DNA of 64,000 nucleotides, taken from contig CAIOGZ010000045.1 in assembly GCA_903858015.1 (NCBI GenBank), positions 7,178 through 71,177 on the forward strand, written 5' to 3'. Below the pieces are notes generated by a model, which worked only from the letters and a program-made list of their open reading frames with translations, had not been told where the DNA came from and did no database searches. The stretch's first letter is position 1, and the number at the start of each line of letters is the position of its first letter. Shown here one piece after another: positions 1 to 64,000 of this stretch. This DNA comes from an uncultured cyanobacterium. GTDB taxonomy: Bacteria; Cyanobacteriota; Cyanobacteriia; PCC-6307; Cyanobiaceae. Made by a program: the position numbers and the translations under genes.

Positions 1-712
1 GCGGTGGGCTGACTGGCGGGGGCGGCAGCGAAGGGCAGAGCTGGGCAATGATCGAGGGCGATGGGCGCCCTGCCAAGAGGCGCAAGGTCATGGCGCTGGG
101 GGTGCGACTCGCTGCTGAAAAGCGCAAATCAAAACTAACGCGGCTGCTATCGGTTTCGTTGGCGACACTGCCATGGGACAGCAAGCCACCGTCAAAAAAG
201 AGGGCCTGACCAAGGCGAACTTGAATCGGTTGATAATGTTCGCTTCCGTAGTTGTCCTCCACCCAGAGGGTGTTGCCAGCGAAGCAATTGGTGGCTGGCA
301 GCCAGATGTTGATCTGCTCCAATCGACCGGTGACGTTGGCGTCACGGTGCCAGCGACTCACCGAGCCTGAGCCGGCGAGATGGACCCGCATTTTGGGGCG
401 GGCCGCATAGGATATGCGACCACCAAAATAACGGACCACCAATTCATGCACAAAGCGTGTGTAGATTGTATAGAATTCCGAGCTCAATGGCAGGCGTTGC
501 ATCGCTTGGCGCAGGCGCAGATTATCCGGGTAGCCAGGCGGAGTGCCTGGCTTGCAAAGGTTACTTTGATGCAGGTTTTCCAGGTCATCAACCCGGAAAA
601 CCTGATCGCGAAGATAGCGAGCAAAGGGATAGAGTTCTGGGTCGTAGTTGAGCAACCAGGCCGATTGCATTCCAGGCACCTGGCTCCAGCTCTTGAGCGA
701 GTTGTCAGTCAT
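1..712 (-). CDS. Fe(II)/2-oxoglutarate dioxygenase (StrG/PhyH-like), 3' end runs off the window; absent from ORF track
   Basis: Hand translation from the ATG at 712 gives an open frame to the window edge (MTDNSLKSWSQ...). It has HxD in SRWHRDA and a distal His plus RxS in LSHGSVANETDSSRVSFDLRF. The ATG overlaps the TGA of the upstream methyltransferase (ATGA, 709-712). Confidence 0.75.
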   Translation of the reverse strand, partial: MTDNSLKSWSQVPGMQSAWLLNYDPELYPFARYLRDQVFRVDDLENLHQSNLCKPGTPPGYPDNLRLRQAMQRLPLSSEFYTIYTRFVHELVVRYFGGRISYAARPKMRVHLAGSGSVSRWHRDANVTGRLEQINIWLPATNCFAGNTLWVEDNYGSEHYQPIQVRLGQALFFDGGLLSHGSVANETDSSRVSFDLRFSAASRTPSAMTLRLLAGRPSPSIIAQLCPSLPPPPVSPP

Positions 713-3051
713 GGCAATAGCTTGACCAGGCTACGATTCACGATCTGGGCATAGAGAGAGGCACGCTCCCACTTATGCCAGATCATCCCGCCCATCGCCC
801 AGGGCGATTGGGCCTGGGCGCCATACAACTGCTGCCAGGCAACAGGTGTAAGACCAAACTCCGGTTGAGGTCGCAGCACCCCCTCGCTCACCGGCACCAG
901 GCCCACGAGCGCTTGACCATCCACCTGGCCATGGAGCATGGGGTGCAAGGTGATCGGATCAAGCAATAGCGATACTTGCCCCTGCCGCGCCCAGGCCGGT
1001 CCATCGCTCCAACTAATCTGATCGTGCTGCCACTGGCCTGGGGTAGCGATGCCATTCAGGGCCAGACTGTCCGCAGTGAGCCGCAGGCTGCGCAGCACAG
1101 GATGCCCCTTGAGCACAAATTCGCCGCGAAGGGATTGGGCCACTTGAGCATCCTTCTGCCAACAGCCATCGAGTGCAAAACGCTGGTTGCCGCAGAGCAG
1201 GTGGCGGCCCTGCAAGGCAAGAGCACCGGCTAGCTGGCTGCCATTGAGGCTCAGGTTCAAGCAACGGCCCTGGTCGCCCTGGTCGCAGACCTCCAGTACC
1301 AAACGGCCGGCGTCGGAGCGATAGCTGCCCACCGCCATCGCCGGATGCTGGCGGCCAGGAAGCACCTCATGGAACACGAGGCGGTGGTCGGCCGGTACGG
1401 CCTCGCCAGCGGGCCAGATACTGCCCAGCAAGCGCCGCTGGCCGCGGGTATCAACATCAACCCGTAGAAATCCGTGACTGGGTTGCGCCGACGTTGCCTG
1501 CCAACGCAAAACACCGCGCTTAAAGCGGAAATTGCTAATCAGCTTGCCCTGCAGCAACAACCGGGCCCGCGGGCCCTCGCCCAGCAACACCAACAACTGG
1601 TCGGGTTGGTTGGCCTGGTAGACGCCATTCCAGGGGAACAACAGATCGCGCTGGAGTAGGTCGATGTCGGTGCGCAACCTGCCCCATTCGCAATCGCCAT
1701 GGCCCGAGGCGGCCGCGAAAGCCTCCAAATCGGTGGTATCGCAGCGGCCCTGGCTAAGCAGTTGGGCGAGGCGGCGCAGCAAAGGGCGCTGCCGGAACAG
1801 GGCCTCCAACAACTGCCGATTGGCGGCGCAAACCACCTGGCTACCCTTGGCCGCCACCTGGAGAGCGCCGGCATCACGGCTGGCCAACAGGGTGCGCTCA
1901 CGGGCCGTGAGATCGGCAAATTCGGCGCTGGCCAGGGCGGCGTGGGGATTATCCCGGTAGCGATCGGCCAGTTCCTGATCGAGGCGCAGGGCGATCAAAA
2001 ACCGATTGGCGGCGGTTTCGCCTTGCCAGTGGTAACCAGCGGGCACCTGGAACTGGTGAAAGGCAGGAAAAGCCTTACGCTCCCGCGGGCCGTAGGTGCC
2101 GATCTGGCGCAGCGGCGTGGCCACCGGTTTGGGTTGCTGGCCAGGCTGCAACATGCCCAGCTGCTGCATCATCGTGGCGCAGGGAGCGGCGGTGTCTTTC
2201 GGGGCTAGATAAAAGGTGGAGATGCCCGTCACCTTGGCTTGGGTGTCGGGATCGTGCAGGGCACTGAGGGGATAGTGCTCGATCACGGGCGCGATCGTGG
2301 GGAAGCGGGAAGCGATGTAGTTGGTAACCTGGTAGTCGGGGCCATAGTGCTGCTGTAGATAGGAAACAAAAATGGAGAAATTATCATTGATATAGCCCTT
2401 GCGGCGATAGCCCATCTCACCGATCAAGCCCACCTGCCAGAGCACCACATGCAGCTGGGTCGAGGGCAGCCGTTTGCGGATCAGCATGTCGGTAGCCTCA
2501 TGCATTTGCATGCCTGGATGGGCGGGATCCACGCCGAGATCGGCGCACAGACAATCCAAGGCCGACACACTGGGCCGCATCACGGCATGGTGGCCCTCGC
2601 GCCGGGCGATCTGAATGGCACGGTGGGTGGAAAGAACAAAAATACCGGGATGGCCGTAGTAAATCGCCACTACCTTCTTGCCCTGACGAAGCGGGAATAA
2701 CATCGCCTCGGTCATCTGCATGTAGGTGGTGTAACGCACCTTGCTGTCGTCATAGAGCACATAAAGATCGAGGGCGTCCGGCCGCCGTTGCTTGATCCAG
2801 GTAACGGTGGCGGGATCGGCCACGCAGAAGAACACGGCGTCGGCGCCAAGAATCAGCTCTTCATCGCCGAGGGTGAAGCCGAGGATGCCGATGCCCGAGC
2901 CGATGATCGTGAGGCTGCCGGGCTGCTGGGGAGGGGTGGCGGCAGGTGCTTCCTGAATGGCATCGGCCTGGGCGGCGATCTGGGCAGCCAGCTGCTGCCA
3001 GGCCCGGGCATGGTGCTCCTGGCTGGGTAAACGATTGGGGGTGATGGTCAT
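709..3051 (-). CDS. Borosin-family SAM-dependent peptide alpha-N-methyltransferase with BBD/LigA-like helical bundle and long C-terminal extension
   Basis: GSLTIIGSGI, VADPAT, LYDDSKVRYTTY (Tyr/Arg/Tyr catalytic set as in OphMA), YYGHPG, SALDCLCADLGVDP, EAT, WQVG and STFYLAP all follow the borosin methyltransferase pattern. A BBD-like segment follows (ANRFLIALRLDQELADRYRDNP...LTARERTLL). Likely start is the ATG at 3051. Confidence 0.85.
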   Translation of the reverse strand: MTITPNRLPSQEHHARAWQQLAAQIAAQADAIQEAPAATPPQQPGSLTIIGSGIGILGFTLGDEELILGADAVFFCVADPATVTWIKQRRPDALDLYVLYDDSKVRYTTYMQMTEAMLFPLRQGKKVVAIYYGHPGIFVLSTHRAIQIARREGHHAVMRPSVSALDCLCADLGVDPAHPGMQMHEATDMLIRKRLPSTQLHVVLWQVGLIGEMGYRRKGYINDNFSIFVSYLQQHYGPDYQVTNYIASRFPTIAPVIEHYPLSALHDPDTQAKVTGISTFYLAPKDTAAPCATMMQQLGMLQPGQQPKPVATPLRQIGTYGPRERKAFPAFHQFQVPAGYHWQGETAANRFLIALRLDQELADRYRDNPHAALASAEFADLTARERTLLASRDAGALQVAAKGSQVVCAANRQLLEALFRQRPLLRRLAQLLSQGRCDTTDLEAFAAASGHGDCEWGRLRTDIDLLQRDLLFPWNGVYQANQPDQLLVLLGEGPRARLLLQGKLISNFRFKRGVLRWQATSAQPSHGFLRVDVDTRGQRRLLGSIWPAGEAVPADHRLVFHEVLPGRQHPAMAVGSYRSDAGRLVLEVCDQGDQGRCLNLSLNGSQLAGALALQGRHLLCGNQRFALDGCWQKDAQVAQSLRGEFVLKGHPVLRSLRLTADSLALNGIATPGQWQHDQISWSDGPAWARQGQVSLLLDPITLHPMLHGQVDGQALVGLVPVSEGVLRPQPEFGLTPVAWQQLYGAQAQSPWAMGGMIWHKWERASLYAQIVNRSLVKLLP

Positions 3052-3223
3052 GGTGTTGTGAAACGGTGGGGAAGTTTTAAAAGGCAGGATGAGCAAAAGA
3101 ATGCAGCAAAAGGTTCGCCGCAGCCATAACGATCAAATGGCTGCGAGTCTTCAAATAAGCGAATGAATGCCACGCCACGCCTCAATAGCCAACAACGGTT
3201 GCTAGCCGGAAGCGAAACGGAAA

Positions 3224-5569
3224 CTAAGCGGCGCTACTGCCACTCAGGGTCATAAGGCTCCACTGGGCACTGGCGCAGTTGATCGCTGAACCCCAGCCGG
3301 TGGCCTGCAGCTGGCTCCAGCCGCTGCCGTTGTAATACTCCACCGCACCACTCCCGAGCCCTACCAGCACCTGGGGCTGGCCACTGGCGAGCCAGTTCGC
3401 CTCCATGCAGGTGACGGCAGACCCCCAGCCGATGCCCTGCAGCTGGCTCCAGCCGCTGCCGTTGTAATACTCCACCGCACCACTCCCGAGCCCCACCAGC
3501 ACCTGGGGCTGGCCACTGGCGAGCCAGTTCACCTGCATGCAGGTGACAGCAGACCCCCAGCCGGTGGCTTGCAGCTGGCTCCAGCCGCTGCCGTCGTAGT
3601 ATTCAACAGCTGAATCACCTAGGCCCACAACGAGTTGGAGCAGCGCATAGGGAGAGGTGATGGCCGAGAGATAGTTCAGTGATGTCTGGCACCCCACCAA
3701 GACCGGCGGGGAAACGTTGTTGTAGGTGTAGTTTGCCAAAAGATTATAGGCTTCGTATTGCTCACTGCTGCTGGCAAAGGCACTCATTTGGTTCACGAGC
3801 GCTGATTGCGCCTGCGGCGTCCATTGCCAACTATTGGCGGCATTTTGGGCTGTGCTATTTGGAGTAGAGAGAATGGAGCTAAGCACCATTTGCTGGCTGG
3901 TGATCGAAGGCTGCGCTTGCTGAACCCAATCGGCAAAGGTGCTCCAGCACTGCTGCGGGGTGTTGTTGGGATTGAGCATGTAATTCACCAGCAGCCCCAA
4001 GCCTGTGGATTGCTGTGGTGCCATCGAATTCATATCGTCGACCGCAGCTGTTTTCCAGACGCCAAGCAATTTCTGGGCCGAAATCATGCAAAACACAATT
4101 GCCAAATTGTCCACAAGGGCTGGGAAACCCTTGTCCATGATCCAGCCGCCAAGCTGATTGAGCAGGGTGTTGACCCCGCCCTTGGGCACCTCAACGTCCG
4201 TGTCGGTATCCGTATCGATATCGGTGTCGGTATCTGTATCGGTATCCGTGACATTGTCGGTATCGGTGACAACGTCTACGTCGCTATCAATATCAACGTC
4301 AATATCAACATCTACATCAATGATGGCAAATACATCTACGTCAATATCAACATCTACATCAATATCGACATCCGTATCCACATCGGTATCAACAACGGTG
4401 TCAGTGTCTTCCACGATATCTGTGTCGATGTCCGTGTCAACATCAACATCCACATCAACATCGACATTGATCGGATCGATGTCTTCGCCCAGCTCCGCGA
4501 TCGGATCGGCGGTGGCAGCTTGGCTGGAAAGATTTTCATTGATCGAGGCTACCAGCTTGCCGAGGTTGCTGTAGAGGAAAGCCATGCCATTGGCTACACC
4601 CTCTAGTACAAATGCCGCCATGTTTAGCACCATCAGCAACTGCACGGTGCGAAACGACACGAAGGCCATGTCGTAGGCCGCCACCCACCAGGGGATGGTG
4701 GGATTGGCATAGGGCTGGGCGATCAGGCTGGTGCCATTCAACGTGCCGCTCAGACAGAGCACGATCTGATCAGGACTGCCCTCCCAGGACAAACTGCGCG
4801 GGATACCAGCCAGCCATAATCCTTGGGTACTGCTGCCCCCGCTTGAACTCAACACCCCACCGCTGACGCTTAGGGGTGGCGTGAATGCGGATGCGCTGGA
4901 GGTTTTGGCAGGTGCATAGCTGGCGGCGCCATTGGCAATCGTAAGGGTGCCAACGCTGACGGTGGGCAGCACCAGATTGCTGGTGGAGGTGGTATCTGGC
5001 TCAAAGCAGAAGTAGGTGCCACTCCAGGGGAAGAGGGTGTTGTTGGCCCAGTAGGCCAGGGCTGCCATCTGCGGTTCCGTGCCGCCAGCCATGCCGTTGG
5101 CAGTACAAAAGGCGGCAACGTTGGTTTCCAGCTCAGCCGGGCTGGTGGAGGTATAGTAAATTTCGCTAAATTGCAGGGCCAGTGGTGAATAGGGCTGGGC
5201 CATGGTCTGCAGGTAAAAGCTCCAGCAGGTCTGGGCTATGGCTAGATCTGCCTGGGTGACTGTGGTGGCCGCTTTCTTGCTGAGGGGGGGCACCCAGACC
5301 AGCACAGGAAATTCGTTGTCTTGTTGCGCCAGTACGAGCCGGCTGCTGGAAGTTGATGGTGTAAAAGTGCCACTGCCATTGGCGGGAATGACGGCAATCT
5401 GGGTGTAGGTCGGCGCATAGTCAGCCGATTCCGTGCTGGGCGGTGAGCTGGGGGGGTTGGCACTGAAGGTGTAGTACACAATCAGCGGGGTGGCCAGCTG
5501 GTTGGTTACCGTGAGAAGGTTACTACTGCTCGATGAACTGGAACTGGTCGAACTTCCTGAAGCTGTCAT
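3224..5569 (-). CDS. Large protein with internal Asp-periodic (D-V/I/T)n tract, flanking hydrophobic helices and 3 C-terminal Trp-rich repeats; candidate borosin substrate
   Basis: ORF 3224..5608, likely start ATG 5569. About 95 aa of DVDVDTDID-type tract sit between two apolar helices. No signal peptide. Lies directly upstream of the methyltransferase on the same strand. Confidence 0.7.
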   Translation of the reverse strand: MTASGSSTSSSSSSSSNLLTVTNQLATPLIVYYTFSANPPSSPPSTESADYAPTYTQIAVIPANGSGTFTPSTSSSRLVLAQQDNEFPVLVWVPPLSKKAATTVTQADLAIAQTCWSFYLQTMAQPYSPLALQFSEIYYTSTSPAELETNVAAFCTANGMAGGTEPQMAALAYWANNTLFPWSGTYFCFEPDTTSTSNLVLPTVSVGTLTIANGAASYAPAKTSSASAFTPPLSVSGGVLSSSGGSSTQGLWLAGIPRSLSWEGSPDQIVLCLSGTLNGTSLIAQPYANPTIPWWVAAYDMAFVSFRTVQLLMVLNMAAFVLEGVANGMAFLYSNLGKLVASINENLSSQAATADPIAELGEDIDPINVDVDVDVDVDTDIDTDIVEDTDTVVDTDVDTDVDIDVDVDIDVDVFAIIDVDVDIDVDIDSDVDVVTDTDNVTDTDTDTDTDIDTDTDTDVEVPKGGVNTLLNQLGGWIMDKGFPALVDNLAIVFCMISAQKLLGVWKTAAVDDMNSMAPQQSTGLGLLVNYMLNPNNTPQQCWSTFADWVQQAQPSITSQQMVLSSILSTPNSTAQNAANSWQWTPQAQSALVNQMSAFASSSEQYEAYNLLANYTYNNVSPPVLVGCQTSLNYLSAITSPYALLQLVVGLGDSAVEYYDGSGWSQLQATGWGSAVTCMQVNWLASGQPQVLVGLGSGAVEYYNGSGWSQLQGIGWGSAVTCMEANWLASGQPQVLVGLGSGAVEYYNGSGWSQLQATGWGSAINCASAQWSLMTLSGSSAA
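3260..3640 (-). repeat. Three tandem 44-aa repeats (VGLGxxAVEYYxGSGWSQLQxxGWGSA), beta-propeller-blade-like
   Basis: Near-identical 132-bp tandem units are visible at DNA level. Confidence 0.85.
4190..4485 (-). repeat. Coding low-complexity (Asp-X)n tract, X = V/I/T
   Basis: DIDPINVDVDVDVDVDTDIDTDIVEDTDTVVDTDVDTDVDIDVDVDIDVDVF...DTDTDVEV, with mixed synonymous codons. Confidence 0.9.
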
Positions 5570-5646
5570 CACAAGGGGGCTGCAATGGTATTGAGGGGAA
5601 AGCCCCACTCCCTTAGAGGTGGGGCTGCAGATTGACCTTTAGCGGC

Positions 5647-8607
5647 TTATTCGAGATCAGCTAAATCACCAAGGTCACCATCCCCATCTCCATCCCCATC
5701 TCCATCCCCATCTCCATCACCATCACCATCACCATCACCATCACCATCTTCATCTTCCTTTTCCTGCTCATCCGATTCGTCAGCCTCTTCTTCTGACACC
5801 GTATCTTGTTGTTTAATAACATTGGCTGATGCTGCATCGCCTAAAGAGACATTCTCGTCTGCGATTGCTGTTTGATTGTCAGCAATACTAGTCTGAATAT
5901 TTTCCAGAGTTTCGCTAGCTTCACTTGATTCAGGATCAACCTCTTCTAGTTGATCCCTATCGGATTCTATTGTGGAGTTTTCAGCTTCGGTTGCCGGGTC
6001 GTTTTCTAATTCTTGCTGACTATGCACTTCACCGGCTTGTTGTGAGAGCTCTGCCTCCTCAATTGCCTCGTCATTTGCGTTAATGACAGTATCTTCACTG
6101 ATTTCACCTCCATCAACCGCCTCATCCTCTTCGTTTTCGGCGTTCTTGACCGACGGCTCGTCACTGGCTTGTGCCTCGCTCAGGCTATCGCCTGTCTTTA
6201 CCTCTTCATCAATGCCGGCGTCTTCCGCTTTCTCCTGAGCATCGTCCCTGAGCTCAGCTTCCTTGTCAGCGATCTCCTCTGAAGATGGATCCTCCCCACT
6301 CTCGCATTTTTCTTTGATCCAATCAAAGGTATCTCTCATGCAATCTATTCCAAATTTGAGCACCATGAGCAGCTGAAAAGCTTTAAATGCGTTAGAATTC
6401 ATAGCCCTATCAAAGGCTTTTCCTTCCTTGGCTGAAAATGTCCTGCTCAAATCTATTGGCGAGCCTATGACATTGGTACCGTTGATCAACCCAACTAACG
6501 CTTGAATGGGTATGCCCGTATCGTCTGAATTACCAGTCATTTGGGCCATGTCCACAAAGGTGCATTGCAGGCAGATGGCGGTGAATCCATCGCTATTGGC
6601 GTTAACCAACTGTTCATCCACGAAGTTGAGGCTAACGGACTTACTGCCTGTTGGATTCCAGTTGATTGAGTACCCCGCATTGGCATCGGAAACTGCAGCC
6701 AGCGTGGGTCCTGATTGGGTGAATACCACTGTGCCCAAGGATTTATATTGCTCATTAACTTTCACACTTGTGCTGCCAGTGGTACTGCTGCTATCACTGG
6801 TATCTGGAGTGACAGTGTAAAAGTTGTATGTATAAGTGGGCTGAAAATTTGCCCAGGCGTAGGCGTAGGCCGAGAGGTAGCTGCAGACCGCGCTATAAAT
6901 CTGGAAATTTACATTCTGGTAATTGCTTGTCTGTGCAAAGAACAGATCGACATTTGTAGCTTCAGCTGTTCCAGCACTACAATCTGCGTTCAACGCAGCC
7001 GTAAACTGCTGGGCCTGAGCGGATGAAGGATAAGCCATTATGTTCTGCTGAAATACATAGGCATTGGCAGCAGAACTTGAGTTGCATGGTGCTAGCGGCA
7101 ATACCGGTATGGCCGGAAATGTAAACATTCCCTTATCTTCAGCAACGGTAGCAACCGGAAAGTAATTATTGGATTGGGAAAGAAGAAGGGTGTAGCTTTG
7201 ATTAACTTGAGTGTCGTTTTCAGGTTCAAGATAGGGCAATAAATCAAGGGTCCCAGTTTCGCCTAGCGGTAGAACATTCGACATTGTATTAATCTCATTT
7301 TGGCTGGTAGTGCCCTCAGAGATGAAGCTGAGTAGAATCAGATTGCTCTGGAGATAACAGACTGTAGTTGCATTGGTGGTGTTATAGCCGCTTATGACCA
7401 CGATGCCTCCGTCCCATCCTGTTTGGGCTGGCGTATTTGGGTTGGTGGGCAGAATCAGATTGTTGTTGACGGAGCAGGTGTTTTGTGGCGTGGTGCTGCC
7501 ATTCAAGGGCGACACGGCCCACTGGGCACTGCCGCATGCAATCGCCGAGCCCCAACCCGCGCCCTGTAGTTGACTCCAGCTCGAGCCGTCAAAAGACTGA
7601 ACGGAACTATCGGCCAGGCCAACAATGATCTGGGGGTTCTCAAGACCGAGCCAACTCACCTGCAGGTAGCCTGCGGAGCTGCCCCAGCCGCTGCCTTGCA
7701 ACTGGCTCCAGCTGCTGCCGTTGTAATACTGCACCGAGCCATCACTCAGAGCCACCACCACCTGGGGAGCGCCACTAGCCGGCCAGTTCACCTCCATGCC
7801 AGTCACAGAGGAGCCCCAGCCCGTGCCTTGCAGCTGGCTCCAGCCATTGCCGTTGTAATACTCCACCGCGCCGCTGTTCAGACCCACCACCACCTGCGGA
7901 TCGGCTGATGTCCACTGCACCGCCAGCTGGCCGGCATTGGAACCCCAGCCCGTGGCCTGCAATTGGTTCCAGGAGCTGCCGTTGTAGTACTGCACCGATC
8001 CGTTGCCCAAACCCACGACGACCTCAGGCGTGCCGGAACCGTTCCAATTCACCGCCAGCGAACCTACGGAGTTCTTCCAGCCTGTGCCTTGCAACTGGCT
8101 CCAGCTGCTGCCGTTGTAGTACTGCACGGAGCTGTTGCCCAGCCCCACCACCACCTGGGGATTGCCACTGGCCGGCCAATTTACCTCCATGCAATTGACA
8201 GAGTTGTCCCAGCCCGTGCCCTGCAGCTGGCTCCAGCCACTGCCGTTGTAATACTCCACCGCACCACTGCTGAGCCCTACCACCACCAACGGATTGGCGG
8301 ATGTCCACTGCACCGCCAGCTGGCTGGCACTGGAATCCCAGCCCGTGCCCTGCAGCTGGCCCCAGGAGCTACCGTTGTAATACTGCACGGAACTGTTCCC
8401 GAGCCCGACGACGATCTGCGGCGTGCCGTACTCACTGAAAGTCACCGCCATCGACTTCACAGAGCTGGACCAACTCGTGTCTTGTAATTGACTCCAACCG
8501 CTGCCGTTGTAGTACTCCACGGCAGCATCGCCGAGTCCCACGACGATCTGAAGCTGCGGGGAAGTTGGACTGGTGGTGCTGGTGACTGATGCTGAAGATT
8601 GAGTCAT
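5647..8607 (-). CDS. Large protein: 8 N-terminal Trp-rich propeller-like repeats, central domain paralogous to the 3224 protein, long acidic tail ending in (DG)12
   Basis: 986-aa ORF. FQQNIMAYPSSAQAQQF aligns with FYLQTMAQPYSPLALQF, and AFKAFQLLMVL aligns with SFRTVQLLMVL of the neighbour. No signal peptide. Confidence 0.75.
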   Translation of the reverse strand: MTQSSASVTSTTSPTSPQLQIVVGLGDAAVEYYNGSGWSQLQDTSWSSSVKSMAVTFSEYGTPQIVVGLGNSSVQYYNGSSWGQLQGTGWDSSASQLAVQWTSANPLVVVGLSSGAVEYYNGSGWSQLQGTGWDNSVNCMEVNWPASGNPQVVVGLGNSSVQYYNGSSWSQLQGTGWKNSVGSLAVNWNGSGTPEVVVGLGNGSVQYYNGSSWNQLQATGWGSNAGQLAVQWTSADPQVVVGLNSGAVEYYNGNGWSQLQGTGWGSSVTGMEVNWPASGAPQVVVALSDGSVQYYNGSSWSQLQGSGWGSSAGYLQVSWLGLENPQIIVGLADSSVQSFDGSSWSQLQGAGWGSAIACGSAQWAVSPLNGSTTPQNTCSVNNNLILPTNPNTPAQTGWDGGIVVISGYNTTNATTVCYLQSNLILLSFISEGTTSQNEINTMSNVLPLGETGTLDLLPYLEPENDTQVNQSYTLLLSQSNNYFPVATVAEDKGMFTFPAIPVLPLAPCNSSSAANAYVFQQNIMAYPSSAQAQQFTAALNADCSAGTAEATNVDLFFAQTSNYQNVNFQIYSAVCSYLSAYAYAWANFQPTYTYNFYTVTPDTSDSSSTTGSTSVKVNEQYKSLGTVVFTQSGPTLAAVSDANAGYSINWNPTGSKSVSLNFVDEQLVNANSDGFTAICLQCTFVDMAQMTGNSDDTGIPIQALVGLINGTNVIGSPIDLSRTFSAKEGKAFDRAMNSNAFKAFQLLMVLKFGIDCMRDTFDWIKEKCESGEDPSSEEIADKEAELRDDAQEKAEDAGIDEEVKTGDSLSEAQASDEPSVKNAENEEDEAVDGGEISEDTVINANDEAIEEAELSQQAGEVHSQQELENDPATEAENSTIESDRDQLEEVDPESSEASETLENIQTSIADNQTAIADENVSLGDAASANVIKQQDTVSEEEADESDEQEKEDEDGDGDGDGDGDGDGDGDGDGDGDGDLGDLADLE
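5674..5748 (-). repeat. (Asp-Gly)12-Asp coding repeat
   Basis: GAT-GGN hexamer repeats; 25 codons counted directly. Confidence 0.9.
7519..8559 (-). repeat. Eight tandem 43-44 aa repeats (PQVVVGLxxxxVxYYNGSxWSQLQGTGW), probable 8-bladed beta-propeller
   Basis: Eight units counted in the translation; same consensus as the 3260-3640 repeats. Confidence 0.85.
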
Positions 8608-8753
8608 GACTGCAAAGAAAAAATGGTGAGGAAAAGCGATCTGGATGAGGCCCCATGCAATGCAGGGAGCCAGATGTGCCTGCAGTCAGGGGGGACGACA
8701 GAAAGAATGGAGTTGATGCAAGAGCTTGATTGCTCTTGTGTGGCTGATTTGAA

Positions 8754-10733
8754 TCATCGCTGCGCCACTAGATACCAGCCGCCACTTCCTTGAGGCCGCC
8801 AGCGCGGTTCCCAGTTGGCATAGGAATAGTGCTGGCGGGCACCATTGTGGTTTTGGGGATAGCCGCCATTCACCAAATCACAGCTGCCGTAGGGATCATT
8901 CATGATCACGCCGCTGGCGTCGTAGCCGATCACCACGGTCCAGTGGCCCCCGCCGCTCGGCGCCGATGGCGGGCCGTTGATCAGCCAACCCACCGCCACC
9001 GGGCGGCCCGCATCGATCTCACTTTTGATGGTCTGTAAGGTGCCATCGGTACGGAACTCCGCCTTCAGGCCCAGGTGCCGCAGCGCCGCAAGCTGGGCCT
9101 CAGAGGTGGTGGAGTCGCCGTATTGTTGGCGCAGAGCGTTGTAATCATCTTCGTTGGGTTCCTTGCCCCAGTAGGCGGCAAGCATGGCCGAACTGGCTGA
9201 GAAGCAATCGCGCCATCCCTGGCCATCGTCCATGGCCAGTTGGTCGAACCAGGGCACGTTGAGCGGATTGGGATGGGGGGCAGCAACTGCAGTGGCTGCT
9301 GTGGCAGGCCGATCGACTGCCCTAGGCCCGCCGCCGGTACCGAGCTGGCCTGGAGGGGTTCGGCTGGGTTGGCCGGCGCTAGCGGGTTGGGCCGCTGCGC
9401 TAGCCAAGCTGGCCATCCCCTGCTGCCACAGATCGGCCTCCGCCTGACGGCGCCGTAGGAGCCCCGCCTGCACCGAACTGCCCGGATCGCAATACAGCAG
9501 GAGGGCTTCGGGTACCTCAGCCCAATCCTTTTCCCTGAGACGGCGGCTGATCGTATCGAAGCCGGCACCGCCATAGAAATCTTCACCCAGATTCCAGGCA
9601 AAGGAGATCAGGCAGCAGCGCTGATCTTCCGCCATGCCGCTCCAGTAGGGAACGCGGCTGGCTAGATGGCGGGCGCAGGCATTGACACCAGCGAGCAGTT
9701 GGGCATCGGCCTCGGCGCGGCTAAGGGTGTCACCGGGCTGCACCGGACGCCCATCAAGACTGGTGAAGCCGTAGCCGATCGTCCAGGGTTCATCGCCGCT
9801 GGCCGGATCCGGATAGGCGTGATCCACAAATCCTTCGAACTCGGCAATCAACTGCAAGGCGGGTTCATAGGCAGGCGCGGCATCGCGTTGGCCAACGGCA
9901 GGGTGGGCGGCAAGGGAGGCGGTAGGGGAGGTAGTAGGGGAAGCTGCAGTGGGCTCCGCAGCCAGTAGGGGCAGGCTCGCCGCCGGGCCTGCCAGCCGAT
10001 GGGGTGGGGTGATTGCGCCGTTCGGAGGCGCGGATCGGGCCAGGATTGGGCGCAACACTGGCCCAGGGCTGGACTCTGGAACCAGGGGCGCTGGCCGGGG
10101 CTGCAGCGCGATCGGATCCACAGCAACGGCAGCCGCTGCAGGCGACGGGCGCGATGGTTGCAGAAGGCCGGAAAACTTGTTGGCTACGTAGGGGGCAAAC
10201 AGGGTGAGACCCGAATAAAGAAAAGTGCTAACAGCCACACTGGATGCGGGCATCTGACAGGTGAGTCCAAAGGTGTAGAGCGAAAAAACACCAAAGCCCA
10301 GATAGATCAAAAGAATCGCCACCATGCCCGCCAGGGCAATCAGTCGGCTGCTGCTGGCCTCCATTAGGATCACCGACGTGGGAGGGCCGTGCGGCGCGAG
10401 GGCCTTGATGCGAGCCTGGCTATCCCCCTGGGATTGCGCCCAGTGCTCGTCTAAAGGAATCGAGAGATGGGTGGGCTCGGAGATGGCATTGGCAAGCGAC
10501 CAGCCACTGCGCTGCAGCCGCCAATAAATCACGAAAAGCGTGACAACAACAGCGGTGAAAATGCCGGTGCTGATCGCCATCACCAGCTCGGGCCCCATGC
10601 TTCGGCAGAGGCCAGCGGCACCACCTAGCTGCTCCTGGGCCGCCGCAGGAAGCGAAAAGCCAAGCAACAACAAACAGACCATCAGCTTGGATCTGGATGG
10701 CATGATCAGCCGAACAAGTTTCAGATTCTTCAT
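8754..10733 (-). CDS. Membrane-anchored fusion: N-terminal multi-TM region, Pro-rich linker, GH24 (phage-type) lysozyme, C39-like peptidase
   Basis: Signal-like and 3 TM-like segments at the N-terminus. LIAEFEGFVDHAYPDPASGDEPWTIGYG fits GH24 E..D..T. LNVPWFDQ...DCFSAS, GHWTVVIGYD and NDPYG fit Peptidase_C39_2-like Cys/His/Asp. Confidence 0.8.
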   Translation of the reverse strand: MKNLKLVRLIMPSRSKLMVCLLLLGFSLPAAAQEQLGGAAGLCRSMGPELVMAISTGIFTAVVVTLFVIYWRLQRSGWSLANAISEPTHLSIPLDEHWAQSQGDSQARIKALAPHGPPTSVILMEASSSRLIALAGMVAILLIYLGFGVFSLYTFGLTCQMPASSVAVSTFLYSGLTLFAPYVANKFSGLLQPSRPSPAAAAVAVDPIALQPRPAPLVPESSPGPVLRPILARSAPPNGAITPPHRLAGPAASLPLLAAEPTAASPTTSPTASLAAHPAVGQRDAAPAYEPALQLIAEFEGFVDHAYPDPASGDEPWTIGYGFTSLDGRPVQPGDTLSRAEADAQLLAGVNACARHLASRVPYWSGMAEDQRCCLISFAWNLGEDFYGGAGFDTISRRLREKDWAEVPEALLLYCDPGSSVQAGLLRRRQAEADLWQQGMASLASAAAQPASAGQPSRTPPGQLGTGGGPRAVDRPATAATAVAAPHPNPLNVPWFDQLAMDDGQGWRDCFSASSAMLAAYWGKEPNEDDYNALRQQYGDSTTSEAQLAALRHLGLKAEFRTDGTLQTIKSEIDAGRPVAVGWLINGPPSAPSGGGHWTVVIGYDASGVIMNDPYGSCDLVNGGYPQNHNGARQHYSYANWEPRWRPQGSGGWYLVAQR

Positions 10734-10754
10734 TTCAATAACTGCGATAGTTTC

Positions 10755-11666
10755 TCAATGGGTGGAATCAGTTGTCGACGCTTTGTGGATCAAGACGGCG
10801 GCCTCTTTGACAGCGAATTGATCATCCATGACAAAGACTGGAGTGTCATTGAGGGCTAATTGCTGATCAACAAAATCGAGGAAAGCGCCCAGCTGATAGC
10901 GATCACGCAAGGACAGCCGCTCGGATCCACTCCCATACTCCTGATTGGCAATCGCTGTAGCAAAGCTGCGGGTTAGTGCAATCGTCTGCTTGTAAAGACG
11001 AGCGCTTATCTGTTGATTGCTTTTCAGATTGAAGGTGTTGATCGTCACCACCGCCATACCCAAGGCGAAGCCCGAGGCCACCAGCACGCTGAAGGGCCAA
11101 CGGATCTCCGTCTGCAAGCCATGCAGACTGAGCAATGCCAGCATCGTTGCCGACAGCATTGCCGCCGCATTGGCCATGCCAACCAAGGCCTGATAGTTTG
11201 CAGAAAAAATCTGCATACTCTGGCAATGGTATTGATAAAGCTCCTTCAATTCAATGGCCTGTCGCACTAGGCGTTGCCTCTGCAGAGGAGACGCGGTTGG
11301 CAATGCCAAACCCAACTGCTGAAGATTGATGCTGGTGCCCAGCGGCAGCGGGTCGCCTGGTTGTTGGTGCTGCTGGGGATCGGGTTGCAGCAACTTGATT
11401 GGGACCCTGTTGCAATAACCTAAATTGCGTTGGCGGCTCTGGGCCGCCTGGCGGTATACCACAACGAGGGCGAAGGCCAACGCCAGGATGGCGCCCGCCA
11501 GCAGCAGATGGCCAGCCGTACTGAGCCGTAGTCTCCGGCCAGCTTGCTGCATCCCTTGGCCCACCAACCTGGCATGGTTGGGTAGCTCGCCTGCATCCAC
11601 GCTTGCCTCCATCAGCAACCGCCTGATCGCCATGCCTGGGCCTTGGCGCTCGATCGCCTGGGTCAT
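10755..11666 (-). CDS. Hypothetical membrane protein (3 predicted TM helices; C-terminal 2TM part SLATT-like)
   Basis: Hydrophobic segments LLLAGAILALAFALVVVY, NAAAMLSATMLALLSL and FSVLVASGFALGMAVVTI. First gene of the minus-strand run. Confidence 0.55.
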   Translation of the reverse strand: MTQAIERQGPGMAIRRLLMEASVDAGELPNHARLVGQGMQQAGRRLRLSTAGHLLLAGAILALAFALVVVYRQAAQSRQRNLGYCNRVPIKLLQPDPQQHQQPGDPLPLGTSINLQQLGLALPTASPLQRQRLVRQAIELKELYQYHCQSMQIFSANYQALVGMANAAAMLSATMLALLSLHGLQTEIRWPFSVLVASGFALGMAVVTINTFNLKSNQQISARLYKQTIALTRSFATAIANQEYGSGSERLSLRDRYQLGAFLDFVDQQLALNDTPVFVMDDQFAVKEAAVLIHKASTTDSTH

Positions 11667-12322
11667 GGGCTGCAGCCGTTACAGGAACTAGCCAGCAAGG
11701 GCAAAGCGATGCAATAACAGCTTGAGGCGCCGGCGGGGGTGAATGAACTGGAACTTGCTAGCAATGCCATGGGTGATGCACCTGCTGGAAGGTTCTGGAG
11801 CTGATTTTCTCTGTCTAAGGTGAATCAATGGACAGCATTCGAATGGGCTGGGTTGAGTCCGGCTCAAGCGATTGCCGTATCCATCGATCGAACAATGAAC
11901 CACCTCGCCCCAGCTGGCCAATCATTTCTGAAATCTTTCAAAGCCCTGCCCCATCCAGCTCGCCGCGGCCCTTCAGCTTCGGTACCAGCTCCAGCTCCAA
12001 CCCCAGCTCCAGCCTCGGCTGCAGCCCGAGCCCCGGCATCGCCTGCCCATCGACCGACAGGGCGAGGAAGAGAAGCATAGGAATAAGAGTATAAACTCAA
12101 CATTCGCAAGTAAAGTACAATTTCAACCCCAACATCGAAACCCTGCCCCAAAGGTCCAGTTTCGGCTTGACAGCATGGCCACAGTTTTGCCAAAATAGTT
12201 ACTGGTATGCTTAAAATAGCCTCACCCGCCTGCGCCCCCCCTAGCCATGCATGCATACTGATCGGCCAGCTTTTGCCATCAATGAGGATGTCCGATTCTT
12301 GTTTCGCTAGCCATGGCAGCTC

Positions 12323-13714
12323 TTGGCCCCAACTCCTCGTGCTGGCTGGCTAATCGGCCCCTATCGGCTGACCATTTTAGGAGAGCTGAGCCTAGGTGGA
12401 TCCGGAATCAATATCATGCCTTTGCAGCGAGAGTTGCTGCTCATTTTTGCGCTACAACCCAGACAAATCCTAACGCAACAGGAGCTTATTAGCCGGCTCT
12501 GGCCGGATCAACAACCAACCAAAACCCAACGCCCTGCCCTCAGCTTAGCCGTGCACCGCCTGCGCCAGGTCTTCGCCCAGGGCCCCCTGGGGACCGAGGT
12601 GATTCGGAGCATCTACGGCAAGGGATACAGCTTTGAGGCCCCAGTTGAACCGATGGATACGCCCGAACCGAAGCCGAATGGGTCGCCATCTGCCCCGGCA
12701 AGCGCCAGCAACGAAACCGCTGTCCAAGCCTATGATCGCAGCATGGCCAGTCGTCTGTTTTATTTTGAGGCCCATGATTACTGGCCCAATCGCGATCCCT
12801 ATCGCCTGCCTCGTCAGCAATGGCTGCTGCAGCAGAGCGTTGAACATGATCCCAACTTCAACCAAGGCCGGCTGGAGCTTTGTTATTTTCAGCTACTCCA
12901 ATGTCTCTGGGGTGTGCGTACCGCCGCCAGCACGCTGCCCGATTTACAACAGTGCCTCGATCTAGGCGATCAGCAGGACAGCCAAGCCCCGGGCTGGGCC
13001 GCGATCAAAGCGGAAACCTTGTCGTTACTGCTCTGGCAACCGCAAACCAGTCAGCGCCTTTATGGCAGCTGGCTGGGTCCAACCCTGCCTGCCGGATTGC
13101 CGCGCTTTGCCTGGGCCCGCCACCTGATTTTCACAGGAAAAGCGCGCCAGGCCCTGCGGCTGCTTGCTCAACTACTGCACCAAGACCTCAGCCAGGGCTG
13201 GTTGGTGCTATCGCTGGCCCATTGTGCCCTCGGCGACATTGCGGCCGCCGAGCAGGCGGCCGAACAACAGTTGCGGGTGAATCCAGCCCTGGTGGGCAGC
13301 AAATTGTTTCTGGCCATGCTGGTGGCCCTGCGGGGCGAAGCTGAGCTGGCCACGAAGCTGGTGGAAGAGAGTGGCATCCTGGAACGGCCGTTTCAAGGCT
13401 CCCTTTCGATGGTGGCCTATGCGCTGGCCCACGGCAGGTTGGCCAAACGAGCCCACCAACTCTTGGATGAGGCCCTGGCCCTGATTAGCCAGGATCCCGA
13501 TGCGGCCGGCGCCCTCGGCTACTGGGGGTTGGCGGCCCTGGCCCTGGGTCGCTCCTATGAAGCGATCGGCTTGCTCAAGCTGAGCGTGCGGCGCCGCTGT
13601 TATGCCGCCCCGGTGTTGATGGCCACCCCCTTTCTCCACCCCCATGCGCCAACCCCGGCCGGCCAACTATTTCGCGAGCGCATGGGCCGTGCCTTCGTGA
13701 TCGCCCCCAAATAA
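12323..13714 (+). CDS. Transcriptional regulator, OmpR/PhoB-type winged helix plus TPR-like sensor
   Basis: ILTQQELISRLWP...LSLAVHRLRQ...IRSIYGKGYSF (Trans_reg_C pattern), then helical TPR-like repeats. Divergent from the borosin cluster. TTG start uncertain. Confidence 0.8.
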   Translation: MAPTPRAGWLIGPYRLTILGELSLGGSGINIMPLQRELLLIFALQPRQILTQQELISRLWPDQQPTKTQRPALSLAVHRLRQVFAQGPLGTEVIRSIYGKGYSFEAPVEPMDTPEPKPNGSPSAPASASNETAVQAYDRSMASRLFYFEAHDYWPNRDPYRLPRQQWLLQQSVEHDPNFNQGRLELCYFQLLQCLWGVRTAASTLPDLQQCLDLGDQQDSQAPGWAAIKAETLSLLLWQPQTSQRLYGSWLGPTLPAGLPRFAWARHLIFTGKARQALRLLAQLLHQDLSQGWLVLSLAHCALGDIAAAEQAAEQQLRVNPALVGSKLFLAMLVALRGEAELATKLVEESGILERPFQGSLSMVAYALAHGRLAKRAHQLLDEALALISQDPDAAGALGYWGLAALALGRSYEAIGLLKLSVRRRCYAAPVLMATPFLHPHAPTPAGQLFRERMGRAFVIAPK

Positions 13715-13756
13715 AGCCCCCAACTGAAAGCTTGCCCAACAGCCCCGCAGATGCGA

Positions 13757-15472
13757 TTAAAACGCCGCGATCGGCATGCGCCAACCGGTGCCGAAGGAGC
13801 GGCGGCTTACCTTCAAGCTGGGCGCCGCCTGGCGCCGCTTGAACTCCGAGCGCCGCAGCAGGGTCCAGATCCGCTCCACCAACACCGCATCGGCACCCTC
13901 CGCCACCAGCTGCTCGGGGCTGGCTAGATCCTCCACCAGCCGCTTCAAAATCGGATCGAGCTGGGCGTAATCGGGCAGCGAATCACTATCGCGTTGGCCG
14001 GGCCGCAGTTCGGCGCTGGGGGGTTTGGTGCGAATCGCCGCGCCAATCAACGCCCCCTCGGCCGGCAGCCCCAGGGAGCGGCGGCAGGCGCTGGCGGCCG
14101 CTGAATCGATCCACTCGCAGAGCTCAAACACGGTGGTTTTGTAAAGATCGCCGATCACGGCCAGGCCACCATTCATGTCGCCATAGAGGGTGCAATAGCC
14201 CACCGCCAGCTCGGATTTATTGCCGGTGGCCAACAGCAACTGGCCCTGCTGGTTGGCCACCGCCATCAGCAGCGTGCCCCGCAGCCGCGATTGCAGGTTT
14301 TCGGCGCACAGCCCCGCCGGGGGCTCCCCCAAGGCGGGCGCCAACGCCGTATCCATGGCCTGCATCAACGGCGCAATCGGGAGTGTGTCGAGCACCAGGC
14401 CCAAGCGCGCCGCCAGATCGGCCGCATCGCCCAGCGAGCCCGGCGAACTCCAGGGGGAGGGCAGGCGCAGGGCCCGCACCCGCTGGGCGCCAAGGGCCGC
14501 GCAGGCGATCACCGCCACCAGGGCCGAATCGATGCCACCGCTGAGCCCCAGCAGGCCGCCGTTGAAGCCGCACTTGCGGGCGTAGTCGCCCAGGCCCAGC
14601 ACCAGGGCCCGCAGCAGCTGCTCCGGCGCCGCTGGTTCGCCGCCGCAGGGCGCTTCGGCCGGGGCGAGGCGATTGGCGGGCGCGGGCGCTGGGGTCGGGG
14701 CATCCCAAAAGCTCAAATCTTCGGCGGCCCAGGCCTGTTGCAGCACCACCACGCCGGCAGCATCCACCACAAAACCGCCGCCGTCGAACACCAGGTCGTC
14801 GTTGCCGCCCACCTGGTTGACGTAGACCACCGGCACGCCCAGCCGGCTCGCCGCCCGCGCCGCCAACCGCCGCCGCAGCGCCGCCTTGCCCTGGCCGAAG
14901 GGGGAAGCCGAGAGGTTGAGCAGCAGGTCGAGGCGCTGGCCCGCCAGCTCGGCGATCGGATCGGCCCCGGCCAGGCGGTGGCCCTGCAGGCCCTCCTCCA
15001 CCCAGAGGTCTTCGCAGATGGTGAGGCCGAAGCGCCAGCTGCGCGCGCCCCGCTCCAGCTCCAGCACCGCCGCCGCCTCACCGGGGCGGAAGTAGCGGCG
15101 TTCATCGAAGACGTCGTAGCTGGGCAGCAGCCGCTTGCGGGCCACCACCCGCCAACCGCCGGCTTCCACCAGGGCCAGGGCGTTGTGCAACGCCGGCAGC
15201 TCCGAGCTGGCGATCGGCTCCACCATCCCAACCAGCAGCGCCATGCCAGGCGGCAGCTGGGCAACGAGCCGATCGAGGGCCCGGCCCTGGGCCGCCAGCA
15301 GCGAGGGCCGCAGCAGCAGGTCGCGGGGGGGATAGCCCCAGAGGGAGAGTTCGGGGCTGAGCAGCAGCTGGGCCCCGGCCGCCGCCGCCCGCTGGCTGGC
15401 CGCCAGGATCCGCTCGGCATTGCCGGCCAGATCACCCACCACGGCATCGAGCTGGGCCAGGGCCAGGCGCAT
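13757..15472 (-). CDS. nadE: Glutamine-dependent NAD+ synthetase
   Basis: Nitrilase-like domain (PELSLWGY, RKRLLP, ICEDLW) plus SGGIDS synthetase domain. Start MRLALAQ at 15472. Confidence 0.95.
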   Translation of the reverse strand: MRLALAQLDAVVGDLAGNAERILAASQRAAAAGAQLLLSPELSLWGYPPRDLLLRPSLLAAQGRALDRLVAQLPPGMALLVGMVEPIASSELPALHNALALVEAGGWRVVARKRLLPSYDVFDERRYFRPGEAAAVLELERGARSWRFGLTICEDLWVEEGLQGHRLAGADPIAELAGQRLDLLLNLSASPFGQGKAALRRRLAARAASRLGVPVVYVNQVGGNDDLVFDGGGFVVDAAGVVVLQQAWAAEDLSFWDAPTPAPAPANRLAPAEAPCGGEPAAPEQLLRALVLGLGDYARKCGFNGGLLGLSGGIDSALVAVIACAALGAQRVRALRLPSPWSSPGSLGDAADLAARLGLVLDTLPIAPLMQAMDTALAPALGEPPAGLCAENLQSRLRGTLLMAVANQQGQLLLATGNKSELAVGYCTLYGDMNGGLAVIGDLYKTTVFELCEWIDSAAASACRRSLGLPAEGALIGAAIRTKPPSAELRPGQRDSDSLPDYAQLDPILKRLVEDLASPEQLVAEGADAVLVERIWTLLRRSEFKRRQAAPSLKVSRRSFGTGWRMPIAAF

Positions 15473-15483
15473 CGGGATTCGGC

Positions 15484-16134
15484 TCAAGGGGGCGACGGCC
15501 CTTGCAGGCCATAAAGATTGTGCTGCAGCAACAGCGGCCATAACGCCGCCGGCACCTCCTGGAGGGCAGCAGGCACGGGCTCGGCCAGGGGCGTGGCTGG
15601 GGGCTGGGCCTGCGGGGCGGCGGGGGCCTGCTGGGCGGCGGGGGCCTGCTGGCGAACGCGGCTGCTGGCGGTGGCAGGCACCGCCACATCAAGGATCTCC
15701 GTACGGGCCCCGAGCTGCTGCAGGCTGGCCAGCTCGGGGCTCTGCAGCGGCCAGCCGCCGCGGGGCGCGATCGCCAGCCGGCAGCCCTGCAGCAGCCGCG
15801 CCGCTTGCCGCCAGCGGGGGATCTGGGCCACCAGATCGCTGCCCACCACAAACACCAGCGGCTGCCCAGGCCAGCGCCGCCCGGCCCGCTCCAGGGTCTC
15901 GATCGCCCAGGGGCTGCTCAACTCCGGCTCCAGGCTGAGGCGCGGGTTGTGGATCGCCGCCACCAGGGTGCCCAACAGCTCGGAGCGCAGGGCCAGGGGG
16001 GCGCCGTGCTGCTTGAGCGGGTTGTCACTGGCCCAGGTCGCCACCTGGGGATAGCGCTGCAGCAACCCCTCCAGCAGCACCCGGTGGCCTTCGGTGGGCG
16101 GATCGGCGCTGGTGCCGAACAGGGCGACGGTCAC
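15484..16134 (-). CDS. nadD: Nicotinate-nucleotide adenylyltransferase
   Basis: LFGTSADPPTEGH, FVVGSDL and SSRVR motifs; adjacent to nadE. Confidence 0.92.
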   Translation of the reverse strand: MTVALFGTSADPPTEGHRVLLEGLLQRYPQVATWASDNPLKQHGAPLALRSELLGTLVAAIHNPRLSLEPELSSPWAIETLERAGRRWPGQPLVFVVGSDLVAQIPRWRQAARLLQGCRLAIAPRGGWPLQSPELASLQQLGARTEILDVAVPATASSRVRQQAPAAQQAPAAPQAQPPATPLAEPVPAALQEVPAALWPLLLQHNLYGLQGPSPP

Positions 16135-16204
16135 GATGGCATTCGGGGCTGCACAGGGCGTTCGTCACGATCGCATCCAGGCCAGCAGCTTCAGGGCCAG
16201 AACT

Positions 16205-17557
16205 TCAGGGCAGGAGCGGATCGAGCGCGCCGCTGGCCGCCGATGCCTGCCAGGCGCCCAACCAGCGGCGGGTTTCGGGGTCCTGGGCCAGCAGGCGCCG
16301 CAGCAGGGCGCCCGGTTGGCCGGCGGCGGCGCTGGAGCGCAACAGCTCCGCTGCCGCCAGCCGACCGGTGCGGCGGGTGGTCTGCACCGCCAAGGCGGCC
16401 TGGGCCAGGGCGACGGGGGCGGCCGGGGCGAGGCTGAGCCCACCGCTGAGCGGCACCGCCAGCAGCAGCAGCTGGCGCATGCCGCCCAGCAGCAGCTGCA
16501 GCCCCAGCTGGGTGCCACCCAGCAGGGCGTTGTGACCGGAAAGGCGGGCCAGCAGCTGGCGGGCGCCGCGGCGGCCCATCGGCAGGCCATAGAGCTGGCT
16601 GAGCTGCAGCACCAGGGCGCTATCGCAGGCGATGCCACCGGCCAGATCGAGCAGCAGCAAGGGGTTGATCGCCACGGCGGTGGCCTTGGCCACGGCGAAG
16701 CGACCGATCAACTCCTGGGCCCGGCGCCGGCCCTGCTGGAGGCGAAAGCGATGCAGCGTCTGGCTGAAGCGGTCGGCGGCGCGCAGGGCATTGAGGGCGA
16801 GCAGCAGGGCGCCCTGCTGTTCGAGCAGCTCCAGCAGCGCCGTTTCCAACGGGGCGACCTGGGCCGGGCCGGCCTCGCTGCGTACGCGGCCATCGGCGAG
16901 CACCCGGGGCTGGCGCGGGGCCGCCGCCACGGCGATCGGCTCGAGATGGGCGGCGGCGGCGGGCAGCCGGCGGCGGATGCTGGCCTGCAGGGCCGGCAGC
17001 TCGGCGGCGGGCCAGCAATCGCTGCGGTTGAGCACCAATAGCAGCGGTTTGCCGCTGGCCAGCAGGATTTCGAGCGCTTCGAGCTCGACCCGGCCCAGGT
17101 CGGCGTCGATCACCAGCAGCACCAGATCGGCCCCCAGCGCCAGCCGCCGCGCCAGCCGCGCCCTGGCGGCGGCGGCGATTTCATCGATGCCGGGCGTATC
17201 GACCAGCTCAACGCCGGCCAGGCCGCTGATCGGGCGGCGCCAGGCCCGGGCCTGCTGGCGCCGGGTGCAGCCGTGGGCCACATCGGTGGCGAAGTGGCTC
17301 TCCCCCAAAAGGGCATTGAGCAGGCTCGACTTGCCCACCCCCACCCGGCCGAACACCGCCACCCTCGGGCGCCGCTGCAGCAGGCGCTCCAGCTGGCGGT
17401 CCAAAGCCGCCAGCTCGGCGGCCAGCAGGCTGCGTTCGCGGCCGCTGAGCTCCAGATCCTGGCGCCACTGCTGCAGCAACAAGCGGCAACGCTCCGGGGT
17501 GGAGGGCGTGCCGGGGGGAGGCCCCGCCGCTGCAGCCTGGCCAGGGGCGGCGCTCAT
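16205..17557 (-). CDS. GTP-binding protein with DUF697-type C-terminal region
   Basis: G1 GRVGVGKS, G3 DTPG, G4 NRSD. Likely start ATG 17557 overlapping the upstream stop. Confidence 0.85.
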   Translation of the reverse strand: MSAAPGQAAAAGPPPGTPSTPERCRLLLQQWRQDLELSGRERSLLAAELAALDRQLERLLQRRPRVAVFGRVGVGKSSLLNALLGESHFATDVAHGCTRRQQARAWRRPISGLAGVELVDTPGIDEIAAAARARLARRLALGADLVLLVIDADLGRVELEALEILLASGKPLLLVLNRSDCWPAAELPALQASIRRRLPAAAAHLEPIAVAAAPRQPRVLADGRVRSEAGPAQVAPLETALLELLEQQGALLLALNALRAADRFSQTLHRFRLQQGRRRAQELIGRFAVAKATAVAINPLLLLDLAGGIACDSALVLQLSQLYGLPMGRRGARQLLARLSGHNALLGGTQLGLQLLLGGMRQLLLLAVPLSGGLSLAPAAPVALAQAALAVQTTRRTGRLAAAELLRSSAAAGQPGALLRRLLAQDPETRRWLGAWQASAASGALDPLLP

Positions 17558-18567
17558 GGCGGCGCCTCCGCGGCACTCGGGGGGCGCCGCCACCAGCCCG
17601 CCAGCACCGCCAGCACCGCTTCAGGACCGATCACCCCGACAAACCCACCGAACTCATCCACCACCACCCGCACGGCGGCGCTGTTGCGGCGAAAGCTGGT
17701 GAGCAAACGATCGGCGCGGATCATCTCCGGCACAAATTCCACCGGATCGACTAGGTCGGCCACCAGCGATTCGCCCCGGCCCTCCAGCAGCAGGCCGAGC
17801 AGCTGCTCGCGGCTGGCGACACCCAGCACCTCATCGACCTCCTCGCCGAGCACCACCCACCAGGCGGCCTGCTGGCGCAGCAGCAAGGGTTGCTGCTCGG
17901 CCAGGCTGGCGCCGCCCTCGAGGGTGGGGGCCGCCACCCGCGGCAGCATCAGATCGCGGGCGGTGAGGTCGTTGAGCTGGAACACCTTGGCGATCATCGC
18001 CGCCTCATCGGCCTCGATCTGACCCTTCTGGGAGCCGAGCCGCGCCAGCAGCCGGATCTCCTCTTCATCGGTGCTGATCTCATTCAAGGCGGTGATCGAG
18101 GGCAGCAGCCGCTCCAGCAGCAGCACCAGCGGTGACATCAGCCACACCACCAGGCCCACGGCCGGGGCGCTGGATAGGGCCACGGGCAGGGCCAGGCGGC
18201 TGCCGATCGACTTGGGCAGGATCTCGCCCAGCAGGATCAACACCACCGTCAGCGCCACCGAGAACAGCGGCAAAACCGGTCCTGTCAAGCCCCGCTCGGC
18301 AAACACCGAGGCGGCAAAACCGCCGACCATGACGCTGCCGAAAATGTTGAACACGTTGTTGGCGATCACCAGCACCGCCAGGGTGCGGCCGAGCCGCAAG
18401 CGCAGGCGTTCGAGTTCGCGGGCGCCGGCCACGGCCCGCGGTCGCCGCGCCAGCTCATGCACCTTGACCGGGTTCACGGTGAGCAGGGCCGCCTCGACGC
18501 CCGAGCAGAGGAAGGAGCCCACCAGCATCAGCGCTACCACCAGAGCAAGTAGCAGCAGGTCGTTCAT
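17554..18567 (-). CDS. CNNM/DUF21 plus CBS domain membrane protein (hemolysin/CorC-like)
   Basis: SFLCSGVEAALL, LVIANNVFNI, GEILPKS, VVDEFGG. Start MNDLLLL at 18567. Confidence 0.9.
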   Translation of the reverse strand: MNDLLLLALVVALMLVGSFLCSGVEAALLTVNPVKVHELARRPRAVAGARELERLRLRLGRTLAVLVIANNVFNIFGSVMVGGFAASVFAERGLTGPVLPLFSVALTVVLILLGEILPKSIGSRLALPVALSSAPAVGLVVWLMSPLVLLLERLLPSITALNEISTDEEEIRLLARLGSQKGQIEADEAAMIAKVFQLNDLTARDLMLPRVAAPTLEGGASLAEQQPLLLRQQAAWWVVLGEEVDEVLGVASREQLLGLLLEGRGESLVADLVDPVEFVPEMIRADRLLTSFRRNSAAVRVVVDEFGGFVGVIGPEAVLAVLAGWWRRPPSAAEAPP

Positions 18568-18721
18568 CGGGCGGCCTGCGCAGCGATCGGCACGGAGCGG
18601 GGTGGTTGCATCGTCCGTATTTAATCGGTTGTGCGATCGTCGCGCTGTAGTGGTTGCCGGATCAAGCGATGGCTGGATCCCTGCCCGCCCCGCTTCGCCG
18701 CCTGTTCGCCGCCGCTTCGCC

Positions 18722-20056
18722 GTGCCCAACCCCGCCGCCAGCCCTGATCCGGCCCTATTCGCCGACCGGCGCGACCGTTTTCTGCACCGGCTGGGGGGGG
18801 CGGCGGCGGTGATCCCGGCGGCGCCGCTGGTCACCCACCACGCCGATGTCGAGCACCCCTTCCGCCAGAACAGCGACTTCTGGTACCTCACCGGCTTTGA
18901 TGAACCCGGCGCGGTGGCCCTGTTCCTCCCCCACAAACCCGACCATCCCTTCGTGCTGTTTGTTGCGCCGAAGGAGGCGAGCGCCGAGGTTTGGCATGGC
19001 TTCCGCTGGGGCTGCGAGGGGGCGGTGGAGCAGTTCGGCGCCGATCTGGCCCATCCGATCGGGGAGTTGGCCGAACGGCTAGGCGGCTACCTGGAGGGGG
19101 CCGAGGGCATCGCCTTCCGGGTGGGGCGCCATCGTGATGTGGAGCCGCTGGTGCTCAAGGCCTGGGGGCAACAGCTGGATCGGGCCCCCCGCAGCGGCCG
19201 CGCCGCCCTCGGCCTGGTGGCCCCCTGCCCGCTGTTGCATGAGCTGCGGCTGCGTAAATCGCCGGATGAGCTGGCGCGGCTGCGGGAGGCGGCCCGGATT
19301 TCGGCCGAAGCCCACGAGCTGGCCCGCCAGGTGGCGCGGCCGGGCCTCAATGAGCGGCAGGTGCAGGCGGTGATCGAGCAGCATTTCCTTGAGCAGGGGG
19401 CGCGGGGGCCGGCCTACGGCTCGATCGTGGCCGGCGGCGACAACGCCTGCGTGTTGCACTACACCAGCAATAACGCCCTGCTGCAGGGGGGCGACCTGCT
19501 CCTGATCGATGCCGGCTGCAGCCTCAACGATTACTACAACGGCGACATCACCCGCACCTTCCCGATCAACGGCCGCTTCAGCGGCGAACAGCGGGCCCTG
19601 TATGAGCTGGTGCTGGCGGCCCAGGAGGCGGCGCTGGCGGTGGTGGCCCCCGGCCAGACGGCCGAAGCGGTGCACGAGCGGGCGGTGCGGGTGTTGGTGG
19701 AGGGTCTGGTGGAGCTGGGTTTGCTGGTGGGCGATGTGCAGGGCCTGATCGAGCAGGGTGCCTACCGGCACCTGTATATGCACCGCACCGGTCATTGGCT
19801 GGGGCTCGATGTGCACGATGTAGGCGCCTACCGGCTCGGCGAACACCACGTGGAGTTGGAGCCCGGCATGGTGCTCACCGTGGAGCCGGGGTTGTACATC
19901 AGCGACCGGCTGGCGGTGCCCGAAGGCCAGCCCGCCATCGACGCGCGCTGGAAGGGGATCGGCATCCGCATCGAAGACGACGTGGCCGTCACCGACCGCG
20001 GCCACGAGGTGCTGACGGCGGCGGCCTTGAAGGCGCCGGCGGCGATGGAGCGGTAG
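18722..20056 (+). CDS. pepP: Xaa-Pro aminopeptidase (M24B)
   Basis: FRQNSDFWYLTG, LHY, DAGC, DITRT, HWLGLDVHD, TVEPG, GIRIEDD. GTG start 18722 inferred. Confidence 0.93.
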   Translation: MPNPAASPDPALFADRRDRFLHRLGGAAAVIPAAPLVTHHADVEHPFRQNSDFWYLTGFDEPGAVALFLPHKPDHPFVLFVAPKEASAEVWHGFRWGCEGAVEQFGADLAHPIGELAERLGGYLEGAEGIAFRVGRHRDVEPLVLKAWGQQLDRAPRSGRAALGLVAPCPLLHELRLRKSPDELARLREAARISAEAHELARQVARPGLNERQVQAVIEQHFLEQGARGPAYGSIVAGGDNACVLHYTSNNALLQGGDLLLIDAGCSLNDYYNGDITRTFPINGRFSGEQRALYELVLAAQEAALAVVAPGQTAEAVHERAVRVLVEGLVELGLLVGDVQGLIEQGAYRHLYMHRTGHWLGLDVHDVGAYRLGEHHVELEPGMVLTVEPGLYISDRLAVPEGQPAIDARWKGIGIRIEDDVAVTDRGHEVLTAAALKAPAAMER

Positions 20057-20316
20057 GGGGGATGGCAAGCAACAGGTGGCTGCCTGATGCGAAGCGCGAG
20101 AAATAGGCAGCTGGCGCCTTGGTTTGCAGCAGTAAGGATGGAAAACAACTGGTTTTTGCTGCGGTTCTGCAGTAGAAGGATGCAGGATGGCTTGAGCTGG
20201 CGTCAGCGCATGGGGAACCGGGGCAGCAGGGTTGATCGCGAGGGGCATGGGCGCTGGCATCTCGCGATTCCTGGCGGCATCCCCCGCTGCTTGCACGCCC
20301 TGGCCGGGGCCCTGCG

Positions 20317-23300
20317 ATGAGCGAGCGCTTCTTCAACGACCCGATCCTCAACTCCCCCTACGAGCGCCCCAGCAGGCATTGGGAGCTTGTGAAAGGCATC
20401 CCCACGCAGGTGGAGTTGGCGGGGCGCCGGGAGTCGCAGCTGATCACGCCGATCCCCAAGCCCAGGAAGCGGGGAGGCAAGGACGAGCAGCGCGAGCTGG
20501 AGTTCGGGGCCCAGGGGCTGTCGGATAGCGACCAGCAATACGAGGTCACCCAGCAGATCAACTCGATCCGGGCGCTGGTGGAAGAGTGGCGGCAGGCGCC
20601 CGAGAGCCAGTGGAAGGTGTCAGCGGAGACGGCCCGGCTGCTGAAGCACTGGCGCCACCACGAGTTCCAGGGTATTCGGCCCTTCTACTGCCAGATCGAA
20701 GCGGCCGAAACCGCCATCTGGCTCACGGAGGTGGCACCGGAAATCGGCAAGCGCGGCAAGGACATCCTCGAGAAGCTCGAGAGCGCCAACGACGAAGCCA
20801 ACCCGGACCTGTTGCGGATGGCCCTGAAGCTGGCCACTGGCGCAGGCAAGACCACGGTGATGGCCATGCTGATCGCCTGGCAAACCATCAACGCCGCCCG
20901 CCATCCGGGCAGCAGCCGCTTCACCAAGGGATTCCTGGTGGTGGCGCCGGGGCTCACGATTCGCGACCGCCTACGGGTGCTGATGCCGAACGACACCGAG
21001 AGCTACTTCAAGCGGATGGAGCTGGTGCCGCAGGATCTGGTGCCGGAGCTGGGCAAGGCCCGGATCGTGATCACCAACTACCACGCCTTCCGCAAGCGGG
21101 AGCTGCTTGATCTGGCCAAGGGCACCCGCCAGTTCATGGAGGGTTGGCGGCAGGAAACGATGGTCACCACCGAGACCGAAGGCCAGATGCTGCAGCGCGT
21201 CATGAGCGAGCTGATGGCGATGAAGCAGGTGCTGGTGATCAACGATGAAGCGCACCACTGCTACCGCGAGAAGCCGCTCAGCGATGAGCAACGGGAGCAG
21301 ATCCAGCTGACCTCCGAGGAGAAGGCCGAGGCCAAGAGCCACCGGGAAGCAGCGCGGATGTGGATCTCAGGTCTGGAAGCGGTGAGCCGCAAGATCGGCA
21401 AGGGTCAACAGCGGGTGATTGACCTTTCGGCAACGCCCTTTTTCCTGGCCAGCTCGGGCTACAAGGAAGGCACGCTGTTCCCGTGGACGGTCAGCGACTT
21501 TTCGCTGATGGATGCGATCGAATGCGGCATCGTCAAGCTGCCGCGGGTTCCTGTAGCCGACAACATTGCCCAGGATGTGCCGCGCTATCGGGAGCTATGG
21601 AAGAACATCAAGAGCAAGATGCCCAAGAAGGGGCGGGGCAAGGGGGGTAGCAAGGATCCTGAAAGCCTGCCCACGGAGCTCAAAACAGCAATCGAAGCCC
21701 TGTATGGGCATTATGAGAAAACCTTTGAGGAGTGGAAGAAAGCAGGATTCGATGTGCCGCCCTGCTTCATCATCGTCTGCAACAACACCTCCACCTCCAA
21801 GCTCGTCTACGACTATGTATCTGGATATGGGATCAAAGATGATCGTGGTGATGACAAGCATCGCAAGGGAGCTTGCCCGCTGTTCTCCAACTTCGATGAC
21901 TACGACCAAGCCCTGCCCCGCCCGCGCACCTTGCTGATCGACAGCGAGCAACTGGAAAGTGGTGAGGCGTTGGATGCCAATTTCCGTGAGATGGCGGGGC
22001 CGGAGATTGAGCAGTTCCGCAGGGAGATCATCCAGCGCGAAGGCGCCGGTGCTGCCGCCAACAAGATGACTGATGCCGATCTGTTGCGGGAGGTGATGAA
22101 CACTGTGGGCAAACCGGGCAAGCTCGGCGCCGAGATCCGTTGTGTGGTGTCGGTGGCGATGCTCACCGAGGGCTGGGATGCGAACACCGTGACCCATGTG
22201 CTGGGGTTGCGCGCCTTCAGCACCCAGTTGCTGTGTGAACAGGTGGTGGGCCGCGCCCTGCGCCGCCAGAACTACATCCTCAACACCGACAAGAGGCCGG
22301 CTCGCTTTGATGTGGAGTATGCCGATATTCTCGGCATCCCGTTTGATTTCACCTCCCAGGCCGTGGCAGCGCCGGTCAAGCCGCCGCCCCAGACCATCCA
22401 GGTGAAGGCGATCAGCCCTGCACGCGATGGCCAGGAGATCCGCTTCCCCCATGTGATCGGATACCGGGCCGAGCTGCCTGATGATCAGGTGAAAGCCACC
22501 TTCAACGAGGACCACATCCTGGAACTCACCCCCGAACTGATTGGCGCGACAGTTACTAACAACCAGGGGATTATTGGCGAGGGTGTAAATCTGACAATTG
22601 AACGAATCAAAGACCCGAGAAAATCCACTGTGATCATGAATCTTGCCAAGCATTTAGTGTATACGCAATATCGAGACGCTGATGAACTTCCCAAGACCTA
22701 TCTGATCATGCCAATGAAGAAGCTTGTGCGTGAGTGGCTGGATCAATGCCTGATCTGTAAGGGCGGCACCAACCATGGTGTGTTGACCTACCGAGAAATC
22801 GCTGATATAGCCTGCGAGAAGATGGTTCACGCCATCATGGTGAGCCCCGGCCAAAGCAAGCGGCAGCAGGTGATTCTTGATCCCTACAACCCAAGTGGCA
22901 GCACGAGGTACGTGAACTTCAACACATCAAAGCTGATACGCTGGCAAACCGATTCCAGGCGTTGCCAGGTGAATTGGGCCATCTGCGATAGCAATTGGGA
23001 GAATGAGTTTTGTCGGGTGCTCGACCACCATCCCCGCGTGCGCCGCTGGGTGAAGAACCATGGCTTGGGCTTTGAGGTGCCTTACCGCATGGGTGGCGTA
23101 GCCCGCAAGTACATCCCCGATTTCATCGTGGTGGTGGATGACGGTCGGGGCGATGACGACCTGCTGCACCTGGTGTGTGAGGTGAAGGGTTACCGGGGAG
23201 AGGATGCCAAGGTGAAGAAAACCACGATGGAGGCCTTCTGGGTGCCAGGCGTCAACAACTCAGGCCGCTTCGGACGCTGGGGCTTTGCGGAGTTCCGGGA

Positions 23301-23391
23301 GGTGTATGCCATGGAAACTGATTTCGCCTCGGCGGTGGACGACGAGGTGAATCAGGTGCTGGATCAGGTGCTCACCGTGGAGGTGGTCTGA
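20317..23391 (+). CDS. res: Type III restriction enzyme Res subunit (SF2 helicase plus PD-(D/E)xK nuclease)
   Basis: ATGAGKT, NDEAHH, LSATP, MLTEGWD, QVVGRALR, YIPDF...EVKG. Confidence 0.9.
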   Translation: MSERFFNDPILNSPYERPSRHWELVKGIPTQVELAGRRESQLITPIPKPRKRGGKDEQRELEFGAQGLSDSDQQYEVTQQINSIRALVEEWRQAPESQWKVSAETARLLKHWRHHEFQGIRPFYCQIEAAETAIWLTEVAPEIGKRGKDILEKLESANDEANPDLLRMALKLATGAGKTTVMAMLIAWQTINAARHPGSSRFTKGFLVVAPGLTIRDRLRVLMPNDTESYFKRMELVPQDLVPELGKARIVITNYHAFRKRELLDLAKGTRQFMEGWRQETMVTTETEGQMLQRVMSELMAMKQVLVINDEAHHCYREKPLSDEQREQIQLTSEEKAEAKSHREAARMWISGLEAVSRKIGKGQQRVIDLSATPFFLASSGYKEGTLFPWTVSDFSLMDAIECGIVKLPRVPVADNIAQDVPRYRELWKNIKSKMPKKGRGKGGSKDPESLPTELKTAIEALYGHYEKTFEEWKKAGFDVPPCFIIVCNNTSTSKLVYDYVSGYGIKDDRGDDKHRKGACPLFSNFDDYDQALPRPRTLLIDSEQLESGEALDANFREMAGPEIEQFRREIIQREGAGAAANKMTDADLLREVMNTVGKPGKLGAEIRCVVSVAMLTEGWDANTVTHVLGLRAFSTQLLCEQVVGRALRRQNYILNTDKRPARFDVEYADILGIPFDFTSQAVAAPVKPPPQTIQVKAISPARDGQEIRFPHVIGYRAELPDDQVKATFNEDHILELTPELIGATVTNNQGIIGEGVNLTIERIKDPRKSTVIMNLAKHLVYTQYRDADELPKTYLIMPMKKLVREWLDQCLICKGGTNHGVLTYREIADIACEKMVHAIMVSPGQSKRQQVILDPYNPSGSTRYVNFNTSKLIRWQTDSRRCQVNWAICDSNWENEFCRVLDHHPRVRRWVKNHGLGFEVPYRMGGVARKYIPDFIVVVDDGRGDDDLLHLVCEVKGYRGEDAKVKKTTMEAFWVPGVNNSGRFGRWGFAEFREVYAMETDFASAVDDEVNQVLDQVLTVEVV

Positions 23392-23392
23392 C

Positions 23393-26197
23393 ATGCCCAA
23401 GAAGCCCGCCAGCGAGAAGCAGATCGAGAGCTTCGTGCACGATGACGCCTCACGCCGGAACATCCCTCCGGCTGAGTTCCAGACGATGGTGTGCAACCAG
23501 GAGAAGACTCCCATCCAAGTCGCCTACGAGCGGCGGAATCCGGATCTGGATCCCCAGCTGATCTGGCGCGGCAAGGATCTGCTGGATGAATCACCGCTGG
23601 TGGTCAATGCACCACCGCTATACATCCAGGAGAAGATTCACCCGAAGGTGTTGATCGATAATCTGAAGCGACGTAATAAGGAAGGAGACACCGCCAAAGC
23701 CGAACAGATTGACCTGTTCGCAGCCTTCAACGGATTGCCCTCGGAGGAAGCCAAGACTGAGTTCTATCAGCACGATCAGAACTGGTCGAATCGGATGATT
23801 CTTGGGGATTCCCTGCAGGTGATGGTTAGCCTGGCAGAGAGGGAAGGCATGAGGGGAAAGATTCAGTGCATTTTCTTTGATCCCCCGTATGGAATCAAGT
23901 TTAACTCCAACTTTCAGTGGAGCACTACAAGTCGAACAGTGTCAGATGGGAAAAGAGATCACATTACAAGGGAGCCGGAGCAAGTAAAGGCCTTCCGCGA
24001 TACATGGAGGGATGGGATCCACAGCTACCTTTCTTATCTTAGAGATCGCCTGCTCGTCGCACGGGACCTCTTATCCAGCACGGGGTCTATCTTTGTTCAG
24101 ATCGGAGATGAGAATATCCACTTGCTCAGATCATTGCTCGACGAAGTGTTTGGCAGAGAAAGTTCATGCAGTCTAATTACGTACTCCAAAACGACAGGAA
24201 CCACCGGAGATCTCTTGCAGGCCACCACTGATTACATCTTGTGGTATGCCAAAGATAAAGATAAAGTCAAATACCGAAATCTCTGTATAGATAAAGTAAT
24301 GGGCCAGGCCGGATCCTCGAAGTATGACCAGGTAGAAATGCCTTGTCTTTCCAGAAGGCCTATTACCACTTTAGAAAGGCAAAGGCCTGAGACATTGCCC
24401 CGGGGTGCCAGGATTATGAGGGTAGATAACCTAACCTCGCCAAGGATCCGCGAAGCAAGGACAGGCTATTTCCCAATATCGGTAAGCGGCAGATCGTTTC
24501 TCCCTCGGCAAGGCGAATGGAAGACGCATCAAATTGGGATGCAGCGGCTAATTATGGCAAGTAGGGTAGCTGCTCTGCGTGGAACCGCTGGATACATAAG
24601 GTACATTAATGACTTTCCGGCCATGATGCTGACAAATGCATGGATGGATATAGGAGGAATACAAAGCAGGTCAGATCCAAAGATATACGTTGTGCAGACA
24701 TCTACGACTGCCATACAACGCTGTATGCTCATGACTAGCGATGCTGGAGACCTCGTCCTTGATCCCACTTGTGGATCTGGAACTTCTGCAACAGTTGCAG
24801 AGCAGTGGGGGCGACGCTGGATCACGATTGATACTTCTCGTGTTGCATTGGCACTGGCGCGAGCCCGAATTATGGGAGCACGCTATCCGTACTATCTTCT
24901 GGCTGATTCGTCAGAAGGAAAGCTTAAAGAGGCTGAGCTGACTAGCTCGTTCCCAAGTGCTGAACCCGTCTCGCGCAACATCCGTCAAGGCTTTGTCTAC
25001 GAGCGTGTTCCTCACATCACCCTCAAGTCAATCGCCAACAACATCGAGATCGATACGATCTGGGAAAAGTGGCAATCCACCCTTGAGCCCTTGCGCGAAC
25101 AGCTGAACACAGCACTTGGTAAGGCCTGGCAGGAATGGGAGATCCCCCGCGAAGCCCAGCCCACCTGGTCCGTCGAAGCCAAGAGCATTCATACCAACTG
25201 GTGGGATGCCCGCATCGCCCGCCAGAAGGAAATTGATGCCTCTATCGCCTCCAAGGCCGATTCCGAATACCTCTACGACAGGCCCTACGAAGACAAATCC
25301 AAGGTCCGAGTCGCCGGTCCATTCACGGTGGAGAGCCTCAGCCCCCACCGCACGATGATCGTCAACGACGACGACACCATCACCGATCCCCTCAAGCAGG
25401 GAGCCACCGCAGAGGGAGCCACGGATTTCGCCCAGATGATCCTCAACACCCTGCGAGTGGCCGGGGTGCAACAGGCCCACAAGGAAGACCGCATCAGCTT
25501 TGAGTCGCTCGATGGCTGGCCCGGTGTTCTGCTGGCAGGCAAGGGCAGCTACCGAGATGCCGATGGCACGCTCAAGTCGGCTGGCATCTTCATTGGTCCA
25601 GAGTTCGGCACTGTTACTCGCGTGGATTTGGTGGAAGCTGCCCGCGAATGTGCTGATGCAGGCTTTGATGTGCTGATCAGTTGCGCCTTCAACTACGAGG
25701 CCCAGTCCACCGAGTTTGACAAGCTTGGCCCCATCCCCGTGCTCAAGGCGCGCATGAACGCTGATCTGCACATGCAGCAGGATCTCGCCAACAGCGGCAA
25801 GGGCAACCTTTTCGTGATCTTCGGCGAACCCGACATCGACATCCTCTATGCTCCAGACAATCAGATCCAGGTACAGATTAACGGCGTCGACGTCTTCGAT
25901 CCCTCCACCGGCGAGGTCCGCAGCGACGAGCCCGACAACATCGCCTGCTGGTTCATCGACAGCGACTACAACGGCGAGAGCTTCTTCGTTCGGCAGGCCT
26001 ACTTCCTCGGACAGAACGACCCTTACAAGAGCCTTAAAACCTCTCTCAAGGCCGAGATCGACCTTGAGGCCTGGGAATCCCTCAACAGCGACACGTCTGT
26101 TCCGTTCGCCAAGCCTTCAACAGGGCGCATCGCCGTGAAGGTGATAAATCACCTTGGGGATGAGGTGATGAAGGTTTATCGATCAGGAGACCGTTAG
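23393..26197 (+). CDS. mod: Type III R-M Mod subunit, N6-adenine DNA methyltransferase (beta class)
   Basis: DPPYG (motif IV) precedes VLDPTCGSGT (motif I), with an AT-richer target-recognition region between them. Starts 1 bp after res. Confidence 0.9.
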   Translation: MPKKPASEKQIESFVHDDASRRNIPPAEFQTMVCNQEKTPIQVAYERRNPDLDPQLIWRGKDLLDESPLVVNAPPLYIQEKIHPKVLIDNLKRRNKEGDTAKAEQIDLFAAFNGLPSEEAKTEFYQHDQNWSNRMILGDSLQVMVSLAEREGMRGKIQCIFFDPPYGIKFNSNFQWSTTSRTVSDGKRDHITREPEQVKAFRDTWRDGIHSYLSYLRDRLLVARDLLSSTGSIFVQIGDENIHLLRSLLDEVFGRESSCSLITYSKTTGTTGDLLQATTDYILWYAKDKDKVKYRNLCIDKVMGQAGSSKYDQVEMPCLSRRPITTLERQRPETLPRGARIMRVDNLTSPRIREARTGYFPISVSGRSFLPRQGEWKTHQIGMQRLIMASRVAALRGTAGYIRYINDFPAMMLTNAWMDIGGIQSRSDPKIYVVQTSTTAIQRCMLMTSDAGDLVLDPTCGSGTSATVAEQWGRRWITIDTSRVALALARARIMGARYPYYLLADSSEGKLKEAELTSSFPSAEPVSRNIRQGFVYERVPHITLKSIANNIEIDTIWEKWQSTLEPLREQLNTALGKAWQEWEIPREAQPTWSVEAKSIHTNWWDARIARQKEIDASIASKADSEYLYDRPYEDKSKVRVAGPFTVESLSPHRTMIVNDDDTITDPLKQGATAEGATDFAQMILNTLRVAGVQQAHKEDRISFESLDGWPGVLLAGKGSYRDADGTLKSAGIFIGPEFGTVTRVDLVEAARECADAGFDVLISCAFNYEAQSTEFDKLGPIPVLKARMNADLHMQQDLANSGKGNLFVIFGEPDIDILYAPDNQIQVQINGVDVFDPSTGEVRSDEPDNIACWFIDSDYNGESFFVRQAYFLGQNDPYKSLKTSLKAEIDLEAWESLNSDTSVPFAKPSTGRIAVKVINHLGDEVMKVYRSGDR

Positions 26198-26218
26198 GCT
26201 TGGTGACTATCCTTTGCA

Positions 26219-27724
26219 ATGAGCAACTTTCAAATGCCCCGATTAACATTTAACAGCCCAGGGGCAAAGAGGTTGTATGACGAGCTTGCTTCCACAGATA
26301 GCAATCACGCCTTTGCGAACTACGTCCGTAGACGCACAGATCAGGTAGAGGCTACTAATAGCCTAAGACTAGGTGATACTTTTGACTTGAAGCGTATCAT
26401 CTCGCTTGAGTTCTATACTCTATCTGATCTTCACCGATTGCATGCGGCCCTGATTGGAGCAGTATTACGGGCGCAAGCCATCGACAAGATCGACCGTCTC
26501 AACTTCATTGATCAAGTCGACAAATTTGCCATTGCTGCCGATCGAGGCTTTGATACTGAAAGATCATCCTTTATCAAGGAGATTCCATTCCATAGAAGTT
26601 CAGAACTCTTTAGTGGATTTTCTCTGCGCCTGGATCTCGTAGGTGGATCCCTAGTGCGTATTATTGCCACTCTTAGGCCATCGGAAATACTCATCGATTT
26701 TTTCAGTGATATCTCCAAAGTTCAGATAGACACATTGCTTGACCTTCGTCGACGGTGGGCTGGTTTTCCCTGGGAGGATATTCACATTTCAGTCGACAAA
26801 GGAAACGATCGCAAGCAGCGTCTCATTGAGGAGATTGATAGAGATATTACGCAGAATGTTGTCGGGTTTTTCATGAGGGACCTTTGTCCAGGGATTTACA
26901 TGGAAAGCTTTGGTGGCACTCCCATCCTTCAGGTTTTCTACCATAGAGACACGGGACCGGCGACTTCTTTTAATGATGTGGTTGCTGAGCGCATTCAGCA
27001 CAGAACTTCATTCTTCCAGATTTTAGCGCAGTCTGGTGTGGACCTTGACTACAGGACAGCCTCATCTATTGATGGCGATGAGATTATCGAACAGAGCCCC
27101 AGGAATCGATCCGCACTTGTGGCGACGGGAAAGATTATCGGGAGGAGTTCGTCGTTTTCACTTATAGAGATCGATCTCTTGACCATGCTTGGCGAAAAAG
27201 CCAGGTTATGGCTACAGCTTTGTCAACTGCATGATATTGAAAGAAGTTATGTCCGGCTGATGCTGAAAAAAAAGACAGCTGACCTCAGGGCCAAAAGACT
27301 TGAGACTTACAAGCTTAGAGCAACCCACAACCTTATTATATCTGCAACTGAGAAACGCGATAGGTTTTTAAAAACGGCTAGCAGCCAGCCCGCACTGTCT
27401 AAGTTCTTTTACGATGGTATGGCAAATAGGTCTGACTACGCCACGCAAAACTATGGCTACATATCCTCCCTAGGCAAGCAGCTAACAAGCAAGCTCTCTG
27501 CCATTCTTGACGACTCGGATGTTGTCCGTGATGAAGCTGATTCGGTGTTTCAAAGAAATATCCAGTGCATTGCTGTTGCAGTAGCAGTTTTCTCGGTACT
27601 TGCAGCCCTGTTCACTCCGATGCTTCAGATTCGTATTGAGCGTTGGGTGGGTGAGTGCTCCACTGCTGGGCAACAATGCCCTGCCACCTACACTACTTGC
27701 TGGTGGCTGCAGCCATTGCGCTAA
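26219..27724 (+). CDS. AT-rich hypothetical protein with one C-terminal TM helix
   Basis: 501-aa ORF, composition unlike flanks, TM segment IAVAVAVFSVLAALFTPML. No recognised family. Confidence 0.6.
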   Translation: MSNFQMPRLTFNSPGAKRLYDELASTDSNHAFANYVRRRTDQVEATNSLRLGDTFDLKRIISLEFYTLSDLHRLHAALIGAVLRAQAIDKIDRLNFIDQVDKFAIAADRGFDTERSSFIKEIPFHRSSELFSGFSLRLDLVGGSLVRIIATLRPSEILIDFFSDISKVQIDTLLDLRRRWAGFPWEDIHISVDKGNDRKQRLIEEIDRDITQNVVGFFMRDLCPGIYMESFGGTPILQVFYHRDTGPATSFNDVVAERIQHRTSFFQILAQSGVDLDYRTASSIDGDEIIEQSPRNRSALVATGKIIGRSSSFSLIEIDLLTMLGEKARLWLQLCQLHDIERSYVRLMLKKKTADLRAKRLETYKLRATHNLIISATEKRDRFLKTASSQPALSKFFYDGMANRSDYATQNYGYISSLGKQLTSKLSAILDDSDVVRDEADSVFQRNIQCIAVAVAVFSVLAALFTPMLQIRIERWVGECSTAGQQCPATYTTCWWLQPLR

Positions 27725-27748
27725 ATGTTATTATTGGGTTAATTGGTA

Positions 27749-28231
27749 ATGCCTTTTCTGCTTTCGGAAACTTTTCAAACAAGTCTGCTGAAGCTCAACG
27801 GCGAGGAGCAGAAAGCGGCCAAACTTGCCGCATTCGAGCTCCAGATCAACGCTGCCAATCCTGGTCTGCAGTGCCACCGGCTCGACAACATCAAGGACAA
27901 GAACTTCTGGTCTGCTCGCGCCAGCCGTGACATCCGTCTGATCTTCCATCGGGTCGAGAGCAGCGCCATGCTCTGCTACGTCGACCATCACGATTCCGCC
28001 TACGACTGGGCTTCGCGCCGCAAGATCGAAACCCATCCCGTCACCGGTGCCGCCCAGATCGTGGAGATCCGCGAAACGGTTCGCGAGATCCAGATCCCCC
28101 TCCATGTCCCCGCTGAATCTCCGGCCACGCCGGAGCCCAAGCGGCCGCTCTCCAACCTCACGGAAGCCGACCTGCTCAGCTACGGCGTTCCTGCCGAGTG
28201 GATTCCTGATGTCCGCACAGCGGACGACGAC
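27749..28231 (+). pseudogene. 5'-only copy of the RelE-UvrD helicase gene
   Basis: Near-identical to 29901-30409 up to GCGGACGACGAC, then unrelated sequence. Confidence 0.9.
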
Positions 28232-28712
28232 TCTCCGCTATTGGATGGACCCGGAATCCACCTTGCAGCAAGGCTCCGCCTGCCCTTACTTCTCCCAATG
28301 CGCTCGCCGAAAAGCTAAAATCTTCGATTTGCAAGCACCTTGCCAAGCGAGAAACAAGCCATTCGCTATGCTCAGACATTAGGTCAAACTGTCGTATTGC
28401 CTCGTTGGTCATATGAAGGGTTGAAATGTCGATACCGACTTGAATTAGAGATCGAAACATCGCTACCAGCGGATGATCGCGATACGTCTTAGGGGAACGC
28501 CATATGCGACCAATAGATGGCTCATCCAATTTGCTGCCAAGTGCGGGTGCCCGCTCGACAAGGTTTCGATAGATTCTATCTACGGTCATTGGTTGGTTTT
28601 ATTTCTTATCCTACGTGAGCCGTATTGGCCTGCGGGTGGCAGGCCACCATGGACGGGTCCTTACATCTCTTACGATCAGGGGCTAGACTGAGCAAGGTTC
28701 TTGGCGCAGCTG

Positions 28713-29291
28713 ATGACCCCACAAGCTGAGTTTCAGGCCGCTGTTCTCGATCAGCTTCGCCGTGCACCGCTCGATCCTCCAGCCCAGGCAGCACTGCTGC
28801 AGGCGCTGACCTCTGTGGCCCCGCGGGAAGGTGCCGTTACCGCCAAGGCAGACGGCCCGCTCGCCGAATGGCTGGGAGAGCCCCCTGCCAATGCCGCACA
28901 GCTCGAGTTCGAAGCACTCCGGCGCAGCTTTGCCCTCCGCCACCAGCTCCTGGCCTCCACTATCGGTACAGCCGAGGTGAACGAGCTCCTCGCCGCCGGC
29001 AGCCGCCAGACGGTGCACGACCGCCTCAGGGCCGGCACCCTGCTGGGGATCCTTGATCAGGGGAAATGGCGCTTCCCCCTCTGGCAGTTCGACGCCGATG
29101 GCCCCAACGGTGTGATCGACGGACTGGCCCAGGTGCTGCAGGCCCTGCAGGTCTCCAACCTGGCCAAGGCCCGCTGGCTGCAAAAGCCCCATGCGGTTTT
29201 CGGCGGCTTCACCCCCTTGGATCTGCTCCGCCACGGCCGTCTCGAAGACGTATTGGCGGAAGCGGGCCAGGTGGGTCGTGGTCAGGATTGA
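28713..29291 (+). CDS. Xre/MbcA/ParS-like antitoxin (HTH plus toxin-binding C-terminus)
   Basis: SRQTVHDRLRAGTLL, WRFPLWQF, WLQKPHAVFGGFTPLDLL. Overlaps a RES gene. Confidence 0.75.
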   Translation: MTPQAEFQAAVLDQLRRAPLDPPAQAALLQALTSVAPREGAVTAKADGPLAEWLGEPPANAAQLEFEALRRSFALRHQLLASTIGTAEVNELLAAGSRQTVHDRLRAGTLLGILDQGKWRFPLWQFDADGPNGVIDGLAQVLQALQVSNLAKARWLQKPHAVFGGFTPLDLLRHGRLEDVLAEAGQVGRGQD

Positions 29292-29889
29292 TCCGCCCCC
29301 TCCCCGCAGGTCCACGTCTCCGCTGATCGAGATCCTGCCGATGGCAGCACCGTTGCTCCGCATCTACAGACCGCAGCCCTATGGCAGCAGTGCTTGCAGC
29401 TTCCGTTACGAGGGGCCGTTCTCACGCTTTGATCACCACGCCGATGGCCACTTGCGTGGAATTCACTACAGCGCACCTTCCTTGTCGTCTTGTGTCGTCG
29501 AAGTCTTCGGTGACACAGGGCTGATTGAACCACAGGGTTGCCAGCTGGTCCTGCTGCGCACAAACCGCCCCATGGCCCTGCTCGATCTACGAGGCAGCGG
29601 CGCCATGCGAGCCGGGAGTGTTGTTGCACTCAATGCCACAGCTGATCGATCGCTGAGTCAGCAGTGGTCTCGCTTTTTCTACGGCACAGCCGTAGCCGAT
29701 GAAAGACCGATCGATGGCTTGCTCTACAGCAATGCTCACAACGGCGAATCGGCCCTGGCCCTCTACGAACGGGCCGAAGCAGCGATCCACTGTGATGCCG
29801 AGCTGTCGCTTGCGGCGGACGAGCTTCGCAGCCGCCTGCTGGCTATCGCCAACGACCACGGCATGACCATGGCCTCATCCGGCTCCTGA
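29278..29889 (+). CDS. RES-domain toxin
   Basis: RIYR, RFDH, CVVEVFG, GLLYSNAHN. GTG start overlapping the antitoxin. Confidence 0.8.
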   Translation: MVRIDPPPPRRSTSPLIEILPMAAPLLRIYRPQPYGSSACSFRYEGPFSRFDHHADGHLRGIHYSAPSLSSCVVEVFGDTGLIEPQGCQLVLLRTNRPMALLDLRGSGAMRAGSVVALNATADRSLSQQWSRFFYGTAVADERPIDGLLYSNAHNGESALALYERAEAAIHCDAELSLAADELRSRLLAIANDHGMTMASSGS

Positions 29890-29900
29890 ACCACAATCCC

Positions 29901-32006
29901 ATGGCTTTCCTCCTCGCCGACAGCTTCCAATCCAGCCTTGAGAAGCTCAGTGGAGAAGAGCAGAAAGCTGCCAAGCTCGCCGCCTTCGAGCTGCAAATCA
30001 ACTCTGCCAATCCTGGTCTGCAATGCCACCGCCTCGACAACATCAAGGACAAGAACTTCTGGTCTGCCCGCGCCAGCCGTGACATCCGGCTGATCTTCCA
30101 TCAGGTTGAGAGCAGCGTGATGCTCTGCTACGTCGACCATCACGATCTCGCCTACGACTGGGCCTCACGGCGCAAGATCGAAACCCATCCCGTCACCGGC
30201 GCCGCCCAGATCGTGGAGATCCGCGAAACGGTTCGCGAGATTCACATCCCCATTCACGTCCCCGCAGCAGCGGCCACAGCTACATCCGCAGCCACAACCA
30301 CAGCAGCCCCTGAGCCCAAGCGGCCTCTTTCCAACCTCACGGAAGCCGACCTGCTCAGCTACGGCGTTCCCGCCGAGTGGATCCCTGATGTCCGCACAGC
30401 GGACGACGACATGCTGCTGGTGATCGCCTCCCATCTCCCCGGTGAGGCTGCCGAAGCGATCATCGATCTGGCCACCGGCACCACACCCACCAAGCCGGTG
30501 GTAAGGCAGCCAGACCAGAGCAATCCTTACGAGCACCCCGATGCTCAGCGCCGCTTCCGGGTGCTCACCGGCACCGAAGAGCTGGCCCGGGCGCTGGACT
30601 ACCCCTGGGAGCGCTGGATCGTCTTCCTTCACCCCAGCCAGGCTGACTGGGTGAGCCGCTCCTTCAATGGCCCCACCCGCGTGCAGGGCTCTGCTGGTAC
30701 GGGCAAAACCGTTGTGGCCCTGCACCGCGCCGTTCATCTGGCTCGTAGAAAACCCGAAGCCAGGGTGTTGCTGACCACCTTCTCCGAGCCCCTGGCGGCC
30801 CTACTGCAGGACAAACTCCATCGCCTGATCCAGGGGGAGCCCAGGCTGATTGAGCGCCTGGATGTGCTGGCCATGCAAGAACTTGGCGAGCGGATGCACG
30901 CCGCCCAGCTCGGTAAGCCGCAGCTCATTACTCCCGAGGACCTTCGCGCATTGATTCAGCGGTATGCGCCGGTGGAGATCAGCCGCGTCTATGGCGAGGC
31001 CTTCGTGGTGGAGGAGTTCAGCGAGATCGTCGATGCTTTCGGGCTGCGCGACTGGGACAGCTACCGCGATGTCCGCCGCCTCGGCCGTAAGAGCCGCCTC
31101 AATGAGGCCAAGCGCCGTTTGCTCTGGGAGGGCTTCGAGGCCGTCCTCCAGGAGCTGGAGCGCTCAGGCCAGATCACGCCCCAACAGCTCTTCCATCGCA
31201 CCGCCGAACAGCTGCACCGCAGCGGCGTCAGGCCCTACCAGCACATCGTGGTGGACGAATGCCAGGACATCACAGCCGCCCAGCTCCGTCTCCTGGCAGC
31301 TCTGGCGGGGACCGGCCCCGATGCCCTTTTCTTTGCGGGGGATCTCGGTCAGCGCATCTTCCAACAGCCCTTCTCCTGGACCCAGTACGGCGTGGACATC
31401 CGCGGCCGCTCGCGCACCCTCCGCATCAATTACCGCACCTCCCACCAGATTCGCAGCCAAGCCGATCAGCTGCTCGATCCCGAGTCCCGCGACGTGGACG
31501 GCAACGTGCAGGACCGGCGCGGCGCCATCTCCGTGTTCAACGGACCGGAGCCCGACATCCGGGAATGCGAGGACTCAGGCAGCGAAACCGAGCAGGTGGC
31601 GGGCTGGATTGAACAGCGCCGCAGCGAAGGCCTCACCCCCAGGGAGTTCGGCATCTTCGTGCGCAGCGAGGCCGAGATCACCCGTGCCGAGGCTGCTCTC
31701 CAGCTAGCTGAGCTGCCCTACGAGCGTCTGCAGCCTTCGGCCATCCGTCTTGGCAGCAAGGCCACCCTCTCCACCATGCACCTGGCCAAAGGGCTGGAGT
31801 TCCGCGCCGTGATCGTGATGGCCTGCGATGAAGACGTAATCCCCAACGCCGAGCGCATCAAGGCCATCACCGACGACAGCGACCTCGATGAAGTGGTGGC
31901 CACCGAACGCCACCTGCTCTACGTGGCCTGCACCCGCGCCCGGGATCACCTGCTGATCACCAGTGGTGACACCTGCTCGGAGTTCGTGGAGGATCTGCGC
32001 GGGTGA
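29901..32006 (+). CDS. UvrD/Rep-like SF1 helicase with N-terminal RelE/ParE-fold domain
   Basis: GSAGTGKT, VVDECQD, AGDLGQRIF, INYRT, AKGLEF, LYVACTRAR. N-terminal FWSARASRDIRLI...LCYVDHHD is RelE-like. Confidence 0.88.
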   Translation: MAFLLADSFQSSLEKLSGEEQKAAKLAAFELQINSANPGLQCHRLDNIKDKNFWSARASRDIRLIFHQVESSVMLCYVDHHDLAYDWASRRKIETHPVTGAAQIVEIRETVREIHIPIHVPAAAATATSAATTTAAPEPKRPLSNLTEADLLSYGVPAEWIPDVRTADDDMLLVIASHLPGEAAEAIIDLATGTTPTKPVVRQPDQSNPYEHPDAQRRFRVLTGTEELARALDYPWERWIVFLHPSQADWVSRSFNGPTRVQGSAGTGKTVVALHRAVHLARRKPEARVLLTTFSEPLAALLQDKLHRLIQGEPRLIERLDVLAMQELGERMHAAQLGKPQLITPEDLRALIQRYAPVEISRVYGEAFVVEEFSEIVDAFGLRDWDSYRDVRRLGRKSRLNEAKRRLLWEGFEAVLQELERSGQITPQQLFHRTAEQLHRSGVRPYQHIVVDECQDITAAQLRLLAALAGTGPDALFFAGDLGQRIFQQPFSWTQYGVDIRGRSRTLRINYRTSHQIRSQADQLLDPESRDVDGNVQDRRGAISVFNGPEPDIRECEDSGSETEQVAGWIEQRRSEGLTPREFGIFVRSEAEITRAEAALQLAELPYERLQPSAIRLGSKATLSTMHLAKGLEFRAVIVMACDEDVIPNAERIKAITDDSDLDEVVATERHLLYVACTRARDHLLITSGDTCSEFVEDLRG

Positions 32007-32268
32007 TCCCGCAAACCTGTCGTCGAGCCCGGCCTGGAATCAGCGTTGCGGCAATGTAGGCGAATTGGCTTAGAGCGACACCAGATGGGGTGTCGGGCGG
32101 TGCAGCGACGAGCGAGCATTCGGGCTGTGTCTCCAGAAGCAATTGTCGGCGGGATGGTGCTCGCCGCCGGGGCTCGATCAAGGAGGCGGAGGCACAACCC
32201 ATGGCGGCACATCTGGCGCCCGGCAGCCGCCCTGCCTAACCTGATTCGGATTACCACCATGGCCCCGC

Positions 32269-35200
32269 TTGCGCCCCGCCTCCCCCGCCACGCCCAAGCC
32301 TTACCGCCGCTGGAGTCCGCCGTCACCAGCCAGGGCGGCAAGTTCCCGGCTGACCCGGCCCTGGTGGGCCCTATCCCTACTGCTGGCGGCGGCAGCCGTC
32401 ACATCCCCACTGCTACTGCCCCCCGCCCGAGCCCAAGCCCCCCCAGCCCCAGCTGCCGGCCAGTCCGGCCCCCCCGCCGACCCGCGCCCCTTCCCGGCCC
32501 TTGACCCCGGCATGCATACCGCGATCATCAAGCGTCTCGCGGTGGACCGGGCCGGCCGCTGGCTGGTCACCGCCTCCGACGACAAGACCGCCCGGGTGTG
32601 GGACCTGGCCAACGGCGGCCGGCTCGCCGCGGTGCTGCGGGTGCCGGTGGGGGAGGGCAATGAAGGCAAGCTCTACGCCGTGGCCCTCAGCCCCGTTGGC
32701 GCCCTGGTGGCCCTGGGCGGCTTCACAGGGCCTGATGGCAAGGAACAAGCGATCTACCTGTTCGATCGCGCCAGCGGCCGCCTCCTTCAGCGCCTCGGCG
32801 GCCTGCCCAGCTCTGTCAACCATCTGGCCTTCTCCGCCGACGGCCGCCGCCTCGCCGCCGCCCTCGGCTGGGCCAACGGCCTCCGGGTGTATGAACCCGG
32901 CGCCGACGGCCGCTGGGCCCAGGTGGCCGCCGATGCCGCCTACGGGGATGACAGCTACAGCGTGGAGTTCGACGCCAGCGGCCGCCTGCTCGCCACCAGC
33001 AGGGACGGTGATCTGCGGCTCTACGCCGCCGGCCAGCGGGGCCCCCTCACCCCCCTGCAGCGCCGCCCCGCCCCCGGTGGCCGGGAGCCGTTCTTCGCGC
33101 GGTTTTCGCCTGATGGTCGCCGCATTGCCGTGGGGTTCTACGACAGCAGCGCCGTCACCGTGCTCGATGGCGCCAGCCTGGCCCCCCTCCCCTCCCCCGA
33201 CACCAGCGGGTTACGCAACGGCAATGTGAGCTCCATGGACTGGAGCGCCGACGGCCAGCGCCTGCTCGCCGCCGGCAAGTACGGCCAGGACGATGGCAGC
33301 AATCCTCTGGTGGCCTGGCCCAGCGCCGGAGGCGCCCCCCGATTCCTGCCCCTGGGGATGAGCGACACCGTGATGGACCTGCGGCCCTTGGCCGACGGAC
33401 GACTTGTGTTCGGCGGGGGAGGGCCGGCCTGGGGGGTGCTCGACGCCCAGCTCCAGCGCACCTCCCTCTTCCGCGGCCCGCCGGTGCTCGACCATCGCAG
33501 CAATGCCGCCAGCAGCAACAGCCACGCGGGCTATGAGGCGTTCCGCCTGGCCCCCGCCGGCGAGGGCCACTGGCTTGAATTCCGCGCCGTGAGCCGCGAC
33601 GCCGCCGGCGCCCGCGCCCGCCTGGTGCGTTTCGACCTGGCCGAGCGCCGCCTGCTTCTGCCCACCTCCCCCGCCCCCGCCGGCCTCGCCCCCCGCACCA
33701 CCGGCCTGCCCATCGACGGCTGGGAAGACACCACCACCCCCACCCTGGCGGGCAAGCCCCTGCCGCTGAAGCCGTACGAAGCCTCCCGCAGCCTGGCGAT
33801 CAGCGCCGATCGCCAGCGCTTTGCCCTCGGCAGCAACTGGGCCGTGCGCCTGTTCGGCGCCGAAGGCCAGCGCCGCTGGCGCACCCCCACCCCCGCTGCC
33901 GCCTGGCTGGTGAACCTCAGCCCCGACGGCCGCTTTGTGGTGGCCGCCCTCGGCGATGGCACGATCCGCTGGTATCGCACCCAGAAAGAAGGCTCCGCGG
34001 CGGCCGGCAGCGAGGCCCTCGCCCTGTTTGTGCATCCCGATCTGCAGCGCTGGATCCTCTGGACCCCCGAGGGCTTCTACGACGCCTCCCCCGGCGGCGC
34101 CGAGCTGTTCGGCTACCAGCTCAACAACGGCCGCGAGGCCGCCGGCAGCTTCATCCGCTCCGCCCAGCTGCAACGCCAGTTCCTGCGGCCCGATCTGATC
34201 GCTCGCCGCCTTTCCGGCCGCGCAGACGATGACGCTGCCATCGCCGCCGCCGTGGCCGAGGTGGGTGATGTGCGCCAGGTGCTGATGGCTGGCCGGCCGC
34301 CCCTGGTGCGGCCCGACACCCGCAACGGCGAGGCGGTGCGCACCCTGCCCAACGGCGATCTGGAGATCCATTTCCAGGTGGTGGATCAGGGCGGCGGCGT
34401 CGGCGATCTGGAGGTGCGGCTCAACGGCGTGCGGATCGAGGCCCGCCAGAACCTGCGCATCGGCGATCGCCCCGCCCTGGTGTTCACCCCGCCGCCACGC
34501 CGGCCCAACCAGCCGAGCAAGCCGGTGCTCACCATCGCCGCCGGCAACAGCCGCGGTGTGCTCGGCGAGCCCCTGCGTTTCGAGCTCACGACCACCATCA
34601 GCCAGGAGCCCCCCACCCTGCATGTGCTGGCGGTGGGAATCACCAACTACAAGAGCACGGTGCTGCAATCCGGCGTGCGCTTTGCGGCCGCCGATGCCCG
34701 AGCCCTCGTCACCACCCTGCAGTTGCCGGGCATCCTGGCCGATGCCCGACTCGGCTCCGTGGTGCTCATTCCCGAGGGGGAGGCCAGCCGCGACCGCATC
34801 CGCCAGGAGCTGCGGGTGATGGCCGGCAAGGTGAAGCCCGGCGATCGCTTCGTGCTCCACCTGGCCGGCCACGGCACCGCCCTCAATGGCGAGTACTACT
34901 TCCTCACCCAGGAGCTGGACAACGACAGCGAGGCGTCCATTCGCCGCCAAGCCCTCTCCGGCAACGAGCTGCGGGAGCTGCTGCGGCCGATCCAGGCCAG
35001 CGGCGGCACCCTGCTGCTGCTCGATACCTGCAGCTCCGGCACCTACGGCTCCCCCGCCCAGCGGGATCTGCAGGCCGCCGTGCGCCGCTTCGAAGAACTC
35101 GATGGCCGGCTGATGCTGGCGGCCGCGGGCGATCGCAGGATGGCCCTGGAAAGCCCCTACCAAGGGAGCGGCATCTTCACGGCGGTGGTGATCGAGGGGC

Positions 35201-35376
35201 TGCTCGGCAAGGCCGACAAATACGGCAATGACCGGGTGGTGCGGGCGAGCGAACTGCTCGGCTACGTGGTGGAGACGGTGCCGGAGATCACCGCGCGGGA
35301 GTTCCAGGGGGTGCGCCAGCAGCCCTACCAGAGCTCCCAGGGCAACTTCCCTCTCACCCGCTCCGGTGCTCGATGA
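32269..35376 (+). CDS. Secreted WD40-repeat protein with C-terminal caspase-like (C14) protease
   Basis: Signal-like WWALSLLLAAAAV...PARA-Q; WD40 blades (TASDDKTARVWD); dyad HLAGHG and LLLDTCSSG. Start uncertain. Confidence 0.85.
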   Translation: MRPASPATPKPYRRWSPPSPARAASSRLTRPWWALSLLLAAAAVTSPLLLPPARAQAPPAPAAGQSGPPADPRPFPALDPGMHTAIIKRLAVDRAGRWLVTASDDKTARVWDLANGGRLAAVLRVPVGEGNEGKLYAVALSPVGALVALGGFTGPDGKEQAIYLFDRASGRLLQRLGGLPSSVNHLAFSADGRRLAAALGWANGLRVYEPGADGRWAQVAADAAYGDDSYSVEFDASGRLLATSRDGDLRLYAAGQRGPLTPLQRRPAPGGREPFFARFSPDGRRIAVGFYDSSAVTVLDGASLAPLPSPDTSGLRNGNVSSMDWSADGQRLLAAGKYGQDDGSNPLVAWPSAGGAPRFLPLGMSDTVMDLRPLADGRLVFGGGGPAWGVLDAQLQRTSLFRGPPVLDHRSNAASSNSHAGYEAFRLAPAGEGHWLEFRAVSRDAAGARARLVRFDLAERRLLLPTSPAPAGLAPRTTGLPIDGWEDTTTPTLAGKPLPLKPYEASRSLAISADRQRFALGSNWAVRLFGAEGQRRWRTPTPAAAWLVNLSPDGRFVVAALGDGTIRWYRTQKEGSAAAGSEALALFVHPDLQRWILWTPEGFYDASPGGAELFGYQLNNGREAAGSFIRSAQLQRQFLRPDLIARRLSGRADDDAAIAAAVAEVGDVRQVLMAGRPPLVRPDTRNGEAVRTLPNGDLEIHFQVVDQGGGVGDLEVRLNGVRIEARQNLRIGDRPALVFTPPPRRPNQPSKPVLTIAAGNSRGVLGEPLRFELTTTISQEPPTLHVLAVGITNYKSTVLQSGVRFAAADARALVTTLQLPGILADARLGSVVLIPEGEASRDRIRQELRVMAGKVKPGDRFVLHLAGHGTALNGEYYFLTQELDNDSEASIRRQALSGNELRELLRPIQASGGTLLLLDTCSSGTYGSPAQRDLQAAVRRFEELDGRLMLAAAGDRRMALESPYQGSGIFTAVVIEGLLGKADKYGNDRVVRASELLGYVVETVPEITAREFQGVRQQPYQSSQGNFPLTRSGAR

Positions 35377-36950
35377 GCGCCACGCCCGCAGCGCCGGGGG
35401 CTGACCAGCCCTTGAAGGTGTTCGTGTCCTACTCCCATCAAGACGACGCCCTGCGGCAGCGGCTCGATGTGCACCTCAGCCTGCTGAAACGCCAGGGGGT
35501 TCTGGAGGTGTGGCACGACCGGCGCCTGCAGGGCGGCGAGCACTGGGAGGAGGCGATCGACCAGGCCCTGGAGGAGGCCGACATCGTGCTGCTGCTGATC
35601 AGCCCCGATTTCCTCGCCTCCGACTACTGCTACGGCCGCGAACTCACGGCGGCACTGGAGCGCGACCGGCGCAACGAGGCGGTGGTGGTGCCGCTGCTGC
35701 TCCACCCGTGCGACTGGCAGAGCGCCCCCTTCGCCCGCTGCCAGGCCTTCCCCCGCGACAACCAGCCGATCAGCATCCACCCGCGGGGTGAGAACGCGGC
35801 CTTCAGCCTGGTGGCGGCCGAGCTGCGCCGCCTCGCCGAAACCCTGCGCAAGCGGCGGCGGGGCGAGGCGCACCAGCCTCCCTCTGGCGCGGCGCACGAT
35901 CCGGGCGGCACGGCGGCGGCAAGGCGGTGGCGGCGCTGGTGGCTGGCGCCGCTGGCCACCCTGGCGGTGGCGGTGCCGGCCGGGATGCTGCTGAGCCAGG
36001 CGCGGGTGACGGCCGGGCTGGCGGATCTGCGCCTGGGGGCCTATACCCGTGCCCTCACAGCGTTCGAGGCGGCCCGCCTGCTCAACCCCCTCCACCCCCT
36101 AGCCCGCTGCGGCGCCCGGGCGGCCGCCATCGGCAGCGGCCTGGCGGCGATGGCCAGCAACAGTCCGGATCTGGCCCGTGATGTGGCGGCCCTGCCCCAG
36201 AGCGGCCCCTGCGGCGCCCAGCGCGAGCTGTTCCACGGCGATCTCACCCTCGAGCGCTATCTGCTCAACCGCGACCGGAAGGACTGGGACCTGGCGGCGG
36301 CCGCCTTTGAGCGCGCCCTGGTGATGGATCCGGAGCTGGCGGAGGCGGAGCAGCGGCTTGGCACCCTCGCGGATCTGCAGAACGACCTGCCCGCGGCGCA
36401 GCGCCGCTTCGAGAGCGCCCGACGGCTGGCGGCAGGGCAGCCCCTGCTGGCCAAACGCTACCGCAATGGTCTGGCGAAGGTGCTGCTGCAGGGCAGCGCC
36501 GCCGAGCGGGAGCGGGCTTTGGTGTTGTTCGACGGCGACCGGGGCAACCCGGCCTCGGATGTGGAGGCGGCGATGCAGCGCTGGCGCCAGGGGGGCGGAG
36601 CGCCGCTCGGCCAGGCCCTGGAGCGTCTGCCACGCGAGCCGCCGCCCTCCCTGCGGGGCGAGGGCGGCGGCGAACCCTGGGGCTTCAAGCTGCGCGATGG
36701 CCAGGTGGTGGCGGTGGGGCTGCTTCGCGACCAGCGCTGCCTTCTGGCCCAGGCCCGTGCCGCGACCCTCCATCTGGACGGCCAGCTGGCGGAGGCGAAC
36801 AACGAGCGGGCCAGCAGCCGCGCCACCTGCAGCGGCTCCGCCTCCACCATCAACCTCGTGGTCTGCGACCGACTCTCCCAGGCCGCCAGCAGCGGCGCGC
36901 CCACCACCGCCACCCGTGCCTGGTTGCGCTGCGCCGACTTCAGGGGTTGA
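35373..36950 (+). CDS. TIR-domain / single TM / TPR membrane protein
   Basis: KVFVSYSHQD...LLISPDFLASDYCYGREL (putative catalytic Glu kept), RRWRRWW then a TM helix, TPR-like helices. ATGA overlap with the caspase gene. Confidence 0.85.
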   Translation: MSATPAAPGADQPLKVFVSYSHQDDALRQRLDVHLSLLKRQGVLEVWHDRRLQGGEHWEEAIDQALEEADIVLLLISPDFLASDYCYGRELTAALERDRRNEAVVVPLLLHPCDWQSAPFARCQAFPRDNQPISIHPRGENAAFSLVAAELRRLAETLRKRRRGEAHQPPSGAAHDPGGTAAARRWRRWWLAPLATLAVAVPAGMLLSQARVTAGLADLRLGAYTRALTAFEAARLLNPLHPLARCGARAAAIGSGLAAMASNSPDLARDVAALPQSGPCGAQRELFHGDLTLERYLLNRDRKDWDLAAAAFERALVMDPELAEAEQRLGTLADLQNDLPAAQRRFESARRLAAGQPLLAKRYRNGLAKVLLQGSAAERERALVLFDGDRGNPASDVEAAMQRWRQGGGAPLGQALERLPREPPPSLRGEGGGEPWGFKLRDGQVVAVGLLRDQRCLLAQARAATLHLDGQLAEANNERASSRATCSGSASTINLVVCDRLSQAASSGAPTTATRAWLRCADFRG

Positions 36951-37261
36951 TCCTGGCAACGCCTGAAGTGGCCGTTGGGGCTGGTGGAAGCAGCGCCCGT
37001 CCGCCCGCCTGCCGATCAACGCCCGAGCGAAGCGCTGCTTGTCCTTCAAAAATCAGCAGACACACCGAATCCGGGGAGAGTTAGCTCGCCCCAATCGCTA
37101 GCTGAGAATCAACTCCTGCGCTGGCGGCCTCGGCCCCCCCACGTTGCAACGCGCCAACATGGCAATCCTGCTGGTGCCACCGCCGCTCGATCCGCCCTCC
37201 CATGCGGCCCTGCTGCAGGCGCTCTTCTGTTTGGCGCAGCCGTCGCAGCCGCATTTGCGTC

Positions 37262-37275
37262 TACATTGGTATGTA
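37262..37275. promoter_or_regulatory. Inverted repeat TACAT-N4-ATGTA just upstream of vapB; probable autoregulatory operator
   Basis: Perfect 5-bp arms 8 bp before the ATG at 37284. Confidence 0.45.
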
Positions 37276-37283
37276 CACACAAG

Positions 37284-37550
37284 ATGACTCGCGTCATGGA
37301 CGTCCTCCCCAGCCGGGTGTTCATGAACGGCAACAGCCAGGCCGTGCGCATCCCCGCGGAGTTCCGGCTTTCCACAGACCGGGTGCAGATCAGTCGCACG
37401 GCTGAAGGTGATCTGCTCATCCATCCCTGTCCACCTCAGCGGGGCAAGGCCCTGCTCGATCTGCTGGCCCGCTTCGACGCCGACTTCGTGGCGGCTCTGG
37501 AACAGCAGCAGCAGGAGCAACTGCCGGTTCAGGAACGTGAATCGCTGTGA
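37284..37550 (+). CDS. vapB: AbrB/MazE-type antitoxin VapB
   Basis: VFMNGNSQAVRIPAEFR; overlaps a PIN toxin gene. Confidence 0.88.
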   Translation: MTRVMDVLPSRVFMNGNSQAVRIPAEFRLSTDRVQISRTAEGDLLIHPCPPQRGKALLDLLARFDADFVAALEQQQQEQLPVQERESL

Positions 37551-37955
37551 TCTACCTGCTTGATACCAACATCCTCATCTACCTGGTCAAAAATCGCCCG
37601 CCCCAGGTGGCCGAACGGATTGATGCCCTCAAGGACCAGGATTCCCTGGCGATGTCGTTCATCACCTGGGCGGAGCTGCTCCAAGGCGCCCAAGGCAGCC
37701 AACGCCGTGAGGCAACCCTTGCGCAACTCGATGCGCTCTCCCGGCAGGTGCCCGTGCTCTACCCCGAAGGGCAGGCCATCTGCCGCCATTACGCTCAGCA
37801 GGCCACAGTGCTCAAGCGCCTGGGCACGCCGATTGGGGCCAACGATCTCTGGATCGCTTGCCACAGCCTCGCCGTTGGTGCCACCTTGGAGCCACAATAT
37901 TCGCGAGTTTGCTCGTATTGAGGGCCTCACCCTGATCGACTGGGCGGTTGCCTGA
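37547..37955 (+). pseudogene. vapC: PIN-domain toxin VapC with 2-bp deletion frameshift near the 3' end
   Basis: YLLDTNI and IGANDLWIACH are intact. At about 37889 TTGGAGCCAC replaces the expected TTGGTGAGCCAC; the normal tail SHNIREFARIEGLTLIDW continues in another frame. Confidence 0.8.
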
Positions 37956-37959
37956 GGCC

Positions 37960-38305
37960 ATGCCATTTCTCCTCGCCGTCAGCTTCCAATCCAGCCTTGA
38001 GAAGCTCAGTGGATAAGATTAGAAAGCCGCCAAGCTCGCCGCCTTCAAGCTGCAAATCAATCCCGCCAACCCTGGTCTGCAATACCACCGGCTTGACAAC
38101 ATCAAAGCTAAAAACTTCTGGTCAGCCCACGCCAGCCGCGACATTCGTCTGATCTTCCGCCGGGTCGAGAGCAGCGTGATGCTCTGCTAAGTCGACCATC
38201 ACGACCTTGCCTACGTCTGGGCTTCGCGGCGCAAGATCGAAACCAATCCCGACACTGGCGCCGCGCAGATCGTCGTGATCCTTGAAACGGTTCGCGAGAT
38301 CCAGA
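37960..38305 (+). pseudogene. Degenerate 5' copy of the RelE-UvrD helicase gene with in-frame stops
   Basis: Homologous to 29901-30245; TAA/TAG at about 38014-38022 and later. Confidence 0.88.
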
Positions 38306-38380
38306 CCCCCTACCAGTTTTCCTTTCGCCTTGAGAAAGCGTCACTGGGGTTCGTCTTGGGTTTCAGAGGTGAGGTCCAGA

Positions 38381-38692
38381 TCAAAAAGCTTCTTCGTTAT
38401 CCTCAGTATCATCAACTTCCTCAAACTCATCGCGAGTCCAAAAGCGGACAAAGACCCAGCGATCATCGCCGGCATCCGCGATTGTTTTGCGAATCAGACT
38501 CTCGGCCTGACGCGCCGCTTCAAGATCCACTTCTACAACGTCATACACTGCCCATACCCAAATGGCTGGTTCGCCAACGGAATCGAGCTCACTTTCCACT
38601 CTCCATTCGTAGACGGGTGGAGACCAGCTCTGCCCACTGAGGAGGCTCTTGATCTCTTCAGTGGAGAGTGCGTATGATCGAGTTGAAGCCAT
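38381..38692 (-). CDS. Small acidic protein, possibly minimal nucleotidyltransferase-like
   Basis: 103-aa ORF with ELDSVGEPAIWVWAVYD and WVFVRF pattern. Family call is weak. Confidence 0.4.
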   Translation of the reverse strand: MASTRSYALSTEEIKSLLSGQSWSPPVYEWRVESELDSVGEPAIWVWAVYDVVEVDLEAARQAESLIRKTIADAGDDRWVFVRFWTRDEFEEVDDTEDNEEAF

Positions 38693-38775
38693 GAGAGCGC
38701 ATGATTGACCACTTTATTTGACTCTAGCTTGTTAAGGGTTGATTGAGGGCTTGTGCAACCCGTCGACGTTGCACG

Positions 38776-39279
38776 TTACATGGGATCTGATGTTGCTGTT
38801 CCCACCAGCCAGTTGAAGGGTATGCGAACCCAGTCAGCAACCCTGTACTTCTCACCCTGGCGTGGATCCAGCAGCACATGGCAATCCGTGGTGCTGATCA
38901 CCGAGGGAACCCGCACTCCGCAGATCTGGTGCCCTTCAGCAGCAGCCTGATCTACTACCTTCAGGAATTCACCCCCAATCCTCTGGGCGTTTGGCCCCGC
39001 TGGTCTCACATTCCAATTGGTGGGGAGCAGCATTCCTAGCTCTTCCAGGCTCAAAACGGATCCCTCCGGCACCGCAATGGCCGCGATCGTGAGCTCCGCC
39101 ACGGTGGCCCAACCTGGACGACTGACCACTTCGAGAATCGCCAGCGACTGTACTTCTGCCGTATAAAGAATGGTGCTTCGCTTGTCATTGAAACGCCAGC
39201 CATCGCGTGCCACGGACGCACTGGCATCAAGCGGATCAAACGCAGACCGTGGCTTGCGACTGGCGCGATACACCAACAT
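38776..39279 (-). CDS. RES-family NAD+ phosphorylase-type toxin
   Basis: VYR, GWRFN, LAILEV, VPSVI, VLLDP. Confidence 0.85.
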   Translation of the reverse strand: MLVYRASRKPRSAFDPLDASASVARDGWRFNDKRSTILYTAEVQSLAILEVVSRPGWATVAELTIAAIAVPEGSVLSLEELGMLLPTNWNVRPAGPNAQRIGGEFLKVVDQAAAEGHQICGVRVPSVISTTDCHVLLDPRQGEKYRVADWVRIPFNWLVGTATSDPM

Positions 39280-39287
39280 CCTTCGCT

Positions 39288-39881
39288 TCAGAGAGGCCCG
39301 CCCTCGGCTTGGGTTTGCAGTTCATTGAGCACGATGCGCTCGCCCTCACTGGTTTTAATCAACTCTGCTGGTGTATGGCCGCCCAGGGCATAATTAGAAG
39401 TGTGCATATAAGCTCGGGCGGCTTCGAAGTCTCCAAAAACCTCAGCGGCTGTCAGAGTGGCTCGCGCGCCACGCATGGCCCGTTCGCTTGCCGCCGTGTC
39501 CAGGGCGCGTCCAAGACGCGACTTGATCGTTTTGAAGCTGAGCTCAAAGAATCCTTCCGCCTCTGAGAGGGTATCCAGGAACATGGATGAGGAAACCAGT
39601 AGCGATTCCCCGGCCAAGCCCGCGATCAGGCGACGATGCACATCCAAAGGATCAGGGTGGGCAGGCACCCTGCTGTGGCGAAGCAGGAGAAAGCTGCGGG
39701 TCAGCTGCCAGACAGTCGCCAACTCCACCTTTTTGAGCTGCCTCACCTGCTGACGCAGCTCCTCGTCTTCCAAAACCGCGAGCAGCCAGGCATCGATCGA
39801 GGCGCTATCGGGCCCACCAGAACCCAATAGCACCTCGTGCCCAAGCTCCGCTTCGGCACCCACCGCACCAATCACCGCCAT
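39288..39881 (-). CDS. Xre/MbcA/ParS antitoxin
   Basis: SERAMRGAR...AEVFGDFEAARAYMHTSNYALGGHTPAELI...GERIVLNEL; upstream of RES. Confidence 0.85.
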   Translation of the reverse strand: MAVIGAVGAEAELGHEVLLGSGGPDSASIDAWLLAVLEDEELRQQVRQLKKVELATVWQLTRSFLLLRHSRVPAHPDPLDVHRRLIAGLAGESLLVSSSMFLDTLSEAEGFFELSFKTIKSRLGRALDTAASERAMRGARATLTAAEVFGDFEAARAYMHTSNYALGGHTPAELIKTSEGERIVLNELQTQAEGGPL

Positions 39882-39956
39882 TGGAACTTTCCATGACTGT
39901 TCATGGATTATGGCACACCTGACCACTGAGCGTCCTTGTGCGCATCAGCTTGGCCG

Positions 39957-39977
39957 TGTACAGTTGCTTTGTACAAT
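39957..39977 (+). promoter_or_regulatory. Twin TGTACA palindromes overlapping a TACAAT -10 box; probable Phd-type operator
   Basis: TGTACA at 39957 and 39970, TACAAT at 39972-39977, 14 bp before the antitoxin ATG. Confidence 0.5.
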
Positions 39978-39991
39978 GGAGTGCGCCTGGC

Positions 39992-40234
39992 ATGATTCGC
40001 GTCTCCGTATCCGATCTACGGCAAAACCTTCCCGCCTTCCTTAAGCGAGTTCAGGCCGGCGAGCAGCTGCAGATCACATCCCGTGGACGGGTCATCGCCC
40101 GCATCGAGCCAGAGCGCGACCCGGCTGAGGAGGCACGCCAATGGCTGCTCGCTCTTCGTGATCGCGTTTCCCTGGGTGACGTGGTTAACCCCATTCCCGA
40201 TCTCGAATGGAGTGGTGATGCGAATCATCTGTGA
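39992..40234 (+). CDS. Phd/YefM-family antitoxin
   Basis: VSVSDLRQNLPAFLKRVQAGEQLQITSRGRVIARI. Confidence 0.88.
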   Translation: MIRVSVSDLRQNLPAFLKRVQAGEQLQITSRGRVIARIEPERDPAEEARQWLLALRDRVSLGDVVNPIPDLEWSGDANHL

Positions 40235-40619
40235 CACCCACATCCCCCTGTTCTGGGCGAATGCTCCCTCACGGCTCAGCAGGAGTGCTACCGCAGCCCT
40301 TGAAAAAGGCCGGCAAGACGGCCAGCTCGCCATTGCCGATATTTCCCTTTGGGAAATGGCCCTTCTTCATGAACGCGGTCGTCTTCTGCTTCCTGATGAT
40401 GTCCCAGCCGTTAACTATCTCTCCCATCTCCTTCAAGCTCTGAGCCTGAATGTCTTGCCGATCACGACGGAAATCGCTGTTCTCTCTCGCAGCTCCATCT
40501 TTCAGCACGGGGATCCTGCTGATCGCCTGATCGCGGCCACTGCGCTCCACGGCCGCTGGCCGCTGATCACAGCTGATGAAAAGCTGCGTGCCCTTCCTGA
40601 TCTCCAGTGTATTTGGTAG
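40218..40619 (+). CDS. vapC: PIN-domain toxin VapC
   Basis: ICDTH, SLWE, HGDPADRLIAATA, LITADEKL. Confidence 0.88.
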   Translation: MRIICDTHIPLFWANAPSRLSRSATAALEKGRQDGQLAIADISLWEMALLHERGRLLLPDDVPAVNYLSHLLQALSLNVLPITTEIAVLSRSSIFQHGDPADRLIAATALHGRWPLITADEKLRALPDLQCIW

Positions 40620-40626
40620 CCGCCCC

Positions 40627-41534
40627 ATGGCTCTGCCAATCCAGGCCTGCATTGCCACCGGCTCGACAACATCAAGGACAAGAACTTCTGGTCTGCACGT
40701 GCCAGCCGTGATATTCGTCTGATATTCCATCGGGTCGAGAGCAGCTTGATGCTCTGCTACGTGGCCTACCACGATTCTACCGACGAATGCCAGGACATCA
40801 CCGCCGCCCAGCTCCGGCTCTTGACCGCTCTAGCGGGCACCAGCACCGATGCCCTGTTCTTCGCGGGGGATCTCGGCCAGCGCATCTTCCAGCAGCCCTT
40901 CTCCTGGACCCAATACGGCGTGGACATCCGCGGCCGCTCGCGCACCCTGCGCATCAACTACCGCACCTCCCATCAGATTCGCAGCCAAGCCGATCAGCTG
41001 CTCGATCCGGAGTCCCGCGACGTGGACGGCAACGTCCAAGAGCGGCGCGGCGCCATTTCCGTCCTCAACGGACCGGAGCCCGACATCCCAGAATGCGAGG
41101 ACTCAGGCAGCGAGACCGAGCAGGTAGCTGCCTGGATTGAGCAGCGCCGCAGCGAAGGCCTTACCCCCAGGGAGTTCGGCATCTTCGTGCGCAGCGAAGC
41201 CGAGAGCCCCCGTGCAAAATCAGCTCTGGAGTTAGCTGGGCTGCCCTACGAACGGCTGCAGCCCTCGGCCATGCGCCTTGGCGGCAAGGCCACCCTCTCC
41301 ACCATGCACCTGGCCAAAGGGCTGGAGTTCCGGGCCGTGATCGTGGTGGCCTGCGATGACGACGTAATCCCCAACGCCGAGCGCATCAATGCCATCACCG
41401 ACGACAGGGACCTCGATGAAGTGGTGGCCACCGAACGCCATTTGCTCTACCTGGCCTGCACCCGCGCCCGCGATCACCTGCTGATCACTAGCGGCGATAC
41501 CTGCTCGGAGTTTGTGGAGGACCTGCTCGGGTGA
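40627..41534 (+). pseudogene. RelE-UvrD helicase copy with two internal deletions
   Basis: ATGGCT is joined to CTGCCAATCC (about 95 bp lost), and the CACGAT region is joined to GACGAATGCCAGG (about 1.1 kb lost). The remainder matches 31254-32006. Confidence 0.9.
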
Positions 41535-41742
41535 ACCAGCCAGCAGGGACCAGCTTCAGATTGCGCAAACCGCCCGCACCATCGCCCTCCAGACGCAGCC
41601 GGTGGAGCAAGCCTTGCAAATCCGGCGGAGGGTTCGCAATGCCTTCGCCCACACCACCACAACGGCCACCCTCGCTTGTGTGACACCTTACCGGCGTCAT
41701 TGCGGGGAGGCCATGATTCTATAGCGCGATCGCGATCATGTG

Positions 41743-41915
41743 GATGAGCAGGCACGACAACGGCATCCAAGGCGATGGACAAGCGCCACCCGCTGTTGGC
41801 ATCAACCTGAAGTCTTGTGGGCTAACCAGCCACCGGAGGATCCCGCCATCCAGTCTGCTACTCTGAGATTGACCGCCTAGCCAGAGGCAGAGACATCATC
41901 TTTGCTGGCAGTCAC
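41743..41915 (+). mobile_element. IS3-family transposase 3' remnant
   Basis: Encodes an EQARQRHPRRW-type tail; similar to 47692-47870. Confidence 0.65.
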
Positions 41916-41959
41916 CGCGGCAGAAAACGATTAGACTTTTTTTGATAAATGGAACGACA

Positions 41960-42193
41960 ATGTCTGAATCCTGTTTGATGCTGCATGTGGAGCGGCTTCC
42001 GGAGGGTGGCTATCTGGCCACATCGGAAGCCATCCAGGGCCTGGTCGCCCAAGGCCGTACCGTTGCCGAAACTCTGGAAATCGCCCGTGATATTGCCCGG
42101 CGGTTGCTTGAAGCGCAGCAAGGGCGAAACCTAGACAACAGTCTGACAGCCATTTCCGAGAGCTTTGACTATCCGCTCATCGTCAGTGCCTGA
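41960..42193 (+). CDS. hicB: HicB-like antitoxin (DUF1902-type)
   Basis: EGGYLATSEAIQGLVAQGRTVAETLEIARD. Confidence 0.8.
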   Translation: MSESCLMLHVERLPEGGYLATSEAIQGLVAQGRTVAETLEIARDIARRLLEAQQGRNLDNSLTAISESFDYPLIVSA

Positions 42194-42417
42194 TGGGCAG
42201 GCTTTCAGGCTTTCGTTACCGCGAAATCACTAAAAAGCTGCGTAGCTTCGGCTTTGTATTTGATCGCCAGGCGGCCGGTTCTCATGAGATCTGGTATTGC
42301 GCGGCAAGCAATCGATACACCACCATCCCCAATCATCCAGGGGATATGCCCGAGGGCACACTCCGGGCCATCCTTAAGCAGGCTGATGTTGATGTTGATG
42401 ATTTTATTGGAAGCTGA
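42193..42417 (+). CDS. hicA: HicA mRNA interferase toxin
   Basis: GSHEIW, TIPNH, MPEGTLRAILKQA. TGATG overlap with hicB. Confidence 0.88.
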   Translation: MGRLSGFRYREITKKLRSFGFVFDRQAAGSHEIWYCAASNRYTTIPNHPGDMPEGTLRAILKQADVDVDDFIGS

Positions 42418-42689
42418 GCTTTCGCTGCTGTAGCAGTAAGTCTTAAGCAAGCAAGCTATAGCTTGAATCAGCACAAAGAACTTCCCAGAGCTGCTGGCAT
42501 TCCTTCTGCGTCCACAAATAGGTGCGCTGGTAGATCGGGATGATGAACCGGGAGACGGCGACCAGGATTTGGAGGAGTTTGGCTTCTGTGGCTTTCATTG
42601 AGAGACTGAGGCGGCCTGGAATACCCTCGACTGAAAGGCTGAAATCATGGTGCTAGACTGAGCTGGGTGCCTTTTACTGGACAGTTCCA

Positions 42690-43335
42690 ACCTCTGACAT
42701 CGTTAACCCCGGGCGGGAGGAACAGTGATCGGGCTCAGTATAGACCTTATGGGGAGTTCTGCCTCCCAGCCATCGCTGTAAGCGCGCAGATACACCGCCT
42801 CATACATGCCCGTTCTCCACAGCCGTTCCATGAGGATGTTGTCGTAGCAGCGCTTCCTTCCTGACCAGATGATCTTAATCTCCTCAGCCTATAGCTTGGC
42901 CACGAAGGCTGATGACGTGAACCGGCAACCCTGATCGTAGTGGAAGACCTCAGGCCTGCGGCCACCTCCCAACGCCATCTCCAGGGCCTCCAGGCAGAAC
43001 TCCGTGTCAAGGCTGTTGGAGTCCTTCCAGCTGAACACATGCCTGGAGAAGAGATCCACGATCGCCACCAGATAGAGGAAGCCTTTCTGTAGCGGGATAT
43101 AGGTGCTATCGGTGGCCCATGCCTGATCCACGCCCGTAAGTTGATCGAGATCCACCAAGCGGGAAAAGCGCTCAGATGGAGTCCCTGGAATGGTGGTGCG
43201 GGGTTTCTGGTAGATCGCCCGTAACCCCATGCAGCGCATCAGGATTCGCACTCGGTCACGGCTAATCGGGATCCCTTCTCTGGCCAGATACCCCACCATC
43301 CGGCGGCTGCCGCTGCAGGGATCCTCCAGGTAGGG
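42690..43335 (-). mobile_element. Degenerate IS3-family transposase (OrfB fragment)
   Basis: VDQAWATDSTYIPLQKGFLYLVAIVDLFSR and DQGCRF, with frameshifts and stops. Confidence 0.85.
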
Positions 43336-43447
43336 ACTCCTGAAAAAGCCAGATCCCCTGCGGCGCAGCTTGTTTCAGTGATCGAGAGCCGGTAAACTGA
43401 GCTTGATTACGGCAATTCACGATTGCTGCAAACTCTGAACGCTGCAA

Positions 43448-43747
43448 ATGTACCGAATACACCATAACGGCCAGCTCTCGATCGAGGAGTTCCATGTGCC
43501 TTTTGGGGGCAAGTTAAACCCGGACAACCGCTGGGTGCTCTTCTCGTCTCTGATGCCATGGGAAGCGCTGGAAGAAACATATGCCTCTCAGTTTAACCCC
43601 ACGACTGGCGCCCCTGCGAAGCCAGTGAGGCTGGCGTTTGGAGCGCTGCTCATCAAGCAGCGGCTTGGCTTGACCGATGAGGAGGCCGTCGGGCAGATCC
43701 GAGAAAATGTTTACATGCGTGTGCCACGAGGCATAGATTCTTCATGA
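43448..43747 (+). mobile_element. IS5-family transposase 5' fragment
   Basis: PFGGKLNPDNRWV...GAPAKPVRLAFGALLIKQRLGLTDEE, then truncated. Confidence 0.8.
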
Positions 43748-43879
43748 ACTATGCCGCAACTGTATCGAGGATGTGAGTGTGGCCTCCCGATGTCTGACTG
43801 CAGGGACTGACATCAAACGACCCCATGCTGCTGCGGTCAAAAGACGTGGTAGGGAGTGATGGGGAAAAGGCGGACTGGA

Positions 43880-43970
43880 TCCGGCCTCGCATCTCTCCTC
43901 GGTGCCATACAGCTCAAGGAACTGCGTCAAAGACATTCCAGGTTGGAACTGGGATCCGGTTCATAGGCAT
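43880..43970 (-). mobile_element. IS1595-family transposase 5' scrap
   Basis: MPMNRI (frameshift) QFQPGMSLTQFLELYGTEERCEA. Confidence 0.6.
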
Positions 43971-44061
43971 GAGATCGGAATTGGTACATGTGTTCCAGGC
44001 TAGCCCGAAAGATCGCTAGCGGAGCTTTCCACATAATCAGGACAGGTGATAAAATCGAATA

Positions 44062-46182
44062 CTATTCATCGGCCAGGAGGTGGCCATAAGCCTTCCTAAA
44101 GATGTCTTGATCATCGACGTGCGAGTCATTCAAGACAGAACAGATAGAGCTTGCCACGCTCAAAATATGCTCATCCGAAAGAAATCTTTGGCGATAAGTC
44201 TCATCAAGATGGCAAAATTCTATTTTCCTTTGATCTCGAGCACACCTCGCATAAAGATGGCGCATAAAACTGATGACGGTTACAGCTGCAGAACCAATAT
44301 AGCCACTCCTCTGTAAGCGATTTGAATGGACCAAGAATAGCCCATCGGAGATAAAGCGTTCAGGAATTTGCGTGTCGATGGCAAGCATATACAAAACATC
44401 TAAATCGTATAAAAGTATATTAATCAGATACTTGCCCGTAGCGCTTAATTCGTATACGATCTCATCGCCTTCCAGCTTGATGGAATCAATCCACCCAAAG
44501 GCCCGAGAGTCCTTAAGAGTCTGCTCTACACAGCTTCTATCGTACCCAAATGCATAAACCAAGGAATCACAAAGGTGCCCATGGCTCATTGTCCCGTTCC
44601 AAAGTATCTCTAAGATTCTAATCCTTAAGAATAAAAGAGAGGTTTTACTTTGGGATTGAGGAAATTGCCGCAAGTCAATCCAAAAAGGGTTGATATAGGC
44701 TAAGCCTTTATCACGATTTTTTTCATAGTATGTATCATTAGTCTGCAACAAAAAATCTCCATTTAGGAACAGGTTTCTTTTCATCATTTGTTGGGCCTGT
44801 CTAGAGAGATCAACGGATGGATCCTTTCCAAGCTGGTGCCAACGATATCTAACTTGATCAGCCAGAGTAGCAGAGTTCACAATTATGTTTCGGATATTAC
44901 TGTGCATGATATCTAAGGAGGGCAGCGCTGAAACGGCTGATTTAATGGTGTCGGTGGGAAAGAAAGAGGAATTGCTTGCAAGCAAATGACTTGACATCTT
45001 CTCGTTAAGCCAATCAGTCCGTTTTCGGGCTATTTCATTTACGTTAGGGACTTGGTGAATAATCTTTTTTGGTTTTGAAACGCTATTGCATCCTGTAGTG
45101 CTATGATCTTGTTTCAAAATATCTATCCATGTTCGATTTCGCATGACGGTTAGCCTTAGCTCATTAGCCGGCGCTACGCGTAACACAAAATTTACAAGCT
45201 CAGGGAGCAAGCGATTATAAGGTGCAACGCCATATTCTGTATTCAGGTGAAGGTTATCGACGCCATCTAGGATAAACAAAATATGAATTCCAATCTCGTC
45301 TAAGTATTTGCGAGTCATCTTACTGCATTCCTTCCATCGAAAGAATTGTCTTCGCTTTGATACTTTATCAGGGAATAATGTTGAGAATATGTATTTTTCA
45401 TCAGACTCGAGCATTTCACGTATATGCGTGTCAATATACTCATAGACGCCTCTAAGGTTGTACTCGACGCGATCTTCAGCTCTGCTTTGCTTGTGCCGAA
45501 ATAGTATCCCCGCATCTTTAATTCTCGCCATGAGTCGCCTAGCTATCCCGTTATATCTATTATGATCGGCAAGTATTGCAAGAAGTTGGAAATCAAAATA
45601 ATCATTAATTGTTGGATATAAATCTGCTGGGACACCATGCTTTACTGATGCCCATGCATCGAAGAGGGTCTGTGCATTGCAGCGAAGATAGAATATGTTA
45701 TTATTTTCAAGATATTCATGATTTCTGCTGAGCCAATAGTTTTGCATAGAGGTTTTTCCACTTCCTTTTGGGCCTATATAAACAATATTACCATACTTCC
45801 ATTTTCCTCTTTCGTCGAGCTCCAGGTATTGATTTAGGTCGACATACGTGCCAGTAATCACAAAGTATGAACATAGCTCATCTGGCGGCAGATGTGGAGT
45901 ATACGGGGCGGAGTCGGATGTTGATTCATAGGAGCTTACTGCGTTCCAGAAGGTCTTCTCTTCTTTGGCCAAGAAGTCACGAGGACTATTGTATCCATCT
46001 GGCTTAAGCCTCCTCAATATATTTTCATCATGATAAGGATAAACCAAAGTATCATACGAATACCTGGATTCATCAAATGATTGCAAGGTTTCATGGAGCA
46101 AGCGAATATCTATGCAGATTTTGGAATTTGTAGAGGATTTTTCACGCTTCTCTGAATTCAGAGAGTTTTCTGTGGAAGTCAT
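44062..46182 (-). CDS. AT-rich P-loop NTPase (STAND-like) with C-terminal winged-helix-like region
   Basis: Walker A IGPKGSGKT, Walker B ILFILDGVDN, C-terminal LRIRILEIL...YELSATGKY. Confidence 0.7.
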   Translation of the reverse strand: MTSTENSLNSEKREKSSTNSKICIDIRLLHETLQSFDESRYSYDTLVYPYHDENILRRLKPDGYNSPRDFLAKEEKTFWNAVSSYESTSDSAPYTPHLPPDELCSYFVITGTYVDLNQYLELDERGKWKYGNIVYIGPKGSGKTSMQNYWLSRNHEYLENNNIFYLRCNAQTLFDAWASVKHGVPADLYPTINDYFDFQLLAILADHNRYNGIARRLMARIKDAGILFRHKQSRAEDRVEYNLRGVYEYIDTHIREMLESDEKYIFSTLFPDKVSKRRQFFRWKECSKMTRKYLDEIGIHILFILDGVDNLHLNTEYGVAPYNRLLPELVNFVLRVAPANELRLTVMRNRTWIDILKQDHSTTGCNSVSKPKKIIHQVPNVNEIARKRTDWLNEKMSSHLLASNSSFFPTDTIKSAVSALPSLDIMHSNIRNIIVNSATLADQVRYRWHQLGKDPSVDLSRQAQQMMKRNLFLNGDFLLQTNDTYYEKNRDKGLAYINPFWIDLRQFPQSQSKTSLLFLRIRILEILWNGTMSHGHLCDSLVYAFGYDRSCVEQTLKDSRAFGWIDSIKLEGDEIVYELSATGKYLINILLYDLDVLYMLAIDTQIPERFISDGLFLVHSNRLQRSGYIGSAAVTVISFMRHLYARCARDQRKIEFCHLDETYRQRFLSDEHILSVASSICSVLNDSHVDDQDIFRKAYGHLLADE

Positions 46183-46669
46183 ACAGATTGTTCACAAGAT
46201 CTGACAACCATTCCTCACCTCCATGATAGTGAATTCTATGGTCATCTTCGATCGTATAGTCAAGTTTTTTTAGAAGTTCATAGAATCCCTTGCCTCGTAG
46301 CAATTCTTCATACTCTATGATCTCGCTGTAACAGTTTCGTGAAATCAATAATCGCTTGTCGATGTCACGTGTTGTACTGAGGCTTAGAATACAAAAATTG
46401 ATCGACGACATAATCTTTTCAATTCTGTTACGGTTACGATCTTCTACTTCTAGTCTCCGCTTAAAAGACTCAACGTCTTTCAGGAGTGCTGTCTTGTACT
46501 TTTCAAGCATTCGGCTTGCACATAAATCAGTAACTTTGGGAATTACTAAAGCTCCAAGCGCCACAAGTCCTCCCAGGTTCCCAACAAAATCGAATAGATT
46601 GCCAAAATAGGTAAAAAAGAAATTTGACATAGTCAATTTATGTAGATCAGACCTATTGCAGAAGAACAC
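46142..46669 (-). CDS. AT-rich small protein with N-terminal TM helix and coiled coil
   Basis: FVGNLGGLVALGALVIP then RMLEKYKTALLKDVESFK; overlaps the NTPase start. Confidence 0.55.
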   Translation of the reverse strand: MFFCNRSDLHKLTMSNFFFTYFGNLFDFVGNLGGLVALGALVIPKVTDLCASRMLEKYKTALLKDVESFKRRLEVEDRNRNRIEKIMSSINFCILSLSTTRDIDKRLLISRNCYSEIIEYEELLRGKGFYELLKKLDYTIEDDHRIHYHGGEEWLSDLVNNLYDFHRKLSEFREA

Positions 46670-46971
46670 TAGCCCAAGAATAGCACTGAATGCTTGATAA
46701 ATTAGAAAATCTTATCATACTCAGATCGGAGCTAAGGAGCCTCTGATCAAGAAGGCTCTTGATTAAGTACCAAGCTCCTCTATGTTCAAGAAGAGATCGG
46801 ACCATGTGTGGCAGTTAGAGATGGCCCGGAGGCTTCCTCCCAGTCATACCTTCGAGGTTGAAGCGGCGATTGAAGCGATAACAGAAGGTGCCAAGGCCCC
46901 TTCTGCCAGCAAAAGCAACGCCTCTCCATCCCGTTCATCTTCACCACCAGGGGGCTGGATGGAGCCATTCA

Positions 46972-47880
46972 ATGCGTCGTTACAGCGAGACCGTAAAAGC
47001 TGAGGTGAAAAGGCGTATGGGCCCACCGCAGCGGCAACGAATTGCTCAGATTTCCCAAGAGTTCGGCATCCATGTCGCCACCCTCTACAACTGGCGGCAT
47101 CACTGGCGTCTGCAGGGGGAAGTGGTGCCGGCATCAGCGAAAGACCCAGAGGGCTGGAGCACTGCCGACAAGTTAACGCTCGTGCTGGAGACCGCCGGGT
47201 TGAATGCCACTGAGCTGAGTGCTTACTGCAGGGAGCGGGGCCTGTTCCCCGAACAGGAGTAGCTGCTCCAGCAGGAGCTGCGCCGTAAGGACAAGGCCCT
47301 GGCGGCGGCGGCGGCCCTGCTGTAGCGGAACGCTTCTGCGAAGCAGTACGCCACTAAAAAAAAAGATCCAAGCCCCACTGCCGCCGTGGCCGCCGGAGCA
47401 CGGACCCTACGCCGTGGCCAAGCCAAACTTCCCCAGCAGCCAAAACCAGTTCCCAAGCTGAGGGCCGATGGCCCAAATCAAGTGGGAAGCTGGGATATCA
47501 GCTATTTGCCTACCAAAATCAAGGGGATCTGGCTCTATCTCTATCTGGTGGTTGATGTCTGGAGCCGAAAGATCGTGGCTTGGGATGTGGAGGAGAAGAA
47601 GGATCCTAAAATCACTGCCAAACTCGTCACACGAGCCTGCTTAAGTGAACAGATCAGCCGCCGCCGCCAGCAGCCGCTAATCTTGCACGCGGATGAGCAG
47701 GCACCACAACGGCATCCAAGGCGATGGACAAGCGCCAGCCGCTGTTGGCATCAACCTAAAGACGTATCGGTTAATCAACCACCCTACGATCCCGTGATCC
47801 AGAGCGCTACTCTGGCGTTGGCCGCAAAGCCGGCGGCAGAGACGTCATCGTTGCTGCCAATCACCGCCTTAGGTTTGCCG
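46972..47880 (+). mobile_element. Degenerate IS3-family element (OrfA plus internally deleted OrfB)
   Basis: MRRYSETVKAEVKRRM...TLYNWR; WDISYLP; LILHAD joined directly to EQAPQRHPRRW. Confidence 0.85.
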
Positions 47881-47930
47881 CAGCCTCTTCTCGTTTCCAC
47901 GGTGATACTCAGCTCTGCCGCACCCGGCTC

Positions 47931-48692
47931 ATGACTGATCCTCATACAGACGAAACCTCGCGATTGCGCTCACTTGGTTGGCCAGCTGCTGAGGTGAGCC
48001 GCTTTCAGAACCTGCAAGACTACAAGCATCGCTGGGGTGCAGCCAATTTGGAAAGAGAGGATCGTCTCTTCCTGAAAAAAGCTGAGTTAGCATTACTCCA
48101 GACTGGCGTGAGCCCGTTACGTCGTGAGGCGCGTTCGTCTTCCTCGCCGCGGTCGTCGGCAAGTTCAACCAGCCACTTGCCAGCAGTTTCCAATGCTGCC
48201 TCGTACGTTGCGCTTGACTTTGAAACCGCTAACAGCTCTCGTAACAGTGCCTGCTCGTTGGCGATCATTCGCGTTGAGGCACACCAGATTGTTTCACGCA
48301 CCTACCGATTGATCCGGCCGCCTTCAACCCATTTCATGTTCACACATATTCATGGCATCACCTGGAATGACGTGAGAAGCGAGCCAACATTCAAGGATCT
48401 CTGGCCTGAATTCAGGCCGCTGTTTGATGGCGTTAACTTCATCGCCGCCCATAACGCAAGCTTTGACAGCAATGTCATGAAGGCCTGCTGTCATACCTAT
48501 GGACTGGTTCCACCAGGCGCCCCCTACCTTTGCACCGTCAGGCTGGCACGACAGACCTGGCAGTTGAAGCCAGCCAATCTGCCTAGCGTTTGTTCCTACC
48601 TAGGCTTGCGCCTTGAGCATCACAACGCCCTCTCAGATGCCGAGGCCTGTGCGAACATCGTACGGGCAGCAGCTGGTTGCAAGGTCAAATGA
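47931..48692 (+). CDS. DEDDh 3'-5' exonuclease (DnaQ-like) with extra N-terminal helical domain
   Basis: VALDFETAN, AHNASFD, HHNALSDA, preceded by a 60-aa helical extension and Ser-rich linker. Confidence 0.85.
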   Translation: MTDPHTDETSRLRSLGWPAAEVSRFQNLQDYKHRWGAANLEREDRLFLKKAELALLQTGVSPLRREARSSSSPRSSASSTSHLPAVSNAASYVALDFETANSSRNSACSLAIIRVEAHQIVSRTYRLIRPPSTHFMFTHIHGITWNDVRSEPTFKDLWPEFRPLFDGVNFIAAHNASFDSNVMKACCHTYGLVPPGAPYLCTVRLARQTWQLKPANLPSVCSYLGLRLEHHNALSDAEACANIVRAAAGCKVK

Positions 48693-48697
48693 TTATT

Positions 48698-48780
48698 CAA
48701 AGGCCGCCAAACTCGCAGCATTTGGCCTATAGATCAATCCGGCTTATCCAGGCCTGCATTACCACCGGCTCGACAACATC
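48698..48780 (+). pseudogene. Short degenerate fragment of the RelE-UvrD helicase 5' end
   Basis: AAGGCCGCCAAACTCGCAGCATTT...CCACCGGCTCGACAACATC matches 27811-27893. Confidence 0.75.
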
Positions 48781-49205
48781 GCGGAGGCGGAGCCGCTGAT
48801 GGCCCGTGGATTTGCGGTCTTCTGGAAGAGCTTGGGCTTGGATCACCACCAACACCAAATCCGTGGGAGACAACTACATCGCCCTTCTCCAAGCCATGGG
48901 CCTTTGCGAACCCGAAATCCAAGCCAAACTACAGGCTCTCATCTCCCCCACCTAACCCTGGTCTGCATCGTCTGCATGTTTTCGCGCAGTCCATGCAGAC
49001 CTAGGGTCCTCCAGTGCTGCCACGCAGCTGGCCGGGGCGTCGGTGCCTAGGTGATCTGACTCAGCGGTGCGCCAGCAGCAGCGGTGCATAGCCGGAGAAA
49101 ACCAGCAAGACCGCAGAGTTGAGTTGCCTTATTTTGAGGGAGAGATCACTGGCGATCCTTTGGTCTGGTGCCATCGGCGAGATTGAAGGCTTGAAGTTAC
49201 TTGCC

Positions 49206-50107
49206 TTAATCCCGCTGCAGCGGTTGGCCTAAAATCCACTGCCGCCACGGCTCGCGCAGCCGCCAGCTGCGGATCCGCTGCCCCGGCCGGGTGGGCTCCA
49301 GCAGCCCATGCTCCTGCCACTGGTGCAGCCAGTCCTGTGCCGTTGTCGACGACACCGCAAACCACTCCTCCAGGTCTGTGGGCTTGAACTGATCCGCCGA
49401 CTCCTGCCCCGCCGCCACCCGCGCCCGCAGGCGCGTGAGCAACTGCTGGCTGCGGCGGTCGAGCCCCTCCCAGGGGTGGGGCTCCGGAGGCTCCTGGCGG
49501 GCCTGCAGGGCCTGGGCCCGCAGGGATGGATCGAGATGAAGCGATGGCTGAGCAAGGCGGCGCGGACCAGCGGCGGCAGCCACCCACTGGCTTGCCACCA
49601 GGCGCAGAGCTGATGCATCAGGGGGCCCACATCCTCGGGGCGTGGTGGGGCGTAGTCGATGCGGCGGCTGAGGGTGTCGACCACCGGCACCTCGTGATCG
49701 CGGAAGGACGTGCGCTGTCGCCGCCGGCCCCGGCCGCGGACGATCACCACGGCATGCAACTCCTGAATCCAGGCTTCGCTCAACGGTCCGCTGCCCTGGG
49801 CCCACTCCTCCACCCGATCGAGGGCGCGCCAGTAGTTGCGCACCTCCTGTTCCGCCTTGCTGCCCTCCCGATCGGCCGCCGCCACCGCCTGGCGCACGCC
49901 ATCGTCGTCGAGAGAATTGCCCTCGATGCGGGTGCTGCTGCGGGTGCTGCGTTGATAGGCCGCATGGCGCAGCCGCAGGCTTTCATCGGGTGGCAGGGGC
50001 AGAAGCTCCACCCTGGCCTTGGCTTCGGCCACGGCACAGAGGGTCAGCACCAGCGGATCGCTGTAGGTGTAGCGGGGGGCCCAGATCGGTGCTGCGCTGC
50101 TCACCAA
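49206..50107 (-). pseudogene. Fic-domain/wHTH protein with internal deletion through the catalytic motif
   Basis: SSTRIEGN and SHRFISIHP, then a break at about 49524 (FxDGNGR absent). The wHTH tail continues in a different frame to 49206. Confidence 0.8.
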
Positions 50108-50109
50108 CC

Positions 50110-50360
50110 CTATCCACTGATCGGCCAGAAATGCACAAGCCCCGCAGGCCCCAGCCGGTGGGGCACCGCCCGGCGGATCCGCTCGCGCAACAACATCTCC
50201 CGCAGGATCAGCTCCGATTCGAGGGTCTTGCCCAGGCCAACGTCGTCGGCGATGAACAGGCCCACCCTTGGCATCAGCAGGGCCTTGCGCAGCGGTTCCA
50301 GCTGGTAGGTCTTCCCGTCGATGCCGGCCCGATAGGGCGCCGTGATCCGATCGTGTGAGG
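50110..50360 (-). pseudogene. drmD: Collapsed remnant of a DISARM DrmD-like SNF2 helicase
   Basis: APYRAGI...YQLEPLRKALLMPRVGLFIADDVGLGKTLE joined to the C-terminal GLVHFWPISG. Confidence 0.65.
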
Positions 50361-50783
50361 CTGCTGCCGTCATCGCATGGGCTCCCTGCGGTCGCCGTGG
50401 CCCAAAAACAACTTGATGGTGGCGGTGGGCATGGGACTCACCCAATGGGCTCAGGCAACTGCAGCCAGGGCAGTCGGCCGCTGGGGTCACCGGCCACCAG
50501 CAGGGGGCGAGTGGGGTGGGACAGCAAGACAGTAACAACGCTTGCGCAGAATAGAATACGCTAAGGCTTTGAATTTCAGCGCATAGCATATTCCCAATAG
50601 AGGCCGAAGGCCTCGGGTAAACGGATGCATGAGATCGCACCAAACTTTTTAGTTGATCAACTTTCAGTGGCGGTTCAATAGTCATCATCAACTGTCTCAG
50701 CATCCTCCTCGATAAAAGCCAGCGCCGCTTCCAACGCCGTCCTGCCCCTGTCTATTTAATGCTTAAAGGATAGATTGTCCGGC

Positions 50784-51057
50784 ATGATCCACGACTCCGT
50801 CTCCGATCTGCGGCAGAACCTCCCCGCCTTCCTCAAGCGGGTCCAGGCCTGCGAGCAGCTGCAAGTCACCTCTCGCGGCCAGGTGATCGCCCGTATTGCT
50901 CCAGAACGCGATCCCGCCGCAGGGGCTCGCCAATGGTTGCTTGATCTCCGTGACCGCGTGTCTCTTGGCGAGGTGGTACTTGGGCTTGCTGATCACGAAT
51001 GGAGCGGCGATGCAGATATTCTGTGACACCCACATCCCCCTGTTCTGGGCCAACGCT
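50784..51057 (+). pseudogene. Second copy of the Phd antitoxin (50784-51026, intact) plus a 16-codon stub of vapC
   Basis: Diverged duplicate of 39992-40265; vapC stops after CDTHIPLFWANA. Confidence 0.85.
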
Positions 51058-51170
51058 GTGGGAGCTGGCCGCCGATGGGCAGCTCGATCCCGAATCCCAT
51101 GTCACGGGCGGCAACGGGCAGGAAGGCAGGCCCTTTGCTGGGGATGCTCGATGCCGCTGCCGCAGGCTGG

Positions 51171-52076
51171 TCAGTCCCAACCTCTGATTGGGTACGAATC
51201 ATCAACGCCCTCCACCAAAAAAAGTAATTCACTCGACACCGCAACGGTGCTGGCCAGGATCCGATCCGCCCCAGCCGCCAGCAGCTGCTGTTCATAGCGG
51301 CTGCGGTTTTGTCCTTGATCCGGCCCGTGCAGGTGCGGCGGGGCCACCGCCAAACTGAAGAAACGTTGCTCTGGCCGCTGGCGCCGGGCCCGGATCACGG
51401 TGTGGACATCGGCCACCGTGTCGCCGAGGTAGGCCACCGGCGGCGCCGCCGGCCCCAGGGCCAGGCCCCAGCGCTCGCTCAGCAGCTGCTCAGCCAGGCG
51501 CAGCAAGCCGCTGGGATCGGGTTTATCGGGCGCATCCCCCATCGCGATCAAGGGCGGCGCATCCAACCCCAGCCGCTGCTGCAGCACATAGCGCGCCGAG
51601 GGGGGTTCGGCGCCGCTGACAAATCCCCACAGGATCCCGGCCGCATCGAGCTCCCGAAAGAAGCAGGGCTCCACCAGCAGCGGCTCCTGGCCGATCAACC
51701 CCCGCCACAGGGCCGGATCGCCCTCGGGATCACCGCCAAAATAGAAGCCGCCAAACACCTCGACCAGCTCCGCAAAGGGCGGCAGCCGCAACGGGGCGCT
51801 GGCTGGGGCTTCGGCACAGCCCTCCGGGTTGGCCAGGCTGGCCGGGCCGTCCGAACTGGCCTGGGCCAGGGCCAAGCTGCGGCGCCGCAGCAGCTCCGCC
51901 GAGGCCTCCCAGTCGTTGTTCCAGCAGCCTTCGGCCTTGAGCGCATCGATCTGGCCCGGATCCGGCCGCCAACCGCTGTAGTGGTGCACCGTCTCGGCGA
52001 TTGCCCGGCGGTAGCTGCCGCCGACATCCCGGATCACACCGTCGATGTCGAACAGCAGAACAGCGCGGGGATCCAC
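51171..52076 (-). CDS. HAD-superfamily hydrolase (TIGR01548-type)
   Basis: LLFDIDGVIRDV, WNNDW, DKPDP, YLGDTVAD. Confidence 0.88.
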   Translation of the reverse strand: MDPRAVLLFDIDGVIRDVGGSYRRAIAETVHHYSGWRPDPGQIDALKAEGCWNNDWEASAELLRRRSLALAQASSDGPASLANPEGCAEAPASAPLRLPPFAELVEVFGGFYFGGDPEGDPALWRGLIGQEPLLVEPCFFRELDAAGILWGFVSGAEPPSARYVLQQRLGLDAPPLIAMGDAPDKPDPSGLLRLAEQLLSERWGLALGPAAPPVAYLGDTVADVHTVIRARRQRPEQRFFSLAVAPPHLHGPDQGQNRSRYEQQLLAAGADRILASTVAVSSELLFLVEGVDDSYPIRGWD

Positions 52077-52122
52077 GGCATGGCATGCGGCTCAGCTGGT
52101 ACGGTAGTTGTTTGCTCATTAG

Positions 52123-52638
<516 letters not shown>

Positions 52639-52674
52639 TTCCGGCCCCCGGCCAGGCCCCAAGGCGGGCTGCGT

Positions 52675-53856
52675 TCAGCGAAGAGCGGCTCGGGCGCGCA
52701 CCACACTCACAAAGGCGCTCTGGATCACCCGCGGCGCCGTGCCGTTGGTCTCCAGGGTGAAGGAGCGGGTTTCCTGTTGCAGCGTGCCATCGGGATACAC
52801 GAAGGTGACCACGCCTTCGAGACTGATGCTGGTCGCGGAGCTGCCGCTGAGCTTCAAATCCCCCACCTCCACCCGCTCGAACTGGCGGAAAAAGGCGGGC
52901 TCGAACTGGTCAGCGGCCCCAGCACTGACATAGGCGCCAGCTGCGCTGAAATCCTGGCGCGACAGGGCCGCATAGAGATCCTGCAGCCGAGCGATGGCCA
53001 GGGTTGTGGTGGTGGCATCAGGCCCCGCCGCCGAGGGCTGGGAGGGGGGAAGCTCTGGAGCCGGTGGCGTTGGCAGCGATGCAGGGGCCCCGGTTTCGGA
53101 TGCCAGCCCTTGGGGGGTTCCGGCCGGAGGAGCTTGCCCCTCGGGGTTACCCCCGGGCGGTGATACCAGCTCCTGGGGCGGCGATGCCGGGGCCGGCGGC
53201 TCCCCCCGAGCAAAACCGGAACCTGCAGCCTCGCTGAGGGCCCCCGGATTGGGCGGCTTGGGGCTGGAGTCCAGAGCGTTGGCGTTGGGGTTGGCATTGG
53301 GGTTGCGGTTGGGACTGCGGCCTTCGATCAGCCAAAACAGCCCCGCCGCCAGGGCAAGCAGCAGCAGAAATCCGGCCAAAAAGCCTGCCAAGGCGTAGTC
53401 CCAGGCCCGCGGCGGCTGGGCTGCGGCGGCAACCGGCACCAGGGGCTGGGGATTGGGCAGGGGCTGCGGCTGCGGCTGGGGCTGCGGCGCAGGCTGGGTC
53501 GCCGCCCCTGCAACCGCCAAACCCGAATCCCTTGCTTCGTTGGCAGGTTCCCAACCCAACAATCCCTGGATCACGGTCTCCATCCGCGCGCAGAGCGGCG
53601 GCGCGAACACCGCCCGCAACTCCTGATTGAAACGCAGCCGGCTGCGGGCCTCGCCCAGCGGTGGGGTGCGCTGCAGGGCACTCAAAAAAGCTGGCGACAG
53701 CAGCAGATGGCGCAACGGGGGCAGCAAAACCTGCTGCTCCTGTCCGCAGAGATCAGCCACCAGGGCCTGCAGCCGCCTGCCATCTGGGGGCTGGCCCCGG
53801 GCCTGCTCCCGAATCAGGATCTGGCGCAGACGTAGGCCCAGCTCGTGGTCACCCAT
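52675..53856 (-). CDS. Single-pass membrane protein with Pro-rich linker and C-terminal IMS/NTF2-like domain
   Basis: TM LAGFLAGFLLLLALAAGLF; C-terminal YAALSRQDF...FFRQF...VTFVYPDG. Confidence 0.65.
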   Translation of the reverse strand: MGDHELGLRLRQILIREQARGQPPDGRRLQALVADLCGQEQQVLLPPLRHLLLSPAFLSALQRTPPLGEARSRLRFNQELRAVFAPPLCARMETVIQGLLGWEPANEARDSGLAVAGAATQPAPQPQPQPQPLPNPQPLVPVAAAAQPPRAWDYALAGFLAGFLLLLALAAGLFWLIEGRSPNRNPNANPNANALDSSPKPPNPGALSEAAGSGFARGEPPAPASPPQELVSPPGGNPEGQAPPAGTPQGLASETGAPASLPTPPAPELPPSQPSAAGPDATTTTLAIARLQDLYAALSRQDFSAAGAYVSAGAADQFEPAFFRQFERVEVGDLKLSGSSATSISLEGVVTFVYPDGTLQQETRSFTLETNGTAPRVIQSAFVSVVRARAALR

Positions 53857-55429
53857 GGCGGCGGCGGGTCATAGGCGGAGACTGCGGCGGCATGGCGGCG
53901 GCGGGGTCCGGTTGGAGCAATGGGTCCGGGCGAAGCAGGGGGTCCGGCCGGAGCAGTGGGGCTGGCCAGAGGGCGTTGAGGGCGTTGCGCAGGATCGGAC
54001 AGGGCGCCAAGGATTGGAGGGCATTCTGTTGGTTCGGCCCCTGGCCGCCCGGTTCCGCACTCGCCGCGATCAGGGCGCCGAGGGGATCCCGCGCCGCCGC
54101 CGCCAACAACTCGGCCCGCTGGAGGCTCCCCTGTTGCAACCCCAGCACCTGGCTGCGGCGACTGCGCAGGCTGGGATCCACCAACCCAGGGCTACGGCAG
54201 AGGCGCTCCACTTCCAGGCGCAGGGGCGTGCGGGCATCCGCCGGCAGGGCGGGTTTTAGCAACGGCTTGGGCCGGCTGCTGGGGAGCCAAACCAAGCCGT
54301 ACCAAAGCCCGCCGGCCCCGGCCAACAACGCCAGCAGGCCCGTCGCCACGGCCCAGGGCCTCCCCGCCATTGCCCGCGGCCGCCCCGCCACGGCCAACGG
54401 CCGCCCCGCCGCAGCCTGCCTGCCCGCCGCCGATCCCCAGGCCAACCGGACCGGCCACGGGGCAAAAGCCCCTGGCTGAGTTGTTTGCTGAGCTGCTCGC
54501 TGATCGATTGGCTGAGCAAGTTGCTGAGCTGATTGCTGAGCCGCCTGCTGAGCCCCTGGCTCAACAAAAGCAGCTTCACTCCAGCGCGCGATCGCCACGC
54601 TGACATCATCGCCGCAGCCTTCGGCACTGACCCGATCCAGGTCGGCAGCCAACCTCGCCGCCACCGCCTCGGCTGCGGCGTTGCTGCCATCGCGGCAGCT
54701 GGGCTGGGATGGGGCCAGCCAACTGGCTAGGGCGAGGAAATCCGCGTCGCTGGCGCAGGATTTGCGCAGTCCATCGGTGCCCAGCAGCAGGGCAAAGGGG
54801 GGCGTGGATGGATCCAGCGGCCAGAGGCCCGAGCGAAAGGCCGCCGCCGCCGCCATCCCCTGGCAAAGACTGGCGGTGGCCTCTGGCCCGCCGGCCATCT
54901 CCTGCTCCTGGCTTAGCAATTCAGCGGCACCACCCTGGCCGATCCGCACCAGGTCCCAGTCACCGAGGCCGCTGTAGCCCCACCACCCGGGCGCCAGCAG
55001 CAACAGGCCCAAGGTGGTGCCATAGGGCTGGGCCGTGAACCGGCCCGGGCTGGGGCCAGGCTCAGAGCGTCCATGCCGTTCCACCGCCGCCAGCCAGCGG
55101 CCACAGATCGCCGCGGGCAGCTCCTGCTGCAGCCAGCGGCGCAAGCTGGCTGGATCGGCAGCAGGCAAGCCGGGCCCGCCCAGCCCCCCCACCGCCAGGG
55201 CCGCCTCAACGGCCCCAAGCGCAGCCCGACAGGCCAGGGCGCTACCCACGTCGCTGCGGCTATAGGCGGCGGCGCCATGGCCGTCGGCCACCGCCAGCAG
55301 GGTCAACGGCTGGCCAGCGCCAGTGCTGAACTGGTGCAGCAGAGAAGCGTCCTGACAGGGTTGGCCGCGGCGCTGATGGCCGGCACCGCGGCGGCTGCAA
55401 GTCAGGGGCGGCGACCAGCGATTCAGCAC
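53849..55429 (-). CDS. PP2C-like protein phosphatase with C-terminal TM region
   Basis: GAGH...PCQD, VADGHG, LGTDG, GDDVSV. Confidence 0.85.
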   Translation of the reverse strand: MLNRWSPPLTCSRRGAGHQRRGQPCQDASLLHQFSTGAGQPLTLLAVADGHGAAAYSRSDVGSALACRAALGAVEAALAVGGLGGPGLPAADPASLRRWLQQELPAAICGRWLAAVERHGRSEPGPSPGRFTAQPYGTTLGLLLLAPGWWGYSGLGDWDLVRIGQGGAAELLSQEQEMAGGPEATASLCQGMAAAAAFRSGLWPLDPSTPPFALLLGTDGLRKSCASDADFLALASWLAPSQPSCRDGSNAAAEAVAARLAADLDRVSAEGCGDDVSVAIARWSEAAFVEPGAQQAAQQSAQQLAQPIDQRAAQQTTQPGAFAPWPVRLAWGSAAGRQAAAGRPLAVAGRPRAMAGRPWAVATGLLALLAGAGGLWYGLVWLPSSRPKPLLKPALPADARTPLRLEVERLCRSPGLVDPSLRSRRSQVLGLQQGSLQRAELLAAAARDPLGALIAASAEPGGQGPNQQNALQSLAPCPILRNALNALWPAPLLRPDPLLRPDPLLQPDPAAAMPPQSPPMTRRRHG

Positions 55430-55459
55430 GGCCGATTCAGCAACGGCTCAGAAACCCAT

Positions 55460-55543
55460 GGCATCGGCAAGTTCAGCATTGGCAACAGCAAGCTCAGTTT
55501 TTGCAACAGCAAGCTCAGCTTTTGGAACAGCAAGCTCACCATT
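55460..55543. repeat. Four tandem 21-bp units (core CAACAGCAAGCTCAG) between vWA and PP2C genes
   Basis: Units start at 55460, 55481, 55502 and 55523; no spacers. Confidence 0.8.
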
Positions 55544-56435
55544 TCAGCGGGCCCAAATTGTTGATCGAGCCTGAATGATCCACCGAATCGCCCTCCAGCA
55601 GCGGATCAAAATCCTCGAACGGATCGAGCTCGGTGGGGGGCAGATCGGGCAAGGGCACGCCGCCAGCCCAACTGCCAGCCCAGCTGTCAGCCCCACTGTC
55701 AGCGCCATTGGCAGCCCCACGCTCGGAAATCAACCGACTGGAACTGCTGGAGGCGGCCCCCACCACGGCGGTGGAGGCCCATTGGATATAACGGGCCAAG
55801 GTGGTGGCATTGCTGGCCTGCAGCGGCCGCCGCGCTGAGCGCCCCCGCCGCTGGCGGGGCAGCTCGCCACTGGCTCCCGGCACTTCAGCCTCGGCAGCGG
55901 CCGGGGCCGGCAGCTCGCGGCCGGGCTCGGAGCCGATGAAGCGCTGCAACACCTCCGCATCGGCGTCATCGCCCATGGCGATCGCCAGCCGCACCGCCCG
56001 CCGCGCCCAGGCTTGGGCCATCAAAGCCGCGAGCCCCAGCTCGAAATCGTCGGTGGGCTGGCCATCGGAGATCAGCACCAGCACCGGCGGCAGCGCCCGC
56101 GCTTCCATCGGCGGACTGCGCAGCTCCGCGGCCACCAGTTCGAGCGCCTCCCCCATGGCGGTCACGCCAGCGGCCTGCAGATCAACCCACTGCAGCTGCT
56201 CCACCGGCGTGGGCGTGGCGATGTGCCAGGCGGCCCGATCGGCGAAGCGCACGGCCCGCACCAACACCCGCGCTTCCGGATTCTCCCGGGCCACGGCCAC
56301 CATCCCCGGCAACGACTGCCGGATCGCCTGATTGAGCGCCTGGATCTTGCCCTCGGCCTGCATCGACCCGGAGCAGTCACACAAATAGATGAAATGCAGC
56401 GGACGGCTGGCCAACCGGACGTTGGGGAAGGGCAT
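55536..56435 (-). CDS. vWA-domain protein (TerY-like)
   Basis: MIDAS DCSGSM, GVTAMGEAL, LISDGQPTD. Confidence 0.88.
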   Translation of the reverse strand: MPFPNVRLASRPLHFIYLCDCSGSMQAEGKIQALNQAIRQSLPGMVAVARENPEARVLVRAVRFADRAAWHIATPTPVEQLQWVDLQAAGVTAMGEALELVAAELRSPPMEARALPPVLVLISDGQPTDDFELGLAALMAQAWARRAVRLAIAMGDDADAEVLQRFIGSEPGRELPAPAAAEAEVPGASGELPRQRRGRSARRPLQASNATTLARYIQWASTAVVGAASSSSSRLISERGAANGADSGADSWAGSWAGGVPLPDLPPTELDPFEDFDPLLEGDSVDHSGSINNLGPLKW

Positions 56436-56477
56436 CAGAACGGGGCAGCGCGGGGCGTTAGCGGGGAACGGCGGGGC

Positions 56478-57809
56478 TCAGGCCAGCACCCGCAGCTGAC
56501 CCTCCGGGCTGCTGATCTGCAGGGCCGCAGCGAGGCTACCGGTTTCGCCGGGGGCCACCGTGATCGCCTCGCCGCCGGCCAAGTGGAGGGTCCAGGGGTG
56601 GCAGGAGAGGTTGCGCAGGCCGAGCAGCTGGGGCCGTTGGGGATGGGCCACCACCTGGGCCAGGGGCTGGGCCAGGTCTTCCGGCGCCAGCGGATCGAAG
56701 TGGTGGGCATGCACTTCGTTGCCGGCGGCCACACTCACCACCCCGGCCGCACCCAGCAGCCGCGCTGGCGGCGGCAACGGCGCCGCGCAGGCCCAGCACA
56801 AACTGGCGGCCTGGGGCTCGGCGAAGTTCTCCTGGCCGCAGGCCCCGCAGAGGCGCCGTTGGTCGAGGCTGGCGGAGAGCACCTGGCGCCATTGGCCGGT
56901 GAGGCTGCGGCGGCCGGGATCCCGCAACCCCGCGCCAAACGTCTGCTCAAACAGCTGCTGCAGCTCCCGGGGGTAAATCGGCCAGGTGAGCAGCGCCGCC
57001 GCGTGCTCGATCGGATCGGGACGGTTGCGGCCATCGCGCCGGTCGAACACGAACACCGGATCCTCGGCGTAGAGGCGACGCCGGGCTGCTAGGTCGAGGC
57101 AGGGCATGGCCCGTTCCAGGGCCCCCTTGAAGGGGTCGTGGCGGGTGAGCATGTAAAACAGCAGCACCGCCAACGAAAACAAATCCGAACCGCCATCGGG
57201 CCTGGAGAGGCCCAGGGCCACCTCCGGTGCCATGAAGCCCCAGGTACCGATCACGGCGCCACCACCGCGGCCACTCACCTCGACGTTGTCGTTATCGCCG
57301 ATCAGAATGCGGCCCGCTTCGGCATCAAGAAACACATTGCCGAGCGATACATCTTTATAACAAAAGCCGCGACTATGCAGGGCATGGAATGCCGTGGCCA
57401 GGCCAAAGGCGGCCTTGAGCACATTCTGCAGGCTGATCGTCAGCCGCCCCGCCGCATGCTCCACCGCGCCGCGATAGCTGGCGGGCCGCAGGGCCATCAG
57501 ATAGCCGAATCCCCGGCCCGCCGGGCCCAGGGCTGCGCGCTGCGCCGCTTTGGGGCGCACCAGGGCCAGGGGCCAGAGGAAATCAGCATTGGGGGAACCG
57601 CGGCGGATGCTTTCCTGCAAGCGCTCGGCCAGGCCCGGATCCCGGCCGAGACAACTCGGCCAATACCACTTCAAAGCCAGGCTCTCCCCCCCCACCTGCA
57701 CCTTGAACACCTGGCCCTGGCTGCCACTCCCCAGCCCTTGCACAATCCGCACGGGCTGATCGAGGCCCAGGAAGTGATGGCTGCTATTGCTGGGAAGGAG
57801 CCAGGACAT
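56478..57809 (-). CDS. Ser/Thr protein kinase with C-terminal Zn-ribbon
   Basis: LGSGSQGQV, ALKWY, YKDVSLGN, DNDN, GTWGFMAPE, DLFSLA, CGAC/CWAC. Confidence 0.88.
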   Translation of the reverse strand: MSWLLPSNSSHHFLGLDQPVRIVQGLGSGSQGQVFKVQVGGESLALKWYWPSCLGRDPGLAERLQESIRRGSPNADFLWPLALVRPKAAQRAALGPAGRGFGYLMALRPASYRGAVEHAAGRLTISLQNVLKAAFGLATAFHALHSRGFCYKDVSLGNVFLDAEAGRILIGDNDNVEVSGRGGGAVIGTWGFMAPEVALGLSRPDGGSDLFSLAVLLFYMLTRHDPFKGALERAMPCLDLAARRRLYAEDPVFVFDRRDGRNRPDPIEHAAALLTWPIYPRELQQLFEQTFGAGLRDPGRRSLTGQWRQVLSASLDQRRLCGACGQENFAEPQAASLCWACAAPLPPPARLLGAAGVVSVAAGNEVHAHHFDPLAPEDLAQPLAQVVAHPQRPQLLGLRNLSCHPWTLHLAGGEAITVAPGETGSLAAALQISSPEGQLRVLA

Positions 57810-57837
57810 CGGCGGGGGCGGCGGGCTGGGGCCGCGC

Positions 57838-58608
57838 TCAAGGATCCAGCGACTGGCCGAGGGCACGGCGCACGCCATTGCGGTGGGCCAGGGCGGTGGC
57901 GCGATCGGTGAAGCTATGGCGATAGGCCTGGCCATCGCGCAGGCTGAGGATCAGCCGGTGCTCCTGGCGGCGAGCCAACAGGATCGCCAGGGCTAGCGAA
58001 CCAATCTGCCAGGGCCAAAAGAGCAGGGGGAAGGGCAGCAGCAGCAGGCCCCCCAGGCAGGCCAGCAGCCACCAGCTGAACAGGTGGGGATGGAGGGCCT
58101 CATGGCGCAGCTCCACCGCCCGGATCTGGTCGAGCGGCAGGCGTCTGCCGGCCACCACGATGCTGCCCTCCAGCAGGGCCGGCCCAGGCGATGGGCCAGG
58201 CGATGAGCCAGGAGATGGGCCGGGAGGTGGGATGGCTGGGGCGGGGCTGCCCCGCTCGGGTGCTGGGGCGGGCCTGGCCCGCTGGGGCGCTGGGGCGGGG
58301 CTGGCGCTGAGGAACTGCAGCAGCGGGCCGCGGCGGCCGAGGCGGATGCGATCCCCAGGGTTGAGCAGCCGGCAGCCCTGCAGCCGCTCCCCCTCCAGGA
58401 AGGTGCCATTGCTGCTGCCCAGATCGCACAGCAGCCACTGGCCGTTGCCGCTGGGCCGCAGCTCGGCATGGCGCCTGGACACGCCAGCCACCCCCGCCAA
58501 ACAAAAGCCATTGGCCGGATCGCGGCCGATCGTGAGCGGGCTGGCCGCCCCAAGGCTGACGCTGCCAGCGGGCCCATCGAGCCGCACCAGCCGGGCCGCG
58601 GCAGCCAT
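57838..58608 (-). CDS. FHA-domain membrane protein
   Basis: IGR, VSRRHA, DLGSSNGT; C-terminal TM segment. Confidence 0.85.
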   Translation of the reverse strand: MAAAARLVRLDGPAGSVSLGAASPLTIGRDPANGFCLAGVAGVSRRHAELRPSGNGQWLLCDLGSSNGTFLEGERLQGCRLLNPGDRIRLGRRGPLLQFLSASPAPAPQRARPAPAPERGSPAPAIPPPGPSPGSSPGPSPGPALLEGSIVVAGRRLPLDQIRAVELRHEALHPHLFSWWLLACLGGLLLLPFPLLFWPWQIGSLALAILLARRQEHRLILSLRDGQAYRHSFTDRATALAHRNGVRRALGQSLDP

Positions 58609-58609
58609 C

Positions 58610-58837
58610 TCAGCGCCCCTCCCGCCAGCGCTCGACCCGACCGGGCCGCAGCAGGGCCAGGGCCGCCAGCAACAGCGCCACCAGCAGCATCAGCAGCAGC
58701 ACGAAGCCCGGAATCGCCCCGAGCGGCGTGGTCACGAAGGTTGCCCTGAGGGCATAGAGCCCCAGGCAGAGGGCGATCCAGATCCGAAAAGGGCCCCAGG
58801 GATCCCGCCGTCGCTGCACCGAATCGGTCCGATCCAC
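58610..58837 (-). CDS. Small 2-TM membrane protein
   Basis: 75-aa hydrophobic ORF, 1 bp from the FHA gene start. Confidence 0.55.
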   Translation of the reverse strand: MDRTDSVQRRRDPWGPFRIWIALCLGLYALRATFVTTPLGAIPGFVLLLMLLVALLLAALALLRPGRVERWREGR

Positions 58838-58879
58838 CCCGGTAGCCTATGGGGCCCGGGACCAGCCCGCAGCCCTGCG

Positions 58880-61249
58880 ATGGCAGCCTCCCCGCCCCAG
58901 CAGCCCCCACCCCCAGCCCAGGCCGCTGCCGCCGCTGCCTCGCCCCCGCCTGCGATCGGCCCTCGCCTGGGCCCTGCGGCCCTGGCTCCGAGGCTTAGCG
59001 CGGGCTTGGCGCCTTGGCGGCGCCTGGGCCAGGCCCTGCTGCAGCCGGCCCCCTGGCCCCGCAAACGCTCGGCCCTGGCCGCCGCCTGGGCCCAGCTCAG
59101 CCACCACCAGGCCGAGCTGGAGCTCTGGCAGGGGGATCAGTGCAGCGGCCGGGTTGTGCTTGCCGAGCAGCGGCTGCGGATCGGCCGCGACCCTGGCTGC
59201 GAGCTCGCCTGCCAGGCCGCGGGGCTCAGCCGGGTCCATGCCGTCGTCGAGCGCCAGTACCGCGCCGACCGGGACCACCGCCTCGAGGATTTCAATTCCG
59301 CCAATGGCCTGTTCTGGCGCGACCAGCGCATCGGCGCCATCACGCTGCGCCATGGCGACCGGATCCAGCTGGGCTCGCCCCTCAAGGGGGTAACCCCCAC
59401 CCTGCGCTACCTGCACCGCCGCAGCCCGCTGGAGCAGGTGCTGCGGCTCAGCGGCCTGGCCGCCCTGGGGGGCTCGGCCCTGCTGCTGGCGGCCCTGCTG
59501 GGCGCCAGCAGTGTGGCCGGCGGCTCGAAGATCCGCTTCTACGGCGGCCCGGTGAAGATTTTTTCGGCCGATGGCCGCCGCATCGACGACCGCGAAGGCG
59601 CCGCCACGGCCTTGCCCGGCCTGGCCGACTACCCCAACCATCTACGGCTTGCCCTGCTGGCCTCGGAGGATGCCCGCTTCGGCTGGAACAGCGGACTCGA
59701 CCTCTTCGGCACGCTCAGGGCCTGGCTCCAGGGCAGCGGCGGCGGCAGCGGCATCACCCAGCAGGTGGCGCGCCTCTACGACCCGGCGGTGGGTAACGAT
59801 GTAAGCATTCAGCGGAAACTACGCGAACTCTGGGTAGCCTTGCAACTGGAAACGGGATATAGCAAAAACCAGATCCTCAAGATGTATCTCGATCGAGCCC
59901 CCCTCGGCCTGGGCAGCGAGGGCTTCGAGCAGGCGGCCCAGCTCTACTTCCGCAAATCCGCCCGCCAGCTCGACCTGGCTGAATCAGCCTTTCTGGTGGG
60001 CTTGCTGCCGAGCCCGAATGGCTATAGCCCCTGCTTTGCCCGCCAAGACAGCCAAGCCCCGGTAGCCAGCTGGGTGCCGCTACAGCGCCGCAACCTGGTG
60101 CTCAGGCGCCTCTATGCCGAGGGCTACATCAACCAAGACAGCCTGCGGGATGCCAGCCGCCGGCCCCTGAACATCGACCCATCCGCCTGCCGCGAATCCA
60201 GCATCGAAACCTATCCCTTCTTCGCCGATTACATCCGCGGCGAACTGGAGGGTCGCCGCTTCGCCCTCAACCTCGATCCCCAGCGCGGCGGCGGCAACTA
60301 CGCCGTGGTCAGCACGGTGAATCCCCGCCTGCAGCAGCTGGCCCAGCGCGAGGTGGCGCGCTTTTTGAGGCAGCAGGCCAAGCCCGCCGGTCTCAACCAG
60401 GCGGCCCTGATCAGCCTGGAGGTGCGCAGCGGCAAAATCCTGGCCTACGTGGGTGGGGGCGACTACCGCAGCAGCAGCTTCGATCGGGTCCAGGCCCTGC
60501 GCCAGCCCGGCTCCACCTTCAAGCTGTTCACCTTTCTGGCGGCCCTGGCCCGGGGGGTGGAACCGGCGGAGCAGATCAGCTGCGCCGGGCTGGGTGCCGT
60601 GGCGGGCTGTAGCCATGGGCCCGGGGCGGCCAGCACCAGCGTCGCCGCCGGCTTCGCCAATTCCGACAACGTGGTGGCGCTGCGGCTGGCGGAGCGGCTA
60701 GGGCTGGATCGGGTGATCGCCCAGGCGCGGCGGCTTGGCATCAGCACTCCCCTCCATCCCGACCACAACATGGTGCTGGGCGGCGATGCCACCTACCTCT
60801 ACGAACTGGCGCGGGCCTATGCGGTGGTGGCCAATGGCGGTCGTTCGGTGCCCATGCACGGGGTGGAACGCATCATCGACCTGGGCCTCTGTCCGGCCTA
60901 TGAACAGCTGGCCAGCTGTCCGCCGCAGGCGATCAGCGACCCGGTCGGCGAAGAACCGCGCCAACTGATCGAGGCCAGCGTGGCAGCCCAGATGGACCAG
61001 CTGCTGCGCTTGGCGGTCGTGCAGGGCACGGGCCAAGCGGCGCGGGGGATCGCCGATGCCCGCGGCAAGACCGGCACCACCAACGACGGTGTCGATGTGT
61101 TGTTCATCGGTTACTCACCGGCGAGCGGCATCCTCACCGCGATCTGGATGGGCAACGACGACAACCGCCCCGCCGAGGCCGCCAGCAGCGCCCTGGCGGC
61201 CCGGCTCTGGGGCCAGTTCATGCAGGCCGCCCGGGTGAGCGCCGCCTGA
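58880..61249 (+). CDS. FHA-domain class A penicillin-binding protein (transglycosylase/transpeptidase)
   Basis: FHA (IGR, LSRVHA, SANG), TM, SEDARF and ITQQ, then STFK, SDN, KTGT. Confidence 0.9.
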   Translation: MAASPPQQPPPPAQAAAAAASPPPAIGPRLGPAALAPRLSAGLAPWRRLGQALLQPAPWPRKRSALAAAWAQLSHHQAELELWQGDQCSGRVVLAEQRLRIGRDPGCELACQAAGLSRVHAVVERQYRADRDHRLEDFNSANGLFWRDQRIGAITLRHGDRIQLGSPLKGVTPTLRYLHRRSPLEQVLRLSGLAALGGSALLLAALLGASSVAGGSKIRFYGGPVKIFSADGRRIDDREGAATALPGLADYPNHLRLALLASEDARFGWNSGLDLFGTLRAWLQGSGGGSGITQQVARLYDPAVGNDVSIQRKLRELWVALQLETGYSKNQILKMYLDRAPLGLGSEGFEQAAQLYFRKSARQLDLAESAFLVGLLPSPNGYSPCFARQDSQAPVASWVPLQRRNLVLRRLYAEGYINQDSLRDASRRPLNIDPSACRESSIETYPFFADYIRGELEGRRFALNLDPQRGGGNYAVVSTVNPRLQQLAQREVARFLRQQAKPAGLNQAALISLEVRSGKILAYVGGGDYRSSSFDRVQALRQPGSTFKLFTFLAALARGVEPAEQISCAGLGAVAGCSHGPGAASTSVAAGFANSDNVVALRLAERLGLDRVIAQARRLGISTPLHPDHNMVLGGDATYLYELARAYAVVANGGRSVPMHGVERIIDLGLCPAYEQLASCPPQAISDPVGEEPRQLIEASVAAQMDQLLRLAVVQGTGQAARGIADARGKTGTTNDGVDVLFIGYSPASGILTAIWMGNDDNRPAEAASSALAARLWGQFMQAARVSAA

Positions 61250-61277
61250 GCTGCTGGGCCAGCGCTGCCGGACCGCT

Positions 61278-62747
61278 TCAGGCCAGCCGCTGCCGCCACC
61301 AGAGCTGCACCAGGGCCGAACCCCAGCTCAGCAGCGCCCAGGCCAAGCCCAGTAGCAGGCCCCACCACCACTGGGATGCCAGCAGCCGTTGGCCTGGCCT
61401 GGCGCCATCGTCAGGGTGGCGCCGGGGCAGGATCCAGGCCAGCTGCAGGCAGCCCACCACCACCAGCAGCACCCAGGCAGGAATCGTGATCCTGCCGAGG
61501 CCAAAGCCAATCTCCCGCCAGCGCAGCAGCGCCTGGCCCACCGCCAGACCGATCAGGCCCCCCACGGCCCCGGAAGCGCCGCCCCACTCCTGATGGCGCA
61601 GGCCAAGCCAGCGGGCGGTGAGGGCTGCCAACGCCAGGCTGGCCAGGCTGGTGAGGCAATAGCGCAAGACCAGCTCGTTGAGGGCCAGGGGCGAGCGGCC
61701 CAGGATCAGCAGCAGCAGCAGGCCGTTGAGTAGCGCCTCCAGCGTGCGGGCATGCAACCAGGGGGCGGTGACCCAACGCCAGGCCAGGCGGGGGTCGGCG
61801 CTGGCCTGCTGGCTCAGTAGCCCCCAAAGGCGCAGGCGGCGTAGGGGGCCGAGGCTGGCGAGCTGGCCGGCGGCGAGCAGCAGAACCAGCACCACACCCC
61901 CACCGATGGGCGAGGGCCGCAACAGCCCGTGATCGAGCACCTTGGCCAACCAGGAGAGCACCAGGGCCATGGCGGCAGCTAAGGCCAGGCCGGGAGCGAG
62001 ACGGCGGAGGTCCCTGCCAAGCCGGCGCAGCGATGCGGGCAGCTGGTGCAGCGCCCCTGCCGCCGGGGGCAGGGTGCTGGCCTCCCCCGGGGCCATGGCT
62101 AGCTCCAGTCCCCTGGGAAACGTTTGATGGGAGCGGGTTGCTCTCTTGAAGGACTCCTTGCTGAGGGATTCCTTCAAGCGGGAGTCCAGCGAGCCGGAGT
62201 CCGGCGGTTCGGAGTCCGGCGAGTCGGAGTCGATCGAATCGGAGTCGATCGAATCGGAGTCGATCGAATCGGAGTCGATCGCGACCGGTCCGATCGCACC
62301 CGGTCCGATCGCGACGGCTCCCTGCAGGGGGAGCGGGCTCGATCCGGCTTGCTTGAAGCCGCGGTTTCCCAATCCGGGGTGCCCCGATACGGGGTGCCCC
62401 GATGCGGGGTGCCCTGATCCGGCGGGGTGCCCCAGTCCTGGCTCGAGCAGTCCGGTCTCGAGTAGATCGATCAGTTCGGCCAGCACGGCCGGCGCATAGG
62501 TGAGCTGCAGGTCAGCGACAAGGGCCTGCAAAGCGCTGCGCCGAGCCAGGCCTTCGGACCTCAGCGCTTGCTGCAGCAGCGGCCGCCGGGCCAGATCCCG
62601 CAGGGGTCCAGCCAGGAATTGGTCGGCGCCGAGCAGATCAACCAAGCGGTTGCCGAGCACCACGCCATTGTCGAGGCCGGCGGTGCCAACCTCCCGCCAG
62701 GCGGCGAGCGATCCGCCCAACTTGCGCCCGATTCCCAAGCAGTCCAT
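61278..62747 (-). CDS. Rhomboid-like membrane protein with N-terminal domain and repeat-rich linker
   Basis: WRWVTAPWLH...N and GGASG are present; no His visible at the TM6 position. Confidence 0.7.
   Translation of the reverse strand: MDCLGIGRKLGGSLAAWREVGTAGLDNGVVLGNRLVDLLGADQFLAGPLRDLARRPLLQQALRSEGLARRSALQALVADLQLTYAPAVLAELIDLLETGLLEPGLGHPAGSGHPASGHPVSGHPGLGNRGFKQAGSSPLPLQGAVAIGPGAIGPVAIDSDSIDSDSIDSDSIDSDSPDSEPPDSGSLDSRLKESLSKESFKRATRSHQTFPRGLELAMAPGEASTLPPAAGALHQLPASLRRLGRDLRRLAPGLALAAAMALVLSWLAKVLDHGLLRPSPIGGGVVLVLLLAAGQLASLGPLRRLRLWGLLSQQASADPRLAWRWVTAPWLHARTLEALLNGLLLLLILGRSPLALNELVLRYCLTSLASLALAALTARWLGLRHQEWGGASGAVGGLIGLAVGQALLRWREIGFGLGRITIPAWVLLVVVGCLQLAWILPRRHPDDGARPGQRLLASQWWWGLLLGLAWALLSWGSALVQLWWRQRLA
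62226..62280. repeat. 15-bp VNTR GGAGTCGATCGAATC x3.7 (coding DSIDS), with neighbouring 15-bp repeats
   Basis: Read directly; further degenerate 15-mers at about 62375-62430. Confidence 0.85.
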
Positions 62748-62762
62748 TCCGTTGGGGGGAGC

Positions 62763-63431
62763 TTAAAGTGCGCCAGCGTGGGCATCCTGCTCGAATTGGG
62801 CGACGGCGGCGGCGCTGGCCTCGGAATCGATCAGGGCTGCCGCCAGGGGCGGAGCCAGGGTGAAGCAGCTGAGGCCCTCAGCGGCAAGACGCGTTATGTC
62901 GCTGGGGTGCCGCAGGCTGGCCACCAGCAGCCGGGTGGTCGCGGCCACCCCGTCCAAGGCCCGCTGCATGGCAATCAGTTCGGCGTGGCCATCGCGGCCG
63001 AGGTCGCCGATGCGGCCGAGGTAAGGGGCGATGTAACGCACCCCCAGGGCGGCAGCCACGAGCACCTGGGCCACCTCGTAGCAGGCGGTGAACGTCAGGG
63101 GTGTGCCAGCGTCGATCAGGGGTCGGGCCGCCGCCACGCCGGCGCGCGTCATCGGCAGCTTGACCACAACCCGACCAGGAGCAATGGCCGCCAATGAGGC
63201 TGCGCAGCGAGCAAGCGCTTCGACGTCGCCCCCCCAAGCCTGCAGGTGGATCTCAGCCATGCCCTGGTCGAAGGCGGCATGGCTGAGGGCCGTCAGCTCC
63301 GCCAGGGTGCAGGGGCGGCCGGCGCGCTGGAGCAGGGTGGGGTTGGTGGTCACCCCCTGGAACAGACCGATGGCGCGCCAGTCAGCCCAGGCGGCTGGAT
63401 CGGCCGAATCGAGCAGGAGACGCAAGGTCAT
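62763..63431 (-). CDS. Transaldolase/fructose-6-phosphate aldolase family protein (small type)
   Basis: LLLDSAD, GVTTNPTLL, VVVKLP, YIAPYLGR, LVASLR. Confidence 0.88.
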   Translation of the reverse strand: MTLRLLLDSADPAAWADWRAIGLFQGVTTNPTLLQRAGRPCTLAELTALSHAAFDQGMAEIHLQAWGGDVEALARCAASLAAIAPGRVVVKLPMTRAGVAAARPLIDAGTPLTFTACYEVAQVLVAAALGVRYIAPYLGRIGDLGRDGHAELIAMQRALDGVAATTRLLVASLRHPSDITRLAAEGLSCFTLAPPLAAALIDSEASAAAVAQFEQDAHAGAL

Positions 63432-63512
63432 GGCTGGGTAGCCCAAACAGCGAGTTGGGCAGCCCTAGCCTGGCTAGGGAAGGCTAAGCAGCCGGCTAGG
63501 TAGGCACCAGGA

Positions 63513-63920
63513 TCAGCCGCCGCGGCTAGCAGAAAGCCGGGCTTTGGCGCGGGCCAGGAGCTGGTCAGCCTTGACTTTCTCGGGGCTCGGGGGCTTCCCT
63601 TCGAAGCCAGCAGCACTCTGACGGGCCGCTTCGAGCTCCTGCTCAGCAGCGGCGGGATCAATGGTGCTGCCGAGTTCGGCAGCATTCACGAGCACGGTGA
63701 CCTCATTGGCTTCGACTTCAGCAAAGCCGCCGGTAAGGGCGATCGCTGTCCAGCTGTTGCCTTCGCGCAGGCGCAAGACGCCGTTGTCGAGGGCGGTGAG
63801 GATGGAAACATGGCCGCTGAGGATGCCGATCTGTCCAGAGATGCTGGGCAGAATCACCTCGTCGGCGCTGCCGTCGAAAACGCTTTTGTCGGGGGCTAGA
63901 ACACGCAGGTTGAGGGTCAT
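63513..63920 (-). CDS. atpC: ATP synthase F1 epsilon subunit
   Basis: LRVLAPD...LPSISGQIGILSGH...GGFAEV. Confidence 0.95.
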   Translation of the reverse strand: MTLNLRVLAPDKSVFDGSADEVILPSISGQIGILSGHVSILTALDNGVLRLREGNSWTAIALTGGFAEVEANEVTVLVNAAELGSTIDPAAAEQELEAARQSAAGFEGKPPSPEKVKADQLLARAKARLSASRGG

Positions 63921-63934
63921 CAGGATGGCTCCGA

Positions 63935-64000
63935 TCAAGCCTTGGCTTCGGACGTAATCTTGGCTGCCTTTGCCTTCACTTCCTCAATGTTGCCAACGAG
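63935..64000 (-). CDS. atpD: ATP synthase F1 beta subunit, 3' end only
   Basis: LVGNIEEVKAKAAKITSEAKA*, directly upstream of atpC. Confidence 0.85.
   Translation of the reverse strand, partial: LVGNIEEVKAKAAKITSEAKA

Follow-up and report, generated by a model that had tools for sequence, protein, structure and literature searches.

Decayed helicase copies behind successive cargo genes in a Cyanobium res-mod-helicase island point to a probable homology-anchored capture of defence cassettes

We analysed a 64,000-nt stretch of a Cyanobium draft genome (hereafter the window), in which one island is inserted between pepP and a HAD hydrolase gene (Table 1). In at least 13 congeneric genomes these two genes are adjacent, with 13-300 bp between them and the junction empty; the island itself lies at different chromosomal sites in different genomes and also on plasmids. 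Its first two genes are res, which scored 1264 bits against NF046055 (cut-off 800), and mod, which matched PADLOC MTase_III (PDLC03632) with 1349 bits and whose similarity to its relatives ends about 15 nt short of the stop codon. The third gene of this set encodes a helicase, present as a single intact copy, B, among several damaged ones. Copy B comprises a RelE/YoeB-fold N-terminal domain (residues 1 to ~115), a linker and a UvrD-like SF1 helicase (residues 246-701). The AlphaFold2 model of residues 1-130 had a pLDDT of 87.6, and Foldseek matched the N-terminal domain to RelE, YoeB and YafQ at probability 1.0, with target-normalised TM-scores of 0.70-0.77; Pfam gave a weak HigB-like match (E 2e-4). 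On the predicted structure, the helicase gene is a fusion of a RelE-fold N-terminal domain to a UvrD-like helicase.

Table 1. Features of the island and its chromosomal neighbours; positions are those of the window
Feature	Position	Strand	Basis and remarks
Whole island	20057..51170	.	~31 kb; between pepP and HAD hydrolase gene
pepP, left neighbour of island	18071-20056		Pfam
res, Type III-like restriction endonuclease, 1024 aa	20317..23391	+	BPTD_3080 family; NCBIfam NF046055, Pfam ResIII
mod, Type III-like N6/N4 DNA methyltransferase, 934 aa	23393..26197	+	Pfam N6_N4_Mtase; left wall of variable slot
Unit A cargo, AT-rich 501-aa orphan	26219..27724	+	Homologue in same slot of G088
Helicase copy A, codons 1 to ~170	27749-28231	+	RelE-fold domain and linker; open frame, clean truncation
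XreA antitoxin, left part of toxin-antitoxin-type cassette	28656..29291	+	Xre/MbcA/ParS C-terminal domain, Pfam PF09722
RES-like XreA partner, cargo directly upstream of copy B	29341..29889	+	Open frame in ORF 29191-29889
Helicase copy B, 701 aa	29901-32006	+	Only intact copy; Pfam UvrD-helicase, UvrD_C
WD40-caspase (32269-35376) and TIR/ThsB-like (35373-36950) pair behind B	32269..36950	+	Pfam WD40, Peptidase_C14, TIR_2
Unit C cargo: XreA scrap (37183-37240), VapB (MazE/AbrB-type), VapC (PIN)	36975..37955	+	Pfam; repeat D13
Helicase copy C, codons 1-119	37958-38310	+	Three stop codons
Second Xre-RES toxin-antitoxin pair	38776..39926	-	Pfam RES 8.6e-15, Xre_MbcA_ParS_C 2.8e-11
Unit D cargo: Phd/YefM antitoxin (39938-40234), VapC-type PIN toxin (40218-40619)	39938..40619	+	Pfam; frame checked
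Helicase copy D	40627-41540	+	ATG GCT, codons 34-83, codons 451-701 and native stop
IS3 scrap (DDE transposase fragment)	41742-41918		Pfam; repeat of 47691-47867
HicB/HicA cargo in debris region	41942-42417		Pfam
rve fragment (DDE transposase)	42889-43299	-	Pfam
DUF772 fragment (DDE transposase)	43448-43747		Pfam
Group II intron D1-D4 piece	43773-43889		Rfam RF01999, 80.8 bits
AT-rich 706-aa and 175-aa genes in debris region	44062-46669	-
IS3 orfA/orfB fragments (DDE transposase)	46888-47934		Pfam
Unit E cargo: DEDDh 3'-5' exonuclease	47931..48692	+	Pfam RNase_T 4e-18; PADLOC PDC-S48, DEDDh
Helicase copy E, ~81-bp scrap, codons 22-48	48699-48780	+	One stop codon
Unit F cargo, second Phd-VapC remnant: Phd and first ~12 VapC codons	50781-51057	+	78% to 39989-40265
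Helicase copy F, 53-nt scrap	51071-51123	+	Repeat family D9, 79%
HAD hydrolase gene, right neighbour of island	51171-52076	-	Pfam

The res-mod-helicase triad is spread across bacterial phyla. A mod gene lies upstream of the helicase in all 63 loci on genome contigs in which the mod 3' end and the helicase start could be scored; 17 loci, mostly lacking upstream DNA, were left unscored, and L114 and L093 are without mod. The res gene is kept upstream in about 60 loci from several phyla. The interval between mod and helicase ranges from 8 bp to 9.9 kb in the 63 sampled loci, and that between res and mod from 4 bp to 4.5 kb. Most ORFs in the gaps (111 of 125) are co-oriented with the triad, with matches to AbiL, AriA (PARIS), PtuA (Septu-type), OLD, GmrSD, IetA with a subtilase (IetAS), SIR2-HerA, AbiP2, HamA and AbiJ; the AbiL, PARIS and Septu-type genes are ATPases. 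Within the genus, the commonest upstream neighbour of the helicase is Phd-VapC (at least nine genomes); others are a gene like the 501-aa orphan, HEPN genes, DUF3800 and an ABC-ATPase pair, and the helicase directly follows mod in G005 and Cruz-8D1. This bears out a preliminary description of the locus, made from the sequence alone, according to which the slot upstream of the helicase varies among relatives. These data are best explained if the gap between mod and helicase serves, throughout the family, as a slot in which other defence and toxin-antitoxin genes can dock. The slot contents fit the published "embedded defence" pattern, in which the triad has not yet been described as a host.

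Helicase copies were located by a repeat search and by self-BLASTN of the window. All five copies listed in the preliminary description were recovered at their places, and a sixth, F, was found behind a Phd-VapC remnant, separated from the island's right edge by 47 bp. Copy A matches 29901-30410 at 84% (E 2e-160), its frame remaining open until about residue 170 and the sequence diverging beyond; copy C matches B at 87% (E 1e-120). Copy D aligns in two parts, 40631-40789 at 88% and 40782-41540 at 91% to 31254-32012, and has two in-frame deletions (codons 3-33 and 84-450) with junction microhomology of 2-5 nt. Copy E is 74-78% identical to A, B and C (E 5e-11 to 1e-6). In copy F, 42 of 53 nt are shared with 31461-31513, that is nt 1561-1613 of B or about codons 521-538, and its translation is ADGQLDPESHVTGGNGQEG. 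The decay is graded, as had been described, from an open but truncated frame (A) through stop codons (C) and microhomology deletions (D) to a scrap with a stop (E). That the copies are helicase starts is true of A, B and C, but E begins at codon 22 and D also retains the 3' third of the gene.

Copies A to E each closely follow the stop codon of an upstream gene, at 24 bp in A, 11 bp in B, 7 bp in D, 6 bp in E and, counted in the ancestral VapC frame, 4 bp in C. The spacing agrees with the earlier account, but the cargoes are not all different as it had held, because D and F share the Phd-VapC type. The junction between copy E and the DEDDh gene may be a deletion scar and not a native cargo-helicase boundary.

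The cargo genes differ in how widely they are shared. The 501-aa orphan had no Pfam, NCBIfam or PADLOC match, and a 26%-identical homologue occupies the same slot in Cyanobium sp. FGCU6 (G088). XreA is 94.5% identical at the nucleotide level to its counterpart in G084 and 86% to that in G009. Its partner, previously called RES, was found only in this genome among the sampled loci and had no Pfam match, but its position behind an Xre/MbcA-type antitoxin and a "RFDHH...YSAPS...EVF" motif suggest a divergent RES toxin. The WD40-caspase/TIR pair (PADLOC ThsB, 6.5e-53; GC 72-74%) was not found beside the helicase in any relative examined. In unit C, alignment to G082 places a 2-bp frameshift near codon 115 of VapC. 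The minus-strand Xre-RES unit also lies behind a full helicase in G084, G066 and G082, and the Phd-VapC remnant of unit F is 75-79% identical to all congeners. No DEDDh exonuclease was found upstream of the helicase in the other loci sampled. The block of mobile-element debris and other cargo (41742..47934) has a GC content of 41-42%. Profile searches with PF00589 and PF00239 found no tyrosine or serine recombinase on the 74-kb contig, in keeping with the label "integrase-free", although that label had overlooked the IS fragments within the array. These fragments could have mediated some of the rearrangements.

To examine the origin of the copies, we compared them with alleles from other genomes. 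Copies A and B are 87.7% identical; the allele closest to A is that of G002 (93.1%), followed by G047 (90.6%), and B is 93.2% identical to the allele of G084. Copy C has its best match in G084 (87.7%), but B is nearly as near (86.9%), so an old duplication within the genome is possible for this copy. A tree of 351 nt of the 5' copies was poorly supported, with bootstraps of 23-49 on key nodes. Values of dN/dS were low (0.10 for A against B, 0.15 for C against B and 0.10-0.16 over the copies compared, against 0.04-0.10 among intact alleles), indicating that most of the divergence arose while the copies were working genes. Judged by their sequences, the copies look like separate alleles and not like fragments duplicated in situ, as the proposal of captured alternative alleles had supposed.

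The 5' end of the helicase falls into two parts. Over nt 1-100, copies next to toxin-antitoxin cargo are 88% identical to one another and 71% to copies next to other cargo (permutation p ~6e-4, for sequences that are phylogenetically non-independent), whereas over nt 101-250 the same comparison, equally non-independent, gives 88% against 85.5% (p ~0.08). The first ~100-120 nt thus track the type of cargo upstream, and the remainder of the gene is homogenised. Intact alleles are strongly mosaic along their length, and several breakpoints lie near this boundary: one deletion in D reaches to nt 101, E begins at nt 64, and the main copy of G002 starts at residue 35. Recombination within the helicase 5' end, as first proposed, accords with a boundary at this place.

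A similar footprint was found elsewhere. Helicase stubs are present in G002, G066 and G084, and in Lysobacterales (L126) and Vicinamibacterales (L074) a stub begins at the helicase start codon 9 bp and 5 bp, respectively, past a cargo stop. The stubs end at residues 170, 119 and 48 in the window, at 150, 125 and 93 in G084, G066 and G002, and at 49 and 28 in L126 and L074; in G058, it is 3' stubs of mod that are duplicated. Stubs occur in 4 of 79 loci, most triad genomes having none. Comparable multi-copy arrangements are present in at least eight independent assemblies, and the number and order of helicase copies differ in every genome examined. Even so, G084, G066 and G082 have in common the order helicase, minus-strand RES/Xre, Phd-VapC, helicase. 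This shared order, together with the same cargo in D and F, fits inheritance or transfer of multi-unit blocks and not capture one by one.

Together, these observations lead us to favour, with some reserve, an additive, homology-anchored capture of cassettes into the slot between mod and helicase, followed by decay. Strains of the same genus would exchange cassettes by homologous recombination, with the end of mod as one arm and, as the other, the conserved part of the helicase beyond about nt 100-120; cargo would therefore travel with the first ~30-40 helicase codons. In this genome, incoming units would repeatedly have been added and not exchanged, probably through homologous crossing-over on one side combined with illegitimate or microhomology joining on the opposite side, or else through an equivalent single-crossover (Campbell-type) event. 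Each addition would bring one cargo and its attached helicase copy. Selection would have kept only helicase B. In the other copies, point mutations, microhomology deletions and IS insertions would have built up more or less with distance from mod, leaving A clean, stops in C, deletions in D and only scraps of E and F. Addictive toxin-antitoxin cargo may help to retain old units. We infer the one-sided route, the order of arrival and this addiction ratchet from the arrangement of the units, and no single simple polarity model fits them all, because the intact helicase is second in the array and not last. The copies do look like separate alleles, but the serial capture put forward in the preliminary description is inferred; whole cargo-plus-helicase units may instead have been duplicated in tandem long ago, and the order of units recurs in three other genomes.

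A possible, though doubtful, alternative is an old tandem duplication, in which unequal crossing-over (for example between the chromosome copies of a polyploid cell) repeatedly duplicated a unit of cargo and helicase in place, several full helicases were long kept while cargo was replaced by double crossover, and all copies but one decayed recently. The low dN/dS would equally fit such long-lived functional paralogues, C is about as near to B as to any foreign allele, D and F have Phd-VapC in common, and G084, G066 and G082 carry at least two helicase copies per contig in the same unit order. However, A and B are each clearly closer to alleles of other genomes than to one another, and over its first 100 nt A falls into another haplogroup than B, C and the Phd-VapC-linked copies. 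The variation in copy number and order among genomes, and the single stubs of Lysobacterales and Vicinamibacterales, which adjoin unrelated cargo, also argue against duplication in place.

Partial duplicates of a target gene around an insert are also the classic footprint of integrative elements, and the array contains pieces of IS3, of IS5 and of a group II intron. A site-specific or targeted mobile element that would attach at the helicase 5' end and bring a replacement for it, in the manner of tRNA-targeting islands, leaving attL/attR-like remnants, is nevertheless very unlikely: the stub 3' end is different in every case, the copies are 9-25% divergent and lack an identical core, stub boundaries are free of IS fragments, and the contig encodes neither class of site-specific recombinase searched for. 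On indirect arguments, it is highly improbable that the array is an assembly artefact in which the assembler joined slot alleles of different strains one after another through shared helicase sequence. The genome is a 100-contig draft, and contigs of many relatives break at this locus, but no two copies share an exact match longer than 49 nt, and that 49-nt match lies inside them, not at their ends; stops, in-frame microhomology deletions and scraps are not products of an assembler; similar arrangements recur in independent assemblies; and the genome is 99.93% complete with 0.74% contamination. Finally, the mosaic intact alleles and the open frame of A might recall silent donors for gene conversion of the expressed RelE-fold domain, like Neisseria pilS cassettes, but this is scarcely credible given that the stubs represent the most conserved and not the variable part of the protein, that C and E contain stops, that E and F are too short as donors, and that most triad genomes have no stub.

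Homology-anchored capture resembles several known systems in part. Like integrons and integrase-less attC clusters, the array lines up, in one direction, cassettes of diverse origin that look promoterless. It differs in having neither IntI nor attC, in cassette boundaries that lie inside a protein-coding gene, and in units that decay and are not reshuffled; because the junctions are only 4-24 bp, there is no room for an attC-like element. The absence of attC agrees with the preliminary description, but its term "integron-like" is an analogy only. Homology-facilitated illegitimate recombination, reportedly described in the laboratory for naturally transformable Acinetobacter and Streptococcus pneumoniae, would likewise combine one homologous anchor with one microhomology join to yield a truncated duplicate of a flanking gene; that process is laboratory-defined, however, and the stub 3' junctions here could be matched to no donor. 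Polymorphic toxin loci form arrays of orphan modules, among them the orphan cdiA-CT/cdiI modules of CDI systems. Rhs orphan toxins (PMC3967940) and Neisseria MafB cassettes (PMC4287609) are further cases. There too, displaced variable modules each carry a conserved-gene fragment as a homology handle beside one intact unit, and recombination in the conserved segment is the presumed origin. However, the variable part of those loci is the 3' end of the same gene with its immunity gene, each orphan being preceded by the conserved fragment, whereas here whole independent genes vary and each is followed by the helicase 5' end. Recombination has been shown to re-activate orphans in Rhs loci, not here.

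Integrase-free defence hotspots that exchange their content via conserved flanks are represented by the E. coli Immigration Control Region, or hotspot 36 (review PMC12707154). These share with our locus variable defence content between conserved anchors and replacement without a resident site-specific recombinase, presumably by homologous recombination. Here, however, it is a mobile defence system itself, and not the chromosomal core, that supplies the anchor genes, so the hotspot moves together with the system, and displaced units pile up instead of being replaced. The embedding of defence genes in multi-gene defence systems has already been published for Hma, BREX, DISARM and Type I R-M (Payne et al. 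2024, doi 10.1101/2024.01.29.577857); further examples are PrrC in EcoprrI and TgvAB in the Type I R-M system of V. cholerae VPI-2 (PMC11411939). In those systems, as here, foreign defence cassettes lie in the same orientation between the component genes of a multi-gene host, and many hosts are free of cargo while many have several genes; the two repertoires of cargo have ABC-ATPase systems, GmrSD-like genes, Septu PtuA and HEC/PDC families in common. In contrast to the four published hosts, the triad consists of a BPTD_3080-type Res, an N6/N4 Mod and a RelE-fold UvrD helicase, and its Cyanobium cargo is mostly toxin-antitoxin modules. Payne et al. discuss the origin of embedding only as a "genomic sink" and do not mention host-gene stubs, whereas here recombination arms are indicated by such stubs and by the linkage of the helicase 5' end to the cargo. 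Overall, the observation of multiple helicase copies behind cargo genes is confirmed and its earlier interpretation partly supported. On the reading that we favour, the array would be a readable record of the integrase-free swapping of defence genes nested in other defence systems.

We searched the window for direct repeats and compared it with itself by BLASTN. All five copies of the helicase 5' end in the preliminary description were recovered, together with a sixth, scrap F, which it had missed, and a search of the entire 3.84-Mb assembly in all six frames confined the copies to this contig. Each copy stands behind its own cargo, and we refer to cargo and copy together as units A to F. Relative to the intact copy B, copy A is 84% identical across 510 columns, with a frame open as far as approximately aa 170 and divergent sequence beyond, and copy C is 87% identical and contains three stop codons. 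Copy D, which retains ATG GCT at its start, carries two in-frame deletions with 2-5 nt common to their junctions; the second of its two blocks shares 91% identity with the final 760 nt of B, stop codon included. Of the 53 positions of scrap F, 42 agree with B nt 1561-1613 (window 31461-31513); 14 nt before the scrap lies a 277-nt remnant with 78% identity to the Phd-VapC cassette that precedes copy D. Decay increases away from mod, the methyltransferase gene: A is clean, B intact, C carries stops, D deletions, and E and F are scraps. The graded decay described earlier stands, except that copy E, an 81-nt scrap with one stop, begins at helicase codon 22 rather than codon 1.

The stretch that holds these units is an insertion, as in at least 13 congeners no more than 13-300 bp separate pepP from a HAD hydrolase gene. 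Scrap F lies 47 bp inside the right edge, and the limits of the insertion thus show an island bounded by the restriction gene res on the left and by a helicase remnant on the right. B is followed by a WD40-caspase gene and a TIR/ThsB-like gene (Pfam/PADLOC), a candidate two-gene defence pair with a GC content of 72-74%, unlike the remainder of the island; the pair was found beside the helicase in no relative examined. Farther along the array are VapB-VapC, an Xre-RES pair on the minus strand, Phd-VapC, HicBA, a Fic/DOC gene and the DEDDh exonuclease, as well as an AT-rich 706-aa gene, IS3 and IS5-type transposase fragments and a group II intron fragment.

Positions of the features described here (window coordinates unless a related locus is named)
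Feature	Position (strand)	Description
Island	20057-51170	Insertion between pepP and HAD hydrolase gene
res	20317-23391	
mod	23393-26197	
Copy A	27749-28231	Cargo: 501-aa orphan
Sequence behind stub A	28232-28655	No homologue among fetched loci
Copy B	29901-32006	Cargo: XreA/RES-like
WD40-caspase and TIR/ThsB-like genes	32269-36950 (+)	WD40-repeat protein with C-terminal caspase domain (1035 aa), 4-nt overlap with 525-aa TIR/ThsB-like protein
Copy C	37958-38310	Cargo: VapB-VapC
Sequence behind stub C	38311-38791	No homologue among fetched loci
Unit D VapC	40218-40619	Intact by translation
Copy D	40627-41540	Blocks 40631-40789 and 40782-41540; cargo: Phd-VapC
Group II intron D1-D4 fragment	43773-43889 (+)	Rfam RF01999, 80.8 bits; between DUF772 transposase scrap and 706-aa gene; no intron-encoded reverse transcriptase seen nearby
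706-aa gene and 175-aa partner	44062-46669 (-)	706-aa gene 41-42% GC, faint P-loop/NACHT-like matches only; IS fragments on both flanks
Copy E	48700-48780	Cargo: DEDDh exonuclease
Phd-VapC remnant	50781-51057	Cargo of unit F
Copy F	51071-51123	
Tandem coding repeats	3275-3610, 7496-8558	Approximately 130 bp, 67-91% identical; common to two large ORFs (3224-5608 and 5647-8607, both -) upstream of lysozyme and C39-peptidase protein (8754-10733)
tRNA-Ala(GGC) call	53031-53114 (+)	84 nt, within 393-aa minus-strand ORF; sole ARAGORN call, outside island; probably false
21-nt tandem repeat	55440-55538	At least 4 copies, where two minus-strand ORFs meet; PP2C phosphatase and protein kinase genes adjoin
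Lipoxygenase gene, locus L038 (G066)	9032-11071	680 aa, between helicase 5' stub and 3' stub
Compact triad, locus L167	4034-12094	Pseudomonas avellanae conjugative plasmid NZ_CP091148.1
Split mod, locus L051 (G095)	4383-8070	aa 1-476 and aa 441-929

The res gene encodes a 1024-aa restriction endonuclease of the BPTD_3080 family (NCBIfam, 1264 bits against a cut-off of 800; Pfam ResIII), and mod a 934-aa N6/N4 methyltransferase (Pfam N6_N4_Mtase; PADLOC MTase_III, 1349 bits over the full model). The two are adjacent and co-oriented, with one base between them. Judged by sequence, with an SF2 ATPase Res and an N6/N4 Mod, the pair is predicted to be a Type III restriction-modification system. Identity of the res-mod-helicase triad with the Hma defence system, which consists of a helicase, a methylase (HmaB, an m5C methyltransferase) and an ATPase (PMC8565338), was considered and rejected because mod is of the N6_N4_Mtase class and no Hma model was matched, either in the complete PADLOC list for res (four families) or among the best 25 matches for mod and for the helicase.

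The protein encoded by copy B comprises 701 aa, of which aa 246-701 form a UvrD-like SF1 helicase. Residues 1 to approximately 115 have no Pfam match over threshold (HigB-like_toxin reaches 22 bits against a gathering score of 27), and this N-domain is nearly invariant across 73 homologues, all of which retain His81, Tyr85 and Arg91. A PDB sequence search with the N-domain gave nothing useful, and matches came from the fold search alone: with an AlphaFold2 model (pLDDT 87.6), Foldseek retrieved RelE, YoeB and YafQ at probability 1.0 and target-normalised TM scores of 0.70-0.77. On the strength of these matches, the repeated helicase 5' end is predicted to encode a RelE-fold domain. Our literature search found nothing specific on a res-mod-helicase triad or on a RelE-UvrD fusion in a restriction-modification context.

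A helicase match is present in 53 of 151 related genomes, and alleles within the genus share 71-95% protein identity. Their upstream neighbours differ: Phd-VapC in at least nine genomes, mod itself in G005 and Cruz-8D1, a distant homologue of the 501-aa orphan in G088, HEPN genes in G066, G013 and G049, DUF3800 in G084, and an ABC-ATPase pair in G002 and G058 (G-numbers denote related cyanobacterial genomes, L-numbers the loci compared). We then drew on a pan-bacterial scan of one genome per species, which gave more than 560 relatives; the best 80, which were analysed, are full-length, 52-57% identical and spread over most bacterial phyla. The same mod lies upstream in 63 of 63 loci with a scorable mod 3' end and helicase start, as does res where the contig extends far enough; most of the remaining 17 have no DNA upstream, although L114 and L093 have room yet no mod. 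Gaps extend from 8 bp to 9.9 kb between mod and helicase and from 4 bp to 4.5 kb between res and mod, and 111 of the 125 gap ORFs are on the strand of the system. These ORFs match AbiL/AriA/PtuA/OLD-type ATPases, GmrSD, IetA with subtilase, SIR2-HerA, AbiP2 reverse transcriptase, HamA, AbiJ and several PADLOC HEC and PDC families. The variety of neighbours, within the genus and across phyla, thus confirms on a far wider scale the variable slot upstream of the helicase that had been proposed for this genome, and the triad is a pan-bacterial system with two variable slots.

Other forms of the locus were also observed. The Pseudomonas plasmid carries a compact triad in which stop and start codons overlap and the slots are empty; it is flanked by IS91, IS5 and IS3 elements, and PGAP names its helicase '3'-5' exonuclease'. 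In three species of the genus (loci L041, L047 and L045) a much similar deletion allele joins res aa 1-175 to mod aa 831-930 (G013 and G009) or res aa 1-142 to mod aa 815-932 (G002) while helicase and cargo are kept, suggesting that species exchange the locus in a decayed form. In another cyanobacterial family, mod of L051 is split into halves approximately 690 bp apart that overlap by 36 aa, and this may represent an insertion or swap at the target-recognition region.

Approximately a dozen congeners, including G002, G009, G032, G034, G066, G078, G082 and G084, carry several helicase fragments or internally deleted copies on one contig. In G002 the order is a mod stub, the ABC-ATPase pair, a helicase stub (aa 1-93), Phd-VapC and the helicase; G058 has the same ATPase pair, but with a second mod 3' stub behind it. 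G066 and G084 each have one full helicase and one 5' stub, and the lipoxygenase gene lying between stubs in G066 indicates that non-defence cargo can be trapped in arrays too. Among distant bacteria, a Lysobacterales locus (L126) has a stub of aa 1-49 placed 9 bp past the stop of the first cargo gene, followed by two further cargo genes and a full helicase, and a Vicinamibacterales locus (L074) has a stub of aa 1-28 placed 5 bp past the upstream stop. Extra fragments occur in only 4 of 79 loci outside close relatives, so that stacking is exceptional and simple occupancy the rule.

To compare the copies as alleles, we used pairwise identity over the first 351 nt of the helicase and an IQ-TREE maximum-likelihood tree of the same positions. 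B is closest to G084 (93.2%) and G009 (92.6%), and A to G002 (93.1%) and G047 (90.6%), with A and B only 87.7% identical; C forms a long branch, its best match being G084 at 87.7% (86.9% to B). By identity, A and B are thus each nearer to alleles of other genomes than to one another; donors cannot be named from the phylogeny called for in the preliminary description, because the bootstraps of the 351-nt tree are too low. A copy dead since its split from B would have about half its divergence neutral and a dN/dS of about 0.5. The observed ratios are 0.10 for A and 0.15 for C against B, compared with 0.04-0.10 for intact alleles between genomes, indicating that most divergence arose while the copies were working genes. 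This divergence occurred either in other lineages or in long-lived full-length paralogues, and old tandem duplication of whole units, notably C, D and F, is possible.

Intact helicase alleles are strongly mosaic, as in B against G066, with 76.5% identity in the first 200 nt and 89-96% after. The first 100 nt fall into deep haplogroups (57-83% identity between, 82-98% within) that track the upstream neighbour: copies behind RES, VapC or Phd-VapC all group together, and those behind the 501-aa orphan, HEPN genes or mod belong to other haplogroups. Measured in 30-nt windows, between-group identity stays at 66-76% as far as nt 120 and rises to 85-92% beyond it. Label permutation gave p of approximately 6e-4 for nt 1-100 and 0.08 for nt 101-250, values that are indicative only, since the sequences lack phylogenetic independence. 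On the mod side, homology to relatives stops approximately 15 nt before the mod stop codon. These boundary data suggest that the cassette consists of the cargo plus the first 30-40 helicase codons, with the conserved helicase beyond acting as the right-hand homology arm. Several independent scars lie at the helicase boundary: nt 101 is the end of the first deletion in D, nt 64 the start of E, and aa 35 the start of the main copy of G002.

A site-specific element at the helicase 5' end is argued against by the stub 3' ends, which are all different (aa 170, 119, 150, 125, 93, 49 and 28), and by a 74-kb contig that carries neither tyrosine nor serine recombinase; a six-frame search of the whole genome for tyrosine recombinase (PF00589) gave 14 matches, none of them on this contig. 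Misassembly of the array is unlikely, given that no two copies share an exact match of more than 49 nt and that this longest match is internal, that the scars are biological, and that similar arrays occur in at least eight independent assemblies. A programmed silent-cassette system is also unlikely, because the stubs contain stop codons and span the part of the protein that is best conserved.

A double crossover in mod and helicase would swap the cargo and leave no stub. We infer that stubs arise by a one-sided or a single crossover. A stub that keeps its native distance from the cargo to its left would result from a one-arm crossover with an illegitimate join on the other side, a combination known as homology-facilitated illegitimate recombination; alternatively, it could come from a single crossover with a circularised fragment, and both routes would add a unit rather than replace one. 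New units may have entered beside mod and pushed older ones outward, an order suggested, though not proven, by decay growing with distance from mod and by the place of F at the island edge. Stacking is found chiefly in a genus that carries mainly toxin-antitoxin modules as cargo, and, since losing a resident module is costly, we hypothesize that addiction favours additive recombinants over replacements. Against this proposal, VapC is frameshifted in unit C and deleted in unit F. Tentatively, then, the triad might be a portable, integrase-free cassette dock, with the final codons of mod and the helicase from about codon 35 as homology arms for trading cassettes, and with toxin-antitoxin cargo as a one-way ratchet by which losers of the resident module die and cassettes pile up; we regard this full reading as possible but rather improbable.

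The earlier interpretation of an integron-like array with no integrase or attC is supported in part. It is not an integron, which needs IntI beside the array and attC at cassette boundaries: the contig has no IntI, and cargo stop and helicase start are separated by only 4-24 bp. Inter-unit repeats, as found by repeat search and self-BLASTN, are limited to helicase, Phd-VapC and IS3 sequences. Islands that target tRNA genes, such as tycheposons, have an integrase and partial tRNA repeats, whereas this contig lacks an integrase and the island sits between pepP and HAD instead. What varies in the orphan arrays of polymorphic toxins is the conserved gene's own C-terminal toxin domain, together with its immunity gene; here it is a set of separate genes that precede the conserved gene, and the likeness is in process, not family. 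Rows of displaced modules also occur in CDI loci. Such rows, with fragments of the conserved gene, have been described for Rhs (PMC3967940) and Maf (PMC4287609), and for the E. coli Immigration Control Region the accepted view is exchange by way of conserved flanks, with no integrase involved (PMC12707154). The architecture that fits loci of this type is embedded defence (Payne et al. 2024), with co-oriented nested genes of known defence families. Defence genes nested in Hma, BREX, DISARM and Type I restriction-modification systems have been published; embedded genes are held by 62.7% of Hma systems, and 96.7% are co-oriented over all four hosts (doi 10.1101/2024.01.29.577857). The triad is not among the host systems analysed there. 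The kinds themselves are thus known; what is new here is an embedding host and, most importantly, a readable fossil record showing where the recombination arms lie.

Embedding has been recognised only lately and used for gene discovery, with cassette entry and exit unexplained. The triad is a further host system that can be mined by guilt-by-embedding logic, and its record of turnover (stubs of flanking genes, the sharp change at nt 100-120 from cargo-linked to homogenised sequence, and microhomology scars) locates the arms and makes the mechanism testable. Replacement may be blocked by toxin-antitoxin addiction, which could be why cassettes stack in some slots and are swapped in others. If the dock reading is true, the triad would be a recombination-based functional counterpart of the integron, travelling with its defence system; if strain-resolved populations confirm the picture, it would explain how defence genes move without an integrase in picocyanobacteria and in other bacteria.

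What the first reader, a model, noticed from the sequence alone, without database searches (positions are those of the whole stretch)
32269..36950. Secreted WD40-caspase coupled to a TIR-TM-TPR receptor: a Toll-like trans-envelope module
Seen: the genes overlap by ATGA. The caspase has a signal peptide and an intact His/Cys dyad. The partner has a cytoplasmic TIR with Glu, positive-inside RRWRR, a TM helix and an external TPR. Established: TIRs are NADases or signal makers in bacterial immunity, and TIR plus caspase pairs occur in type IV Thoeris, but there both act in the cytoplasm. Inference: the order may be reversed here, with a periplasmic propeller-protease sensing a ligand and cleaving or clustering the TPR ectodomain to activate TIR, like a protease-Toll cascade.
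Basis: partly seen in the sequence, partly recalled or inferred. Interest (0 to 1): 0.68.

Follow-up and report, generated by a model that had tools for sequence, protein, structure and literature searches.

The report
Exported WD40-caspase paired with membrane TIR receptor
A picocyanobacterium carries a conserved two-gene unit, an exported protease plus a membrane protein with an immune-type TIR enzyme inside the cell and a repeat domain outside, that looks like an undescribed bacterial system reading the cell envelope, but its function is untested.

Summary
ORF1 (32269-35376) encodes a signal peptide, two WD40 propellers, an Ig-like domain and a C14 caspase with its catalytic residues intact. 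ORF2 (35373-36950) overlaps it by ATGA. It encodes a TIR domain with the catalytic Glu, an Arg-rich stretch, one TM helix and a TPR superhelix.

The pairing is not chance. The exported WD40-caspase family is large, with at least 550 genome loci in many diderm phyla. The TIR-TM-TPR partner occurs in only one clade of it: 15 of 18 members there and 0 of 54 outside. That clade spans Cyanobacteriota, Acidobacteriota, Pseudomonadota and Desulfuromonadales, and the flanking genes differ between loci.

The partner's ectodomain is the constant part. Three different TIR heads are fused to it. In Cyanobium, the Ig-caspase half of ORF1 co-varies with the partner, while the propellers have a separate history with a breakpoint near residue 670.

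This is not type IV Thoeris, whose proteins are cytoplasmic. No paper I searched describes the arrangement.

The best reading, at about 0.45, is an outside-in, protease-gated TIR receptor. It would work like DegS/RseA or the Toll protease cascade and probably serves defence or regulated death. The direction of signalling, cleavage of the partner and NADase activity are all untested.

The parts
32269..35376 (+). ORF1: exported WD40-WD40-Ig-caspase protein (1035 aa, TTG start)
32269..32433 (+). Predicted Sec signal peptide (residues 1-55). It has a long basic n-region, the h-region WWALSLLLAAAAVTSPLLL and a predicted cut after A53-R54-A55.
   Evidence: Heuristic plus family comparison. The region is disordered in the AF2 model.
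32491..34158 (+). Tandem WD40 beta-propellers (residues about 75-630), the most conserved part of the family
34159..34608 (+). Helical linker (631-673) and Ig-like beta-sandwich (679-772). A recombination breakpoint lies near residue 670.
34615..35361 (+). Peptidase C14 (caspase/metacaspase-like) domain, residues 783-1031. His868 is at nt 34870-34872 and Cys921 at 35029-35031. Asp809 and Asp919 form the S1 pocket.
35373..35376 (+). ATGA overlap of the ORF1 stop and the ORF2 start (translational coupling). The same 4-bp overlap is seen in L001-L005, L012 and L017.
35373..36950 (+). ORF2: TIR-TM-TPR receptor-like protein (525 aa)
35412..35870 (+). Cytoplasmic TIR domain (residues 14-166). The catalytic-type Glu90 is at nt 35640-35642.
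35922..35996 (+). RRWRRW (residues 184-189) followed by the single TM helix (190-208)
35997..36947 (+). Extracytoplasmic TPR superhelix with a beta-hairpin (432-450), six cysteines and the conserved motifs YRNGLA, PWGF and QRC...C

Best explanation
This is a self-contained, horizontally mobile two-gene trans-envelope module of diderm bacteria.

ORF1 is exported by Sec to the periplasm (in a cyanobacterium possibly the thylakoid lumen). There it is a soluble, Arg/Lys-specific caspase-type protease whose double WD40 propeller is the input domain. ORF2 is a type II single-pass membrane protein, with a TIR domain in the cytoplasm and a disulfide-stabilised TPR superhelix in the periplasm.

Proposed mechanism (inferred, not shown):
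1. An envelope-level cue bound by the conserved propellers activates or repositions the caspase.
2. The caspase acts on its matched TPR ectodomain by cleavage or by induced clustering. This step would resemble DegS cutting RseA, or the protease cascade upstream of Toll.
3. The cytoplasmic TIR domains are thereby freed to oligomerise and consume NAD+ or make an ADPR-derived signal.
4. The result is growth arrest or death of an attacked or damaged cell.

Shown: domain content, catalytic residues, predicted topology, translational coupling, clade-specific conservation across phyla, and co-variation of the caspase half with the partner. Inferred: localisation in vivo, the cue, cleavage, direction of signalling, TIR activity and a defence role.
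For: Anatomy and topology.

Export is a family trait. Nearly all homologues with ATG starts have canonical signal peptides.

Conservation of the pair:
- The genes are adjacent, usually with a 4-bp overlap, in Cyanobium, Accumulibacter, Methylococcaceae, Acidobacteriota, Thermoanaerobaculia, Desulfuromonadales and Burkholderiales, and the flanking genes differ between loci.
- On a tree of 72 WD40-caspases, all partner-linked loci fall in one clade with support 96, 15 of 18 once L035 is counted. None of the other 54 has the partner.
- The ectodomain profile matches only loci of that clade. In the 1.84-billion-protein library, every complete single-stretch match carries a TIR head. One 'headless' case has a separate TIR gene directly upstream and the WD40-caspase before that.

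Coupling in the periplasm:
- The ectodomain is homologous in all partners, while three TIR types are fused to it: ThsB1-like, L035-type and L006-type.
- L001 against L006: propellers 88% identical, caspase 41%, TIR 19% and ectodomain 36%, with a sharp breakpoint near residue 670. L001 against L005: 78%, 89%, 83% and 82%.
- Two WD40-caspases flank one receptor in L030 and L034.

Catalytic residues are kept in all linked pairs. The one clade member that lost the Cys (Methylovulum, L007) also lacks the partner.

Conflict-system context:
- The TIR's nearest relatives are defence-island TIRs.
- The window neighbourhood holds Xre/RES, VapBC and a GajB-like UvrD helicase.
- Among 24 same-genus genomes none has a full-length match to ORF2, and two (G004, G009) have ectodomain-only matches.
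Against: - There is no experimental or expression evidence.
- Signal peptide and topology come from heuristics, not a trained predictor. The window's start is TTG, which gives an unusually long n-region of about 31 residues.
- The propellers are the most conserved part of the protein: 67-77% in Cyanobium against 47-61% for the caspase. This is unlike typical fast-evolving phage sensors.
- Most of the wider WD40-caspase family lacks any TIR partner, so the protease has a function of its own in the envelope.
- Nothing shows cleavage of the ectodomain, and no conserved basic cleavage loop could be pinned down.
- The module was not found on viral contigs.
- Co-variation across all 12 paired loci is only modest, with Spearman 0.5-0.57 for both halves. 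The clear signal comes from the cyanobacterial subset.
Confidence: 0.45

Rival explanations
1. Inside-out system. The membrane TIR-TM-TPR protein is the sensor or switch, responding to a cytoplasmic cue such as NAD+ state or a phage protein. Its periplasmic TPR domain holds the WD40-caspase inactive. On triggering, the caspase is released and degrades envelope proteins, killing the cell from outside the membrane.
For: - TPR domains commonly dock partner proteins, and the caspase half co-varies with the partner, as a binding pair would.
- ThsB-like TIRs act as sensors in Thoeris (paper 10.64898/2025.12.03.692087).
- The protease is catalytically intact in all pairs.
Against: - A single-pass helix with a disordered juxtamembrane linker is a poor conduit for inside-out conformational signalling.
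- TIR heads are swapped while the ectodomain stays constant. That fits an interchangeable output better than a specific sensor.
- Loci with two caspases per receptor fit several inputs better than several effectors.
- The conserved catalytic Glu implies that the TIR is an enzyme with an output of its own.
Confidence: 0.17
2. Envelope-stress or programmed-death module that is not antiviral. The exported WD40-caspase is primarily an envelope quality-control or developmental protease. In this clade it has recruited a membrane TIR protein to couple envelope damage (oxidative, nutrient or predator-inflicted) to NAD+ metabolism or dormancy.
For: - Most of the family (54 of 72 sampled) lacks TIR and sits beside lipoproteins, Gly-zipper proteins, a CsgG-like caspase fusion, serpins or housekeeping genes.
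- The propellers are highly conserved across phyla, which suggests a conserved endogenous ligand.
- Metacaspase-type genes are common in cyanobacteria (PMC3501461).
Against: - The distribution is patchy even within the genus.
- The module has been transferred across phyla with changing flanks.
- It lies in a TA/defence-type island.
- The TIR's relatives are defence-island TIRs.
- These are hallmarks of conflict systems rather than of core physiology.
Confidence: 0.2
3. A type IV Thoeris-like cytoplasmic system. The TIR makes N7-cADPR or a related nucleotide that directly activates the caspase, and the 'signal peptide' is not used.
For: - The same two domain families are adjacent.
- The TIR hits PADLOC ThsB1 at 6.5e-53.
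- Gene callers often start the caspase at the internal Met82, which would remove the signal peptide.
Against: - The region upstream of Met82 is conserved as protein across phyla, including the KPFPxIExGMHTA motif and the hydrophobic-plus-AxA segment.
- The partner has a conserved TM helix and a Cys-paired ectodomain.
- The type IV papers describe soluble proteins without WD40, TM or TPR.
- No nucleotide-binding domain is evident in ORF1.
- NCBIfam gave no Thoeris hit for ORF1.
Confidence: 0.03

Closest known systems
Type IV Thoeris (TIR protein ThsB plus caspase-like protease ThsE; Rousset et al., bioRxiv 10.1101/2024.10.24.620036, Science 2025)
   Same: A TIR gene and a caspase-family protease gene sit together in one small operon, in a defence-type genomic context. 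The TIR is of the ThsB-like kind (PADLOC ThsB1).
   Different: - Type IV is cytoplasmic, and the TIR activates the protease through N7-cADPR.
- Here the protease has a signal peptide, two WD40 propellers and an Ig-like domain.
- Here the TIR protein is membrane-anchored with a periplasmic TPR domain.
- A cytoplasmic nucleotide could not reach the protease, so the wiring must differ, and the order of action is probably reversed.
DegS/RseA-type regulated proteolysis of a type II single-pass membrane protein (own knowledge, not checked in papers here)
   Same: A periplasmic protease with a sensor domain is paired with a single-pass N-in/C-out protein. That protein's cytoplasmic N-terminal domain is the output and its periplasmic C-terminal domain is the protease's target. 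This is the best bacterial analogue of the proposed logic.
   Different: - DegS is an HtrA serine protease with a PDZ sensor, not a caspase with WD40 propellers.
- The output there is an anti-sigma domain, not a TIR.
- Cleavage, and any site-2 step, are unproven here.
Toll/Toll-like receptors and the Drosophila extracellular protease cascade (own knowledge)
   Same: A solenoid-repeat ectodomain, a single TM helix and a cytoplasmic TIR, with an extracellular protease upstream.
   Different: - The ectodomain is TPR, not LRR.
- The orientation is inverted, with the TIR at the N-terminus.
- The protease is a caspase-type cysteine protease.
- Animal TLR TIRs are scaffolds, whereas bacterial TIRs with this Glu are usually NAD+-processing enzymes.
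- Apart from the TIR domain the resemblance is convergent, not homologous.
Bacterial gasdermin and related systems in which a caspase-like protease fused to repeat domains (WD40, TPR, NACHT) cleaves the neighbouring effector to activate it (own knowledge)
   Same: A repeat-domain-plus-C14-protease gene lies next to its presumed substrate and effector, and activation is by proteolysis.
   Different: - Those systems are cytoplasmic and the effector is a pore-former.
- Here the protease is exported, and the effector domain (TIR) lies across the membrane from it.
Exported WD40-caspase family without a partner ('caspase family protein'/'WD40 repeat protein' annotations, e.g. Methylovulum psychrotolerans, Rhodospira trueperi)
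   Same: ORF1 is a full-length member, with the same signal peptide, propellers, Ig-like domain and caspase.
   Different: Only one clade is coupled to the TIR-TM-TPR gene. The rest stand alone or sit beside lipoproteins, serpins and similar genes.

Membership tests
Type IV Thoeris | A TIR-domain gene adjacent to a caspase-like protease gene | tested here: met
   TIR_2 at 3e-19 and Peptidase_C14 at 7e-6 in overlapping genes
Type IV Thoeris | Both proteins are soluble and cytoplasmic, so that a TIR-made nucleotide can reach the protease | tested here: not met
   ORF1 has a conserved signal peptide, and ORF2 has a conserved TM helix with a Cys-paired ectodomain. These are predictions, not localisation data.
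Type IV Thoeris | The protease is activated by N7-cADPR made by the TIR | not testable with these tools
   This needs biochemistry.
Type IV Thoeris | Sequence membership of the protease in the ThsE family | tested here: inconclusive
   NCBIfam and PADLOC gave no Thoeris hit for ORF1. The only hits were caspase_w_EACC1 at 59 bits (cut-off 140) and a generic PADLOC 'caspase' at 5.9e-9. I do not know whether either library holds a ThsE model.
Thoeris in general (ThsB TIR plus an effector with a signal-binding domain) | ThsB-type TIR | tested here: met
   PADLOC PDLC00420 ThsB1 at 6.5e-53 over residues 15-177, and 4.5e-64 in the Methylococcaceae partner
Thoeris in general (ThsB TIR plus an effector with a signal-binding domain) | An adjacent cytoplasmic or membrane effector with a nucleotide-sensing domain (SLOG, Macro, SLATT and the like) | tested here: not met
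   The only conserved neighbour is the exported WD40-caspase, and flanking genes vary between loci.
Peptidase family C14 (caspase/metacaspase/orthocaspase) | Caspase-hemoglobinase fold with a His-Cys dyad | tested here: met
   The Pfam hit is above its cut-off. The motifs are LAGHG (His868) and DTCSSG (Cys921). The AF2 model shows an alpha/beta domain at 783-1031.
Peptidase family C14 (caspase/metacaspase/orthocaspase) | Acidic S1 pocket giving Arg/Lys specificity (metacaspase/orthocaspase type) | tested here: inconclusive
   Asp809 and Asp919 are conserved at the positions expected from the metacaspase alignment. Specificity itself was not tested.
EACC1-associated caspase (NCBIfam NF047832) | Score above the curated cut-off, and an EACC1 partner | tested here: not met
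   59.2 bits against a cut-off of 140, and no EACC1 gene adjacent
Toll-like receptor architecture | LRR ectodomain, single TM helix, C-terminal cytoplasmic TIR | tested here: not met
   The ectodomain is TPR and the TIR is N-terminal. Only the topological logic is shared.

The most novel reading that the evidence does not exclude
This clade is a prokaryotic counterpart of the Toll logic. It would be an immune-type receptor that reads the periplasm through a dedicated extracellular protease. A WD40-caspase senses a conserved sign of envelope breach, such as phage entry, predator attack or wall damage. It cleaves its matched TPR ectodomain, and this (possibly followed by intramembrane cleavage) lets the TIR domain assemble and collapse NAD+. 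The Ig-caspase-plus-receptor cassette would be exchangeable between conserved propeller 'front ends', and TIR heads exchangeable on a constant ectodomain. Together with other exported-protease-plus-membrane-TIR modules noted in this scan, it would define an undescribed class of outside-in bacterial immunity.
Probability: 0.35. Interest if true: 0.85.

Novelty: new variant of a known kind. Interest (0 to 1): 0.68.

Why it matters
Known bacterial TIR systems (Thoeris types I-XI, TIR-SAVED, SPARTA, TIR-STING) sense and act in the cytoplasm, and the known TIR-caspase pair runs from TIR to caspase.

A conserved module that puts the caspase outside the membrane and the TIR inside would mean three things:
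- Bacteria couple extracytoplasmic proteolysis to TIR output. Until now that logic was associated with animal Toll signalling and with sigma-factor cascades.
- Infection or damage may be detected at the envelope, before the cytoplasm is reached.
- The evolutionary link between caspases and TIR domains in cell-death pathways has a second, independent wiring.

It is directly testable. There are two genes, three point mutants (Cys921, His868, Glu90), and clear read-outs: ectodomain cleavage, NAD+ level and survival.

Tried and rejected
- **Type IV Thoeris membership.** Rejected on topology and on the absence of WD40, TM or TPR in the type IV description.
- **Tat export.** No twin-arginine motif lies consistently next to the h-region across homologues, so Sec is more likely.
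- **Other copies in the same genome.** The genome has 22 TIR_2 matches. Besides ORF2 only a short 240-aa TIR protein on C11 has a TM helix after the TIR domain, and none of the others lies on a contig with either of the two other C14 genes. The ectodomain was not looked for in them.
- **Local TIR HMM.** It was too narrow to detect the divergent TIR heads of L006 and L012. Pfam found them.
- **Profile search with the ectodomain.** The top of the list was swamped by giant multi-TPR proteins that score by summed repeats. Only single-stretch matches covering the whole profile were used.
- **Foldseek of the whole ORF1 model.** It returned only generic tandem propellers and gave nothing on the caspase.
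- **Viral contigs.** Only TIR-only matches were found, not the module.
- **Mirror-tree correlation over all 12 pairs.** It did not discriminate between the propeller and caspase halves, with Spearman 0.50 against 0.53. Only the cyanobacterial mosaics were informative.
- **Literature.** Searches of the TIR, caspase and conflict-system papers found no description of this pairing.
- **Complex prediction.** No multimer tool was available, so docking of the caspase on the ectodomain could not be modelled.


Full report
**1. What is there**

The window is from a picocyanobacterium. The best named hits are Cyanobium, and the assembly is 3.84 Mb. Two + strand ORFs sit at exactly the coordinates given: 32269-35376 (1035 aa) and 35373-36950 (525 aa). 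They share ATGA.

*ORF1*
- Pfam finds WD40 repeats (9e-21) and Peptidase_C14 at residues 786-1023 (7e-6, above its cut-off).
- An AF2 model built on 21 homologues (pLDDT 81) gives this layout:
  - residues 1-66 disordered;
  - tandem propellers at about 75-630;
  - a helical linker at 631-673;
  - an Ig-like sandwich at 679-772;
  - a caspase fold at 783-1031.
- Foldseek matches tandem-propeller proteins.

*ORF2*
- It has TIR_2 at residues 16-136 (3e-19). It matches PADLOC's ThsB1 model at 6.5e-53.
- Its AF2 model (pLDDT 84) shows:
  - the TIR at 14-166;
  - a disordered linker at 167-184;
  - one long helix at 185-220 that contains the hydrophobic stretch 190-208;
  - an all-helical superhelix at 224-520 with one beta-hairpin.
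- The superhelix matches the OGT, consensus-TPR and APC TPR domains.

**2. Catalytic residues**

- The caspase aligns to metacaspase MCA2 through the SGHG-type motif.
- In 21 family members His868 and Asp919 are invariant, and Cys921 is present in at least 90%.
- All partner-linked caspases keep His, Cys and both pocket aspartates.
- The TIR has Glu90 in the conserved CxxxE(L/M) position that aligns with bacterial TIR NADases. It is kept in 13 of 14 partners, including the divergent heads.

**3. Topology**

*The start of ORF1*
- Upstream of the conserved KPFPxIExGMHTA motif, the only canonical in-frame start in the window is TTG 32269.
- It yields a basic n-region, the h-region WWALSLLLAAAAVTSPLLL and A-R-A|Q.
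- Gene callers often start homologues at the internal Met. However, homologues with upstream ATG starts have textbook signal peptides, for example MTRQSHRRGLVLGLLAAGSLLMPWSRARA|EPP. The pre-Met segment is conserved as protein across phyla.
- Export is therefore a trait of the family. No consistent twin-arginine motif is present.

*The partner, across 14 sequences*
- Every one has a single hydrophobic helix at about residues 160-250.
- K+R counts flanking the helix are 48 on the N side and 30 on the C side.
- Net charge favours N-in for 13 of the 14.
- Eleven of 14 ectodomains have an even number of cysteines. Two of these cysteines are nearly invariant, as expected for disulfides in an oxidising compartment.

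*Limits*
- No trained predictor was available, so this is strong inference, not proof.
- In a cyanobacterium the thylakoid lumen is an alternative destination.

**4. The pair is conserved, clade-specific and mobile**

- Close and distant partners (54-97% identity) always follow a WD40-caspase, usually with the same 4-bp overlap. The surrounding genes are unrelated from locus to locus.
- The pair recurs in Accumulibacter.
- It also recurs in Methylococcaceae, Terriglobia, Bryobacterales, Thermoanaerobaculia, Desulfuromonadales and a Burkholderiales MAG. In the last, the partner lies upstream of the caspase.
- A second cyanobacterial subgroup has a shorter partner (426-480 aa) with a divergent TIR.
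- The WD40-caspase family itself is far larger. At least 550 genome loci were confirmed, in many diderm phyla.
- On a FastTree of 72 members, every partner-linked locus lies in one clade of 18 with support 96.
  - Counting L035, 15 of the 18 have the partner.
  - The three exceptions are L013, where the contig ends 747 nt after the caspase; a Myxococcota MAG; and Methylovulum. The Methylovulum protein has also lost the catalytic Cys and gained a C-terminal TM anchor.
  - None of the other 54 has it. Their neighbours are lipoproteins, Gly-zipper proteins, a caspase-CsgG-like fusion, serpins or housekeeping genes.
- An HMM of the ectodomain matches only loci of the linked clade.
- In a profile search of 1.84 billion representatives:
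  - All complete single-stretch matches carry a TIR head.
  - One 'headless' 330-aa form turned out to sit behind a separate 146-aa TIR gene and a WD40-caspase.

**5. Clues to how the two proteins relate**

(a) The ectodomain is homologous in all partners. Shared features are YRNxLA, the PWxF hairpin and QRC...C. At least three kinds of TIR head are fused to it: PADLOC ThsB1-like, an L035 type, and an L006/L012 type with no PADLOC hit. The constant link is therefore between ectodomain and caspase, both of which are periplasmic.

(b) In Cyanobium the caspase protein is a mosaic. Pairwise identities are:

| Pair | Propellers | Caspase | TIR | Ectodomain |
|---|---|---|---|---|
| L001 vs L006 | 88% | 41% | 19% | 36% |
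| L001 vs L005 | 78% | 89% | 83% | 82% |

- A sliding window puts the breakpoint at about residue 670, the start of the Ig-like domain.
- The Ig-caspase half and the partner gene therefore travel and diverge together as a cassette. This is what a specific enzyme-substrate or binding pair would do. The propellers are a conserved front end.

(c) Two loci have the order caspase - partner - caspase (L030, L034), and one has tandem caspases without a partner (L024).

(d) The propellers are the most conserved region across phyla. This points to a conserved ligand, meaning an envelope component or a damage signal. It argues against a variable phage protein.

**6. Context**

- The module lies among Xre/RES and VapBC toxin-antitoxin pairs and a UvrD helicase with GajB-like similarity.
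- Pieces of that helicase gene are repeated four times around the module.
- The nearest free-standing relatives of the TIR are about 317-aa TIR+Y4lF proteins in defence-type islands.
- Among 24 genomes of the same genus, none has a full-length match to ORF2. Two (G004, G009) have ectodomain-only matches, probably the divergent type.
- The module was not found on viral contigs.

**7. Mechanism**

The best-supported reading is an outside-in, protease-gated TIR receptor.
- The exported WD40-caspase is the input. Its matched TPR ectodomain is its target or docking site. The cytoplasmic TIR is the output.
- The closest bacterial analogy is DegS/RseA. The closest overall analogy is the protease cascade upstream of Toll. 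Repeat-fused caspase-like proteases that cleave neighbouring gasdermins show that protease-activates-neighbour is an established bacterial immune logic (own knowledge).
- I put this at about 0.45.
- Rivals are:
  - an inside-out system in which the caspase is the effector (0.17);
  - a non-antiviral envelope-stress or death module (0.20);
  - a cytoplasmic type IV-like system (0.03).
- Cleavage, direction of signalling, TIR activity and any phenotype are all untested.

**8. Comparison with what is known**

- It is not type IV Thoeris, because the defining cytoplasmic wiring cannot apply.
- It is not an EACC1 caspase. The score is 59 bits against a cut-off of 140.
- None of the papers searched mentions a signal-peptide WD40-caspase coupled to a TIR-TM-TPR protein. 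The papers were:
  - the Thoeris surveys;
  - the Aravind-group conflict-system papers PMC7159879 and PMC8195603;
  - the prokaryotic metacaspase survey PMC3501461.
  
- Earlier AI notes of this scan describe analogous modules elsewhere, namely an exported trypsin-WD40 plus TIR-TM-TPR, and a membrane TIR plus an exported pseudo-caspase. I did not test them. They are leads suggesting a wider class.

**9. Verdict**

The domains are known. The arrangement, the topology and the implied wiring are not described, so I class it as a new variant of a known kind. It is well suited to a simple experimental test.

Noticed in passing
window 27749-28048, 29901-30200, 37960-38259, 40633-40789; and 31254-31553 vs 40782-41081: The 5' part of the UvrD/GajB-like helicase gene (29901-32006) occurs in four copies at 80-94% identity, and its 3' half in two copies at 92%. 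These copies bracket the caspase-TIR module and the neighbouring toxin-antitoxin genes. The region looks like a hotspot where cassettes were inserted with duplication of helicase fragments.
   Followed up: partly
whole genome G000 (e.g. C46:29868-30233, C12:119874-120236, C5:8739-9005): The genome holds 22 TIR_2 matches, many in proteins of 500-1500 aa. Only ORF2 combines a TIR with a TM helix near residue 190. A 240-aa TIR protein on C11 also has a TM helix.
   Followed up: partly
L007:6001-9012 (Methylovulum psychrotolerans, P0138): This member of the partner-linked clade has lost the catalytic Cys (DTYSAS), gained a C-terminal TM anchor and has no TIR-TM-TPR neighbour. It may be a decayed or repurposed version.
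   Followed up: partly
L030:1-4254 and L034:2-3838; L024:3961-8440: Two loci have the order WD40-caspase, TIR-TM-TPR, second WD40-caspase. A Gallionellaceae locus has two tandem WD40-caspases without a partner.
   Followed up: partly
L100:1524-5993: Here the partner is split into a 146-aa TIR gene and a 330-aa TM-TPR gene, 99 nt apart, behind the WD40-caspase. This is either a real split or a frameshifted gene.
   Followed up: no
L018:7915-10296; downstream genes of A2 members: In WD40-caspase clades without TIR, neighbours include a Peptidase_C14-CsgG-like fusion, LPP20 and Gly-zipper lipoproteins, and two serpins. This hints at other exported protease networks.
   Followed up: no
window 28701-29889, 37287-37921, 38776-39926, 39938-40619: Toxin-antitoxin genes are dense around the module. 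There is an Xre/MbcA-type antitoxin with an unassigned downstream ORF, a MazE/AbrB-like antitoxin with a PIN toxin, RES with Xre, and a second PIN toxin with a small upstream ORF.
   Followed up: partly
P0050 vs window ORF1: A metagenomic homologue is 89% identical in the propellers but only 43-53% identical in the Ig-caspase half. It is a second example of the breakpoint near residue 670.
   Followed up: partly
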